The notes under the pieces: generated by a model | Database searches by the model: none | Told to the model about the DNA's origin: nothing | What the model saw: the letters and a program-made list of their open reading frames with translations, nothing else | In this document: piece after piece, positions 1 through 32,000 of the stretch | How the letters are laid out: each line of letters begins with the position of its first letter | How positions within the stretch are numbered: position 1 is the first letter of the stretch | Program-made: the position numbers and the translations under genes | NCBI GenBank assembly: GCA_963710555.1 | Contig: CAVQAT010000003.1 | Span: forward strand, 77,672 to 109,671 | Reading direction: 5' to 3' | DNA: 32,000 bases | Source: an uncultured delta proteobacterium | Lineage (GTDB): Bacteria; Myxococcota_A; Polyangia; Polyangiales; Polyangiaceae

Positions 1-572
1 TTTGCCCAAATTTGCCGCGCCCGATCGTAGCCATCCTTGTGCCGATACGTAGCCACCGCGAGGCGCGCTCCGAACGCCGCACGAATGAAACGCAATTGAG
101 ATCCCAGCTCGGTCTCCTCAACTACCAGGCTGCGCGGATCTTGAGGCGCTACGAGCAGAGCAAATAGACCCTCGCTGCGCTCATCGAGCCAAGGGACTTC
201 GCAAACGCTCTTGCCCTTTTCCTGACCTTCATGGCTCTTCGTGAGTAGGCGACAGAGGTTCTCGTAACCGCGAATATCCTGAACAAGCAGAGCAAGACTG
301 AGGGTGGTGCCTTCTTCGGGCAACGGCGCCGCGACAAATGCCTCTTCATGAATCGGCCGCGCTCTCGCCAAAGTGAGCTCTGCCCCCACGATGAACTGCG
401 GACCGCCCGAACGAGCGACCTTCCACGCACGAACAGCACCGTACATGCCGTCGACATCACAGAGAACGAAGCCGCTCAGCCCTAAATGGCGCGCTCCCGC
501 GATCAACTCCTCTGGCTGAGAGGCGCCTCGCAAAAACGAAAAACAGGAACGACCGAGCAGTTCGACAAACAT
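1..572 (-). CDS. dnaE2: error-prone DNA polymerase DnaE2 (ImuC), N-terminal PHP-domain portion; the rest of the gene lies beyond the window start
   Basis: Absent from the ORF track because it runs off the window. My reverse-strand translation from the ATG (complement of 570-572) reads MFVELLGRSCFSFLRGASQPEELIAGARHLGLSGFVLCDVDGMYGAVRAWKVARSGGPQFIVGAELTL..., open to position 1. The S-x-FSFL-x-GAS-x-PEEL opening is the typical DnaE/DnaE2 PHP N-terminus. imuB and imuA lie on the same strand at 4.5-7 kb. Confidence 0.8.
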   Translation of the reverse strand, partial: MFVELLGRSCFSFLRGASQPEELIAGARHLGLSGFVLCDVDGMYGAVRAWKVARSGGPQFIVGAELTLARARPIHEEAFVAAPLPEEGTTLSLALLVQDIRGYENLCRLLTKSHEGQEKGKSVCEVPWLDERSEGLFALLVAPQDPRSLVVEETELGSQLRFIRAAFGARLAVATYRHKDGYDRARQIWA

Positions 573-602
573 CTCACCTGGGCACCGATACTGAACATAA
601 TA

Positions 603-1838
603 TCAGGCACCAGAGCTTCGGCAATGTTTGGCGGCTTCCTCCCGTAACCATTCAAGAATCGCGAGAGTTTCCTGGATCCGCTGCGGCCCTCGCCCACTTT
701 CAGTGGCCGGCACGTGTCGCATTTCGTGCCTGGTCACGATCTCTTCCATCGACCCCCAAGAACCAGACTCACGCGCTTCATCCAAGAACAGAGCCCAATC
801 ACAGTAGGCCCCCTTCAGTTGAAGTGGCTGGGTCTCAGAGAATCCTAACTCTTCCAAGATAGCTCCGCTCGACGCATTGAAGACCACCAGCTGATCCTCC
901 GGATGCAGCCAATCACGAAGCTGCCGGAGCGCCACACTCGGAGAAACAGAGCTGCGAGCCAGTTCAACTTCGCTGATGCAAAGCTGCTCAAGAAGTCGCG
1001 CAGGAGGTGTGCGTTCAGTGTGGAGCCAAGCCTGAAAGGGCGCATCTCCGTCGTTTTCGATCAGGCGCCGCGCCATGAGCAAGAGTGGTTCGCGCTCAGA
1101 GCGTTCACTGTTGAGCTTGCGGTCACGTGAAAAGCGGCTCGTCCCCTCACAATAGACGACTACCTGGCGCTGTGCTGCCGCAAGCAGCTGCTCGGGAAAA
1201 CGATGACTACGCGCCGTGCGCACCCGATGTCGCGTGCCTTCTTCATGAGGTTTTCGCGCCGCGACGTTGCGGTCAATCATGCGGCGAAAGGTGTCGCGCA
1301 AATACTCGATTCCAGGGGTTTCCGGCTCAAGAACCGAAAGCACATGGGCAACCGATTCGATCGTCGAAAGATAGTCTTCCTTGGGCTCCTGGCGAATGCG
1401 GTATTCGCTCGGCGCGGGCGGAGTGAAACGTACCCTGCGATACGAACGGAGTTTTTGCACGTCGCGCAGGAGAGTTTTGGCGTGGTGCCAGGTGCCGTCG
1501 AGAACAATCACTTCCTCGGGGTAATCCTCAGGAGCCAGCTCTTCGAGCGCCTCGGCATCCGCACTGGGATAAAGAATTGCGGCTCGGGGACTCACCTTGA
1601 TTTTTTGGAGGGCGCTCCCCACGTGAGCCGGCGCGCTCCGTACTACCTCACCGCGACTCAGGCTCATCTCCGCAATCCTGGCAGTGTTCAGCGGGTGAAA
1701 CTGCTCCCGCGGATGCTGCACGATGACAATGCGCGTCCGATTGTTCACGGAACGGATGTCCGCACAGTAACAAAGCGCCTCCGGCCGAAAGCATGCGTAG
1801 CAAGTCGCTCTTGGCTGGATCAGATCGGTTTCGTTCAT
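603..1838 (-). CDS. DTW-domain protein (TapT/YfiP-like tRNA aminocarboxypropyltransferase family) fused to a ~200-aa C-terminal domain of unclear function
   Basis: 411-aa ORF. The N-terminal half has the Cys cluster CYACFRPEALCYC, the motif IVIVQHPRE and the eponymous LDGTWHHAK (DTW) motif. The C-terminal half (from about residue 215) is not part of a normal ~230-aa DTW protein. Confidence 0.75.
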   Translation of the reverse strand: MNETDLIQPRATCYACFRPEALCYCADIRSVNNRTRIVIVQHPREQFHPLNTARIAEMSLSRGEVVRSAPAHVGSALQKIKVSPRAAILYPSADAEALEELAPEDYPEEVIVLDGTWHHAKTLLRDVQKLRSYRRVRFTPPAPSEYRIRQEPKEDYLSTIESVAHVLSVLEPETPGIEYLRDTFRRMIDRNVAARKPHEEGTRHRVRTARSHRFPEQLLAAAQRQVVVYCEGTSRFSRDRKLNSERSEREPLLLMARRLIENDGDAPFQAWLHTERTPPARLLEQLCISEVELARSSVSPSVALRQLRDWLHPEDQLVVFNASSGAILEELGFSETQPLQLKGAYCDWALFLDEARESGSWGSMEEIVTRHEMRHVPATESGRGPQRIQETLAILEWLREEAAKHCRSSGA

Positions 1839-2024
1839 GCGCTCAAAAAGAAGTACTTGGATAAGTTGATCAGGTCCCCAAAAGTGCTTCCCACCCGGGG
1901 TCGACGGTCAAAGCAGACAAATCACTGCTCTGCCAGGAAAAAGGGCTCGCGAGTGGTGCTCCCCGGGACCATTCGAGCGTGTTTCCAGGTTGCTTCGGAG
2001 CGGCGAATCGGGACACTCTCCGCC

Positions 2025-3728
2025 ATGCTCAGAATCAAGGCACGTCGTCTGCTCTCAGGCGCTGTTCTCCCCTTCATCCTCTGTACCGCTCCCGTTTTCG
2101 CTCAGGACATCGACGATGATGAGGATCTCCCGGTAGAGGATGACGAACCCGAAGAAGAGCCCGGCGACGAACCCGAAGAAGACGATTCTGAAGAAGACGA
2201 AGGCGACTCAGAGTCCGACGAGGAAGAAGAAGAAGTCGTAGACACGGAAGAGGTAGACGATTCTGCTGAGGTCGAGGAAGAAGAGCTCAGCGATTCATCC
2301 GAGGAGGAAGACACGGAAGAAGTGACTCCAGCGGATGAAAAACCGAAAAAGGCCGTCGTCGTGGCACCCAAGAAGCCACCGACTCCGGTGATCATCGACG
2401 AAGAAGAAAGTCCCGAGCCAAACGAGCACGCCCAGCTGCTTGAGACCGAAGAGGCCGCGGCCGCGGCTCTGACCGATCTTCCCGACGACTCTCCATCACT
2501 CCTTCCACTCACCCTGAGTACCTCGACCTGGAGTCGCTTCGAGGTGCGCGAAAATTACGACAAGCTGGGAGTGTCCCAGGGCCGCTTTCAAGAAGGAGAT
2601 CAAGTGGTCTTCCGCGCACGACTCGGCATCGAGACGAACCCCATCGCGCTCACGGATAGTAGCGATGTGCTTGTGAAGTTTGCGCCTCAGGCGAGCGGAA
2701 ACTGGGGCCAAAATGGTTCAGTGGGCGAAGCAAACCTCGGGATCTACGAGGGATACTTCAAGATCCGCACAGACCGACTTGATACCCAATTGGGTCGCAT
2801 GAGGATGAACTACGGGGACGCCCTCGTGATTGGCGATCTTGATTGGAACGAAAAGGGCCGAGCCTTCGACGCTCTGCGCTTTCACTACAAAATGGAGCGA
2901 GGCTACCTCGACCTCTTTGGCGCACAAATTCACGAAGCGCATCCGCAGGGAGCCGACCGGTTTCTCGGTGGTGATGGCTACTTTTGGGGCGCCTATGCGG
3001 GGTTCGGTGAGTACCTCGCCCCGGGACTTGAATTCGATGCCTACTTCCTCGGACTGTCTCAGGTGGGACAAGATGACGGCGTCGTCGACGGAACGAACTT
3101 CACTCTTGAAAGCTCGAATCTTTTCACCCTGGGAGCGCGCATCAAGCAGAAGATCTCAAGCTTCGATTATCGCTTAGAAGCGGGAGTTCAGGTGGGGCAA
3201 TCGGGCGGCTTACCCCAGAGCGCGGCGAATGTGCCTGCCAGCGGCGACATCGAATCGCGCGCAGCTTTCGCCTACCAGGCAGACGGCGAAGTCGGCCTCA
3301 CTTTCGGTTCGCGCACTCACCTCTCACTGGGTGGAGTGATCGCCTCAGGCGACAACCCAGACACCGGGGATACGAACGAAGGCTGGAATCAGCTGTTTCC
3401 GACAGGCCACAAGTTCTTGGGTTTGATGGATGTCATTGGGGCACGCACCAATGTGCTCAGCGGGAACGTCAAGGTGTCGCAAAGTTTGACGGATTCTCTC
3501 AGCGCCAAGGTGGACGGCCACGTGTTTGCACGAGTGGAAGCCGGTGGAGCAGGAAACGTGGCTGGTCCGGGATTTGCCGGAACTGAAGTGGATGCTCAGC
3601 TGATGCAAAACATCGGAAAATACGTGCAAATTCGTGGACTTTACGGGCTTTTCATTCCCGCTTCGGGTCATTACGCCTCGGACGATCTCGCCCATTATTG
3701 TGAAGTGCAGGCCGGCTTCGATTACTGA
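2025..3728 (+). CDS. secreted outer-membrane beta-barrel protein (alginate-export/porin-like) with a hyper-acidic N-terminal region
   Basis: The track ORF 1203..3728 is trimmed to the in-frame ATG at 2025. The upstream part is antisense to the DTW gene. MLRIKARRLLSGAVLPFILCTAPVFAQD is a signal peptide. About 120 aa of D/E-rich low complexity follow. The rest has alternating beta-strand-like segments (LGRMRMNYGDALVIGDLDWNEKGRAFDALRFHY) and an aromatic C-terminal end (VQAGFDY), typical of OM barrels. Confidence 0.6.
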   Translation: MLRIKARRLLSGAVLPFILCTAPVFAQDIDDDEDLPVEDDEPEEEPGDEPEEDDSEEDEGDSESDEEEEEVVDTEEVDDSAEVEEEELSDSSEEEDTEEVTPADEKPKKAVVVAPKKPPTPVIIDEEESPEPNEHAQLLETEEAAAAALTDLPDDSPSLLPLTLSTSTWSRFEVRENYDKLGVSQGRFQEGDQVVFRARLGIETNPIALTDSSDVLVKFAPQASGNWGQNGSVGEANLGIYEGYFKIRTDRLDTQLGRMRMNYGDALVIGDLDWNEKGRAFDALRFHYKMERGYLDLFGAQIHEAHPQGADRFLGGDGYFWGAYAGFGEYLAPGLEFDAYFLGLSQVGQDDGVVDGTNFTLESSNLFTLGARIKQKISSFDYRLEAGVQVGQSGGLPQSAANVPASGDIESRAAFAYQADGEVGLTFGSRTHLSLGGVIASGDNPDTGDTNEGWNQLFPTGHKFLGLMDVIGARTNVLSGNVKVSQSLTDSLSAKVDGHVFARVEAGGAGNVAGPGFAGTEVDAQLMQNIGKYVQIRGLYGLFIPASGHYASDDLAHYCEVQAGFDY

Positions 3729-3762
3729 AACGTCGCTAGTTGGGGCTCTGAGCACGTCTCAT

Positions 3763-4479
3763 TCAAGCCGAGCGTTCCTCAAGTTGCTTCGCGAGCAAAT
3801 CAAATACGTGTTCGCGAAGCTCCTGTGAGCTCTCGTAGTGAGCGGGATCGATCGGCGGCAGGATCTCCACCGTAACGGTGCGTCCTCGATGAACCTCAAA
3901 CTCACCTGAGCGATGCACCTCGATGGCTCCTCGGATCACCACAGGCAGAACGGAGAACTTCATCGTGCGCGCGATCTCAAAGGCTCCTCTCTTGAAGGGA
4001 CCAAGCTTGCCATCCTTGGTCCGAGTTCCCTCCGGCGCGATGTAGAGGCTGATCCCGTCACGCTCCATTTGAGCGGCAGCGCCCCCCAATGCTTCATACG
4101 CGAGTTTGCGATTGCTGCGATCGAGCTTGACGAATCCAGCAGCAAGCATGGCATTGCCCCAAATGGGCGTTTTGAAGAGTTCCTTTTTCGCGGCCATGCG
4201 CACAGAGAGAGGAAGTGCACGAAATAAGATCGGAATGTCGTAGAGCGACTGATGATTGCTCACAACAATGAAGGGCCCCGTGTTCAGCTCGATGTGTTCA
4301 ACTCCGGAGACCTGGAGATCCACTTGAGCTTGGCTCAAGAGTTTCCCCGCCCAACTTCGCAATCGTCGATCGCCGTCCTGGATCGTAAACGTCCCCCAAC
4401 GCGCTTTGAACACTGCTGGGATACTGATTGCGAGAGTTTCCCAGATTACTTTAATGAAGAGACCAATCGGGAGCGCCAC
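3763..4479 (-). CDS. plsC: 1-acyl-sn-glycerol-3-phosphate acyltransferase (lysophospholipid acyltransferase)
   Basis: 238 aa with the acyltransferase HX4D block (VSNHQSLYDIPIL) and the APEGTRT block, plus an N-terminal hydrophobic segment. Confidence 0.85.
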   Translation of the reverse strand: MALPIGLFIKVIWETLAISIPAVFKARWGTFTIQDGDRRLRSWAGKLLSQAQVDLQVSGVEHIELNTGPFIVVSNHQSLYDIPILFRALPLSVRMAAKKELFKTPIWGNAMLAAGFVKLDRSNRKLAYEALGGAAAQMERDGISLYIAPEGTRTKDGKLGPFKRGAFEIARTMKFSVLPVVIRGAIEVHRSGEFEVHRGRTVTVEILPPIDPAHYESSQELREHVFDLLAKQLEERSA

Positions 4480-4557
4480 AAAATCGATTGTTGTCTGTTG
4501 CTGTTCTGCTGGCTAGTGAGCAGTAGCGTTATTCAACCAGAGACTACGTTTATTCGA

Positions 4558-6195
4558 CTAATCACCGAGTGCCTGCAGATAAACGCATTTGCTGTGACGG
4601 TCGAGATACAGAAGTGCCTCGGTGCCTCCGCGCAGCGAACTGAGCCACGCCCATAAGTAATCGCGACTCGCCGCCTGGGCTGTCCACCACTCCACACCGT
4701 CCAATCGCTGTAAAAAACGCAGTTCTTCGATCGTGTAAAGTTCAGTCCCCAAACCAAAGCTTTCTCCAATGCGTAAAGCTGCCCGAATGGGTTGCGGGTG
4801 CGGTAAAATTCGAGTGATGCGATCCATCGCTGGACAAGTGGTTTGAGTTCCTGAGCTCAGCTTCTTTTGACGAGAACGCTTTTTTGTCGGAACCAGTGGC
4901 TCTAATACCGAGCGCTTCTCGGGACGGTGACTGCGAGCCACTGTTAAAACACCGACTTGCTCTGCTCCTACATCCGCCGAAATCTCAGCCAGCAAGACCG
5001 GCAATTCCTGATGATGAGCACCACCGCGGCTCCAAGCCCCGGCCCCTGGAGCAGAAAGCCCCACCTGACTCATCACTTGCGGACTGAGAGAGCGCACCTG
5101 CAATCGAAGCCCAACTGTCGGCGCCGAAAGCTCCAAGCGCTCAATGCGACTTTTGATCACTCGCTCCAAATCGCTTTCGCGATAGAGAGGCGAAGCGAGT
5201 TCAAAGGAAATCACGGTTTGACTGAGTACCCCACGATGCCGAGCAATGGCTCGATCATGCTCAAGCTCCACTTCAAGAAGCGAAGCGGCTTCCCCTCGCC
5301 CATGAAGACGCGCACTGATTTTAGCCACCAGGCCACGAAGCGCGAAGAGGAGCGGCGAGGTTCCCTCTGCTGGTTCGTCCCATTCTAGTTCTTCGCTGAG
5401 AAATTGTGGAAAAAGACCAGGTACCAACGGTTTTCGATCGATCCCCTGCGCCAGCTCAAGCACCTGAAGCGCCCGATCACCCAAACGGGCCGAGGCTGTT
5501 TTTGCCGGCAAATCGTTGACCTGCCCTACTGTAAATAAGCCCAGACGCCCCAGCCATGCGATCTTCTCAGCATCAAGAGGTAAGGCGGAGAGAGGCAAAT
5601 CACTCATCTCATGAGCAGCGTTTTTCACAATCGCCGACTTGGTCTTGCCTCCCCAACGAGCAACGGCTTGGGCGATCTGTGGCCCAGAAGCCACCACCAC
5701 TCGCACGACATGCCCGAGGAGCCGCACTTGTTCATGAAGTTCGTCAGCCAGAGCTTGTTCACCACCAAACAAATGAGCCACGCCAGTGATGTCAAGCCAA
5801 ACTGTGTCGGGGCAAATCCAAGACACAGTCGTTCCGTAGCGACTGGCGACCTCAGCAATGGCAATGAGACGCTCTTCGACTTCTCGCTTTTCAATCGTCT
5901 CCACCCGCAAACGCGCCAATAAAGCGCAGGCTTCCGTAGGCGTTTGCCCAGCCCTCACCCCTGCTTTTTCTGCCTGAAGGCAAACCGCACTGAGTCGATC
6001 GGTAGGCTTCAGGCTGCGCGCTTCTGAGCTACCGGTCACCGTCTCCAACAAGACAACACCCAATGGTCTCGGCTGCTTTTGATCCAAGCTCAAGCGTGGA
6101 CCTTGAACCATCTCCGTCAGTAAACGCGGCAATAAGATGGCTAAAATTCGTCTCCCCTCAAAAGCAGGCGCTTTTGGGGCAGCATCATGAAGCAT
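4558..6195 (-). CDS. imuB: ImuB, Y-family-polymerase-like subunit of the ImuA-ImuB-DnaE2 mutasome
   Basis: The track ORF is 4558..6273. The likely start is the internal Met (MLHDAAPKAPAFEGRRILAILLPRL) at 6195, which overlaps the imuA stop by 11 nt. It has a Y-family-like N-terminal region (ILAILLPRL..., WLDITGVAHLFGGE) and sits directly downstream of imuA. Confidence 0.8.
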   Translation of the reverse strand: MLHDAAPKAPAFEGRRILAILLPRLLTEMVQGPRLSLDQKQPRPLGVVLLETVTGSSEARSLKPTDRLSAVCLQAEKAGVRAGQTPTEACALLARLRVETIEKREVEERLIAIAEVASRYGTTVSWICPDTVWLDITGVAHLFGGEQALADELHEQVRLLGHVVRVVVASGPQIAQAVARWGGKTKSAIVKNAAHEMSDLPLSALPLDAEKIAWLGRLGLFTVGQVNDLPAKTASARLGDRALQVLELAQGIDRKPLVPGLFPQFLSEELEWDEPAEGTSPLLFALRGLVAKISARLHGRGEAASLLEVELEHDRAIARHRGVLSQTVISFELASPLYRESDLERVIKSRIERLELSAPTVGLRLQVRSLSPQVMSQVGLSAPGAGAWSRGGAHHQELPVLLAEISADVGAEQVGVLTVARSHRPEKRSVLEPLVPTKKRSRQKKLSSGTQTTCPAMDRITRILPHPQPIRAALRIGESFGLGTELYTIEELRFLQRLDGVEWWTAQAASRDYLWAWLSSLRGGTEALLYLDRHSKCVYLQALGD

Positions 6196-6991
6196 GGCAC
6201 ACCTGGGCAACCGCCTCGCGCGACCAACGTACCTTCGCAGGAGCGCCCCAAGCACCCCGCGTACTCTTCGCAAGACTCACATCAAGCTCAGAAGCTGAAC
6301 GGCGAACGACTTCAAATCGCTGCGCCACGGGGAGCGGTAATGGACGTCGCGCATTTTTATCAGTCAACAAGACAACTGAATTTTCGCCCCCCTCCAGAGA
6401 GAGAGAGAGACGGCGCACCACCCTCACCCACGCCGCCAACGAGATATCCACAGAAGCTCCAGGCACCCCCATGGTATCAATCACAACCACGGGGAATACC
6501 TTTGACTCGACCAAACGAAGAGCCACCCGACTTAAGGACTCTTCATCCGGACGCACCACGAGCAATCGAGAAAGATCTACCCCCGCAGCTTGAACCCCTG
6601 GAGCATAAAGTGACGCACTCGGGTCCACGAAGGCGCACCAAGCTTTTTCACCGCGCAACGAGAGAGCTTCTTGCTGAGCAAACTGACAAGCCCGCAGAGC
6701 AATCGATGTTCCTAAGGCGACTCCACCGTCACAACTCAGTTCGACAACGGCTCCACGCTGAAACTTGCCCTCCAAGAGCTGCGCCTTCCAATGACCGCCA
6801 GTTTCATTCCCTGCAGTCGAAGGCAAACCTGCGGTCGAGGAAAAGCCTGCGGTCGAAGGCAGCTCAAACGCGGCACCTGCGGTCAGGGCTGCACCAGTTG
6901 TTAAGGCCAACGAGTGGTTGGATAGCCTTAACATGCCGCTTTTGCGGAGTTCAGCGGGGATTCTTTCCAGAAGGTGGGCCGGAAGCGTCAT
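6185..6991 (-). CDS. imuA: ImuA-like (RecA/SulA-fold) translesion-synthesis accessory protein
   Basis: The track ORF extends to 7168. I prefer the Met at 6991 (MTLPAHLLERIP...) or at 6934, because a LexA-box-like site sits at 6995-7011. The core GAVVELSCDGGVALGTSIALRACQFAQQ...AFVDPSASLYAPGVQAAGVDLSRLLVVRP resembles the ImuA/SulA RecA-like fold. The gene overlaps the imuB start. The start codon is uncertain. Confidence 0.6.
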   Translation of the reverse strand: MTLPAHLLERIPAELRKSGMLRLSNHSLALTTGAALTAGAAFELPSTAGFSSTAGLPSTAGNETGGHWKAQLLEGKFQRGAVVELSCDGGVALGTSIALRACQFAQQEALSLRGEKAWCAFVDPSASLYAPGVQAAGVDLSRLLVVRPDEESLSRVALRLVESKVFPVVVIDTMGVPGASVDISLAAWVRVVRRLSLSLEGGENSVVLLTDKNARRPLPLPVAQRFEVVRRSASELDVSLAKSTRGAWGAPAKVRWSREAVAQVCHAS

Positions 6992-6994
6992 AAC

Positions 6995-7011
6995 ACTGAA
7001 CAAGTTAGCAG
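6995..7011 (-). promoter_or_regulatory. candidate LexA operator (Myxococcus-type SOS box) upstream of imuA-imuB
   Basis: The minus strand reads CTGCTAACTTGTTCAGT. It matches 15 of 17 positions of the Myxococcus xanthus LexA box CTRHAMRYBYGTTCAGS as I recall it. It sits at the 5' end of an SOS-type mutagenesis operon. Confidence 0.4.
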
Positions 7012-7247
7012 CACTCATTCGTCCTGCTAGAGGGTCAGAGCCAACCCGTGATCTTGAATGTCCTACCTCGAGAACATTTGCTTTCCATTTCGAGCGGTTA
7101 GTCAAACTAGACCTCATGGAAAGAAACTCGCACCGCCCAGAACCGCCTGTCGGAAAAAGACTGTTCAAGGGCCACGACCAAGCTCCGTTCTACTCACTTA
7201 GATAGTGAGACCAGTGCAATGAAACTCAGCCTATAAGCCCTTCTTGT

Positions 7248-7270
7248 AGGGGTGCGGACTCCGCACCCCT
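7248..7270. terminator. perfect 10-bp GC-rich hairpin between the convergently ending regions of imuA upstream DNA and the reductase gene
   Basis: AGGGGTGCGG-ACT-CCGCACCCCT is a perfect inverted repeat. There is no clear U-tract on either strand, so terminator function is uncertain. It lies 130 nt downstream of the 7400..8017 gene. Confidence 0.3.
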
Positions 7271-7399
7271 CGTCGTCGGGAGTGAATCCCTCCTCCTCAC
7301 CCCACTGTCCGGCTGCGCTCCTCTCGGCGCTGGTCGCTCAAGTGCGGTGCTGAGGCCGCCTCGAAGCTCGGCTTTCAGGGAGTGCGCGGCCGGGTGCGG

Positions 7400-8017
7400 C
7401 TAGTCTCTCACGAGGCGAAAGGCGATCTCTCTTGAGCCGACGCGCGCTGCGGTTTTGATCCAGAGAAGTGTCAGCGGCTCGAGCAATCGGGCAGTCTCTA
7501 GACTTGGGTAAGTGACGACGTCGTAGCCGAGATCCTCGGCCAGGCTCTTTCCTACCTCTAGCGCCTCTTGGTCGTCCGAGCACACGGGCATGAACGCAGC
7601 CCCTTCGGAGCGTTTAGGCTTGCGCATGACCTCGACGCCGTTGGTGTTGAACACTTTCACAACCCTGGCCGATGGCGCCCAGCGAGCGACCTGTTCCGCA
7701 CCTGAATCGGTGTGACCGTGGGTGAGCGAAAAGCCTGGTCCGACCGGATTCGTCACATCAACAAGAACTTTTCCCTGAAGCTCACCAAGCGATGTGAGAA
7801 CTTCTTCGGCGACGCTCCACGGAACCGTGAGGAACACCACGTCTGCCGTAGCGGCAGCCGACGACATATGGTCGAGCACTGCACCTGATGCCAAGAGCTC
7901 TGGCGTGAAGTCACCCTCCGGATCTCGCACGCCGTACACCACCTCGTGCCCCACTGACAGAAGGCCTTGTCCCAAGGCTGTACCGACATTTCCCGCACCG
8001 ATAATCGCAATCTTCAT
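7400..8017 (-). CDS. NADPH-dependent F420 reductase-like / NAD(P)-binding oxidoreductase (COG2085-type)
   Basis: 205 aa with an N-terminal Rossmann motif, MKIAIIGAGNVGTALGQGL. Length and layout are typical of NpdG-like dinucleotide-binding reductases. Confidence 0.75.
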   Translation of the reverse strand: MKIAIIGAGNVGTALGQGLLSVGHEVVYGVRDPEGDFTPELLASGAVLDHMSSAAATADVVFLTVPWSVAEEVLTSLGELQGKVLVDVTNPVGPGFSLTHGHTDSGAEQVARWAPSARVVKVFNTNGVEVMRKPKRSEGAAFMPVCSDDQEALEVGKSLAEDLGYDVVTYPSLETARLLEPLTLLWIKTAARVGSREIAFRLVRD

Positions 8018-8068
8018 CTTGTTTCTCCTTCAATTGTCCCAAAACACCCCAGATCTCATGCGCATTTC

Positions 8069-8815
8069 TCAGCGCCCTAAAGCGGCCAAAACTTCCTCGG
8101 CCGCAGCAGCGCCCGAGTATTGTTGCTGGCCAGTGATCAACAGGCCGTCACGCAGCGCGAAAGGTCGAAAAGGCTGGTCGACCACGAAATTCGATTGTTC
8201 TATCTTGCGAGCAGACTCCTCGATCCAGAAGGGCTGCATCTTCTGCCCCACAAACTGATCCGCCAACTTCTCCTCTGCGTCGGCGAAACCCGTCCAGCTC
8301 TTTCCTTGAACGAGTAAATCGCCCGAAGAGAGCCTCGTCTCTAAAAGAAGGCAGGTCGCATGACAGACAAGCGTGGTGATTTTTCCCGCCTCGTAGAACG
8401 CGGCGACGAGCTGCTGGAGACTCTCATGACCAGGAAACGTCACCATGGGTGACTGCCCGCCCGCGATATAGAGCACGTCGTACGAGTCGACATTCACGTC
8501 CTCAATTGACTTGGTGTCGGTCAGTAACGCCATATGGTCAGGCGAGTGTTTGAACCCAAGCGACAGAATGTCAGATCTTGAATATCCACTGGGGTCCTCA
8601 GGATCTGAGTAACCGTCAGCACGAAGAGCCCCACCAGAGGGACTTCGGATCTCAATCTCGTAGCCAGCTTCAGCAAAGGTCCAGTACGGATGAGTCAGTT
8701 CGGCCCACCAGAAGCCTACGGGCCAACCAGTCGTTGGCGAGGTGCTCGGGTTGGCGGCGATCATCAACACGCGCTTCTTCTTTTCGGGGTTGGTCAGGTT
8801 CGCATTGGCAGACAT
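8069..8815 (-). CDS. DJ-1/PfpI family (type 1 glutamine amidotransferase-like) protein
   Basis: 248 aa. RVLMIAANPS...GFWWAELTHPY...LYIAGGQSP...LVCHATCLL (nucleophile-elbow Cys) fits the DJ-1/ThiJ/PfpI pattern. Confidence 0.75.
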   Translation of the reverse strand: MSANANLTNPEKKKRVLMIAANPSTSPTTGWPVGFWWAELTHPYWTFAEAGYEIEIRSPSGGALRADGYSDPEDPSGYSRSDILSLGFKHSPDHMALLTDTKSIEDVNVDSYDVLYIAGGQSPMVTFPGHESLQQLVAAFYEAGKITTLVCHATCLLLETRLSSGDLLVQGKSWTGFADAEEKLADQFVGQKMQPFWIEESARKIEQSNFVVDQPFRPFALRDGLLITGQQQYSGAAAAEEVLAALGR

Positions 8816-8949
8816 AGCTTTTCTCCGGGTTCTTCCTGGAAAGAGTTCTGACGTCTGAATCTAGTTAAGACAATTCGATTCTTTTGACACTATCATTCCA
8901 AAAATTAGAACACTAATTCGACCTCGTCCGCGAAGCGTCCCCAATCTGC

Positions 8950-9882
8950 TCAGAGTCTACGTCGGGAGCGCGCATGACGATCGCCGGCAACCCGCGCCGA
9001 GCAGTCCAAAAGCGCCTGACGCAAGAACTGATGACCAGGATCACCATCGAAGCGCGGATGCCAGAGGAGATTCAGCGCATAAGGCTCGTTTTCAAACGGC
9101 AACGGGAACAGCTCGAGCTTGAGCTCCGAGAGACGCCTGTTTGCAATACGCTCCGAAACCGTCAGCAAGTAGTCAGTCTTCGCGGCGAGTTCGAGTGCGG
9201 TCGAAAAATAGGGAACCGCACGAGCCACCGATCGTGAAACACCACGCTTGCGGAGAAGGTCGTCGATGTACCCACCTGGAGCACCACGCGGGGCGATCTG
9301 GATGTGCGGCAAAGCAATGTACTTCTGAAGAGTCAGACGCTTTTTTACCTCCGGATGGTCTCGACGAACCACACATACGTGCCGATCAGTCAGCAAGATA
9401 CGGCTGCGCAAAGCGGAGGGAAGTGCCGAATAAATTCCCACCGCCAGATCGACTTGTCCCTCCTCAAGAGCTTCCACGTCATCAAGGGCATTGGGAACAA
9501 AACGCAACCGAACCCGAGGAGCACGTGAGGTCATCAACGCGTCGAGTTCCGCTCCGAGCAGCGAGAGAACATAATCAGTGCAGCGAATCGTGAAGGTTCG
9601 TTCCAGGCTAGCTAGCTCAACCGGCTCCTTGGGTACGAGCAACTGTCGCGCCTCGGCGTGAACATCATGTACACGAGACCTCAAGGCTTCCGCGTAAGGG
9701 GTCAGCACCATTGAACGTCCGGAGCGAACAAGCAGCGGATCCCCCAGCTCATCCCTCAGCCTGGCTAGCAAATAGCTGACGGCTGGTTTTGAGAGCCCAA
9801 GTCGCTTGGCGGCGGTCGTGACGCCTCCCTCCTGAAGCAGAGCATCAAGTGCGGGGAGCAGCGACAGATCGACATGTTCCAT
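8950..9882 (-). CDS. LysR-family transcriptional regulator
   Basis: 310 aa. The N-terminal wHTH is LLPALDALLQEGGVTTAAKRLGLSKPAVSYLLARLRDELGDPLLVRSGR, followed by a LysR substrate-binding-type C-terminal domain. Confidence 0.9.
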   Translation of the reverse strand: MEHVDLSLLPALDALLQEGGVTTAAKRLGLSKPAVSYLLARLRDELGDPLLVRSGRSMVLTPYAEALRSRVHDVHAEARQLLVPKEPVELASLERTFTIRCTDYVLSLLGAELDALMTSRAPRVRLRFVPNALDDVEALEEGQVDLAVGIYSALPSALRSRILLTDRHVCVVRRDHPEVKKRLTLQKYIALPHIQIAPRGAPGGYIDDLLRKRGVSRSVARAVPYFSTALELAAKTDYLLTVSERIANRRLSELKLELFPLPFENEPYALNLLWHPRFDGDPGHQFLRQALLDCSARVAGDRHARSRRRL

Positions 9883-9963
9883 AAGTTCGAACTTATCGAT
9901 ATATCTGTTCGAAATCTATGACTCACCGAGGAGAGCGACCGCGAACGACCACGGGTGCGCGGC

Positions 9964-10986
9964 CTAGCTGCTCGATCCCAGCTGCGACATCATCTGATCA
10001 AGGGGACTCGTGACGCCATAAGGACCCGTTTGGAGGACGTGTGTGTAGATCATCGTAGTGCGCACGTCGCTGTGACCGAGTAGTTTTTGAATGGTGCGGA
10101 TGTCGGTTCCGGATTCGAGCAAATGAGTGGCAAACGAATGCCGAAGCGTGTGGCAACTTGCTGGTTTGGACAGCTGCGCCGCGACCACAGCTGAGCGCAC
10201 AGCGCGCTGAAGAGCCGTTTCGTGAACGTGATGAAGGACGCGCTTTCCACTGACCGGGTGCGCATATGTACGAGTCGCAGGAAAAACCCACTGCCACTTG
10301 AACTCAGTCGGTGCGTTTGGGTACTTCCGACTGAGCGCCGAGGGAACTTCCACGCGCCCCGCACCGCGTTCAATCTGCCGCTGGTGTTCGACTGCCCGAT
10401 GACGCAAGTGTTCCCGCAAAGGGTTCTCGAGACTCGAGGGCAGCAAGGTCACGCGATCCTTGGCGCCCTTTCCGCGGCGCACCGTGAGCTGATGGCGCTC
10501 AAAGTCGATGTCTTTGACGCGCAGCGTCACGCATTCCATCACACGCAGACCTGCACCGTAAAGAAGTTGCGCCATGAGTAACCAGGGCGGCGATAGCCGC
10601 GCGAGAAGCATTGCGACCTCCGAACGAGACAGGACTACTGGTAGACGACTGGTTCTCTTCGCGTAAATGAGCTGATCGAGAAACTCGAGCGGCTGACCCA
10701 GCACCTCTTTGTAAAGAAAAAGAAGTGCTGCGAGAGCTTGGTTCTGGGTCGATGCACTCACATGATCGTCCGTGGCAAGCGACGAGAGAAACTCAGTCAC
10801 TTCCTTGGGACCGAGATTTCTCGGATCACGTCGTCCGGCAAAGCGAATGAATCGCCGCACCCATCGACCATAGGCCTCGATCGTACGAGGGCTGGCATGG
10901 CGCATGACAAGTCGCTCCTCCACGGCCGCCAGCACCGCTCGCGGACTCCCCAGCGACCCGCCGCGCGTTGACTTCGCATTGCCCAC
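9964..10986 (-). CDS. intI: integron integrase IntI (tyrosine recombinase)
   Basis: 340 aa with the tyrosine-recombinase catalytic blocks [16 protein letters not shown] and [39 protein letters not shown]. It also has the IntI-specific insertion [21 protein letters not shown] between patches II and III. It is divergently oriented from an array of attC-bounded cassettes. Confidence 0.92.
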
Positions 10987-11456
10987 TCTCGGGTTTCAGC
11001 AAAACCCATGCCTGTCTGACTTCAGCCGCTTTTAGCAACAACTGACTCCCCATCCGCTGGCCGCGCCACCGTCTTGCCAGCGTCCGCCAGCCGTCACGAC
11101 AACCCGGCCAAACAGCCGCCCCAGCTCTTCGCCACCTTTCACGCGCCAACTAGGCAGCCAACTCACTCTGCAAGCATTCCGCACGCACCCACTATCTCTC
11201 CGGCCTTTCCCATCCATTTCGCTTGAAAATCACAGCAAGCGAACCCCAAAGCCCCTGCAGTGATTCACCACCCACCCCACAATCCTCCTCAGTCCGATAA
11301 CAACTGCGTCTGCGTACTTATACAACACGCCTCGCTGCATAAGTACGGGCACCAATGGCTCCACCTTCAAATTTGAAGCGCATACATGACAGCCGCTACA
11401 ATCACATTCCCCGCGTCGACTCTCGCACCTCCTCGCGAGACAATTGGTAGTTCGGC
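10987..11456 (+). other. attI region (exact crossover not resolved); presumed location of Pc/Pint promoters
   Basis: Non-coding DNA between the intI start and the first cassette ORF. The plus strand is strikingly C-rich and G-poor. It contains only two GTT triplets before the first ORF. The one at 11450-11456 (GTTCGGC) is the only plausibly placed crossover candidate, and it is non-canonical. Confidence 0.35.
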
Positions 11457-11514
11457 AGACAGGAGACTTTGAAACATCGCGGCGGGGTGGTCAGACGGAT
11501 CACTCCACGATAAC

Positions 11515-12087
11515 GTGTCGGAGCAACGACTCATGAGTTCAGATCATCTCGGTACTCTTCCGACTGGACTGCTCGGTTCCCCAGACCAAGGCCCAGTTCT
11601 CCTTGTCGCCTATGACCAGACGTGGGCAAATCGCTTCGAGCACCACCGGGAAGTAATCGAGAGAGAGCTGGGAGAGCTCCTTCTTCAGATTCATCATATC
11701 GGCTCTACCGCTGTTCCCGGTCTTTCAGCCAAACCGATTGTCGACATCTTGGCCGTCGTTGCAGACTCAGCGAATGAGTCGTCGTATGTACCCCTGCTGG
11801 AAGCTGCGGGCTACAGGCTCCGTGTTAGAGAACCCAATTTCGAGGAGCATCGTATGTTTCGATCTTTGGCTAAAGATGTCCATCTTCACGTCTTCTCCTC
11901 AGGCTCGGCAGAGATTGCTCGCTATTTGGTCTTCAGAGACCGACTGCGCACGAGTTCAACAGACCGCCGGCGCTACGAACGCGTGAAACAAGAGCTTGCC
12001 TCCCGTGACTGGCAAGACAGGAATGACTATGCTGCGGCAAAGAGCGAAATTGTTGAAGGAATCATCCATGCCGCAATGCTTCCCTAA
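11515..12087 (+). CDS. GrpB-family (UPF0157) nucleotidyltransferase-fold protein
   Basis: 190 aa (GTG start; an alternative ATG is at 11533). IHHIGSTAVPGLSAKPIVDILAVV plus HLHVF...YLVFRDRLR...YERVK match the GrpB domain pattern. Confidence 0.85.
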   Translation: MSEQRLMSSDHLGTLPTGLLGSPDQGPVLLVAYDQTWANRFEHHREVIERELGELLLQIHHIGSTAVPGLSAKPIVDILAVVADSANESSYVPLLEAAGYRLRVREPNFEEHRMFRSLAKDVHLHVFSSGSAEIARYLVFRDRLRTSSTDRRRYERVKQELASRDWQDRNDYAAAKSEIVEGIIHAAMLP

Positions 12088-12148
12088 GCATAGACCTACC
12101 CGCGATATTCGCGTCCCCGACAACGTCCTCCATATCGCTGAGTCTTGA

Positions 12149-12613
12149 ATGAAGACGAAGGCGCCACTGGTTCCGGAACTGTATGTCTCAGACCTCCGAG
12201 CAAGTTTGAACTTCTACCTAGAACTGGTCGGCTTTGAGCTAGAGTTTGAACGTCTTGAACAGGGATTCGCCGCCCTTGAGCTCGGTTCAAGTCGAATCAT
12301 GTTGGAGCAAGTCCCTTCGCTCTCACCTTCAACGGCGGCAGAGATGCGCGATGGGCGATGGATACCGGCCGCTCTTGAAGCGCCCTTCGGGCGAGGTCTC
12401 AATTTCGAAATCGAGGTTGATGATGTCGAGGCGGTGCACCAGCGCTTCAAGGAACGAGGCTACCCTCTGCTAGTTGCGATGCACCAGAAGTCGTACCGGG
12501 TAACTGACGAGAACTGTGTGGTCAGGCAGTTTTTGGCTGCGGATCCTGACGGCTACTTGATCCGACCGTCTCAGACTCTTGAAGTGAACACGATTCCTCC
12601 CATGTCACGATAG
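12149..12613 (+). CDS. VOC-family (glyoxalase/bleomycin-resistance/dioxygenase fold) protein
   Basis: 154 aa. The N-terminal beta-alpha-beta-beta-beta module is LVPELYVSDLRASLNFYLELVGFELEF, and a second module is FEIEVDDVEAVHQRFKERGYPL...DPDGYLIR. attC-1 follows directly. Confidence 0.85.
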   Translation: MKTKAPLVPELYVSDLRASLNFYLELVGFELEFERLEQGFAALELGSSRIMLEQVPSLSPSTAAEMRDGRWIPAALEAPFGRGLNFEIEVDDVEAVHQRFKERGYPLLVAMHQKSYRVTDENCVVRQFLAADPDGYLIRPSQTLEVNTIPPMSR

Positions 12614-12618
12614 CTGCG

Positions 12619-12776
12619 GCCGAACGAGCCATTGCTACCTGACGGCGGTCGTAAAGGTTTCCGCTTCGCCTTGAGTTTGGTGTGCGGCCGCCGCCCATTC
12701 ACTCCCTTTGGTCGTGGCGGCCGGTCGGTGTATTCTGCAAGGCCTCGCGCCGCAGTAGAGCGGCAAGGCGTTGGGC
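12619..12776 (+). other. attC-1 (type A, 158 bp), R'' GCCGAAC, R' GTTGGGC
   Basis: Shares the type A body: ...GAGCCATTGCTACCTGACGGCGGTCGT...CGGCCGCC...GGCGGCCGG...GCGCCGCAGTAGAGCGGCAAGGC GTTGGGC. The arms are imperfectly complementary, with unpaired bases on the 5' arm. Confidence 0.8.
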
Positions 12777-12778
12777 GG

Positions 12779-13183
12779 TCACGGAACACATTCACCCTCG
12801 TCGTTACACTCACAGTAATTGGCACATTCGCATGCTGTGAAGCGGTCATGCTCCGCTTGACACTCACTCTGGCCACCTTCGAGCGACGAATACTCCGGCC
12901 CGGTCGCCAATCTTTCGCAAACGTACTCGGCACCAGCGGCGATTCGACATTGGATTTCTGCGATCGCTTCTCCAAGACATGGGTTCGGAAAGACATCCTC
13001 GCTCGCACAGAATTCGAGGCAAGGCTCCAGCGGCTCAGGGCAGTTCGTTGAAGCGGTACCTTCGAAATTGATGCGACACAGGGTGATGCATTGCCCCACA
13101 ACCTTCTCTCTTTCAGAGGATTCAGCGTTGCTACCGCAGGCCAGAGGCAAGGTCACCATCAGGAGAATTGCCGGCTTCATCAA
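12779..13183 (-). CDS. small cysteine-rich lipoprotein, inverted relative to the cassette array
   Basis: 134 aa. MMKPAILLMVTLPLACGS is a signal peptide plus lipobox. The mature part has 14 further Cys residues. The stop lies 3 nt from the attC-1 crossover. Confidence 0.6.
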   Translation of the reverse strand: MMKPAILLMVTLPLACGSNAESSEREKVVGQCITLCRINFEGTASTNCPEPLEPCLEFCASEDVFPNPCLGEAIAEIQCRIAAGAEYVCERLATGPEYSSLEGGQSECQAEHDRFTACECANYCECNDEGECVP

Positions 13184-13211
13184 AGCGACTGTATTCGGTC
13201 AAGTGAATGCC

Positions 13212-13300
13212 GTCTAACTGAGTCGTCCACTTCCTATCGACCGCGTTTGCCTAAGCGGACCGCTCCAGCGACCAGAAAGGTGATTTTTTAAGTGTTAGGT
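13212..13300 (+). other. candidate short attC (89 bp), R'' GTCTAAC, R' GTTAGGT
   Basis: It has exactly the R'' heptamer used by the type A attCs, and a complementary GTTAG core 82 nt downstream. The internal arms pair only imperfectly by eye, so this is tentative. Confidence 0.4.
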
Positions 13301-13351
13301 TTTTTTTGAGTGATGGGAACGACCTTGGTCGAGCACCAGACACCTTCCCCA

Positions 13352-13561
13352 GCGTTGCACTCGCCATTTGCACTCTGCCAGAGCTGCCAACGAGCGTTGC
13401 AGAGGGCATCTGCCCAGTGCCAGACCTGGCTGCGAGTGTTGCAACCCTCCTTGGCAGAGTGCCAGAAGCGTTCGCGTGTGTTGCAAAGCTCTCTGGCAGT
13501 GTGCCAGGGCCGCTCGCGAGCGTTGCAAACGTGTTTGGCAGAGTCCAACTCAGTGCGAGAG
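13352..13561. repeat. 5 x 42-bp tandem repeat (GYGTTGCA-N15-TGCCAG-N8-CGCGA)
   Basis: Units start at 13352, 13394, 13436, 13478 and 13520. The blocks GYGTTGCA and TGCCAG are conserved and the interior is variable. The region is open in five of six frames, which explains the pile of overlapping track ORFs at 13288-13718. Confidence 0.85.
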
Positions 13562-13562
13562 A

Positions 13563-13955
13563 TTACTCGGAAACATCCCAAGTGATTCGGTATTCACCCT
13601 GATCAGTCTGATAGACGAACGATACCTGCTCCGTGTTTACCGACAAATATCCGGAAGACACGATCTCTTTGCCGAGGCCGTCCCCCGCTGCTCCGCCAGA
13701 CGACGCGCCACCAATTGAATCGGCTTGCTCCAAATCTTCGCCGAATTGGTCGCATGTAAGAGTCCCCGCATTAACTATGCTTTGTCCATGGTCGTCCCAA
13801 TAGAACATCATCTCCCTGACCCCCGATGACGGAAGCTCCTTGATGCTGACATTGCCACAGCAATCCCCACAGCCAGGAAGTGCCGCACTCGCGACGAACG
13901 AGGCCATAAAAGTGGCGCCCAATATTGGTGACCGAACAAGTGTTGCGCAACTCAT
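13563..13955 (-). CDS. lipoprotein of unknown function (inverted cassette gene)
   Basis: The track ORF 13563..14009 is trimmed to the Met at 13955. MSCATLVRSPILGATFMASFVASAALPGC is a signal peptide plus lipobox. The start overlaps the upstream gene's stop in an ATGA junction. Confidence 0.6.
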   Translation of the reverse strand: MSCATLVRSPILGATFMASFVASAALPGCGDCCGNVSIKELPSSGVREMMFYWDDHGQSIVNAGTLTCDQFGEDLEQADSIGGASSGGAAGDGLGKEIVSSGYLSVNTEQVSFVYQTDQGEYRITWDVSE

Positions 13956-14236
13956 CGGCACACCCCATTGCGGAACTCGATGCGCGCCCCTGCCGCGTAA
14001 AGAAACCAATCGCCGTCAGAATAATTCAGACGGTAGTCGCCGTTCCAGATCGGAGCGTGATCACGCCTGCCTTCAAGCGTTTCCACGGACACCAAGGAAA
14101 GATCCCATCTCCCCACTTCGTCAGCACCACAGGTACAAGCAGAGGCTGGATTGGGGGATAGCAATTGCCCCAGAGCGGCTCCCACCGCCGCAACTAGCAG
14201 AACTAAACTGAGGTTGACCTTCTTTGAACGCGGCAT
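13952..14236 (-). CDS. small secreted protein of unknown function (inverted cassette gene)
   Basis: The track ORF 13952..14380 is trimmed to the Met at 14236. MPRSKKVNLSLVLLVAAVGAALGQLLSPNPASAC is a signal peptide. Its stop TGA overlaps the ATG of the next gene (ATGA), which suggests translational coupling. Confidence 0.5.
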   Translation of the reverse strand: MPRSKKVNLSLVLLVAAVGAALGQLLSPNPASACTCGADEVGRWDLSLVSVETLEGRRDHAPIWNGDYRLNYSDGDWFLYAAGARIEFRNGVCR

Positions 14237-14507
14237 ACTTGATAATAGAAGTTGTGATCGCCGCAGACCATCGCGATTCCGTTCTGCGCCTGAAAAGCCT
14301 AGCTCTCGGAAGAAACTCGTTCTTTGCACGCGAATCGGCAAAGTCTTGGGAGAGGGATGACCGCTTCTGGACGGTCGCACCGCGCGTAAAATGTGGCTCG
14401 CAAGCTAATCAGCGGCGTGCCTCAGATCAAAGGTGAGCAAGGGTAGAGCAAACCTAACGCGTGGTCGAACTCTCGTGCGATGTAATCGCGTGGTGGCTCA
14501 AGGTGCC

Positions 14508-14667
14508 CCCCAACGAGAAATTGCTGCTGACAGCGACTGCCTAGGTTTTCGCTGCGCTGGGAAGTTGTTGTTCGGCCGCCACTGGGCTTTCTCCCTTTTG
14601 TCGCGGCGGCCGGTCGGTGTAAACTGGTCGAGGCTCTGCGCTGCAGCAGAATTTCAGGGCGTTAGAC
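14508..14667 (+). other. attC-2 (type B, 160 bp), R'' CCCCAAC, R' GTTAGAC
   Basis: Type B body: CAACGAGAAATTGCTGCTGAC...CGGCCGCCAC...GCGGCGGCCGG...CTGCAGCAGAATTTCAGGGC GTTAGAC. Confidence 0.8.
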
Positions 14668-15866
14668 CGCACTTTCCCGCTTGCCCACTCACTCTTTGAT
14701 TGTGGCCGGCTATTCGGATCAATTGTTTGGGCTTAGCCCGCGCAGCGAGTTCGTTGCCGAGGGCGACGCTTTTTTGGAAGTGGGACTTTCGCGCGCGGGA
14801 GCAAGAATGATGAGCTGATCAACTTGGCTCACTTGCTCTGGGTGAGGGCTTCGCCCGCGTTTCCTGAACTGCGCCTCGCTGGTGGCAGCGCACGCTGGGA
14901 CGCCTGGATTGAATCGATGTTCCCTCGTCTCTTTCCGTCTGGTGTTCGCGCCTTTGTGATGGTCCGCCTTCAATCGCCTGGGCTCAGAGCTTCTTGGATG
15001 ACGTTCGCGCCCTCGTTGAGGTTTGAATTGCGTCGACTGTTGCTCGGATGGTCTCAAGACGCCCGCGCCATCTGGGTTTCTACAGCTTGTCGGTCAGCAA
15101 ATTGCTGCACCACTTTCGCCTCGCCGAGAGTTGCGGCCCTTCGGGCCGTTTCGGTGCTCTCGAAGCCAGCCTCTCCGAGGATTCTGGCGGGCGCGGGCTC
15201 GTGAATTTCGGGCGCTGAAGGGCGCTCAATGGAGATGGCGTGCTTTTTGAAGAGGCTTTCGACCTTCCCGTGAAGGCGTCATCGCGGGCGGATCGCCCAG
15301 CTGTCGTCAGAACCTGTTGTGCCAACTTTGCTCTGCAGTGAGTGCGGTTCACGGGCTGGTGAAGTCAGTGTGCGGCTGTCCTCGCGGAGCGGCGCTGTTT
15401 CATCGACTGGATGCGCGCTCTTTCCAGTCATCTTTTTATGCCAGGTGCACTGGCAAGATCACTGCCGTTTGCGCGGACTCGTTCTGGGCAAGCTCTTCTG
15501 AACTGATGAACTCGTGTCGCTCGTTGTCTTCGAACGGCCAGCGCGCTGGCAAATGATCACCGGCGCCTCAGACGCTTTTGCGAAGTCAGAACGGAAGCGT
15601 GAGTCGTCGGCCAACTGCCGTTTTGGCGCCTGCATCTAGCCGTTTGATTCCTGCTGAGCCCGGTGTGGTCTCACCTCCTCGCGCGCTGATGCCTCCTGAA
15701 ACTGAGGGAGTCGGTCTAACGAGCCGCTGCTACCTGACGGCGATCGTTAACGTTGTCGCTTCGCTGAAACTTGGCAGTTCGGCCGCCACCGGGCCTTGTC
15801 CCTTTTGTCGCGGCGGCCGTTCGGGGTAACCTGCGAGGCCTCGCGCCGCAGTAGAGCGGCAAGGCG
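14662..15866 (+). mobile_element. integron cassette L1 (1205 bp), ORF-less L family
   Basis: Bounded by the G|TT crossovers of attC-2 and attC-3. Paralogous to L2-L5. Track ORFs on both strands are not frame-conserved between copies. Confidence 0.75.
14885..15120. repeat. phased ~59-bp degenerate tandem units in L1
   Basis: Units start at 14885, 14944, 15003 and 15061. Each opens with G(C/T)(A/T/C)CGCGCC-like sequence followed by TCGTKGAGG / TGGATTG / CGATGT-like blocks. Confidence 0.7.
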
Positions 15867-15872
15867 TTAGAC
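15714..15872 (+). other. attC-3 (type A, 159 bp), R'' GTCTAAC, R' GTTAGAC
   Basis: GTCTAACGAGCCGCTGCTACCTGACGGCG...GCGCCGCAGTAGAGCGGCAAGGC GTTAGAC. Confidence 0.85.
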
Positions 15873-17072
15873 CGCACTTTCCCGCTTGCCCACTCACTCT
15901 TTGACTGTGGTCGACTATTCGGATCAATTGTTTGGGGTTAGCCCGCGCAGCAAGTTCGTTGCCGAGGGCGAGACGTTTTTGAGTGATGGACTTTCGCGCG
16001 CGGGAGCCAGAATGATGAGCTGACCGACTCGGCTCAGTTGCTCTTGGTGAGGGCTTCGCCCGCGTTTCTTAAACTGCGCCTCACTGGTGGCAGCGCACGC
16101 TGGAACGCCTGGATTGAGTCAATGTTTCCTCGTTTCTTTCCGTGTGATGTTCGCGCCTTCGTGGTGGTTCACCTTAGGTCGCCCAGGCTCAGAGCTTCTC
16201 GGGTGACATTCGCGCCCTCGTGGAGGTTTGAATTGCGTCGAGCGTTGCATGGGGTTCCCAAGACACCCGCGCCATCTGGGTTTCTACAGCTTGTCCATCA
16301 ACAAACTGCTGCGCCACTTTCGCCTAGCCGAGAGTTGCGGCCCAGCGGGCCGTTTCGGCTGTCTCGAAAGCAGCTGGGTCGATGATTCTGGCGGGCGCGG
16401 GCTCGTAATTTTCGGACGCTGAAGGGCGCTCGATGGAAAGGGCGTGCTTTTTGAACAGCCTTTCGACCTTTCCGTGAGTGCGCCATCGCGGGTCGAGGCG
16501 CCCCCGCTTTCTTCAGAATTGGTTGCGCCAACTTTGCTCTGCATGAAGTGCGGTTCGCGGGCTGATGAAGTCAGCGTGCGGCTGTCCTCGCGAAGCGGCG
16601 TTGTTTGTTCGACTGGATGCGCGCTCTTTTCAGTCTTCGTTTTATGCCAGGTGCACTCGCAAGATCACTGCCGTTTGCGCGGGCTCGTTCTGGGCAAGCT
16701 CTTCTGAACTGATGAACTCGTGTCGCCCGTTGTCTTCGAACGGCCAGCGCGCTGGCAAGTGATCACCGGCGCTTTAGACGCTTTCGCGAAGCAATCAGTT
16801 TGGCGTGGGCCGTCGGCCACCTCCCGATTTCGCGCCTGCAGCTAGCCAGCTGATTTCGGCTGAGCCCACCGTGGTCTCACCTCCTCGCGCGCTCATGCCT
16901 CCTGAAACTGATGGAGTCGGTCTAACGAGCCGCTGCTACCTGACGGCGGTCGTGAACGCTGTCGCTTCGCTGGAACTTGGCAGTTCGGCCGCCACCGGGC
17001 CTGGTCCCTTTTGTGGCGGCGGCCGTTCGGGGTAACCTGAAAGGCCTCGCGCCGCAGTAGAGCGGCAGGGCG
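15867..17072 (+). mobile_element. integron cassette L2 (1206 bp), ORF-less L family
   Basis: Same module order as L1. It has frameshifts relative to L1 in every candidate frame. Confidence 0.75.
16090..16320. repeat. phased ~59-bp degenerate tandem units in L2
   Basis: Units start at 16090, 16149, 16208 and 16265. Confidence 0.7.
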
Positions 17073-17078
17073 TTAGAC
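16920..17078 (+). other. attC-4 (type A, 159 bp), R'' GTCTAAC, R' GTTAGAC
   Basis: Same type A body as attC-3. Confidence 0.85.
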
Positions 17079-18275
17079 CGCACTGTCCCGCTTGCCCACT
17101 CACTCTTTGATTGTGGTCGGTTCATTAGATGACTTTGTTTGGGCTAAGCCCGCGCAGCAAGGTCACTGCCGATGTTAAACTGTTTTGAATGTGGTTGTTT
17201 CGCGCGCGAGAGTGAAAATGATGAGCTGTTCAACTTGACTCACTTGCTCTGGGTGAGGGCTTCGCCCGCGTTTCTTAAACTGCTCCTCGATGATGCCATC
17301 GCACGCAGGGACGCATGGATTGAGTCGAAGTCCCCTCGCCTTTTTTCGGTTGATGTTCGCGCCGTCGTGGTACTTCCGCTTCAGTCGTCCGGTCGCAGGG
17401 CTTCTCGGGTGACGTTCGCGCCCTCGTGAAGGTTCAAATTTCGTCGAGCGTTGCGTGTGGTTTTCAAGACGCCTGCGCCATATGGGTTTCTACAGCTTGT
17501 CGGTCAACAAACTGCTGCGCCACTTTCGCCTCGCCGGGAGTTGCGGCCCTTCGGGCCGTTTCGGTGCTCTCCAAGGTAGCCTCTCCGAGGATTCTGAAGA
17601 GCGCGGGCTCGTGAATTTCGGGCGCTGAAGGGCGCTCAATGGAGAGGGCGTACTTTTTAAACAGTCTTTCGACCTTTCCGTGAGTGCGTCATCGCGGGCG
17701 GAACGCCCAGCTTTCAGCAGAATCTGTTGCGCCAACATTGCTCTGCATGAAGCGCGGTTCGCGGGCTGGTGAAGTCAACGTGCGACGGTCCTCGCGAAGC
17801 GGCGTTGTTTCATCGACTGGATGCGCGCTCTTTTCAGTCTTCGTTTTCCGCCAGTTTCGCTGGCAAGATCACTGCCTTTGCGCGGGCTCGTTCTGGGCAA
17901 GCTCTTCTGAACTGCTGAATCTGTGGTGCTAGTTGTCTTCGAACGGCCAGCGCGCTGGCAAATGATCACCGGCGCCTCAGACGCTTTCGCGAAGGAGTAG
18001 ATTTGTGCTGAGTCGTCGGCCAACTGCCGCTTTGGCGCCTGCAGAAAGCCCTTTAATTCCTGCTGAGCCCGATGTGGTCTCACGTCCTCGCGCGCTGAGG
18101 CCTCCTAAAACTTTTGGAGTCGGTCTAACTAGCCGCTGCTACCTGGCGGCGGCCGCAAACGCTTTCGCTTCGCTGAGAGTTGGCAGTTCGGCCGCCACCG
18201 GGCTTTCTCCCTTTTGTGGCGGCGGCCGTTCGGTGTAACCTGCAAGACCTCGCGCCGCAGTAGAGCGGCAAGGCG
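17073..18275 (+). mobile_element. integron cassette L3 (1203 bp), ORF-less L family
   Basis: Same module order as L1 and L2. Confidence 0.75.
17295..17530. repeat. phased ~59-bp degenerate tandem units in L3
   Basis: Units start at 17295, 17355, 17414 and 17471. Confidence 0.7.
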
Positions 18276-18281
18276 TTGGGC
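18123..18281 (+). other. attC-5 (type A, 159 bp), R'' GTCTAAC, R' GTTGGGC
   Basis: GTCTAACTAGCCGCTGCTACCTGGCGGCGG...GCGCCGCAGTAGAGCGGCAAGGC GTTGGGC. Confidence 0.85.
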
Positions 18282-18677
18282 AGAGAGAGGGGCAATGAAT
18301 ACGGCAAAGGTTATCGTCGTTCACACTCTTTGTTTCGCACGGTGCAGCCTGTCCGTTTTGGCCTAAAGAGATGTTGACTCACCATTTGGGTCATTGTCAT
18401 CACCAACAAGGTCCATGTGTCGTAAGTCAGTCCCGGTGCTTGATATCCGAATCGCTACATTGACCACCTCAAGATGAGGTTCAAATCTTCCCCCCCTAAG
18501 TGGTCTCGATTCGCTTGTCGTTCAGACCAGGACCGGCTAACTCTCAAGACCATTTGCCTGGCAATCCCTCCATGGAGTCTGCGCTGACCCGACAGCGAAC
18601 TGCAACGAGACCGAAGATGTTCAGGTATTCCTCGGCCAACGTGGTTGAGTCCTTAGATGCTGAACTAGAAAACTCAA

Positions 18678-19736
18678 ATGATCAAAACCAACTTGAAGAC
18701 CGGAACGCTCGTAATTGCTGTGGGCGTTCTGCTTCTCGCCGTCGCGTGTGGCAACAACTCCGTCGACGACAATAATGTTGACACCACAGGCGGGCAATCC
18801 TCGGACAGTACGTCTTCAGGTGGAAGTTCCAATGGAGGACAGACCTCCGACGGCGGAGAATCGGCGAGCGGCGGCTCTAGTGGTGGGACGGAAGGAAACG
18901 GCACCGGTGGCAAATTCGGCATTGGAGGCGATTCTTCTTCCGGTGGACAGGCAACGGGCGGTGCCGTCGGTGACCAACCCATTGGTACGTTGGGTGAGCC
19001 TTGTTCATCGCCAGGTGTGTTTGCCTGCGCAGATGTGAATCCCAAACTCGCCCTCTTGTGCGGAAGTGATAAACGCTGGGAGGCGCGGGAGACTTGTGAT
19101 GGTGACGAGCTCTGCGATTCGAACGAAGGCCCCGCACTGGGAACGTGCCGCTCGCAGCTTCCGGAATGCCAAGCGGGCACCGCTAAGTTTTGTGATGGTG
19201 ACGCGCTAGTTGTGGAATGCGCCGAGGGTGGGTTCGATACGCAGGTCGTTGAAGAGTGCGGAAGCGGCTTTGGCTGCCGCGATGGCTTCTGTGTGGGAGT
19301 CGATGACCCGTGTCCGGAGGACGCTGTGCGCATCGAGAATTGCACAGATGAGGCTTGCGGCACCAAGTCACCTCCACGTTGCTTTTCTTCATTAGACTGT
19401 GACTACGTACATGCTGGCGTCTCCGTGTACCCCACCGGCCAAGTTGCCTTTCGGCTCCCCTTCGAAGACCTGTGTTCCTCGAGCTGTGGTCATGCTCGCT
19501 ATGCGGTGACCTTCAGTTCAGTTGAAGGAATGGCGGCAAAGGTAACAGTGGGCCCGGGTTGGGGAATGTCGACAGTCGGTCCTAGTGCGTGCGACGACAT
19601 CGTCGAAAAGTGCATTGTGCTTCCACCGAACCAAGTTGATGAGAGTTGGATTTTGTATCTGACGCTCCTTGCCCAGCATGCCGTAACTCGCAACCTGATG
19701 GTCGAAGCTGTTCCGCCGGGTACCACGTGCGACTGA
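18678..19736 (+). CDS. cysteine-rich lipoprotein with a G/S-rich linker (unknown function)
   Basis: 352 aa. The lipobox is LLLAVACGNN. About 90 aa of G/S/T-rich linker follow. The C-terminal domain has regularly spaced Cys residues (CSSPGVFAC...CGSDKRWEARETCDGDELC...CRSQLPEC...FCDGD...VEC...CGSGFGCRDGFC). Confidence 0.75.
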   Translation: MIKTNLKTGTLVIAVGVLLLAVACGNNSVDDNNVDTTGGQSSDSTSSGGSSNGGQTSDGGESASGGSSGGTEGNGTGGKFGIGGDSSSGGQATGGAVGDQPIGTLGEPCSSPGVFACADVNPKLALLCGSDKRWEARETCDGDELCDSNEGPALGTCRSQLPECQAGTAKFCDGDALVVECAEGGFDTQVVEECGSGFGCRDGFCVGVDDPCPEDAVRIENCTDEACGTKSPPRCFSSLDCDYVHAGVSVYPTGQVAFRLPFEDLCSSSCGHARYAVTFSSVEGMAAKVTVGPGWGMSTVGPSACDDIVEKCIVLPPNQVDESWILYLTLLAQHAVTRNLMVEAVPPGTTCD

Positions 19737-19856
19737 TATAGTATCGTGAGTGAACTTCACCGATATCGAGAGACTTCAGACCTTCTAGACGCATCTTGCT
19801 ATTCGATTGATGACGTTATCTCCGATAGCTCGAACGTTCACGACAACTAAGCTCCT

Positions 19857-20012
19857 GCCCAACAAGCAATTGGTGACCGACGGCCACTGTCCGGGTCCTC
19901 GCTTCGCTGGAAGGTTTGCGTTCGGCGCTCGCTCCTTCCCCTTTGGGGATGAGCGCCGGTTGTCGTATGCTGTTGAGGCCTCAGGCCGCGGCACAATTGC
20001 AGGGCGTTGTGC
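19857..20012 (+). other. attC-6 (divergent, 156 bp), R'' GCCCAAC, R' GTTGTGC
   Basis: The arm AAGCAATTGGTGACCGACGGCC pairs with GGCCGCGGCACAATTGCAGGGC. The central part has the same stem-like layout. Confidence 0.7.
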
Positions 20013-21428
20013 TGATCTGGCCCGCTTGCCCGTCGACTTTTTCCGTCAAAGTGCAGTTGCGTTCATTGTTTGGAAGACGGCCCGCGCACTTGGGGTTGTT
20101 CGAGTTCACAATGTTTTCTTGAGAGAGCTTTCGCGCGCGATGAGTTGGACTGGAAACTGTTCGAATTGGCTCGACAGCTCTGACTGTGGGCTTCGCCCCC
20201 TTTCTCAAATTGCTCCTCGTTTGTGCTCGCGCCCTCGTGAAAGCCTGGATTGCATCGATGTAACCTCGACTCTTTCCAGCTGACGCTCGCGCCCCCGTGG
20301 AGTTTTGGATTGCGGCGACCTGGTCTCAAACTGTTCCGGATAACGCCCGCGACCTCAGCACGGCTTGGATTGAATCGAAGTTATCTCGTGTTCGGTTGGC
20401 TGACGTCCACGCCCTCCACAAGCTTCATTTCGCGACCTGCTAAGAAGGCATCAAGACATTCCCGCTGTGCTCGATCCACGGGCTCGCCTCGCCCGAATCT
20501 CGGCCCACCTGCTCGCCTCGCCTGTTGCCGATTTCGCCCTATTCATTTTTTGAGTGCGAAGTCATGACGATGACTGCAATCGCGTCGCTCCGGCAACACG
20601 CTCCTGACTTTTCGGGCTTCGCCCTCATTCCGCAATCTGAATCCGCCTCTTCTGGCGCGGGTCGTGGCTAAGTAACCACCGTTAGCATTCTCAAAATCTA
20701 GAGGTCCCAAAGCGCGGGCTCGTGAACTCGGGCGCTAAACGGCGCTCAAGAACTGACGAGCAATTCACCTTTTCGGGAAGAGAACATCGCGGGGAAGTGA
20801 GCACGTGGATTGTTGAATTGTCACCATTTGAGGTCGGCTGATTTTCCGAAGTGAAAGTTCCCGCTCACCTCGGAGTCCTTGCGTCATTCGCATATTTTGG
20901 TTTGGCCTTTTTTTCGGGCTGATCATTCCAGCTTGAACAGCCTCTTGTTAGTCGATGTCTTTCCGACGACTGACTGCGCGCTCGTGGCAGCGGACTTCGA
21001 GCAAGGTGAGAACCTTGCCATGACCGGATCCATTGCGCGGTCCCTGATTAAGGCAAGCTCTGCTGAACAGCTGAACTCGTGGTGGTTCAACGTCTTCGAC
21101 CGGCGAGCGCGCTTGCAAAGGACGACTGGCGCCTTCCCCTGCTCTTTCATGCTCAACAACTTTCTCCAAGACCACAAAGTCATCACAGCCAAGGCGCCGA
21201 ATCCACGCCTCCTACTCGTTGCTGCACTCGTCGTGGGTCGTTTTCTCGCGCGCTTTTGCCTGCAGGCATCGACGGCCACCACAACGAGAAATTGCTGCTG
21301 ACTACTGAGAGGTTTTCGCTGCGACGCCGGGTTTTGGTGCGGCCGCCACCGGGCTTTATTCCTTTTGTGGCGGCGGCCGGTCGGTGTAAACTGGTCGAGG
21401 CCCTGCTGGGCAGCAGAATTTCAGGGCG
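20007..21428 (+). mobile_element. integron cassette S1 (1422 bp), ORF-less S family
   Basis: Starts TTGTGCTGATCTGGCCCGCTTGCCC and ends with a type B attC. Paralogous to S2-S4 and homologous module by module to the L family. Confidence 0.75.
20225..20464. repeat. exactly phased 60-bp degenerate tandem units in S1
   Basis: Units start at 20225, 20285, 20345 and 20405, an exact 60-nt register. Example unit: GCTCGCGCCCTCGTGAAAGCCTGGATTGCATCGATGTAACCTCGACTCTTTCCAGCTGAC. Confidence 0.8.
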
Positions 21429-21434
21429 TTAGAC
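21279..21434 (+). other. attC-7 (type B, 156 bp), R'' CCACAAC, R' GTTAGAC
   Basis: CCACAACGAGAAATTGCTGCTGACTACTGAGAGG...CTGCTGGGCAGCAGAATTTCAGGGC GTTAGAC. Confidence 0.85.
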
Positions 21435-22630
21435 CGCACTTTCCCCCTTGCCCACTCACTCTTTGATTGTGGCCGGTTCATTAGATGACTTTGTTTGGGC
21501 TAAGACCGCGCAGCTAGGTCGTTGCCAAAGGCGCACTGTTTTGGATGTGGTTCTTTTCGCGCGCAAGGGCGAGAATGGCGAGCTGTTCAACTTGGCTTAC
21601 CTGCTCTGGGTGAGGACTTCGCCCGCTTTTCTTGAGTTGCTCCTCGATGATGCCATCGCACGCTGGGACACCTGGAAAGAGTCGATGTTACCTCGTCTCT
21701 TTCCGTATGATGTTCGCGCCTTTGTGGTGGTTCGCCTTCAATCAGCCAGACTCAGAGCTTTTCGGGTGACGTTCGCGCCCTCGTTGAGGTTTGAATTGCG
21801 TCGACTGTTGCTCGGATGGTCTCCAGACGCCCGCGCCATCTGGGTTCTACAGCTTGTCGGTCAGCAAACTGCTGCACCACTTTCGCCTCGCCGAGAGTTG
21901 CGGCCCTTCGGGCCGTTTCGGTGCTCTCGAAGCCAGCCTCTCCGAGGATTCTGAAGAGCGCGTGCTCGTGAATTTCGGGCGCTGAAGGGCGCTCAATGGC
22001 AAGGGCGTGCTTTTTGAAGAGGGTCTCGACCTTTTCGTGAATGCGTCATCGCGGGCGGAGCGCCCAGCTTTCATCAGAATCAGTTGCGCCAACATTGCTG
22101 TGCATGAAGTGCGTTTCGCGGGCTGGTGAAGTCAGCGTGCGGCTGTCCTCGTAGAGCGACGTTGTTTCATCGCCTGGATGCGCGCTCTTTCAGTCTTCGT
22201 TTTCTGCCAGTTTCGCTGGCAAGATCACTGCCTTGCGCGGGCTCGTTCTGGGCAAGCTCTTCTGAACTGATCAGCGCGTGGTGCTTGTTGTCTTCGAACG
22301 GCCAGCGCGCTGGCAAATGATCACCGGCGCCCTATCCGTTTTCGCGAAGTCACAGCGTTATTCTGAGTCTTCGGCCAAACGCCGGTTTGGCGCCTGCAGC
22401 TAGCCAGCTGATTTCTGCTGAGCCCACCGTGGTCTCACTTCCTCGCGCGCTGATGCCTCCTGAAACTGATGGAGTCGGTCTAACGAGCCGCTGCTACCTG
22501 ACGGCGGTCGTGAACGCTGTCGCTTCGCTGAAACTTGGTAGTTCGGCCGCCACCGGGCCATGTCCCTTTCGTCGCGGCGGCCGTTCGGGGTAACCTGAAA
22601 GGCCTCGCGCCGCAGTAGAGCGGCAAGGCG
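21429..22630 (+). mobile_element. integron cassette L4 (1202 bp), ORF-less L family
   Basis: Same module order as L1-L3. It lies immediately upstream of the SEFIR/TIR cassette. Confidence 0.75.
21652..21888. repeat. phased ~59-bp degenerate tandem units in L4
   Basis: Units start at 21652, 21712, 21771 and 21829. Confidence 0.7.
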
Positions 22631-22636
22631 TTAGCT
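22478..22636 (+). other. attC-8 (type A, 159 bp), R'' GTCTAAC, R' GTTAGCT
   Basis: Type A body. The crossover G is at 22630. Confidence 0.85.
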
Positions 22637-22643
22637 AGACACC

Positions 22644-24083
22644 ATGACAGCACCAAAACTCTTCATTTCCTATTGCTGGTCATCTCCCGATCATGAGCAG
22701 CGTGTGCTCGACCTCGCTACCGAACTTCGAGAATCGGGAGTTGAAGCAATTCTCGACAAGTGGGACCTACGCGAAGGGCAGGATGCCCATGCATTCATGG
22801 AATCAATGGTCACCGACCCCACTGTCACGAAGGTACTTCTGGTTTGTGACCTCGCATACGTAGAGAAGGCAAACTCACGTGCCGGTGGAGTAGGTATCGA
22901 AACACAGATTCTCACGCCGGAACTCTACAAGACCGTGGATCAAACAAAGTTCGTTGCTCTGGTGCTTGAGCGCGACGAGAACGGCAAGCCTCTGGTTCCA
23001 GCCTACTACAGCTCGCGAATTCACATCGACTACTCGGAATCGGCGAAGCAATCTGACTCGTTCGATCAACTCCTACGCTGGGCTTTCGACAAACCGCTTC
23101 ATCAAAAACCCAAACTGGGTACGATGCCCGTGTTTCTGGCGGACAATTCCGCTCCAACGATTAGTACTACCGCCGCATTGCGACGAGTTGTGCATGCGTT
23201 ACGCGAGGGCAGAGGAAACTGGTCCGCGCTCTGTACCGAATACCTAGAGGTCTTCGCGACCCAAATGGAAAATTTCCGAGTATCGGACCCAGAAGAACCC
23301 CGAGATGAGCCCTTCATGTCGAACATTGAAGCCTTTACTCCGTATCGAAATGAGGTCATCAGTCTGCTCGACGAAGTTGCACTGCATAAATCAGGAAGCT
23401 CGCTCGCCGATCTGCTTCATGAATTCTTTGAACGGATCCTCGGGTACAACTTCCGACCTCCAGGGACTGGCTCGTGGCGCGAGACAGACTTCGACAACTT
23501 TCGCTTCATCACTCACGAATTATTCCTCCTTACAATAGCGCTACTCGTTCGGCGAGACCGATTTGAAGAGGTGTCGAACCTACTTGATCGCGAGTATTAC
23601 TGTCCGGTCCTTGCGGATATGGGAAAGACTGACGTGCTCACGTTTCGAGCATTCCGAGGAAACATTCAGCTGCTAGATCATCGTAACGAACGGCTCAACT
23701 TGCATCGATTATCCCTTCACGCAGACACTTTGAAGAGCCGATGCGTCGACATCCCCGTAACCTTCCAGCAAATGATGCAGGTCGACTTTCTCCTCTTTCT
23801 TCGCGGTGCTTCGGAACCATCAGGATGGGGATTTGGATGGTGGCCCGCCACACTGGTGTATGCATCCGATAGCTTCGCTTCCAGGTTCGAAGTGTTTGCA
23901 CGCTCAAGATCAAAAAACTACTTCAGCAAGATTGCCCCGCTCTTAGGGGTCAAATCACTCGAGCAATTCAAGGAGACTGTCGTGCGCTTCCAGTCAGGCG
24001 AACTGAAGGCTCCGAAATGGCAATTTGAGACCTTGAACGTCGCCGCCCTTTGCGGGCTCGATGAACTCGGAATCCGCAGTTGA
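22644..24083 (+). CDS. SEFIR/TIR-like (STIR superfamily) domain protein with a ~340-aa C-terminal domain of unknown function; candidate anti-phage effector
   Basis: 479 aa. The N-terminal ~135 aa read KLFISYCWSSPDHEQRVLDLATELRESGVEAILDKWDLREGQDAHAFMESMV...VLLVCDLAYVEKANSRAGGVGIETQIL...KFVALVLERD. This matches the FISYSH...H..WV..L...L...G..V.LD.W and GGVG-x-E pattern of bacterial SEFIR/TIR-like domains. It is a single-gene cassette, with the ATG 14 nt after the G|TT crossover. Confidence 0.8.
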   Translation: MTAPKLFISYCWSSPDHEQRVLDLATELRESGVEAILDKWDLREGQDAHAFMESMVTDPTVTKVLLVCDLAYVEKANSRAGGVGIETQILTPELYKTVDQTKFVALVLERDENGKPLVPAYYSSRIHIDYSESAKQSDSFDQLLRWAFDKPLHQKPKLGTMPVFLADNSAPTISTTAALRRVVHALREGRGNWSALCTEYLEVFATQMENFRVSDPEEPRDEPFMSNIEAFTPYRNEVISLLDEVALHKSGSSLADLLHEFFERILGYNFRPPGTGSWRETDFDNFRFITHELFLLTIALLVRRDRFEEVSNLLDREYYCPVLADMGKTDVLTFRAFRGNIQLLDHRNERLNLHRLSLHADTLKSRCVDIPVTFQQMMQVDFLLFLRGASEPSGWGFGWWPATLVYASDSFASRFEVFARSRSKNYFSKIAPLLGVKSLEQFKETVVRFQSGELKAPKWQFETLNVAALCGLDELGIRS

Positions 24084-24118
24084 ACGAGAATCGTGCCACA
24101 ACGTCATTCTGAATCGCT

Positions 24119-24277
24119 AGCTAACTGGCCATTGCTACCTGACGGCAGGCGTGAAGGTTTTCGCTTCGACACAAGCTCATCGTTCGGCCGCCACTGGGTT
24201 TTCTCCCTTTGGTCGTGGCGGCCGGTCGGTGTATTCTGAAAGGCACAGCGCCGCAGTAGAATGGCAGGGCGTTAGAC
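24119..24277 (+). other. attC-9 (type A variant, 159 bp), R'' AGCTAAC, R' GTTAGAC
   Basis: GCTAACTGGCCATTGCTACCTGACGGCAGGCGT...GCGCCGCAGTAGAATGGCAGGGC GTTAGAC. Confidence 0.8.
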
Positions 24278-25583
24278 TGATCTGCCCCGCTTGCCCGCTA
24301 ACTTTTGATCGTCAGGGTTTGAGTTGATCATTCGTTTCATAGGCAGCCCGCGCAGCTGAGGTCGGTCGATCTCGCAATGTTTTCGTGAGGAAACTTTCGC
24401 GTGCGATCAGTTTGATTCAAAGCTGTGCAACTTCGCTCGATTGGTCTCGAATGGGAAGTCGCCCGTTTTCGTGATTGCTCATCGTTTGAGTCCGCGCCGG
24501 TCTCAGGAGCCCGACTTTGTCGTTGTACAATCGATGCGCCCAGCTGACGCCCGCGCCCAGCGAGCGTGGCATTGTCGCCGGGTTCCGACAACTTTCGTCT
24601 GATGCCCGCGCCGTCATGGAGCGTATTGGTTGGGTGGACTTGAGGGTTGCCTCGGGCCAGCAGACAGTTGCTGAGAGCACGAACGCTTCGATTTTCTTTC
24701 TTGTTTTGGTCGCCGTGAAGCCGAGTTGGTTGGCGTCGCCCTTCAGATTTGTAGCGGTGCAGGTTCAAAGGCAGGGACTGTTGTCTCTCGGCGCAGACGA
24801 CGGGCTCCTCTCGAAAGCGGGTTCGGTCCCTTCTGGCGCGGGCCAGCGGATTTCGGCGGCGCGGGCTCTTTGACTTGGGCGCTGAACGTCGCTCAATCAC
24901 CAACATGTTGTCGGCTTTTCGTGATCAGATCATCGCGAGGAAATGGGTTCGTGGATTGCTTCCGGTTTGCCAGTTTTTGGTGGTTGTTTTTTTCGAATTG
25001 ATGGTTCCCCGCTTCTGTCGCAAGCATCGATTTCACTTCTGTTTTTGTTTGGCCCAATTCACGGGCTTAGCTTGGTCAGCGTCCACTGCATCTCGCTGAT
25101 CGTCGGCGTCTCGCTGAATTGGCGTCGCGCTTTTGGTTGTTCACTGTTTCCTGAATAATGCTTTGCCGAACTGATCAAGGTCCGCGCGAGCTCTTGATTC
25201 GGGCAAGCTCTGCTGAACAGTTGAACTCGTGAGGGCAAAATGTCTTCGGCCGGCGTGCGCGCTTGCGAATGATCAGCGGCGCCTTCCCCTTCCCCGCGTC
25301 GGACCACTCACGTGCCAGATGTTTCGTGAAATAATCAGCTTGGCGCCTATTCCGTGCCTCCTGCTCGTCCCTTCACTCATCGTGGAAAGCTTTGTTGCGC
25401 GCAATGGCCTCCAGAAAAACTGATACGACAGTCTAACGAGCCGCTTCTACCTGACGGCGGTCGTGTAGGCTTTCGCTTCGCTGCAGCTTGGCAGTTCGGC
25501 CGCCACCGGGCTTTCTCCCTTTTGTGGCGGCGGCCGTTCGGGGTAACCTGAAACGCACAGCGCCGCAGTAGAGCGGCAAGGCG
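24272..25583 (+). mobile_element. integron cassette S2 (1312 bp), divergent ORF-less S-family member with a type A attC
   Basis: The leader is TTAGACTGATCTGCCCCGCTTGCCC. It has the same module order (CG palindrome region, phased units, GGCGCT-N4-GTCGCT, GGCAAGCTCTGCTGAACAGTTGAACTCGTG block) but is more diverged. Confidence 0.65.
24490..24660. repeat. phased ~55-59-bp degenerate tandem units in S2
   Basis: Units start at 24490, 24549 and 24604 (GTCCGCGCCGG..., GCCCGCGCCCAGCG..., GCCCGCGCCGTCATGGAG...). Confidence 0.6.
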
Positions 25584-25589
25584 TTGTGC
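25431..25589 (+). other. attC-10 (type A, 159 bp), R'' GTCTAAC, R' GTTGTGC
   Basis: Type A body. The crossover G is at 25583. Confidence 0.85.
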
Positions 25590-26923
25590 TGAGCTGGCCC
25601 GCTTGCCCCTCATCCTTTGACTGTGAAGGTTCGCTTGAACGATTTGTTAAGGAGGTGGCCCGCGCATTCGGATTCTTCCGAGGTCGCCATGTTTTCTTGG
25701 GAGAGTTTTCGCGCGCGATGAGTTCTACCCAAAAACTGTTTGTCTTGCCTGGACTGCTCTGAATGTGGGCTTCGCCCGCGTTCTTAAGTTGCTCCTCGTT
25801 TGTGCTCGCGCCCTCGTGGAGGCCTGGATTGTGTCAATGTAATCTCGTCTCTGTCCGGCTGACGCCCGCGCCCTCGTGGAGATGTGGATTGCGGCGATGT
25901 CGTCCCGACTCTTTTCGATTGACGCCCGCGCCCGCATCGCGCGTTTGGATTGAGTAGATGTAACTTTCAGGACGTCCCCGCCCTCTTTGAGTCTACATCT
26001 TGTCGTTCAAGCACATTGTGGCAGCTGGTTCCCTCGGCTAGTTGCTGCTTCCTGTAAGCGTTGGGTCGGTTTTTGGAATACTGCTGAAACAAATGTTTCT
26101 GCCGCCTCGAAACGCTTCTTTCGGCTGAGAAATCGCTGTTTATGTCGCGGACCGCGTACAAGTTAACGCCGTTAACTTGCTCAAAGGCTTGAGAATTCGA
26201 AAGCGCGGGCTCGGGACTCGGGCGCTGAGTGGCGCTCAAGGACCGATGAGCGTTTCACCTTTTCGTGAAGAGAGCCGCACGGGGACGTGAACTCGATGAT
26301 TGTGGAAGAGTCACCGTCGGAGTGACAGGTTTCTCCGAAGTGGAAGCCCCCGCTCATTGCGAAGGCGTTTGCAGGGTCGACTTCTTTTGTTTGGCCTGTT
26401 TCGCGGCCTGCCTTTTGCCAGCTTGAACAGCCTCTTGTCAGCCGACACCATTTCGAGGACTGATTGCGCGCTCTTGCGTCGCTTCTTTTGATCACGGCGA
26501 GGCTTTTGCCAAGACGGGTCCCCTTCTGCGCGGGCCCTTGAATTTGGGCAAGCTCTGCTGAACAGTTGAACTCGTGGTGGCTCAACGTCTTCGACCGGCG
26601 AGCGCGCTTGCAAAGGACGACTGGCGCCTTGCCCTGCTCTTTCATGCTCAACAACTTTTTCCGTGACCACAAAGTCATCACAGTCAAGGCGCCGAATCCA
26701 CGCCTCTTGCTCGTTGCTGCGCCCGTCGCAGGTCGTTTCCTCGCGCGCTTTTGCCTGCAGGCATCGACGGCCACCACAACGAGAAATTGCTGCTGACTAC
26801 TGAAAGGTTTTCGCTGCGACGCCGGCTTGTGGTGCGGCCGCCACCGGGCTTTATCCCTTTTGTCGCGGCGGCCGGTCGGTGTAAACTGGTCCAGGCCCTG
26901 CTGGGCAGCAGAATTTCAGGGCG
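25584..26923 (+). mobile_element. integron cassette S3 (1340 bp), ORF-less S family
   Basis: Paralog of S1 and S4. It has a 4-nt length difference relative to S1 inside the best candidate frame. Confidence 0.75.
25804..26020. repeat. phased 60-bp degenerate tandem units in S3
   Basis: Units start at 25804, 25864, 25924 and 25974. Units 1 and 2 share GC(T/C)CGCGCCCTCGTGGAG. Confidence 0.8.
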
Positions 26924-26929
26924 TTGTGC
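26774..26929 (+). other. attC-11 (type B, 156 bp), R'' CCACAAC, R' GTTGTGC
   Basis: Near-identical to attC-7 apart from the R' core tail. Confidence 0.85.
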
Positions 26930-28109
26930 TGAGCTGGCCCGCTTGCCCGTCGACGTTTTCCGTGAGGGTTTGTCGCGATCATTTGTTTAAGGGACGGCCC
27001 GCGCATTCGGGGTTGTTCGAGTTCGCAACGTTTTCTTGAGAGAGATTTCGCGCGCAATGAGTCCGACCAGAAACTTCTCAAGTTAGCTCACCTGCTCTGC
27101 ATGAGGGCTTCGCCCGCGTTCTTAAGTTGCTCCTCGTTTGTGCTCGCGCCCTCGTGAAAGCCTGGATTGTGTCGATGTAAGCTCGACCTTCCCGGCTGAC
27201 GACGCGCCCTCGTGGAGACTTTGCTCGCGGCGATGAAGTTCCAAATCTTTCCGGGTGACGCCCGCGCCTGCAGCACGATTTGAATTGTTTTCGGGTGGCT
27301 CTCAAGACTTCCGCGCCACCTTTGGTTCTACTTCTTGTCGTTGCACCAAGTTGCGACAACTGTCTAGCTCGGCTTATTGCTGCTTATTGCCGACGTGGGT
27401 TCGAATTCTGGAACGCTGCAGGGACGATGATTCTTTGCCGCCTCGAAAGTCTTCGTTCGATCATCAAATTATCGTTTCCGGCGCGAACGCGTCAAAGTCT
27501 TCATCGTTCACATCTTCGAAATCTTGAAGGGTCAAAAGCGCTGGCTCGCATACTCGGGCGCTAGATGGCGCTCAAGAACTGACAAGCGATTCACCTTTTC
27601 GTGGAGAGAGCATCGCGGGAAAGTGAGCACGTGGATTGTTGAATTGTCATCCTTTTGGATTCGTTCGTTCTCCAGAATGAAACCTCCCGCTCGTGTCGAC
27701 CGTGTTGCGACATCAGTAATTTTTTGTTTGGCATTTTCGCGGGCTGTTCATTCCAACTTGAACAGCCTCTTGTCAGCCGAAGTCTTTCCGAGACTGATCG
27801 CGCGCTCGTGACAGCGGACTTTGAGCAAGGTGAGAACTTTGCCATGACCGAATCCATTGCGCGGTCCCTGATTGAGGCAAGCTCTGCTGAACAGCTGAAC
27901 TCGTTTTGGTTCAACGTCTTCGACCGGCGAGCGCGCTTGCAAAGGACGAGCGGCGCCTTCCCCTGGTCTTTCCTGAGCAACAACTTTGTTCGACATCGCA
28001 AAGTCATCACAGCGAGGCGCCTAATCCACGCCTCTTGCTCGTTGCTGCACTCGTCGTGGGGCGTTCTCTCTCGCGCTTTGGCCTACAGGTATCGACGGCC
28101 ACCACAACG
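26924..28109 (+). mobile_element. integron cassette S4, ORF-less S family; its attC is interrupted by the IS91-like element (remainder at 30670-30816)
   Basis: Colinear with S1 and S3 up to CGACGGCCACCACAACG (ending 28109). Homology then resumes at 30670 (CAACGAGAAATTGCTGCTGAC...). Confidence 0.75.
27142..27365. repeat. phased ~59-bp degenerate tandem units in S4
   Basis: Units start at 27142, 27201, 27260 and about 27309. Confidence 0.7.
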
Positions 28110-28433
28110 GAATAGGGTTTTCGCGGTGACGGGGGTAAGGGAGCTCGCGACCGTCCGCCGGCCAGCGCTAAAACCTCTGTTGAACAACCCGCCTTCAGCT
28201 ACGCGTGAGTAGAGAAGCCACTTGGTGATTTGCTTTCATTTGTGACTCACTGGTGAGCGCTAGCGAGCGGCCCCCAAGCGCAGGTTGCGATCCTACGGAG
28301 CTGTTCTTGAGCAATAACTGACCGGTGAGAGGGGCTCGACGGTTGAAATCTCGCGACACGACCGACGCGACGCGCACGGGTGCATTCACGCACGTTACGC
28401 GCGTCCGAATGGAGTCGCTCCCCGCAGGCTTGT

Positions 28434-29633
28434 TCATGCGACTCTCCCAATGGTCAAGGTCTCCGTCCGTGGTGGCCCTCGCGCTTTCGCAAGTCCGGGC
28501 TCGCCCGCGCGGTTCGTCATGGCTTCGGCCCATGCACCACATTCAGCAGCGTCTAAGCGGCGACCGATCGCCAGAGATAACATTCCGCATGCTGGGCAGC
28601 GAGCTAGTTGAGGAGTTTGGTTTTCCGGCCGCGAGTCCTTCACGGCTTCTTGCGTCTGGCGTGAGCGGCTCAGCAGCAGTTGCAAACGCTGCAGTTTACT
28701 TCTGTGCTGGGGATGCAAAAGCCCGAAGCTCCGCACCCGGTGAAAGCCCTTGGGCGGCACGTGCTGAAGAAAACGTCTCAAGAATTCATTTACCGGCAGA
28801 GTCATCTGCTTGCGCTCGTGAGTACGACTGTCCGTGTAGCGGAAGGTGACCCTGTGCTCATCTGAAGCTAACACCGCGTGATTGCCAATGGCCGTCTTGT
28901 GCACGTAGCGACCTAGATATTCGATCACCTTCTCGGCTCCCTGCACGACGGGCTTGGCAAAAGTGATCCAAGGCTTATTTGCTGGCACCGACGGCATTTC
29001 TCCTTTGGGCAAGGCCTTGCGCGCGAGCGCCATGAAGCGCCCACGAAACTTCTTGGACAGCGCAGGAACGGGGACCAAGTAGCGTTTCTTTCGGCGAGGT
29101 GCTGTGAGCCACGTCTCTCCATCCGCGGCGACGCCTCCTCCGGGCACGAGCATGTGTACGTGCGGGTGCCACTCCAGAGTGCGCGTCCACGTGTGCAGCA
29201 CTGCGAGGGCGCCGATGAGCTGAGCGCCCAAGAAGTGTGGGTCTTGGCAAAGCTCGGCCAGCGACTCATAGGCGGCTCGAAACAAGACTGGCAGCAGCAC
29301 CGTCTGCTTGGAGCGCACCACGTCGCGCAGCTCGCTTGGCAGCGTGAAGACGACGTGAAAGTACGGCACGGGAAGCAATAGCTCGCGCTGACGCTCAATC
29401 CATTGAGTCGTTCGCAAAGTGCCGCACTGAGGGCAAGCCCGATGGCGGCACGAATGGTAGAGCAAGTGCTGCGAGTCACAGCTCTCACAATGCGCGAGGT
29501 GTCCACCTAGCGCTGAAGTGCGACAAACGCTGATTTTTCCGATTGCTCGCACATGACTTGGCAGCACGGCGTCACCGTAACGCTCCAGATAGGCTGGACC
29601 ATGCTGCCTCACCACTTCGGCGAGGAGACTCAT
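28434..29633 (-). CDS. tnpA: IS91-family rolling-circle (HUH, Y2) transposase
   Basis: 399 aa. The N-terminal zinc-binding region is HCESCDSQHLLYHSCRHRACPQCG. The HUH motif is WHPHVHMLVPGG. The C-terminal tyrosine motif is YLGRYVHKTAI. Confidence 0.9.
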   Translation of the reverse strand: MSLLAEVVRQHGPAYLERYGDAVLPSHVRAIGKISVCRTSALGGHLAHCESCDSQHLLYHSCRHRACPQCGTLRTTQWIERQRELLLPVPYFHVVFTLPSELRDVVRSKQTVLLPVLFRAAYESLAELCQDPHFLGAQLIGALAVLHTWTRTLEWHPHVHMLVPGGGVAADGETWLTAPRRKKRYLVPVPALSKKFRGRFMALARKALPKGEMPSVPANKPWITFAKPVVQGAEKVIEYLGRYVHKTAIGNHAVLASDEHRVTFRYTDSRTHERKQMTLPVNEFLRRFLQHVPPKGFHRVRSFGLLHPQHRSKLQRLQLLLSRSRQTQEAVKDSRPENQTPQLARCPACGMLSLAIGRRLDAAECGAWAEAMTNRAGEPGLAKARGPPRTETLTIGRVA

Positions 29634-29643
29634 GGCGCGGCCG

Positions 29644-30531
29644 CTAGAGCTTGGCCATCAGCCGATCGAGGGTCGCCAGGAGCCTCTCATCGTTTTCGTG
29701 CGTCACATGCAAGTACACGCTTGTGGTCTTCAAGCTGCGATGCCCAAGCACTCGCTGAATTGTCTTCAGCGTGATCCCGGCTTCAAGCAGATGAGTCGCA
29801 TAGCTATGCCGCAAGGTATGAATTGAAGCGCGCTTCTCTACGTGTTGTTCCTCCAGCACGGCGCTAAATGTTTTCTGTAGTGAGGTTCGATCTACGCTGC
29901 CACCCTTTGCCCCGCCGACGAAGAGCAGAGGACCCTTCGATGCTTGACGGTCCTGCTTCCAGAAGCGCCGCAGCTTGTGAAGTAGCGGTCGCGGGAGAGG
30001 CACCATTCGATCTTTTGCTCCCTTCGCATCGCGCACCAACACAATCAGACGGTCGCTGTCTATGTCTCGCGATTCGAGCCTGAGGCCTTCGCCAAGGCGC
30101 AAACCAAGCGCGTAGATTGTCTGAAGCGCCATCCGACGCGTAGGCTCGCGGACTGCACCAAGCACGCGATGGGTCTCTTCCACGCTCAAGACCACGGGTA
30201 GCTTCTGGGCGATCTTCACGCGCACAAAATCCAGAACTGACCACTCTTGAGGGCACGTGTAGGTGAAGAAGAAACGCAGCCCGTGGACCGCGACGTTGCG
30301 CGTCGAAGAAGCAAGCATTCGCTCATCGCGCAAATAGATGAGGTATGCGCGAACATCGTCCTCTGTCAGAAGGTAGGGCTCTTTCTTCACGTGTTCCAAA
30401 AATTGACGAACTACCCGCCTGTAGGAGTCCTGCGTCTTGGGGCGAAAGTCTCGCAGCCGCATGTCCTCGCTGAGTCGGCCTTGAACGTTTGCTAAAGTGA
30501 TCATCATCATCTCCATGAAAAGCGACGACAC
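29644..30531 (-). CDS. tyrosine recombinase (phage-integrase family) co-transcribed with the IS91-family transposase
   Basis: 295 aa with an N-terminal SAM-like core-binding domain (TQDSYRRVVRQFLEHV). The catalytic blocks are GLRLGEGLRLESRDID, HTLRHSYATHLLEAGITLKTIQRVLGHRSLKTTSVYLHV. It lacks the IntI-specific insertion. Confidence 0.9.
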   Translation of the reverse strand: MSSLFMEMMMITLANVQGRLSEDMRLRDFRPKTQDSYRRVVRQFLEHVKKEPYLLTEDDVRAYLIYLRDERMLASSTRNVAVHGLRFFFTYTCPQEWSVLDFVRVKIAQKLPVVLSVEETHRVLGAVREPTRRMALQTIYALGLRLGEGLRLESRDIDSDRLIVLVRDAKGAKDRMVPLPRPLLHKLRRFWKQDRQASKGPLLFVGGAKGGSVDRTSLQKTFSAVLEEQHVEKRASIHTLRHSYATHLLEAGITLKTIQRVLGHRSLKTTSVYLHVTHENDERLLATLDRLMAKL

Positions 30532-30669
30532 CGCGCCGCCGCCTATGGAAAGCGTGAATCACTGAGCGCAGTGGCACTCCTCAGAGTCATGAGCAGCTTC
30601 GTGGCAGGCTCAAGATGAACTAAACGGACGCAATGAGCCCAAAGCTACCGTGCGCAGCGCGGTTTCGTT

Positions 30670-30822
30670 CAACGAGAAATTGCTGCTGACTGCTGAAAGG
30701 TTTTCGCTGCGACGATACGTTGGCGTGCGGCCGCCACCGGGCTTTATCCCTTTTGTGGCGGCGGCCGGTCGGTGTAAACTGGTCGAGGTCCTGCTGGGCA
30801 GCAGAATTTCAGGGCGTTAGAC
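30670..30822 (+). other. attC-12 (type B), right-hand remainder after the IS insertion; R' GTTAGAC
   Basis: CAACGAGAAATTGCTGCTGACTGCTGAAAGG...CTGCTGGGCAGCAGAATTTCAGGGC GTTAGAC. The R'' core CCACAAC is displaced to 28102-28108. Confidence 0.85.
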
Positions 30823-31039
30823 CGCACTGTTCCGCTTGCCCACTCACTCTTTGATTGTGTTCGGTTCATTAGATGACTTTGTTTGGGCTAAGCCCGCGCA
30901 GCAAGGTCACTGCCGATGTCGAAGTGTTTTGAATGTGGTTGTTTCGCGCGCGAGAGCGAAAATGATGAGCTGTTCAACTTGACTCACTTGCTCTGGGTGA
31001 GGGCTTCGCCCGCGTTTCTTGAACTGCCCCTCGCTTGTG

Positions 31040-31275
31040 GCCGCGCACGCCGAGAAAATTCAGATTAAGTCGATGTCCCCTCGCCTCTCTCCGGTTGATG
31101 TTCGCGCCGTCGTGGTAATTCGGGTTCAGTCGTCCGGTCGCAGGGCTTCTCGGGTGACGTTCGCGCCCTCGTGGAGGTTTGAATCTCGTCGAGCGTTACG
31201 TGTGGTTCTCAAGACGCCCGCGCCTCTCAGATTTCTACAACTTTTCTAACAGTGAGTTGAGCAACGGCCATCCCG
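31040..31275. repeat. phased ~59-bp degenerate tandem units in L5
   Basis: Units start at 31040, 31100, 31159 and 31216. Confidence 0.7.
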
Positions 31276-31288
31276 CTGCTGATAGTTG

Positions 31289-31309
31289 CAGCCCTGCGGG
31301 CTTGTTTTT
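31289..31309 (+). terminator. hairpin plus T5 run inside cassette L5 (intrinsic-terminator-like)
   Basis: CAGCCC-TGC-GGGCT(T)G is followed by TTTTT. It is homologous to the CGGCCC-TTC-GGGCCG hairpin of L1-L4, with a compensatory G:C to A:T change. Confidence 0.4.
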
Positions 31310-31926
31310 GGCCAAGTCTTCTTATCAGCGGCTCAACCTTTGCAGCTGCGGCACTCTCGCTTGATGAGGCTTGGTATTTCCTCTGGCTACTGGATCCTGA
31401 AAGGCGCGGGCTCTTGAATTTCGGGCGCAAAAGGGCGCTTGATGATTAGTGCGTGCTTTTTGAACAGACTTTCGACCTTTCCGTGGTTGCGTCGTCGCGG
31501 GTCGAGGCGCCCCGCTTTCTTCGGAATTGGTTGCGCCAACTTTGCTCTGCATGAAGCGCGTTTCGCGGGCTGGTGAAGTCAACGTGCGTCGGTCCTCGCG
31601 CAGCGGCGTTGTTTCATGGACTGGATGCGCGCGCTTGTGCGTCTGCGTTTTCCAACAGGCACGTTGACAAGACCACTGCGTTTGCGCGGGCTCGCTCTGG
31701 GCAAGCTCTTCTGAACTGATGAGCTCGTGGTGCTCGTTGTCTTTGAACGGCCAGCGCGCTGGCAAGTGATCACCGGCGCCTCAGGCGCGTTCGCGGGGTA
31801 ATGCGTTGGTGCCGAGTCGTCAGCCAACTGCCGTTTCGGCGCCTGCAGCTAGCCGTCTGATTCCTGCTAAGCCCGGCGTGGTCTCAATCCCTCGCGCGCT
31901 GAGGCCTCTTAGAACTTTTGGAGTCG

Positions 31927-32000
31927 GTCTAACTAGCCGCTGCTACCTGGCGGCAGTCGTCAAGGCTTTCGCTTCGCTGAAAGTTGGCAGTTCGGCCGCC
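31927..32000 (+). other. attC-13 (type A), 5' part only; truncated by the window end
   Basis: GTCTAACTAGCCGCTGCTACCTGGCGGCAGTCGT...TTCGGCCGCC matches the 5' half of attC-5. Confidence 0.8.

Follow-up and report, generated by a model that had tools for sequence, protein, structure and literature searches.

The integron and its gene-less cassettes

The window, which is the whole 32,000-nucleotide stretch of DNA analysed here, is an integron with a cassette array extending rightwards on the plus strand from the integrase gene intI. The database proteins closest to the intI product are named integron integrase. The window contains thirteen attC sites of a single type, twelve complete and one cut by the window end, and this type was found only in Polyangiaceae/Sorangiineae MAGs. 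Nine gene-less cassettes, five of the L family and four of the S family, consist mainly of conserved non-coding backbone; related genomes have this backbone around real, unrelated genes, an arrangement that is unusual for integrons. The original prediction had placed these nine correctly; its total of 14 cassettes is only approximate, since the window has 13–15, according to how two divergent attC-like sites before position 14661 are counted.

9964–10986, minus strand: intI, integron integrase (Pfam Phage_integrase and Phage_int_SAM_4)
12770, 14661, 15866, 17072, 18275, 20006, 21428, 22630, 24271, 25583, 26923, 30816: ends of attC sites
14662–15866, plus strand: L1, ORF-less backbone cassette
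15713–15866, plus strand: attC of L1, R'' GTCTAAC ... R' GTTAGAC
15867–17072, plus strand: L2 cassette
17073–18275, plus strand: L3 cassette
21429–22630, plus strand: L4 cassette
30817–32000, plus strand: L5 cassette, the window end cuts inside its attC
20007–21428, plus strand: S1 cassette
24272–25583, plus strand: S2 cassette, the most divergent of the S copies
25584–26923, plus strand: S3 cassette, includes a tandem repeat of 60 nt at 25807–25933
26924–28109, plus strand: S4 cassette, left part; joined to 30670–30816, it aligns with S1 at 85% up to the attC
30670–30816, plus strand: S4 cassette, right part (attC)
28110–30669, minus strand: insertion splitting S4 (Pfam Y2_Tnp, Zn_Tnp_IS91 and Phage_integrase)
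28434–29633, minus strand: IS91-type Y2 transposase within the S4 insertion
29644–30531, minus strand: tyrosine recombinase within the S4 insertion

The cassettes are paralogous, as had been proposed: full-length identity is 82–88% among the L copies, and identity among the S copies is 67–85%. The L and S families have only short colinear islands in common. The predicted conservation at the nucleotide level is present in discrete islands, with 8–14 invariant nucleotides surrounded by unalignable sequence. The centre of L5 contains an additional insertion of ~58 nt, and the halves of S4 rejoin cleanly across the 2.56-kb insertion. The L copies are mosaics of one another: L3 and L5 are 98% identical in alignment columns 1–100 and 60% identical in columns 401–500, where L1 and L4 are 99% identical. 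This pattern suggests that the copies were duplicated and reshuffled by recombination within the array, and the assumption that each cassette must have been captured individually is not needed.

Conserved arms surround unrelated genes in related integrons

Every module of the architecture proposed earlier is present in the L and S cassettes: CCGCTTGCCC at +15 to +25 (module 1), GCCCGCGCA and TTTCGCGCGCG (module 2), GGGCTTCGCCCGCG and three to four repeat units at a spacing of 56–60 nt (module 3), a hairpin GGCCC-TTC-GGGCC in L cassettes only (module 4), GCGCGGGCTC...GGCGCT-N4-GGCGCTCAA (module 5), CATCGCGG (module 6), and GGCAAGCTCTKCTGAAC...GGCGCC (module 7) followed by the attC. The nine cassettes hold 33 of the 47 GCGCGC sites of the window, at four fixed offsets. 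Modules 1–3 and 7 belong to two non-coding backbone arms. The 5' arm occupies ~150–250 nt after the crossover and contains, in order, CGCTTGCCC ... GGCCCGCGC ... TTCGCGCGCGATGAG, with or without GGGCTTCGCCCGCG. The 3' arm occupies ~300 nt before the attC, in the order CGCGCGCTC ... TGCGCGGGC ... GGGCAAGCTNTG ... GTCTT-N4-CGGC-N2-GCGCGCT ... GGCGCC ... TCGCGCGCT.

14668–14876, plus strand: 5' arm, L1 example (nhmmer, 5'-arm profile, E 1e-39 to 1e-50)
15873, 17079, 21435, 30823, 20014, 24279, 25591, 26931: starts of the equivalent 5' arms
15402–15705, plus strand: 3' arm, L1 example (nhmmer, 3'-arm profile, E 1e-58 to 1e-77)
16609–16911, 17812–18113, 22169–22469, 31616–31917: 3' arms in the other L copies
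20966–21270, 25116–25421, 26456–26765, 27792–28094: 3' arms in the S copies
14875–15116, plus strand: four tandem units of L1, 58–60 nt each, core TGAYGYYCGCGCCNTCGTGG ... TGGATTG.GTCGATG ... CTCG.CTCTTTCCG
15126–15162, plus strand: L-only hairpin in L1, CGGCCC-TTC-GGGCCG inside GAGAG...CTCTC (sequence and alignment)

In nhmmer searches, the 5'-arm profile also matched cassettes in the related loci L007, L008, L009, L011, L021, L032 and L045–L048, and the 3'-arm profile those in L009, L021, L029, L032 and L048. Both arms were found in L009, L032, L021 and L048, and single arms at contig edges in L007, L008, L011, L029 and L045–47. The comparative set is small, with ~19 cassettes from ~8 assemblies, and its arm-bearing loci are Polyangiaceae/Sorangiineae MAGs or contigs with an IntI 77–79% identical to that of the window. 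The arms enclose unrelated cargo: lipoprotein genes of 213 aa (cassette Y1) and 153 aa (Z1), genes for a HEAT-repeat protein and a BrnT toxin (Pfam), and, on the minus strand, a ParE-like toxin in a ParE-type operon (Pfam). By these matches, modules 1–3 and 7 are not confined to the L and S cassettes; the eight modules exist, but do not together mark an ORF-less family. Only the centre, composed of the repeat units and modules 4–6, is specific to L and S. Unit-bearing cassettes similar to L and S are present in at least two other genomes: L008 has a 5' arm, four units, a weak 3' arm and no credible ORF, and the first cassette of L045-47 runs from a 5' arm into units and is then cut by the contig end. 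For the islands in the L/S centre, most of the evidence of conservation comes from a single genome, in which gene conversion might look like selection.

The plus-strand ORFs of the relatives start 0–150 nt past the 5' arm and stop just ahead of the 3' arm, as expected if the 5' arm served as promoter and leader for the expression of cassettes distant from Pc and the 3' arm as terminator. Copies without a gene would then drive or insulate their neighbours, as L4 might do upstream of the TIR/SEFIR cassette. Promoter activity is documented for ORF-less cassettes of Treponema (PMC6557892; PMC8876359), and terminator-like sites with a hairpin and a T-run recur at conserved plus-strand positions of the L copies. 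However, a scan not tuned to Myxococcota, and for that reason weak as evidence, detected two sigma-70-like sites in 18 kb, against 4.1 expected, neither of them in a conserved module and none in any L or S copy. There is no conservation past CGCTTGCCC, at the place expected for a -10 element, the spacing read from the sequence does not fit sigma-54, and the arms also enclose the minus-strand ParE-type operon. We therefore regard the earlier suggestion of promoter, terminator or insulator cassettes as unlikely.

The cassettes do not encode a conserved protein

No reading frame is maintained across the nine cassettes, as originally predicted, and tests of stops, codon phase and homology agree. 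Each frame of L1–L5, S1–S3 and the left part of S4 contains 6–18 stops, and the copies are separated by indels of 1–2 nt. Variable sites are distributed evenly over the three codon phases, the synonymous fraction is 0.25–0.33 in all six frames with no window above ~0.5, and pN/pS ranges from 0.4 to 1.9. GC content by codon position is flat in L and S, in contrast to ~0.65/0.44/0.60 in the real genes of the window. A Pfam search of every L/S frame gave no match, and a 198-aa ORF of S3 had no homologue among 5.8 billion proteins.

A rival reading is a decayed gene family. An ancestral backbone cassette gene could have become a pseudogene and been duplicated nine times, with the islands as chance survivors or gene-conversion patches. 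Relatives with the same arms do have genes in this position, pN/pS is 0.4–0.6 in a few frames and windows, a minus-strand frame of 82–94 aa is open in L1–L4, and the mosaic identity indicates recombination between copies. Against this origin, there is no period-3 signal, GC3 signature, synonymous excess, protein homologue or Pfam match, and differences within the stretches conserved between L and S and between L and X cassettes, counted by hand from alignments, are 12/11/7 by codon position, with no third-position bias. Frame-breaking 1-nt indels fall between the conserved islands. Much of the centre is made of tandem backbone repeats, whose spacings of 56–60 nt are mostly not multiples of three, and two other genomes have these units as well. 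Gene decay thus appears very doubtful, and the conserved islands are best read, from sequence, as putative cis-acting nucleic-acid sites rather than protein code.

Complementary boxes in the two arms

Three boxes, H1, H2 and H3, have complementary partners in the opposite arm and lie there in mirrored order, which makes the 5' and 3' arms inverted repeats.

14679–14687, plus strand: box H1 (GCTTGCCCA), 9/9 complementary to 15485–15493
15485–15493, plus strand: box H1' (TGGGCAAGC)
14735–14743, plus strand: box H2 (AGCCCGCGC), complementary to TGCGCGGAC at 15470–15478 and to 15191–15199
14791–14796, plus strand: box H3, site 1, GCGCGC core of TTTCGCGCGCG
15413–15418, plus strand: box H3', site 2 (GCGCGC)
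15541–15546 and 15681–15686: further conserved GCGCGC sites in L1

H1 forms 7–9 bp in 16 of 16 cassettes; seven of its ten pairs are standard in all sixteen, and the first pair in fifteen (L4 has C for G). H2 comprises 7–9 bp, and ~17 in the X/V type. H3 complementarity reaches 15/15 in X1, 12/12 in V1 and 13/15 in V2 and Y2, with sequences that differ each time, and only 6–7 bp in the L type. Large unpaired stretches separate the boxes. In register, 73.5% of cells pair, compared with 30–47% when the partner is slid, but covariation does not exceed that of shuffles (72.6 ± 1.0% paired cells; 109/500). The difference between cognate and non-cognate H3 partners is marginal, with p ~0.04 for related rows and 0.11 for nine lineages. 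Part of the complementarity arises because the GCGCGC cores are self-complementary.

These boxes could close the fold of one large structured RNA, or of several small ones, transcribed from the plus strand, with the islands as structural or tertiary motifs. The nested order of the boxes fits such an RNA, as do the invariant islands, the excess of G.T over A.C mismatches in H3 (14 versus 6), and the strong asymmetry of the G+U-rich plus strand (A 14%, T 26%), a skew for which the backbone model has no explanation. A precedent for integron-borne small RNAs, as cited in a review, is sRNA-Xcc1 (PMC8876359). However, an Rfam search of L and S gave no family match even at E<=1. RNAalifold of 17 diverse 3' arms predicted only 23 pairs, every one of them in invariant palindromes, and the covariation term was 0.06; whole-element statistics were the same for both strands; and no consensus hairpin emerged from the tandem units (mean z-score +0.3). 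The same arms surround mRNAs of either orientation, and box covariation lies within the shuffle range. The structured RNA suggested originally is thus improbable.

Proposed role of the backbone

We tentatively favour, at somewhat less than an even chance, the interpretation that the L and S cassettes are cargo-less forms of a lineage-specific, cis-acting, non-coding backbone, multiplied and recombined in the array. The backbone consists of the 5' arm, the 3' arm and the attC; the two arms flank unrelated genes in either orientation in related Polyangiaceae-type integrons. Between the arms of L and S lie three to four tandem units, which probably stem from the last part of the 5' arm, and a few hundred bases of non-coding sequence. 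Such cassettes would have been copied within the array and then shuffled by recombination, to give all nine. In the mechanism that we consider most likely, the arms of a single-stranded cassette, either an excised strand or a transcript, would zip together, so that the cargo and the attC come to lie in two separate loops. The tandem units and short GC palindromes (four GCGCGC and two GGCGCC) are putative protein-binding sites. The scaffold would act for the cassette itself, in its maintenance, mobility or expression, rather than supply the host with a gene product. Among the roles first proposed, that of a protein-binding scaffold or cis-acting DNA fits best.

Comparison with known systems

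Sedentary chromosomal integrons exhibit lineage-specific homogeneity of attC sites, for example the VCRs of Vibrio. The backbone resembles these in that non-coding sequence is conserved across unrelated cargo in one host lineage. However, the conserved block described here extends beyond the attC by ~300 nt upstream and 150–250 nt downstream, occurs in some of the cassettes only, and has two sides that are mutually inverted repeats (for lineage-specific attC homogeneity in sedentary chromosomal integrons, see the IntegronFinder survey, PMC4889954).

ORF-less integron cassettes are known from the environment and from oral-metagenome Treponema (Tansirichaiya et al. 2019, PMC6557892; review PMC8876359). 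Like L and S, they have a 3' attC, as bona fide cassettes do, no ORF and a proposed action via nucleic acid. In contrast, L and S are 1.2–1.4 kb long, form a nine-copy family that occupies ~60% of the array, and have arms in common with gene-bearing cassettes of other genomes; they also differ from the Treponema cassettes in lacking a sigma-70-like promoter in the scan not tuned to Myxococcota. The integron-encoded sRNA-Xcc1 family of Xanthomonas, as far as the citing review describes it (Chen et al. 2011, cited in PMC8876359), likewise fills cassettes of a chromosomal integron with non-coding sequence, but L and S are ~10 times longer, with no Rfam match of any kind and no conserved fold found.

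Group IIC-attC introns and the other group II introns that occur with integrons (PMC7923331) are structured elements that likewise are long, largely non-coding and linked to attC sites and that enclose a variable ORF in conserved RNA arms. L and S differ from the group IIC-attC introns in having no Rfam group II intron match (E<=1) and no reverse transcriptase, and their boundaries coincide with the cassette crossover instead of an insertion inside the attC. MITE-like non-autonomous elements are similarly multicopy and ORF-less, with inverted-repeat boxes around variable content. In L and S, however, the repeats are subterminal, short (7–17 bp) and interrupted, the 3' arm runs ~230 nt past the outermost box, and the mobile unit is the attC-bounded cassette.

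Integron and cassette array

The window contains a chromosomal-type integron with cassettes extending rightwards. The integrase gene is adjoined by a LysR gene.

9964–10986, minus strand: intI, encoding a protein with Pfam Phage_integrase and SAM-like domains, whose closest database proteins are named integron integrase

The relatives of the integrase include a protein from a Minicystis MAG with 62% identity. Each cassette terminates in an attC of about 150 nt, and these sites all belong to one type (R'' GTCTAAC ... R' GTTAGAC or GTTGKGC). The attC profile identified 13 sites, which end at positions 12770, 14661, 15866, 17072, 18275, 20006, 21428, 22630, 24271, 25583, 26923 and 30816, with one past the window edge. 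Among the 185,579 species representatives scanned, the central attC motif was found elsewhere almost only in MAGs of Polyangiaceae/Sorangiineae. The host therefore very probably belongs to this group of myxobacteria. The nine gene-less cassettes, five of the L type (L1–L5) and four of the S type (S1–S4), are integron gene cassettes according to their G|TTRRRY crossovers, the 3' attC at their boundaries and their position in the array beside intI. The original prediction counted them as nine of 14 cassettes, which is approximately right, since the window contains 13–15.

The cassette at 18276–20006 contains a 352-aa ORF (18678–19736, plus strand) with no Pfam match, and its attC is far more divergent (profile E 1.5e-9) than those of the others (1e-33 to 1e-47). 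The segment 12771–14661, between two attC sites, has ORFs exclusively on the minus strand (12571–13101, 13563–14009 and 13952–14380) and also holds an R''-like GTCTAAC at ~13213 and a T9 run at ~13297. It probably represents a pair of cassettes in which the genes are reversed and an attC has degenerated. The first cassettes past attI (11515–12613) encode a GrpB-family protein and a protein with a glyoxalase/bleomycin-resistance fold. Their genes are ~60 nt apart with no recognisable intervening attC, and the stretch may be a fused two-gene cassette. The product of the cassette at 22644–24083 is a 479-aa protein that has a TIR/SEFIR domain at its N-terminus and lacks a Pfam match over its C-terminal half; the cassette is likely one for anti-phage defence. 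Apart from the long source contig, the same protein was found in just one short Logan contig (ERR12040027). A few kilobases from the integron, on the integrase side, 4558–6273 encodes a 571-aa protein with an impB/mucB/samB domain (Y-family polymerase, ImuB-like). The proximity of a mutagenesis/SOS-type gene to intI may be of regulatory interest.

The L and S cassettes show no sign of encoding proteins

The five L cassettes are 82–88% identical across their full length and the four S cassettes 67–85%, and L and S have in common only short islands, the order of which is kept. All of the originally predicted islands, numbered as modules from the leader (1) to the attC (8), were recovered in the L/S cassettes. 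The S4 cassette is interrupted by an insertion, and the parts flanking it rejoin as a full S cassette.

28110–30669: 2.56-kb insertion, just upstream of the S4 attC
28434–29633, minus strand: IS91-family Y2 (HUH) transposase, inside the insertion
29644–30531, minus strand: tyrosine recombinase with an integrase-like SAM domain, inside the insertion, directly upstream of the Y2 transposase

The pairing of a Y2 transposase with a tyrosine recombinase is unusual.

The L/S cassettes are ORF-less, with no maintained reading frame and no coding signature in any test run. The claim that no frame is maintained across copies was borne out by the presence of 6–18 stop codons in all frames of all copies. 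The copies are separated by 1–2-nt indels, and variable sites are distributed evenly over the three codon phases. Whichever of the six frames is taken, 25–33% of the single-nucleotide codon differences are synonymous, close to the random expectation, and no 150-column window stands out for this share. The pN/pS values range from 0.4 to 1.9, the lowest for any window or frame being ~0.4. The GC content by codon position is flat, whereas it is ~0.65/0.44/0.60 in the real genes of the window. In six-frame blastp of L versus S, all frames score alike, as would result from similarity at the DNA level. In the best-conserved stretch shared by an L cassette and a relative in another genome, a hand count from alignments gave 12, 11 and 7 differences at codon positions 1, 2 and 3. 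A minus-strand frame of 82–94 aa is open in L1–L4; it is rich in Arg, Ser and Pro, overlaps an equally open frame and has no selective signature. No L/S frame matches Pfam at E<=1, and the 198-aa ORF of S3 has no relative among 5.8 billion proteins. The stop codons, codon phase, synonymous fraction, pN/pS, GC by codon position, Pfam and six-frame blastp led us to reject a protein-coding gene or recent pseudogene family, and the origin of the L/S cassettes as decayed genes is improbable.

Conserved arms form a cassette backbone around unrelated genes

Relatives of the L/S cassettes were retrieved using the attC motif, a relaxed 3'-arm pattern and IntI homologues, followed by profile searches. 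The exact module-7 pattern GGCAAGCTCTNCTGAACN{33,41}GCGCGCT, which is too strict across subfamilies, had 0 matches in genome and metagenome contig sets, to which the source genome does not belong. Other assemblies contain counterparts of two L/S segments: the first 150–250 nt (modules 1–3), termed the 5' arm, and ~300 nt immediately before the attC (module 7 with its flanks), termed the 3' arm. The 5' arm was defined by CGCTTGCCC, GGCCCGCGC and TCGCGCGCG, and the 3' arm by CGCGCGCT, GCGCGGGC, GGGCAAGC, GTCTT-N4-CGGC-N2-GCGCGCT, GGCGCC and TCGCGCGCT. A cassette was assigned the Polyangiaceae-type backbone if both arms occur in it ahead of an attC of this type. Both arm profiles match all nine L/S cassettes (E 1e-39 to 1e-77), the only cassettes of the window in which the arms are present, and also match gene-bearing cassettes in four loci from other assemblies (L009, L032, L021 and L048). 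The genes located between the arms in other assemblies are real, mutually unrelated and in either orientation.

Genes between the arms of backbone cassettes in other assemblies
L032, 5879–6520: 213-aa lipoprotein with a lipobox
L032 (metagenome Ga0164241_10008780), 7162–7778, strand opposite to the array: ParE-like toxin operon
L007: 153-aa lipoprotein
L009: HEAT-repeat protein and zinc-ribbon-like protein
L021: membrane protein
L048: 187-aa protein; BrnT toxin with its partner

The ORFs of the relatives start 0–150 nt past the 5' arm and terminate shortly before the 3' arm. Since the same two parts flank unrelated real genes, modules 1–3 and 7 constitute a cassette backbone, and the initial view of them as the signature of an ORF-less family cannot be maintained. 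In the L032 toxin operon, the toxin gene and its upstream partner share an ATGA overlap typical of toxin-antitoxin operons, and the backbone 3' arm occupies the place expected for the promoter/operator.

Between their arms, the L/S cassettes contain three to four tandem units of 56–60 nt. The units described originally as 59–60 bp are real, with a measured spacing of 56–60 nt. The first unit is the end of the 5' arm as found in some gene-bearing relatives. The units are followed by a few hundred bases with the L/S-specific islands GCGCGGGCTC, GGCGCT-N4-GGCGCTCAA and CATCGCGG, and a GC hairpin is present between the arms in L only. We rejected a CRISPR array, and likewise CRISPR-like and protein-repeat readings of the 60-nt units, because there are just three to four units, spaced 56–60 nt apart, their repeat cores are degenerate, and the inter-core sequences, or "spacers", are conserved between copies.

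The islands of modules 4–6 are documented within this genome only. The L copies are clear mosaics: L3 and L5 are 98% identical in alignment columns 1–100 and only 60% identical in columns 401–500, where L1 and L4 are 99% identical. Therefore, gene conversion could mimic selection on the module 4–6 islands, and the one-by-one capture of every cassette, which the original prediction assumed, is not required. A central insertion of ~58 nt, present in L5 alone, converts its L-type hairpin (31290–31312) into a terminator-like one with TTGTTTTTGG after it; at one position of the stem, both sides have changed, so that the pair is A-T where the other L copies have G-C.

In locus L008, a 5' arm precedes four units and a 3' arm that is only weakly matched, and no credible ORF is present. 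In contigs L045–L047, in which the adjoining IntI is 78% identical to that of the window, the first cassette has the same arm and units up to the contig break. Gene-less backbone cassettes are thus not peculiar to one genome. The related-integron contigs L045–L047 and L049 end no more than a few hundred bases from the first cassette, in the case of L045–L047 inside the 5' arm or the units. The breaks are consistent with the collapse of short-read assemblies at multi-copy backbone cassettes, which would probably make such cassettes under-represented in public data.

The arms are mirrored

Three boxes of the 5' arm (H1–H3) have reverse complements in the 3' arm, arranged in the opposite order. 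H1 is GCTTGCCC at +18, with its complement GGGCAAGC ~230 nt before the attC. H2 is GCCCGCGC at +76, with its complement GCGCGGGC 16 nt before that of H1; in the X/V-type backbone cassettes of other assemblies, H2 reaches ~17 bp by extension through GGAGAYGC/GCRTCTCC. H3 begins with GCGCGCGATGAG at +130, and its complement, ending in CTCATCGCGCGC, is located where the 3' arm begins. The H3 match is 15/15 in one cassette (L009), 12/12 in a second cassette, and 13/15 in two cassettes with different extension sequences. In one gene-bearing backbone cassette of L009, the arm boxes form a 17-nt inverted repeat (88%; 1825–1841/2493–2509) and a perfect 15-nt one (1877–1891/2436–2450) that directly flank the cargo, and the gene is thus at the centre of a long interrupted palindrome. 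By our estimate, it is very unlikely that two non-palindromic 8-mers have complements in mirrored order in the opposite arm by chance. Therefore, the inverted-repeat architecture is real.

Standard pairs occupy 73.5% of the cells in a box alignment of 16 cassettes, compared with 30–47% when the partner is slid by 1–3 columns; the alignment was ungapped, hand-anchored and fitted to the proposed helices, so that the paired percentage leans towards them. Shuffling the partners among sequences left 72.6 ± 1.0% paired, and 109 of 500 shuffles reached the observed value. The complementarity therefore derives from conserved columns and not from demonstrable covariation. For H3, permutation of cognate versus non-cognate partners with a register search gave borderline p values (about 0.04 when related rows were included, 0.11 for nine lineages). 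Its mismatches comprise 14 G·T versus 6 A·C, an excess that weakly favours the plus strand or its transcript. The nested boxes could equally well enclose the cargo, if the molecule is a linear transcript or strand, or the attC, if it is an excised, circular cassette. The arms may thus pair with each other in use.

Structured RNA and promoter readings

The L/S cassettes were originally suggested to specify a structured ncRNA, which found no support in Rfam, RNAalifold, the units or the arm-box shuffles, in a comparative set small enough for a weak structure to have escaped notice. Rfam 15 gave 0 matches at the gathering score in the whole window and 0 at E<=1 over 14600–21500. The known families sRNA-Xcc1, group I/II introns, OLE, GOLLD, ROOL and HEARO were rejected because no Rfam covariance model matched. 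For 17 diverse 3' arms, the 23 pairs predicted by RNAalifold all join invariant palindromes (GCGCGC or GGCGCC), and the covariation term is 0.06. The RNAalifold statistics for the whole element were alike on both strands and therefore not discriminating. MFE structures computed for the junction from single sequences were inconsistent in their use of the H1 and H2 boxes, and 26 aligned units had no consensus hairpin (mean z +0.3) and a stability not above that of shuffles. Invariant runs of 8–14 bases alternate with unalignable stretches of variable length, a pattern more reminiscent of recognition sites than of helices. A structured ncRNA is unlikely.

Another role considered, that of promoter or insulator cassettes, is similarly doubtful. 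A consensus scan, not tuned to Myxococcota, found no sigma-70-like promoter in any conserved L/S module, and for CGCTTGCCC, the spacing and the absence of a conserved −10 element led us to reject both a sigma-54 and a sigma-70 reading. Terminator-like hairpins with T-runs recur on the plus strand, but this strand is itself T-rich, with a strong T>A skew in every L/S cassette (A 14%, T 26%). Each L/S cassette has two GGCGCC sites and four GCGCGC sites at fixed offsets; 33 of the 47 GCGCGC sites of the window are in L/S.

Implications and comparison with known systems

By the best-supported reading, each L/S cassette is a lineage-specific cassette backbone that lacks a gene; these cassettes were multiplied and recombined in the array, and their conserved parts act as nucleic acid. 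A cis-acting role of these parts is plausible, and we tentatively favour it. The arms would fold onto each other when the cassette is single-stranded, and the boxes or units may be protein-binding sites. The folded arms with bound protein could serve the cassette's own recombination, maintenance or expression.

We also speculate, with very little confidence, that cassette genesis in this lineage uses the empty backbone cassettes as "empty vectors", and that new cassettes form by the placement of a gene between the inverted-repeat arms. In the equivalent form, a block of ~650 nt (3' arm, attC and 5' arm) would be added on both sides of the gene. Such genesis would explain the unrelated genes in either orientation between the same arms, the break points varying between cassettes, and the retention and multiplication of empty copies. 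If so, the clade would offer a concrete and testable substrate for the unsolved origin of integron cassettes.

An integron cassette is usually compact, consisting of a promoterless gene and an attC. Here, the cargo of some cassettes is bracketed by ~500 nt of conserved non-coding backbone whose two sides are mirrored, and cassettes lacking a gene have multiplied until they account for nine of the ~14 in one array. Should the arms influence folding, recombination or expression in cis, cassettes can carry accessory machinery beyond the attC, and purely "selfish" or regulatory cassettes could dominate an array. The recurrence of these arms around unrelated genes in several genomes also bears on the still unexplained genesis of cassettes. 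If the arms are functionless, large chromosomal arrays can still consist mostly of non-coding paralogues, which matters for counts of integron "gene" content in genomes and metagenomes.

Our literature search, incomplete in coverage, returned neither a description of Myxococcota integron cassettes with conserved flanking arms nor an accepted account of how cassettes arise. The homogeneity of attC sites in a given lineage is an established topic (PMC4889954). ORF-less cassettes are already known, some with promoter activity (PMC6557892) and some encoding an sRNA (cited in PMC8876359). Promoter-bearing ORF-less cassettes of the Treponema type are recognised by a sigma-70-like promoter that is active on one or both strands; the scan of L/S, which was not Myxococcota-tuned, gave no such site in the conserved modules. 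MITEs and transposons are recognised by terminal inverted repeats at the ends of the element and a target-site duplication; the L/S cassettes do have inverted-repeat boxes, but these are subterminal, and the ends of the cassettes are attC crossovers.

Follow-up and report, generated by a model that had tools for sequence, protein, structure and literature searches.

Gene-less integron cassettes are usually regarded as short promoter carriers or junk. Iterons are near-identical direct repeats of ~17-22 bp arranged in helical phase beside a rep gene and an AT-rich/DnaA-box region, and the sopC centromere of F is formed by twelve 43-bp repeats with an inverted repeat in each of them. In the ToxI/ToxN system the ToxI repeats, 36 nt long and nearly identical, precede the toxin gene. 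Conserved leaders that pair with trailers around a cargo are found in the processing stalks of rRNA operons and in mRNAs with 5'-3' UTR pairing. ORF-less cassettes described elsewhere carry promoters or an sRNA, as in the Treponema cassettes of oral metagenomes, the promoter cassettes of the Vibrio superintegron and sRNA-Xcc1 of Xanthomonas (PMC8876359; bioRxiv 10.1101/2023.11.21.568050).

The window, that is, the whole stretch of 32,000 nucleotides analysed here, contains a chromosomal integron with 13 cassettes, of which nine belong to a single long gene-less family. The array lies beside intI and attI, and its cassettes are bounded by attC sites with R'' and R' boxes and the crossover G|TT. 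The nearest named relatives of the integrase come from Acidobacteriota and Myxococcota MAGs (~62% identity). The features referred to below are the following:

9964-10986, minus strand: intI, integron integrase gene (Pfam Phage_integrase and Phage_int_SAM_4; closest database relatives named integron integrase)
~11441: attI (GACAATTGGTAG|TT), its junction alignable with the attI junction of locus L013
14662-15866, plus strand: L1, gene-less L-type cassette, ending at G|TT of the attC R'
14885-15085: unit array of L1 (U1 14885, U2 14944, U3 15003, core-only fourth start 15061)
15867-17072, plus strand: L2 cassette, unit array ~16090-16290
17073-18275, plus strand: L3 cassette, unit array ~17296-17495
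20007-21428, plus strand: S1, gene-less S-type cassette, units at 20225, 20285, 20345 and 20405 (array 20225-20464)
~20007-20180, ~20950-21279 and ~21280-21428: leader, trailer and attC of S1
20281-20302, plus strand: example of a junction core, recurring each 58-60 nt in every array
20700-20750, plus strand: block 11 in S1, GCGCGGGCTCGTGAA-CTCGGGCGCT-AAAC-GGCGCTCAA
21429-22631, plus strand: L4 cassette, unit array ~21653-21853
24272-25583, plus strand: S2, the most divergent of the copies, units spaced by 59 and 55 (array ~24490-24660)
25584-26923, plus strand: S3 cassette, units at 25804, 25864 and 25924 (array 25804-25975)
26924-28105, plus strand: S4 cassette, unit array ~27142-27312
30670-30816: attC of S4, separated from the cassette by an IS91-family insertion (28106-30669)
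30817-32000, plus strand: L5 cassette, cut by the window end, unit array ~31041-31240

With the Treponema, Vibrio and Xanthomonas cassettes the family shares its attC boundaries, its place in an integron array and the lack of a protein gene. Action through transcription has been proposed or shown for those cassettes and is what we infer for the present family. Unlike them, the cassettes of this family are 1.2-1.4 kb long, are paralogous and make up most of the array, have conserved blocks along their full length, enclose an internal 59-60-nt tandem array and bear a leader and a trailer that are complementary to each other, modules which real genes have around them as well.

The nine window copies are homologous from end to end and belong to a family of 1.2-1.4 kb cassettes with neither an Rfam match nor protein relatives. 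Two further copies are present at locus L020, where they are 2 of ~5 cassettes and the flanking DNA is ~90% identical to the window, and two more at locus L024. A partial copy is the first cassette of a related integron recovered from several metagenomes, where the match to the cassette was verified for three of five contigs (L013-L015). Four further IntI relatives (L021, L023, L025 and L026-L028) are without the family. One exact-pattern scan each of the GTDB genomes and the JGI metagenomes gave chance matches only and two scans of viral contigs gave nothing; absence from these wider scans is weak evidence because single strict patterns were used. A plasmid blastn search likewise returned nothing. 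The known range of the family is one narrow clade.

Tandem units of 58-60 nt are present in all nine ORF-less paralogs of the window, three in each and four in S1, and also in related cassettes at four other loci. The preliminary description had assigned such units to every ORF-less cassette; this is right for the nine paralogs but not for a further cassette without a recognisable gene (12771-14661), which has none. The coordinates it proposed are accurate, since the CGCGCC anchors, located at 20227/20287/20347/20407 in S1, 25806/25866/25926 in S3 and 14946/15005/15063 in L1, lie 2 nt downstream of the unit starts, with registers of 60/60/60, 60/60 and 59/58, respectively. We also found the total of ~33 units (nine cassettes with 3-4 each), the landmark blocks TGGATTG, CGATGT, CTCG, CTTTCC and TGAC, and the stronger decay of the 3' units to be as it had stated.

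The periodicity holds against shuffled sequence. It is clearest in S1 and S3, where autocorrelation peaks at lag 60 (z 7.5 and 7.1); in the remaining copies the peak falls at lags of 55-60 with z 2.9-4.9, the mean maximum of the shuffles being z 2.6, and by autocorrelation alone L1 and L4 are therefore marginal. Tandem Repeats Finder at default settings, a check that had been proposed, recovered the S3 array (25807-25933, period 60, 79% matches) and missed the others, which are too degenerate for it. A unit profile built from 34 units found exactly three units per cassette (four in S1), always at cassette positions ~220-400 and with E down to 5e-14, and no additional copies elsewhere on either strand; S2 is the exception, its units being heavily decayed and reaching E 0.02-2.5 only. 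A 59-nt period across the whole cassette was considered and rejected, as the peak of the conservation profile is borderline and near 68 nt and there are no extra units. Within a single cassette the units are only 51-73% identical, whereas the equivalent unit is 81-83% identical across different L-type copies; this is an old triplication and not a row of interchangeable modules. The L copies have unit lengths of 58/59, one relative has 60/57/59, and unit number varies among the S lineages from 2-3 up to 4.

The sole clearly constrained part of the units is the junction core, TGACG-YYCGCGCC-CTCGTGGAG, of ~22 nt. When TGACGYYCGCGCCCTCGTGGAG was sought with up to three mismatches, ten matches appeared in the window, all on the plus strand and all inside family cassettes, against a chance expectation of 0.01. 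Among eight L-type copies the identity is 0.90-0.92 in the cores, 0.68-0.80 in the unit interiors and 0.52-0.66 in the least conserved stretches of the cassette. Between the window and L020, the L cassettes are 86-87% identical and four-fold degenerate sites ~80%, so that constraint on the cassette overall is weak. The L and S lineages and the L013 cassette, three lineages that have diverged from one another, all retain the cores and their register, with at least three cores in 13 of 13 full copies, and selection still maintains the junction-core sequences. One box in block 11, GCGCGGGC in S1 and the full 10-mer GGGCGCGGGC in L1, L2, R1 and R2, is complementary to the unit cores. The boxes are polar: YCGCGCC/CCCGCGY occurs almost only in the first ~400 nt of the cassette and its complements almost only past position ~520. 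Three or four cores vie for a single perfect partner, and none of the helices that involve a core has a change on both sides, because the partner block 11 is almost invariant. No other part of the window was found to offer the core an antisense target.

The nine copies carry no protein-coding gene. Substitutions have no three-base phase in any ungapped block, the reading frames differ between copies according to six-frame open-frame maps and frame comparison, Pfam has no match in the gene-less cassettes, and an HMMER search of 1.84 billion representative proteins found no intact protein relative, its only matches being a eukaryotic repeat protein hit by chance and two spurious ORFs called in cassettes of this very family. 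The codon-phase test, the open-frame maps, the frame comparison and the HMMER search together rule out a coding cassette. The strict rule of the Vibrio study, which accepts as gene-less only cassettes with no ORF longer than 70 aa (bioRxiv 10.1101/2023.11.21.568050), is failed here because chance ORFs of 80-198 aa arise in this GC-rich DNA.

The 5' leader is complementary to the 3' trailer, with covariation. In 15 cassettes, the leader-trailer and trailer helices have 93.4% of their cells paired, compared with 28-47% after sliding of the partner; these pair counts are inflated, since the sequences tested are those from which the structure had been built. The helices have a covariation score of 0.167, whereas shuffles give 0.086 and 0 of 500 attain the observed value, for sequences that represent only ~5 independent lineages. 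Pair 75-288 is AU in nine cassettes and GC in six and is never broken; pair 356-509 is CG in seven, GU in three, UG in two and GC in one. A GCGGG/CCCGC stem encloses a loop of 8 nt in the L copies, where the S copies have an insert of ~60 nt. In the related integron at locus L018, BrnT/BrnA and a 187-aa ORF have the same leader and trailer on either side, and these coding cassettes share the leader-trailer frame without the units; tblastn of the 187-aa ORF against the window gave nothing.

An alignment of 11 copies has a consensus folding energy much lower than its column shuffles, with z of -5.7 on the plus strand and -7.2 on the minus strand, and since the signal is equally strong on the minus strand it fits DNA-level inverted repeats equally well. 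Single-sequence folding energies are ordinary (z -0.3 to -1.6), for which reason a rod-like fold of the whole cassette was rejected, only block-wise complementarity being supported, and in the consensus fold of the whole cassette covariation contributes a tiny -0.85 kcal/mol. The counts of 29 G.T against 19 A.C cells, on a T-rich strand, give no firm strand assignment. All nine copies have an AT skew between -0.19 and -0.30, compared with -0.07 to +0.08 elsewhere in the window. At the level of the unit, RNAalifold returned an open chain on both strands (33 units; 14 copies of U1), and two hand-picked intra-unit helices (purine versus pyrimidine tract; ATTG-N3-CRAT) were no better than shuffles. 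Over the whole window there was no match to Rfam 15 at the gathering threshold, including the group II introns that target attC, and at E<=5 the segment 14600-28200 gave a single match of chance level. No tRNA genes were found in the window. Consensus scans of the leader and trailer for a sigma-70-type promoter or a convincing terminator gave nothing above shuffle level, with a consensus that may not be that of the host.

We favour, at a probability of roughly 0.35, the reading in which these cassettes give rise to a structured non-coding RNA of the sense strand with clamped ends, where the cores would be reiterated GCCCGCGCC boxes able to pair with the GGCGCGGGC boxes of the 3' half or to bind a protein. 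The 59-60-nt periodicity goes back to an old tandem duplication, three- to four-fold, within the 5' third of the gene-less cassettes. The cassettes would be transcribed on their sense strand into an RNA of ~1 kb whose 5' leader pairs with its 3' trailer, and as real genes of the related integron are enclosed by this leader and trailer too, the two would serve there as untranslated regions. The units would no longer be equal modules, selection retaining the ~22-nt core at each unit junction; these three or four same-strand GCCCGCGCC boxes, complementary to GGCGCGGGC-type boxes confined to the 3' half, may be docking sites in reiterated form, to which either a protein would bind or the 3' boxes would pair, in the latter case through several long-range helices or alternative ones. 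More speculatively, the family could be an undescribed class of structured ncRNA of ~1 kb that moves as an integron cassette, with the leader-trailer clamp as a modular frame for expression or processing that coding cassettes of the same lineage also use and the cores as a multi-site docking region. The clamp might define and stabilise, or release, the transcripts of single cassettes.

A clamp of this sort resembles rRNA processing stalks and UTR pairing in that leader and trailer pair around a variable cargo, ORF or non-coding, in a putative long-range manner; the helices here, however, are short (6-11 bp) and interrupted, and the clamp is predicted for RNA or ssDNA. With GOLLD, ROOL, OLE and HEARO the family has in common a length of hundreds of nt, residence on mobile DNA and short conserved helices and blocks with inserts of variable length, but it differs from them in having no Rfam match, covariation in few helices and a distribution in one narrow clade.

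The same cores may instead be protein-binding boxes in double- or single-stranded DNA. IntI or a host factor might use them as accessory sites, or they might form an array like a centromere or a transposon end; they would aid the excision, integration or retention of the cassette, which would explain its spread through the array. This less probable possibility agrees with the occupation of 9 of 13 cassettes here and 2 of ~5 in L020, with the first position, that of the most recent insertion, in the related integron of L013-L015, and with boxes that run forward in the 5' part and in reverse in the 3' part, as in transposon ends; it is also consistent with a core whose sequence is conserved without a unit hairpin and with a complementarity signal that is equal on both strands. 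However, a spacing of 59-60 bp corresponds to ~5.7 helical turns, so that successive cores are not on the same face of the helix, the cassette brings along no gene for a binding protein, a strong skew of T over A is unexpected in a duplex binding site, the leader-trailer frame is common to ordinary coding cassettes without units, and the cores bear no resemblance to the R or L boxes of attC. Somewhat less probable is that the periodicity is a relic, a single tandem triplication decaying within a non-coding, largely selfish cassette, whose units have no role of their own and whose cores are conserved for reasons other than their repetition. The low identity of the units within a cassette with the 3' ones most decayed, the nearly neutral unit interiors (0.68-0.76), the variable unit number among the S lineages and the weak constraint on the L cassettes all suit a relic, and yet the cores match the best blocks of the cassette in conservation, the 58-60 register has been retained in three lineages that are otherwise 55-70% identical, and no full copy has fewer than three cores.

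A 20-codon period had been thought possible in principle, though with a frame not conserved among paralogs. The units could be what is left of a repeat-protein gene, the protein repeat being 20 residues long, that is frameshifted in all copies. The exact 60-nt register of S1 and S3 leaves one frame open across the units (APSWRxGLxxCxxxSxRLTP), ~100 codons are open in one plus-strand frame in most L copies, and the leader has a Shine-Dalgarno-like remnant. Such a gene is nevertheless very improbable: unit lengths of 57-59 nt shift the frame within the L copies and in L013, the relevant frame of the S copies contains stop codons, substitutions are without codon phase, amino-acid divergence equals the neutral expectation, the conserved blocks survive across lineages without a frame, and the search of the 1.84 billion representative proteins found no translated 20-aa repeat protein from an intact copy elsewhere, only the two self ORF calls and the chance match. 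The least credible proposal is that the units are a processed type III toxin-antitoxin repeat RNA, with ~60-nt monomers that neutralise a toxin encoded elsewhere, following a suggested likeness in layout to repeat-RNA antitoxins. Tandem non-coding repeats on a mobile element, units on the sense strand and an integron that also has toxin-antitoxin and defence cassettes (bSEFIR; BrnT in L018) recall ToxI/ToxN; against this, the units are only 51-73% alike, no endoribonuclease ORF is found in or beside the cassette and no family-matched ORF in or after it, no toxin ORF follows, there is no conserved unit-level fold, and Rfam has no match. As for the iteron-like character also suggested in the preliminary description, the array does share with iterons and centromere arrays direct tandem repeats, a conserved core and small inverted repeats within the unit (ATTG-N3-CRAT, CCTC-GTG-GAGG), but its units measure 58-60 bp instead of 17-22, are poorly conserved between one another and spaced off the helical phase, the locus has no rep, parB or sopB gene, AT-rich region or DnaA boxes, and the array sits within a cassette incapable of its own replication. 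That the array is not CRISPR-like was correctly judged, the unit interiors being homologous between units.

Here a single long, internally organised non-coding family is the majority of a chromosomal integron array and persists across species whose flanking DNA is ~90% identical. The reuse of a complementary leader and trailer around real genes suggests a common cis-acting frame for cassettes in some integron lineages. If the frame acts in RNA, it bears on the expression or processing of cassettes distant from the integron promoter; if it acts in DNA, it bears on how certain cassettes beat others in mobility. The 22-nt cores and the block pairs are concrete sites for mutation.

At the cassette boundaries, the attC sites have GTCTAAC or CACAAC as R'' and GTTAGAC or GTTGTGC as R' (consensus RYYYAAC and GTTRRRY), and each cassette opens with 6-8 nt that covary with its own R'' (helix 1: AU in 11, GC in three, CG in one, and others).

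The tandem units of the gene-less cassettes are confirmed. Every unit start listed in the preliminary description has a CGCGCC anchor 2 nt further on, the anchors being spaced 60/60/60 in S1, 60/60 in S3 and 59/58 in L1 (L1-L5 and S1-S4 being the copies of the two cassette types, L and S), and the 60-nt periodicity proposed there stands out from shuffled sequence in autocorrelation, with a lag-60 peak of z 7.5 in S1 and 7.1 in S3. The remaining copies peak between lags 55 and 60, at z 2.9-4.9, where shuffles reach a mean maximum of z 2.6; the S3 array was the only one reported by Tandem Repeats Finder. A profile built from 34 units found three units in each cassette but four in S1. All of them fall between cassette positions ~220 and ~400, and neither strand yielded further units elsewhere in the window; the matches in S2 are weak (E 0.02-2.5). 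The core, the ~22-nt sequence at the unit junction (TGACGYYCGCGCCCTCGTGGAG), occurs 10 times in the window with up to three mismatches, against 0.01 expected by chance, and every occurrence is on the + strand within a gene-less cassette. The cassettes belong to a chromosomal integron with the following elements.

9964-10986, - strand, integron-type tyrosine recombinase gene (intI), by Pfam
~11441, attI
12771, 14662, 15867, 17073, 18276, 20007, 21429, 22632, 24272, 25584, 26924 and 30817, cassette ends at the G|TT crossover
14662-15866, 15867-17072, 17073-18275, 21429-22631 and 30817 to the window end, five L copies
20007-21428, 24272-25583, 25584-26923 and 26924-28105, four S copies

The closest database relatives of the recombinase are named integron integrases, and the cassette array extends rightwards from attI, with attC sites of ~150 nt (R'' GTCTAAC or CACAAC; R' GTTAGAC or GTTGTGC). 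Gene-less paralogs make up nine of the 13 cassettes in the window and can be aligned with one another from end to end, with identities of 79-89% among L copies, ~75% among S1, S3 and S4, and 53-59% between L and S. Directly downstream of L4, the cassette at 22632-24271 encodes a 479-aa TIR/SEFIR protein matching the PADLOC bSEFIR defence model (E 6e-105). An insertion at 28106-30669, in the R'' of the S4 attC, carries an IS91-family transposase (28434-29633, -) and a tyrosine recombinase (29644-30531, -); it is also present, at 94% identity, in the related locus L024. The 1.9-kb cassette at 12771-14661 has another degenerate tandem repeat (13416-13544, period 42, 3.1 copies, 69% matches) and ORFs with no Pfam matches, and may be a second kind of cassette without a gene.

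The same unit compared across L-type copies is 81-83% alike, whereas units within one cassette are merely 51-73% alike, which indicates an old triplication whose copies diverged and were then individually inherited. Such divergence within the cassette, together with the lack of a rep gene and of a toxin gene, speaks against the two suggestions that the units are iteron-like or laid out as a repeat-RNA antitoxin, and a ToxI-like repeat RNA is extremely unlikely. The view that they are not CRISPR-like holds, as the unit interiors are homologous. Across eight L-type copies, identity is highest at the unit junctions (0.90-0.92), against 0.68-0.76 in the interiors of U2 and U3, the second and third units, and 0.52-0.66 in the least constrained cassette stretches; four-fold degenerate sites are ~80% identical between the window genome and its relative L020. 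By this comparison, purifying selection acts on the cores and not on the greater part of the interiors. Three diverged lineages, namely L, S and the cassette of the related locus L013, retain both the cores and the 57-60 register. The periodicity is real, of old origin and in part functional; that the units are a relic in decay, without a function of their own, would suit the interiors better than the cores, and is doubtful.

A decayed gene would find some support in a + frame that is open for ~100 codons in most L copies, but that frame diverges at the neutral rate and has stops in the S copies, and this origin is very unlikely. As already remarked from the sequence, the 20-codon frame is not conserved among paralogs: units of 57-59 nt shift it within L copies and in a relative. 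Substitutions between paralogs have no three-base phase in any ungapped block, and a HMMER search of 1.84 billion representative proteins gave no intact homolog, only two spurious ORF calls from the same cassettes and, as a chance hit, a eukaryotic repeat protein. On these grounds a coding repeat is rejected. A fold of the unit itself is likewise rejected, since RNAalifold returned an open chain on either strand, whether given 33 units or 14 copies of the first unit, U1, and two candidate intra-unit helices scored no better than shuffles.

Conserved blocks of the 5' part of the cassette are complementary, in nested order, to conserved blocks of the 3' part.

5' GCTTGCCC with 3' GGGCAAGC
5' (A/G)GCCCGCGC with 3' GCGCGGGC(T/C)
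5' GCGCGC with 3' GCGCGC
5' GCCCGCG with 3' CGCGGGC

Within the trailer, the conserved 3' part, GGCSWGCGCGC pairs with GCGCGCWS..GCC and GGCGCC with GGCGCC. Over 15 cassettes, 93.4% of the helix cells are paired, against 28-47% after sliding the partners by 1-3 columns. The covariation score reaches 0.167, where shuffles give 0.086 +/- 0.009; the attC helix supplies part of this signal. Pair 75-288 is AU in nine cassettes, GC in six and broken in none; two variable pairs of the trailer helix appear as C-G, G.U, U.G and G-C and as A-U and U-A, and the helix is kept in L018-B with its register shifted by one base. The stem GCGGG/CCCGC has a short loop of 8 nt in L copies; in S copies (S1 20790-20860 and the matching stretches of S2-S4) it encloses an insert of ~60 nt, which again contains the unit motif CGTGGATTG. 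L5 (~31290-31350) and its counterpart T1 in L024 have a ~58-nt insertion adjoining the apical hairpin, which reads GGCCC-TTCG-GGCC in the other L copies; in L5 a G-C pair is replaced by A-T, a compensatory change, and the loop reads TGCG. On either strand, the aligned cassettes have a consensus folding energy well under that of column shuffles (z -5.7 and -7.2); single-sequence stability is not unusual, and covariation contributes little to the whole-cassette fold. We take these results to support block-wise long-range pairing but not a global fold of the cassette.

The cores may take part in such pairing. YCGCGCC/CCCGCGY boxes are almost confined to the first ~400 nt (about 76, 193, [221], 285, 344 and 401), three or four of them being unit cores, and their complements lie almost solely past position ~520. 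GCCCGCGCCC, the core of the S type, is exactly complementary to GGGCGCGGGC, which is how block 11 (a conserved 3'-half block, 20700-20750 in S1) reads in L1, L2 and the further copies R1 and R2; the S copies retain just its 8-nt centre, GCGCGGGC. For the L-type cores (GTTCGCGCC), the predicted pairing with block 11 needs two G.U pairs. Because block 11 hardly varies, no compensatory change can confirm this pairing, which, if it holds, gives three or four cores a single perfect partner.

In L018, a locus whose IntI is 77% identical, two ordinary cassettes have the ~170-nt leader (the conserved 5' part) and ~330-nt trailer of the L/S type without the units.

L018:3250-4549 and L018:~400-1556, - strand, framed coding cassettes, one with a 187-aa ORF (no Pfam match), the other with BrnT/BrnA

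Both retain the complementary block pairs, with leader and trailer in one and the same cassette and the genes in sense orientation between them; the neighboring cassettes lack both parts. From this arrangement, the leader-trailer pair looks like a reusable cassette frame.

T strongly exceeds A on the sense strand of all nine gene-less cassettes, with an AT skew of -0.19 to -0.30, for which a simple duplex binding site would have no need. Outside these cassettes the skew ranges from -0.07 to +0.08, and it is close to zero in the coding cassettes, in the IS element and in the flank. The tested helices hold 29 G.T against 19 A.C cells (7 against 1 in the trailer helix alone), which leans toward the top strand but is not decisive, that strand being T-rich. 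Toxin-antitoxin cassettes of chromosomal integrons are known to carry their own promoters, and in the BrnT/BrnA cassette the leader is the sole sequence upstream of the genes; scans of leader and trailer for promoter consensus detected none, using a sigma-70-type consensus from which the host promoter type may differ. Taken together, the T skew, the G.T excess, the sense frame of L018 and the possible promoter in the leader favor, as the most economical reading, a sense transcript in which the untranslated ends would be paired.

The best explanation, to which we give a probability of roughly 0.35, is that the cassettes would give a sense non-coding RNA with its ends clamped by the leader-trailer module, the cores being boxes reiterated within its 5' domain. 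The cores could instead be DNA-level protein-binding boxes that favor the mobility of a successful gene-less family; we regard this as possible, if on the unlikely side. ORF-less cassettes have been described that carry promoters or an sRNA gene (PMC8876359; bioRxiv 10.1101/2023.11.21.568050), and the literature searched holds no account of a long paralogous family of cassettes that combines an internal tandem array with a common leader-trailer frame.

In the data reached, the gene-less family looks confined to one narrow clade: other scans (GTDB genomes, JGI metagenomes, viral contigs with single strict patterns, plasmid blastn and four further IntI relatives) gave no genuine further relatives. 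Repeated cassettes probably break short-read assemblies, so the family is likely under-sampled. An integron with an IntI 78% identical is present on five contigs from different samples, and the three that extend far enough (L013:1-457, L014:4-252 and L015:5-140) show a unit-bearing homolog as the first cassette after attI; each of these ends inside the cassette or array. L020, with flanking DNA ~90% identical to the window, has two L-type cassettes and, between intI and attI (L020:8601-9787), a MarR-family gene and a 165-aa ORF that are absent from the window. L024, from the same metagenome as the window, has one L-type copy and one mosaic S-type copy (L024:2707-3917, -), whose 3' half is 94% identical to S4 and whose 5' half, units included, is ~73-76% identical to any S copy, a pattern that points to recombination among paralogs.

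Follow-up and report, generated by a model that had tools for sequence, protein, structure and literature searches.

A probable single-protein SEFIR anti-phage system on a promoterless cassette of a chromosomal integron

Background

SEFIR is an anti-phage system for which the closest experimental reference is the protein of Bacillus sp. NIO-1130, which protects against phi29, needs no second gene when placed in a heterologous host, and loses its defence upon the substitution D40A, at a predicted SEFIR-SEFIR contact residue (Millman et al. 2022). Its distribution spans 460 genomes from over 20 phyla, and it is enriched in defence islands (Millman et al. 2022). In Bacillus SEFIR, the N-terminal SEFIR domain breaks NAD+ down to ADP-ribose and nicotinamide, thereby depleting it, and the defence is overcome by NARP1, a phage pathway that rebuilds NAD+ from ADP-ribose and nicotinamide. 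Structural information comes from BcSEFIR of Bacillus cereus F65185 (5y8e and 5y8f), for which the crystals hold the SEFIR domain alone, and a protein-interaction role was proposed for bacterial SEFIR domains (Yang et al. 2018, as cited by Millman et al. 2022).

Known defence systems are over-represented among integron cassettes, and a cassette of this kind protects its host once it occupies first place in the array (Darracq et al. 2024, preprint). In the text and supplement consulted for the Darracq et al. 2024 and Kieffer et al. 2024 preprints, the integron-borne systems do not include SEFIR.

Here we describe a gene for a 479-aa protein within a 32,000-nt stretch of a contig from an uncultured delta proteobacterium (hereafter the window, to whose positions all coordinates refer). 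We interpret this protein, with a probability of roughly 0.8, as a canonical single-protein SEFIR (bSEFIR) anti-phage system, encoded on a promoterless cassette of a chromosomal integron. Like the NIO-1130 protein, it consists of an N-terminal SEFIR domain followed by a helical C-terminus of ~310 aa (~475 aa in total), encoded by a single gene. In contrast to the Bacillus systems, it occupies an integron cassette rather than a defence island or plasmid, and its host is an uncultured diderm bacterium. Protein matches of 39-50% identity to MAGs of Polyangiaceae or Myxococcales hint weakly at the affiliation of this host. Its organisation, a single gene between attC sites in a chromosomal integron, is likewise that of the defence cassettes described in the two preprints, yet the host is not Vibrio and the protein is not "streamlined", being 479 aa long compared to ~478 aa for homologs outside integrons.

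Results and discussion

A canonical member of the SEFIR family

The gene (22644..24083, plus strand, stop codon included) was delimited from its open reading frame and its match to the PADLOC bSEFIR profile. Its product begins with MTAPKLFISYCW, and carries the motif GGVGIE (residues 81-86) and the segment SGWGFGWWPATLVY. The sequence-only reading of this DNA had described a lone gene in an integron cassette, encoding a SEFIR/TIR-like N-terminus of an anti-phage family, and had suggested a PADLOC search. The results bear this description out: the bSEFIR profile (PDLC03957) matches residues 1-475 with an E value of 5.9e-105 (350.4 bits, profile positions 35-382 of 412), and the array in which the gene lies adjoins an integrase of family TIGR02249. 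Each half of the protein also matches the profile separately, the C-terminal part alone doing so at E 5.3e-19. For comparison, two SEFIR proteins from Bacillus plasmids score 352 and 305 bits against the same profile, and members from Vibrio and from a further locus (L021) score 410 and 399 bits.

More than 1600 homologs of the protein were found, and full-length coverage was seen in all 120 of those listed. Overall identity to the compared Bacillus relatives, which were found by tblastn of plasmids, is 33-35%, with both domains held in common and with conservation of the LD(K/R)W aspartate and the GGVGxE loop. When the sequence of 5y8e was instead used as the query, only 16 short proteins (89-264 aa) were retrieved. 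The protein is an ordinary member of a very large and already known family. It nevertheless has no name in NCBIfam or in public records. The value of this locus is chiefly one of annotation, in that a nameless gene can be read as one for SEFIR defence, complete over its length.

The gene has an uninterrupted reading frame and keeps each family-invariant residue, and comparison with an 81%-identical homolog at another locus (L089) gives a dN/dS of 0.15, all of which indicates a gene that is intact and under purifying selection. The neighbourhoods of the homologs compared are unrelated to one another, and no partner gene recurs in them. The cassette itself contains a single family-supported open reading frame. 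The genomic evidence thus supports single-gene autonomy.

The N-terminal SEFIR domain

Residues ~1-160 (22644..23123, plus strand) form a SEFIR domain of TIR fold, as identified from Pfam, from the match to 5y8e, and from Foldseek. The Pfam scores are 46.6 bits for TIR_2 (cut-off 28) and 42.1 bits for SEFIR (cut-off 23), the latter over residues 5-121. The crystallised Bacillus domain 5y8e aligns over residues 4-157 with an E value of 4.5e-33 by sequence (2.7e-45 with a profile), compared to 0.5-1 for the best TIR domain in the PDB. Similarly, in a Foldseek search with the predicted model, 5y8e is the best match (E 9.4e-9, TMt 0.85; for the BcSEFIR structures, TMt 0.85-0.89 and 43-44% identity), followed by TIR and SEFIR domains of SPARTA, SARM1 and ACT1/IL-17R. 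The TIR domains of SPARTA, SARM1, MyD88 and TLRs are matched with probability 1.0, and the NADase-type TIRs at E values of 3e-3 to 3e-2. Matches of the full-length model are confined to the N-terminal part. Millman et al. 2022 selected SEFIR proteins by a SEFIR match stronger than the TIR match in HHsearch against PDB and Pfam. In our comparison, which used hmmscan, Foldseek and PDB searches, SEFIR is the stronger match in Foldseek (9.4e-9 versus 3e-3) and against the PDB, whereas Pfam by hmmscan instead places TIR_2 slightly above SEFIR. The domain shares its fold with the TIR NADases (SPARTA TIR-APAZ, SARM1, AbTir), but its sequence similarity to them is marginal.

Two invariant positions stand out within the domain. 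The first is D38 (codon 22755-22757, plus strand) of the motif LDKWD, which lies in a BB-loop-like segment. All 120 of 120 homologs retain it, as do BcSEFIR (LDRW) and the plasmid proteins of Bacillus; judged by position only, it may be the counterpart of D40 of the validated protein. The second is E86 (codon 22899-22901, plus strand), which closes the invariant loop G82-V83-G84-x-E86, and is likewise retained in 120/120 homologs and in the Bacillus proteins. It had been proposed from the sequence as a candidate catalytic glutamate, and would be the likely catalytic residue of a predicted NADase site. Its correspondence to the catalytic glutamate of TIR domains could not be mapped, because profile alignments to AbTIR and other TIRs of the PDB end near residue 60-66, ahead of E86 (the AbTIR match is itself marginal, with E 0.9 and alignment only to residue ~59). 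Confidence in the monomer model is lowest in the two most conserved SEFIR loops, at residues 42-46 and 83-86.

The C-terminal domain

A low-confidence linker (residues 156-167, 23109..23144, plus strand, pLDDT <50) separates the SEFIR domain from an all-helical domain in the AF2 model (residues 168-479, 23145..24080, plus strand). Modelled alone, the latter is predicted with a pLDDT of 93.9 and a pTM of 0.93, compared to a pTM of 0.66 for the full-length protein. It had been described from the sequence as uncharacterised, and the searches agree: residues 168-479 have no Pfam match even at E<=10, and Foldseek with the domain model, a check that had been recommended, yields no significant neighbour in the PDB (best E 0.06) or among the viral structures of BFVD (best E 0.11). 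Neither did we find a publication on this domain in the literature searched.

The further suggestion that this C-terminal half could define a new variant does not hold. The same domain is present in at least 1471 cluster representatives at 50% identity, it forms part of the bSEFIR profile, and it aligns to the plasmid SEFIR proteins of B. velezensis and B. mycoides at 27-28% identity over 271-281 columns (E 2e-27 and 7e-28). Given its occurrence in the profile, in the representatives and in Bacillus, the 479-aa protein has the canonical architecture of the known system. Among 150 representatives listed, scored with local HMMs of both domains, a SEFIR match accompanies the domain in 106, while 43 are too short to judge, and a single one has another N-terminus. 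The domain therefore appears to be a dedicated partner of SEFIR, which is missing from only one of those listed representatives whose N-terminus can be read. We also considered whether it might be a sensor module that is shuffled among effectors, and rejected this idea given that only 1 of the 150 (P0304, with a ParA/AAA_31-like N-terminus) is without SEFIR.

A set of conserved polar residues is found in the domain, comprising E263, D284, H291, E292, R347, N348, R355 and D381, together with the motif W399-x-P401-x-T403. This set is kept from the cassette protein through to Bacillus, with D or E at position 284. The invariant acidic and histidine residues among them would equally suit an enzyme. 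It is conceivable, if unlikely, that the domain represents a fold without a solved or predicted-viral counterpart, in which the polar cluster is a catalytic or small-molecule-binding site as opposed to a passive sensor of a phage protein. Were this the case, SEFIR proteins would combine two activities in one fusion, or would sense a metabolite that the phage induces, and the integron cassette would show that a unit of ~1.6 kb is fully self-contained and portable across phyla. The conserved C-terminal residues are in any event direct mutagenesis targets for phage sensing across the SEFIR family as a whole.

The cassette and its array

The integron is defined by an integrase gene on the minus strand (9964..10986), whose product matches TIGR02249 at 430.8 bits (cut-off 265) as well as the Pfam families Phage_integrase and SAM_4, and which is divergent from the cassette array. 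The array (12619..32000, plus strand) includes 12 attC sites and a partial attC at 31927-32000. All 12 sites are on the plus strand and conform to an attC 3'-end pattern for which none are expected in shuffled sequence, with crossover G residues at 12770, 14661, 15866, 17072, 18275, 20006, 21428, 22630, 24271, 25583, 26923 and 30816. An nhmmer search with an attC profile recovers the same 12 sites plus the partial 13th at the end of the window. In an alignment of eight of these sites, the mean column identity is 81%.

Within this array, the SEFIR cassette ranks ninth or later, ~11.6 kb from intI. It is real: an attC repeat of ~160 nt flanks the gene on both sides, in two copies spaced 1641 nt apart, delimiting a cassette of 1641 bp (22631..24271, plus strand) that consists of a 13-nt leader, the gene, a 35-nt spacer and the attC. 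These limits agree with the single-gene cassette of 1641 bp that had been read from the letters, in which the ATG begins at the 14th nucleotide. The span of 22631-24277 given there is right at its start, but its end requires adjustment, as the last 6 nt (those of the 7-nt R' box that follow the crossover) formally belong to the next cassette. The attC of the cassette (24119..24277, plus strand) has an R'' box AGCTAAC at 24119-24125 and an R' box GTTAGAC at 24271-24277 (nhmmer E 1.7e-45), while that of the cassette immediately upstream (22478..22636, plus strand) has R'' GTCTAAC at 22478-22484 and R' GTTAGCT at 22630-22636 (E 9.7e-49). The R' cores are accordingly G|TTAGCT (22630|22631) and G|TTAGAC (24271|24272), and the SEFIR cassette opens with the last 6 nt of the upstream attC. 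This start, TTAGCT (22631-22636), is complementary to the cassette's own R'' AGCTAA (24119-24124) and not to the upstream R'' GTCTAAC, and the following cassette behaves likewise (TTAGAC versus GTCTAAC at ~25431). On the bottom strand, the attC of the SEFIR cassette folds as one long imperfect hairpin in which R'' and R' are paired (z-score -2.3). With leader, open reading frame and attC between them, the cassette limits define the functional unit naturally and at its smallest.

The cassette directly 5' of the SEFIR cassette (21429-22630) lacks an open reading frame, as had been noted, and is one of five copies that are 79-88% identical, with no shared open reading frame and no codon periodicity. 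We rejected it as a partner protein or known RNA, there being no conserved open reading frame and no match in Rfam. More generally, repeated cassettes that appear to be non-coding abound in the array. PADLOC matched none of the 10 other array open reading frames tested to any defence family, and we accordingly rejected the array as a defence island.

In delimiting attC sites, a finder based on boxes plus stem recovered none of the 12 sites of the window, and one based on boxes plus MFE fold recovered 2 of the 12 along with false hits, and so both were dropped. Sites elsewhere were called by flanking-repeat BLAST with mismatched-pair controls, and by the nhmmer attC profile.

Expression in place

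As the sequence-only reading had it, there is no visible promoter or SD motif for the gene: no sigma70-like promoter site occurs in 21300-24500 (1.2 expected), and no SD motif lies upstream of the ATG. The missing SD is not special to this gene, since only 2 of the 12 gene starts shown from the window have an SD-like motif. With no promoter-like site for up to 1.3 kb upstream, and at ~11.6 kb from intI, the gene may not be expressed in this genome, and in its present position it is probably weakly expressed or silent. Shuffling by the integrase to the neighbourhood of attI and Pc would then deploy it.

Taken further, these observations invite an interpretation in which the cassette is banked in silence, functional in principle but useless until it is moved to an attI-proximal position. 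Such an interpretation, which is compatible with the defence reading and to which we would assign slightly less than even odds, is favoured by the rank of the cassette in the array and its distance from intI, by the missing sigma70-like sites and by the upstream cassette without an open reading frame. However, the promoter scan considered only the sigma70 consensus, which may not be that of the host, read-through transcription of arrays is possible, and a dN/dS of 0.15 indicates that the cassette lineage has been used often enough to be maintained.

Proposed mechanism and alternative functions

We propose the following mode of action for the SEFIR protein. In the uninfected cell, the helical C-terminal domain would, via the flexible linker, hold the SEFIR domain inactive. 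The C-terminal domain would recognise a phage-derived cue at its conserved polar site (E263, D284, H291/E292, R347/N348, R355, D381 and W399-P401-T403), whereupon SEFIR domains could assemble with one another by way of the BB-loop-like segment (D38, W40, E44, G45). On assembly, the invariant GGVGxE loop would become ordered as an NADase site in which E86 is the likely catalytic residue, and the ensuing collapse of NAD+ would abort infection. By analogy to the Bacillus system, phage-triggered depletion of NAD+ by the N-terminal SEFIR domain under C-terminal control is likely; the role of the C-terminal domain as the sensor is one that we purely infer. The idea of assembly takes into account the low model confidence of the two most conserved SEFIR loops, and that the structural neighbours found by Foldseek include oligomerising TIR NADases (SPARTA, SARM1) as well as the helical assembly of ACT1/IL-17R SEFIR domains, and activation by oligomerisation, shared with TIR NADases, is a plausible extrapolation. 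The logic would be the same as in DSR1 and DSR2, in which an N-terminal NADase is triggered by C-terminal phage detection within a single polypeptide and is countered by NARP1. Unlike those proteins, the one studied here is of SEFIR/TIR and not SIR2 fold, is much smaller, and has an unrelated C-terminal domain.

The alternative that fares best among other functions is that the C-terminal domain is itself an enzyme, and hence the second or real effector, with SEFIR mainly serving as a module for assembly or signalling. Retention of the polar set from the cassette protein to Bacillus (E263, D/E284, H291, E292, R347, N348, R355, D381) would fit an active site, and an adaptor role for SEFIR has precedent, both in animals, where SEFIR domains are adaptors (IL-17R/ACT1) whose assembly is among the structural neighbours found here, and in the protein-interaction role that Yang et al. 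2018 put forward for bacterial SEFIR domains. We nonetheless consider this alternative quite improbable, as the literature assigns NAD+ depletion to SEFIR, NARP1 cancels the defence, the GGVGxE loop is invariant, and the domain resembles no known enzyme fold or family in the Pfam, PDB and BFVD searches.

Some bacterial TIRs generate signals. Given the TIR-type fold of the cassette protein, SEFIR might by extension make a signalling nucleotide in the manner of the Thoeris ThsB TIR, and work with an unlinked effector elsewhere in the genome, but this is very unlikely for a system that is described as NAD+-depleting and for which a single gene suffices in a heterologous host, the more so as no conserved partner appears in the homolog neighbourhoods and a cassette is by nature stand-alone. 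It is similarly hard to credit that the gene serves no defence in this host, as a decaying passenger or as a toxic element that merely stabilises the array: its GC content (52.1%, against a window average of 56.8%) is consistent with foreign origin and many of its companions are apparently non-coding repeats, yet its frame is intact with all family-invariant residues present, its dN/dS is 0.15, and the cassette contains no antitoxin-like open reading frame.

Capture and transfer by integrons

We find evidence from a second sample that the SEFIR cassette moves as a unit. In another metagenome, the copy at L089 is 81% identical to the one studied here, and the similarity begins exactly at the G|TT crossover, with ungapped identity of 0.28-0.30 to its left and 0.86-0.95 to its right. 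That copy keeps the R'' box and adjoining arm, while its upstream neighbour is different and unrelated. We had considered this neighbour as one potentially shared with the SEFIR array, but rejected it, as the two proteins are unrelated.

Members of the family are also associated with integrons in other lineages. SEFIR cassettes lie between VCR-type repeats on a contig of V. cholerae (in a cluster that also includes V. parahaemolyticus and V. vulnificus) and in V. chanodichtyis, the family is present as a cassette in a Nitrospira MAG, and in a Desulfuromonadaceae MAG it adjoins an integron integrase. By these independent captures, in Vibrio, Nitrospira, Desulfuromonadaceae and the bacterium studied here, SEFIR joins the known defence systems that are captured and moved by integrons. 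Such capture recurs but, as judged from the loci compared, is rare, affecting around 4 of 80 SEFIR loci (an estimate of ~5% that is drawn from these 80 loci only).

Membership of the SEFIR defence family

The SEFIR gene (22644..24083, + strand) encodes a 479-aa protein whose start codon we consider correct, since its N-terminus, MTAPKLFISYCW, matches the family consensus MxxPKLFISY, and both GGVGIE and SGWGFGWWPATLVY are present in the translation, as the sequence-only reading had described. The SEFIR/TIR-like N-terminal domain proposed in that reading is confirmed by Pfam, where TIR_2 scores 46.6 bits over residues 7-144 (cut-off 28) and SEFIR 42.1 bits over residues 5-121 (cut-off 23), and by alignment of residues 4-157 with the solved bacterial SEFIR domain 5y8e (E 4.5e-33); an NCBIfam scan of the protein gave no match. 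By Foldseek, the N-terminal domain resembles in structure BcSEFIR, the TIR NADases of SPARTA and SARM1, and the SEFIR assembly of ACT1/IL-17R.

The PADLOC profile bSEFIR, which represents the SEFIR single-gene anti-phage system (Millman et al. 2022), matches residues 1-475 of the full-length protein (350 bits, E 5.9e-105), and the two halves scored apart on this profile reach 272 bits (SEFIR) and 67 bits (C-terminal; E 5.3e-19). Plasmid proteins of Bacillus velezensis, B. mycoides and B. wiedmannii align across residues ~4-450, with bSEFIR scores (352 and 305 bits) at the same level as that obtained here, and C-terminal parts of these proteins match the C-terminal domain (residues 168-479) at E 2e-27 and 7e-28; with plasmid-encoded E. 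coli and Enterococcus proteins, however, the 479-aa protein has only the SEFIR domain (residues 4-162) in common. Because the profile covers both halves, and because the Bacillus proteins possess the same C-terminal part and score equally, the two-domain architecture is that of the canonical SEFIR defence system and not a new variant. Of the earlier proposal of an anti-phage cassette gene that could define a new variant, the defence-family gene in a cassette is therefore retained and the new variant is abandoned: the locus is a known defence gene within a known carrier type. The sequence-level tests of SEFIR-system membership were positive for the full-length profile match, the N-terminal SEFIR domain and the C-terminal domain common to the Bacillus proteins; the rule of Millman et al. 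that SEFIR be stronger than TIR gave a mixed outcome, SEFIR being clearly the stronger against PDB and by structure, and narrowly the weaker by Pfam hmmscan alone.

More than 1600 homologs were found, the best 120 all being full-length (~470-505 aa) and 45-59% identical, plus one at 81%, and 501 loci among GTDB species representatives span many bacterial phyla and some archaea. Plasmids account for 165 homolog records (23 with at least 80% coverage), and some homologs have defence-like neighbours, for example the gene for an AAA_15/AAA_21 ATPase at locus L090. Full-length homologs with ~30% identity and >90% coverage also occur in Clostridium phage D-1873 (ACSJ01000017.1, 2810-4183) and Klebsiella phage ST15-OXA48phi14.1 (NC_049454.1, 9305-10603), and so the SEFIR system travels in phage and prophage genomes too.

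The integron and the SEFIR cassette

The integron integrase gene intI (9964..10986, - strand; TIGR02249 430.8 bits, cut-off 265) is followed downstream by an array of ~160-nt attC sites on the + strand. A pattern for the attC 3' end found 12 sites in the window, all on the + strand, against none in 100 shuffles, and an nhmmer profile built from eight sites detected these 12 again, together with an incomplete 13th where the window ends. Fold prediction for the bottom strand of the SEFIR cassette's attC gives a single long imperfect hairpin with R'' paired to R'. The SEFIR gene has attC sites upstream (22478-22636, +) and downstream (24119-24277, +), and with crossover set between the G and TT of the R' core, these confirm the proposed 1641-bp single-gene cassette and place it at 22631-24271 (+), with the ATG at its 14th base.

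Two observations argue for a real cassette rather than a gene placed between repeats by chance. Firstly, its first bases, TTAGCT, are complementary to its own R'' box, AGCTAA (24119-24124), the upstream attC having GTCTAAC as R'', and the next cassette follows the same rule. Secondly, similarity to the 81%-identical copy at locus L089, which comes from another sequencing run, begins precisely between the G and TTAGCTAGACACC-ATG, and ungapped identity rises from 0.28-0.30 on the left side of the crossover to 0.86-0.95 on its right. L089 also retains the R'' box and the attC arm next to it, and has an unrelated ORF of 360 aa as its upstream neighbour. A short-read assembly of the same organism is broken at both attCs, leaving a 1625-nt contig.

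Eighty homolog loci from species representatives were examined for integron context. One, from a Desulfuromonadaceae MAG (L021), lies 2.4-2.9 kb downstream of an integron integrase (TIGR02249 357.8 bits), after which come small ORFs on the same strand, and three of the 80 are flanked by direct repeats that exceed the control ceiling (L078 from Nitrospira; L008 and L011 from Vibrio). In Vibrio chromosomal integrons, SEFIR cassettes of ~1.55-1.58 kb lie between VCR-type repeats, as in V. chanodichtyis (L011, 5936-7614) and V. cholerae (L002, GCA_028909135.1, 3498-5171, with repeats at 3498-3620 and 5071-5171), and one 90%-identity protein cluster is common to V. cholerae, V. parahaemolyticus, V. 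vulnificus, V. diabolicus and Photobacterium. With one integrase-linked and three repeat-flanked loci among the 80, integron capture of SEFIR is recurrent yet confined to a minority, roughly 5% of loci. An earlier count of defence systems in integron cassettes reported 783 systems, 73% of them in Vibrio, and SEFIR is not named in its text or in the supplement available. Unlike the "streamlined" integron defence proteins reported earlier, the 479-aa protein is of normal family length.

Expression at the present position

As the sequence-only reading had noted, neither a promoter nor an SD is visible: 21300-24500 contains no sigma70-like promoter, where 1.2 are expected, and no SD motif precedes the ATG, although the latter is uninformative, since only two of 12 gene starts examined in the window have an SD-like motif. 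The cassette directly 5', described as ORF-less, is one of five ~1.2-kb cassettes of 79-88% identity, across which we detected neither a conserved ORF nor codon periodicity in substitutions, and for which Rfam gave no match. The SEFIR cassette is at least ninth in the array, ~11.6 kb from intI, and the gene is probably in storage at this position, with poor expression; this would fit the view that integron cassettes act once moved next to a promoter (Darracq preprint).

Conserved residues and a likely mechanism

Every family-invariant residue is present, including D38 (the Asp of the LDKW segment) and E86 (in the GGVGxE loop), and dN/dS against the L089 copy is 0.15. E86 is a plausible candidate for the catalytic residue; profile alignments to TIR NADases end near residue 60-66, short of it. 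In the AlphaFold monomer, the two most conserved SEFIR-domain loops (42-46 and 83-86) are the lowest in confidence, as ordering only upon oligomerisation or substrate binding would predict. The segments at 22767-22781 (residues 42-46; E44, G45) and 22890-22901 (83-86; G82-V83-G84-x-E86) are the only parts of the domain with pLDDT <50.

The SEFIR family is enriched in defence islands, and the member from Bacillus sp. NIO-1130 makes B. subtilis resistant to phi29, protection being abolished by D40A at a predicted SEFIR-SEFIR contact (Millman preprint). The literature on a Bacillus homolog describes NAD+ depletion by the N-terminal SEFIR domain, with ADP-ribose and nicotinamide as products, and SEFIR defence is overcome by NARP1, a phage pathway that regenerates NAD+ from ADPR and nicotinamide (Osterman preprint). 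The likely mechanism, inferred from homologs, is that the C-terminal domain would hold the SEFIR domain off until a phage cue is recognised, upon which SEFIR-SEFIR assembly would form the NADase site, and the resulting drop in NAD+ would abort infection.

The C-terminal domain

The C-terminal part had been described as apparently helical and not assignable to any family, and we reach the same view. Pfam gives nothing for residues 168-479, even with the threshold relaxed to E<=10, and AlphaFold2 (120-sequence alignment) gives a confident all-helical fold (pLDDT 93.9, pTM 0.93), which a linker of low confidence (residues 156-167) connects to the SEFIR domain. Foldseek found no significant neighbour in PDB (best E 0.06, best TM 0.33) or BFVD (best E 0.11), a profile search of PDB sequences returned nothing for the domain, and a search of the available literature found no paper on it.

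An exhaustive HMMER search with the domain alone found it in at least 1471 50%-identity cluster representatives. Among the 150 listed, 106 have a SEFIR domain or, where the N-terminus is truncated, what remains of one, 43 are not long enough to judge, and only one, the 649-aa metagenomic protein P0304, has another N-terminus. This is ParA/AAA_31-like and could be an artefact of gene fusion or a rare swap of effectors. In conservation the C-terminal domain equals the SEFIR domain, with E263, D/E284, H291, E292, R347, N348, R355, D381, W399, P401 and T403 retained as far as Bacillus, and the "Trp-rich segment" noted earlier is the family motif WWPETLLY. Its fold class, ligand and role are a question for the whole family, and not peculiar to this locus.

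The remaining array and its flanks

The five ~1.2-kb cassettes (14662-15866, 15867-17072, 17073-18275, 21429-22630 and 30817-~31990) are paralogous and apparently non-coding, three being in tandem. A second family (20007-21428, 25584-26923 and 26924-~28013) has long common segments, represented by repeat families D16, D18, D19 and D20, with up to 94% identity over 300 nt, and most of the array thus consists of two repeated cassette families. The attC interval from 26923 to 30816 is unusually long (3893 bp) and contains, on the - strand, an IS91-type Y2 transposase (28434-29633) and, beside it, a tyrosine recombinase (29644-30531; TIGR02249 187 bits, below the cut-off of 265); 28434-30531 looks like a mobile element inserted in a cassette.

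A 352-aa cassette ORF (18678-19736, +) has a Ser/Gly/Asn/Asp-rich N-terminal region, many Cys further on, and no Pfam, NCBIfam or PADLOC match; as a counterpart of the 360-aa ORF in L089 it was rejected, the two proteins being unrelated. The stretch from intI to the first attC that could be detected (12619-12776) holds GrpB (11515-12087) and a glyoxalase/bleomycin-resistance-like gene (12149-12613). No attC separates the two, and this pair represents either a two-gene first cassette or the loss of an attC. A diderm host is suggested by the backbone genes, which encode an alginate-export-type outer-membrane protein, a DTW protein, an ImuB-like polymerase, an acyltransferase, LysR and DJ-1, and the few named relatives of the outer-membrane protein come from Polyangiaceae or Myxococcales MAGs (39-50% identity).
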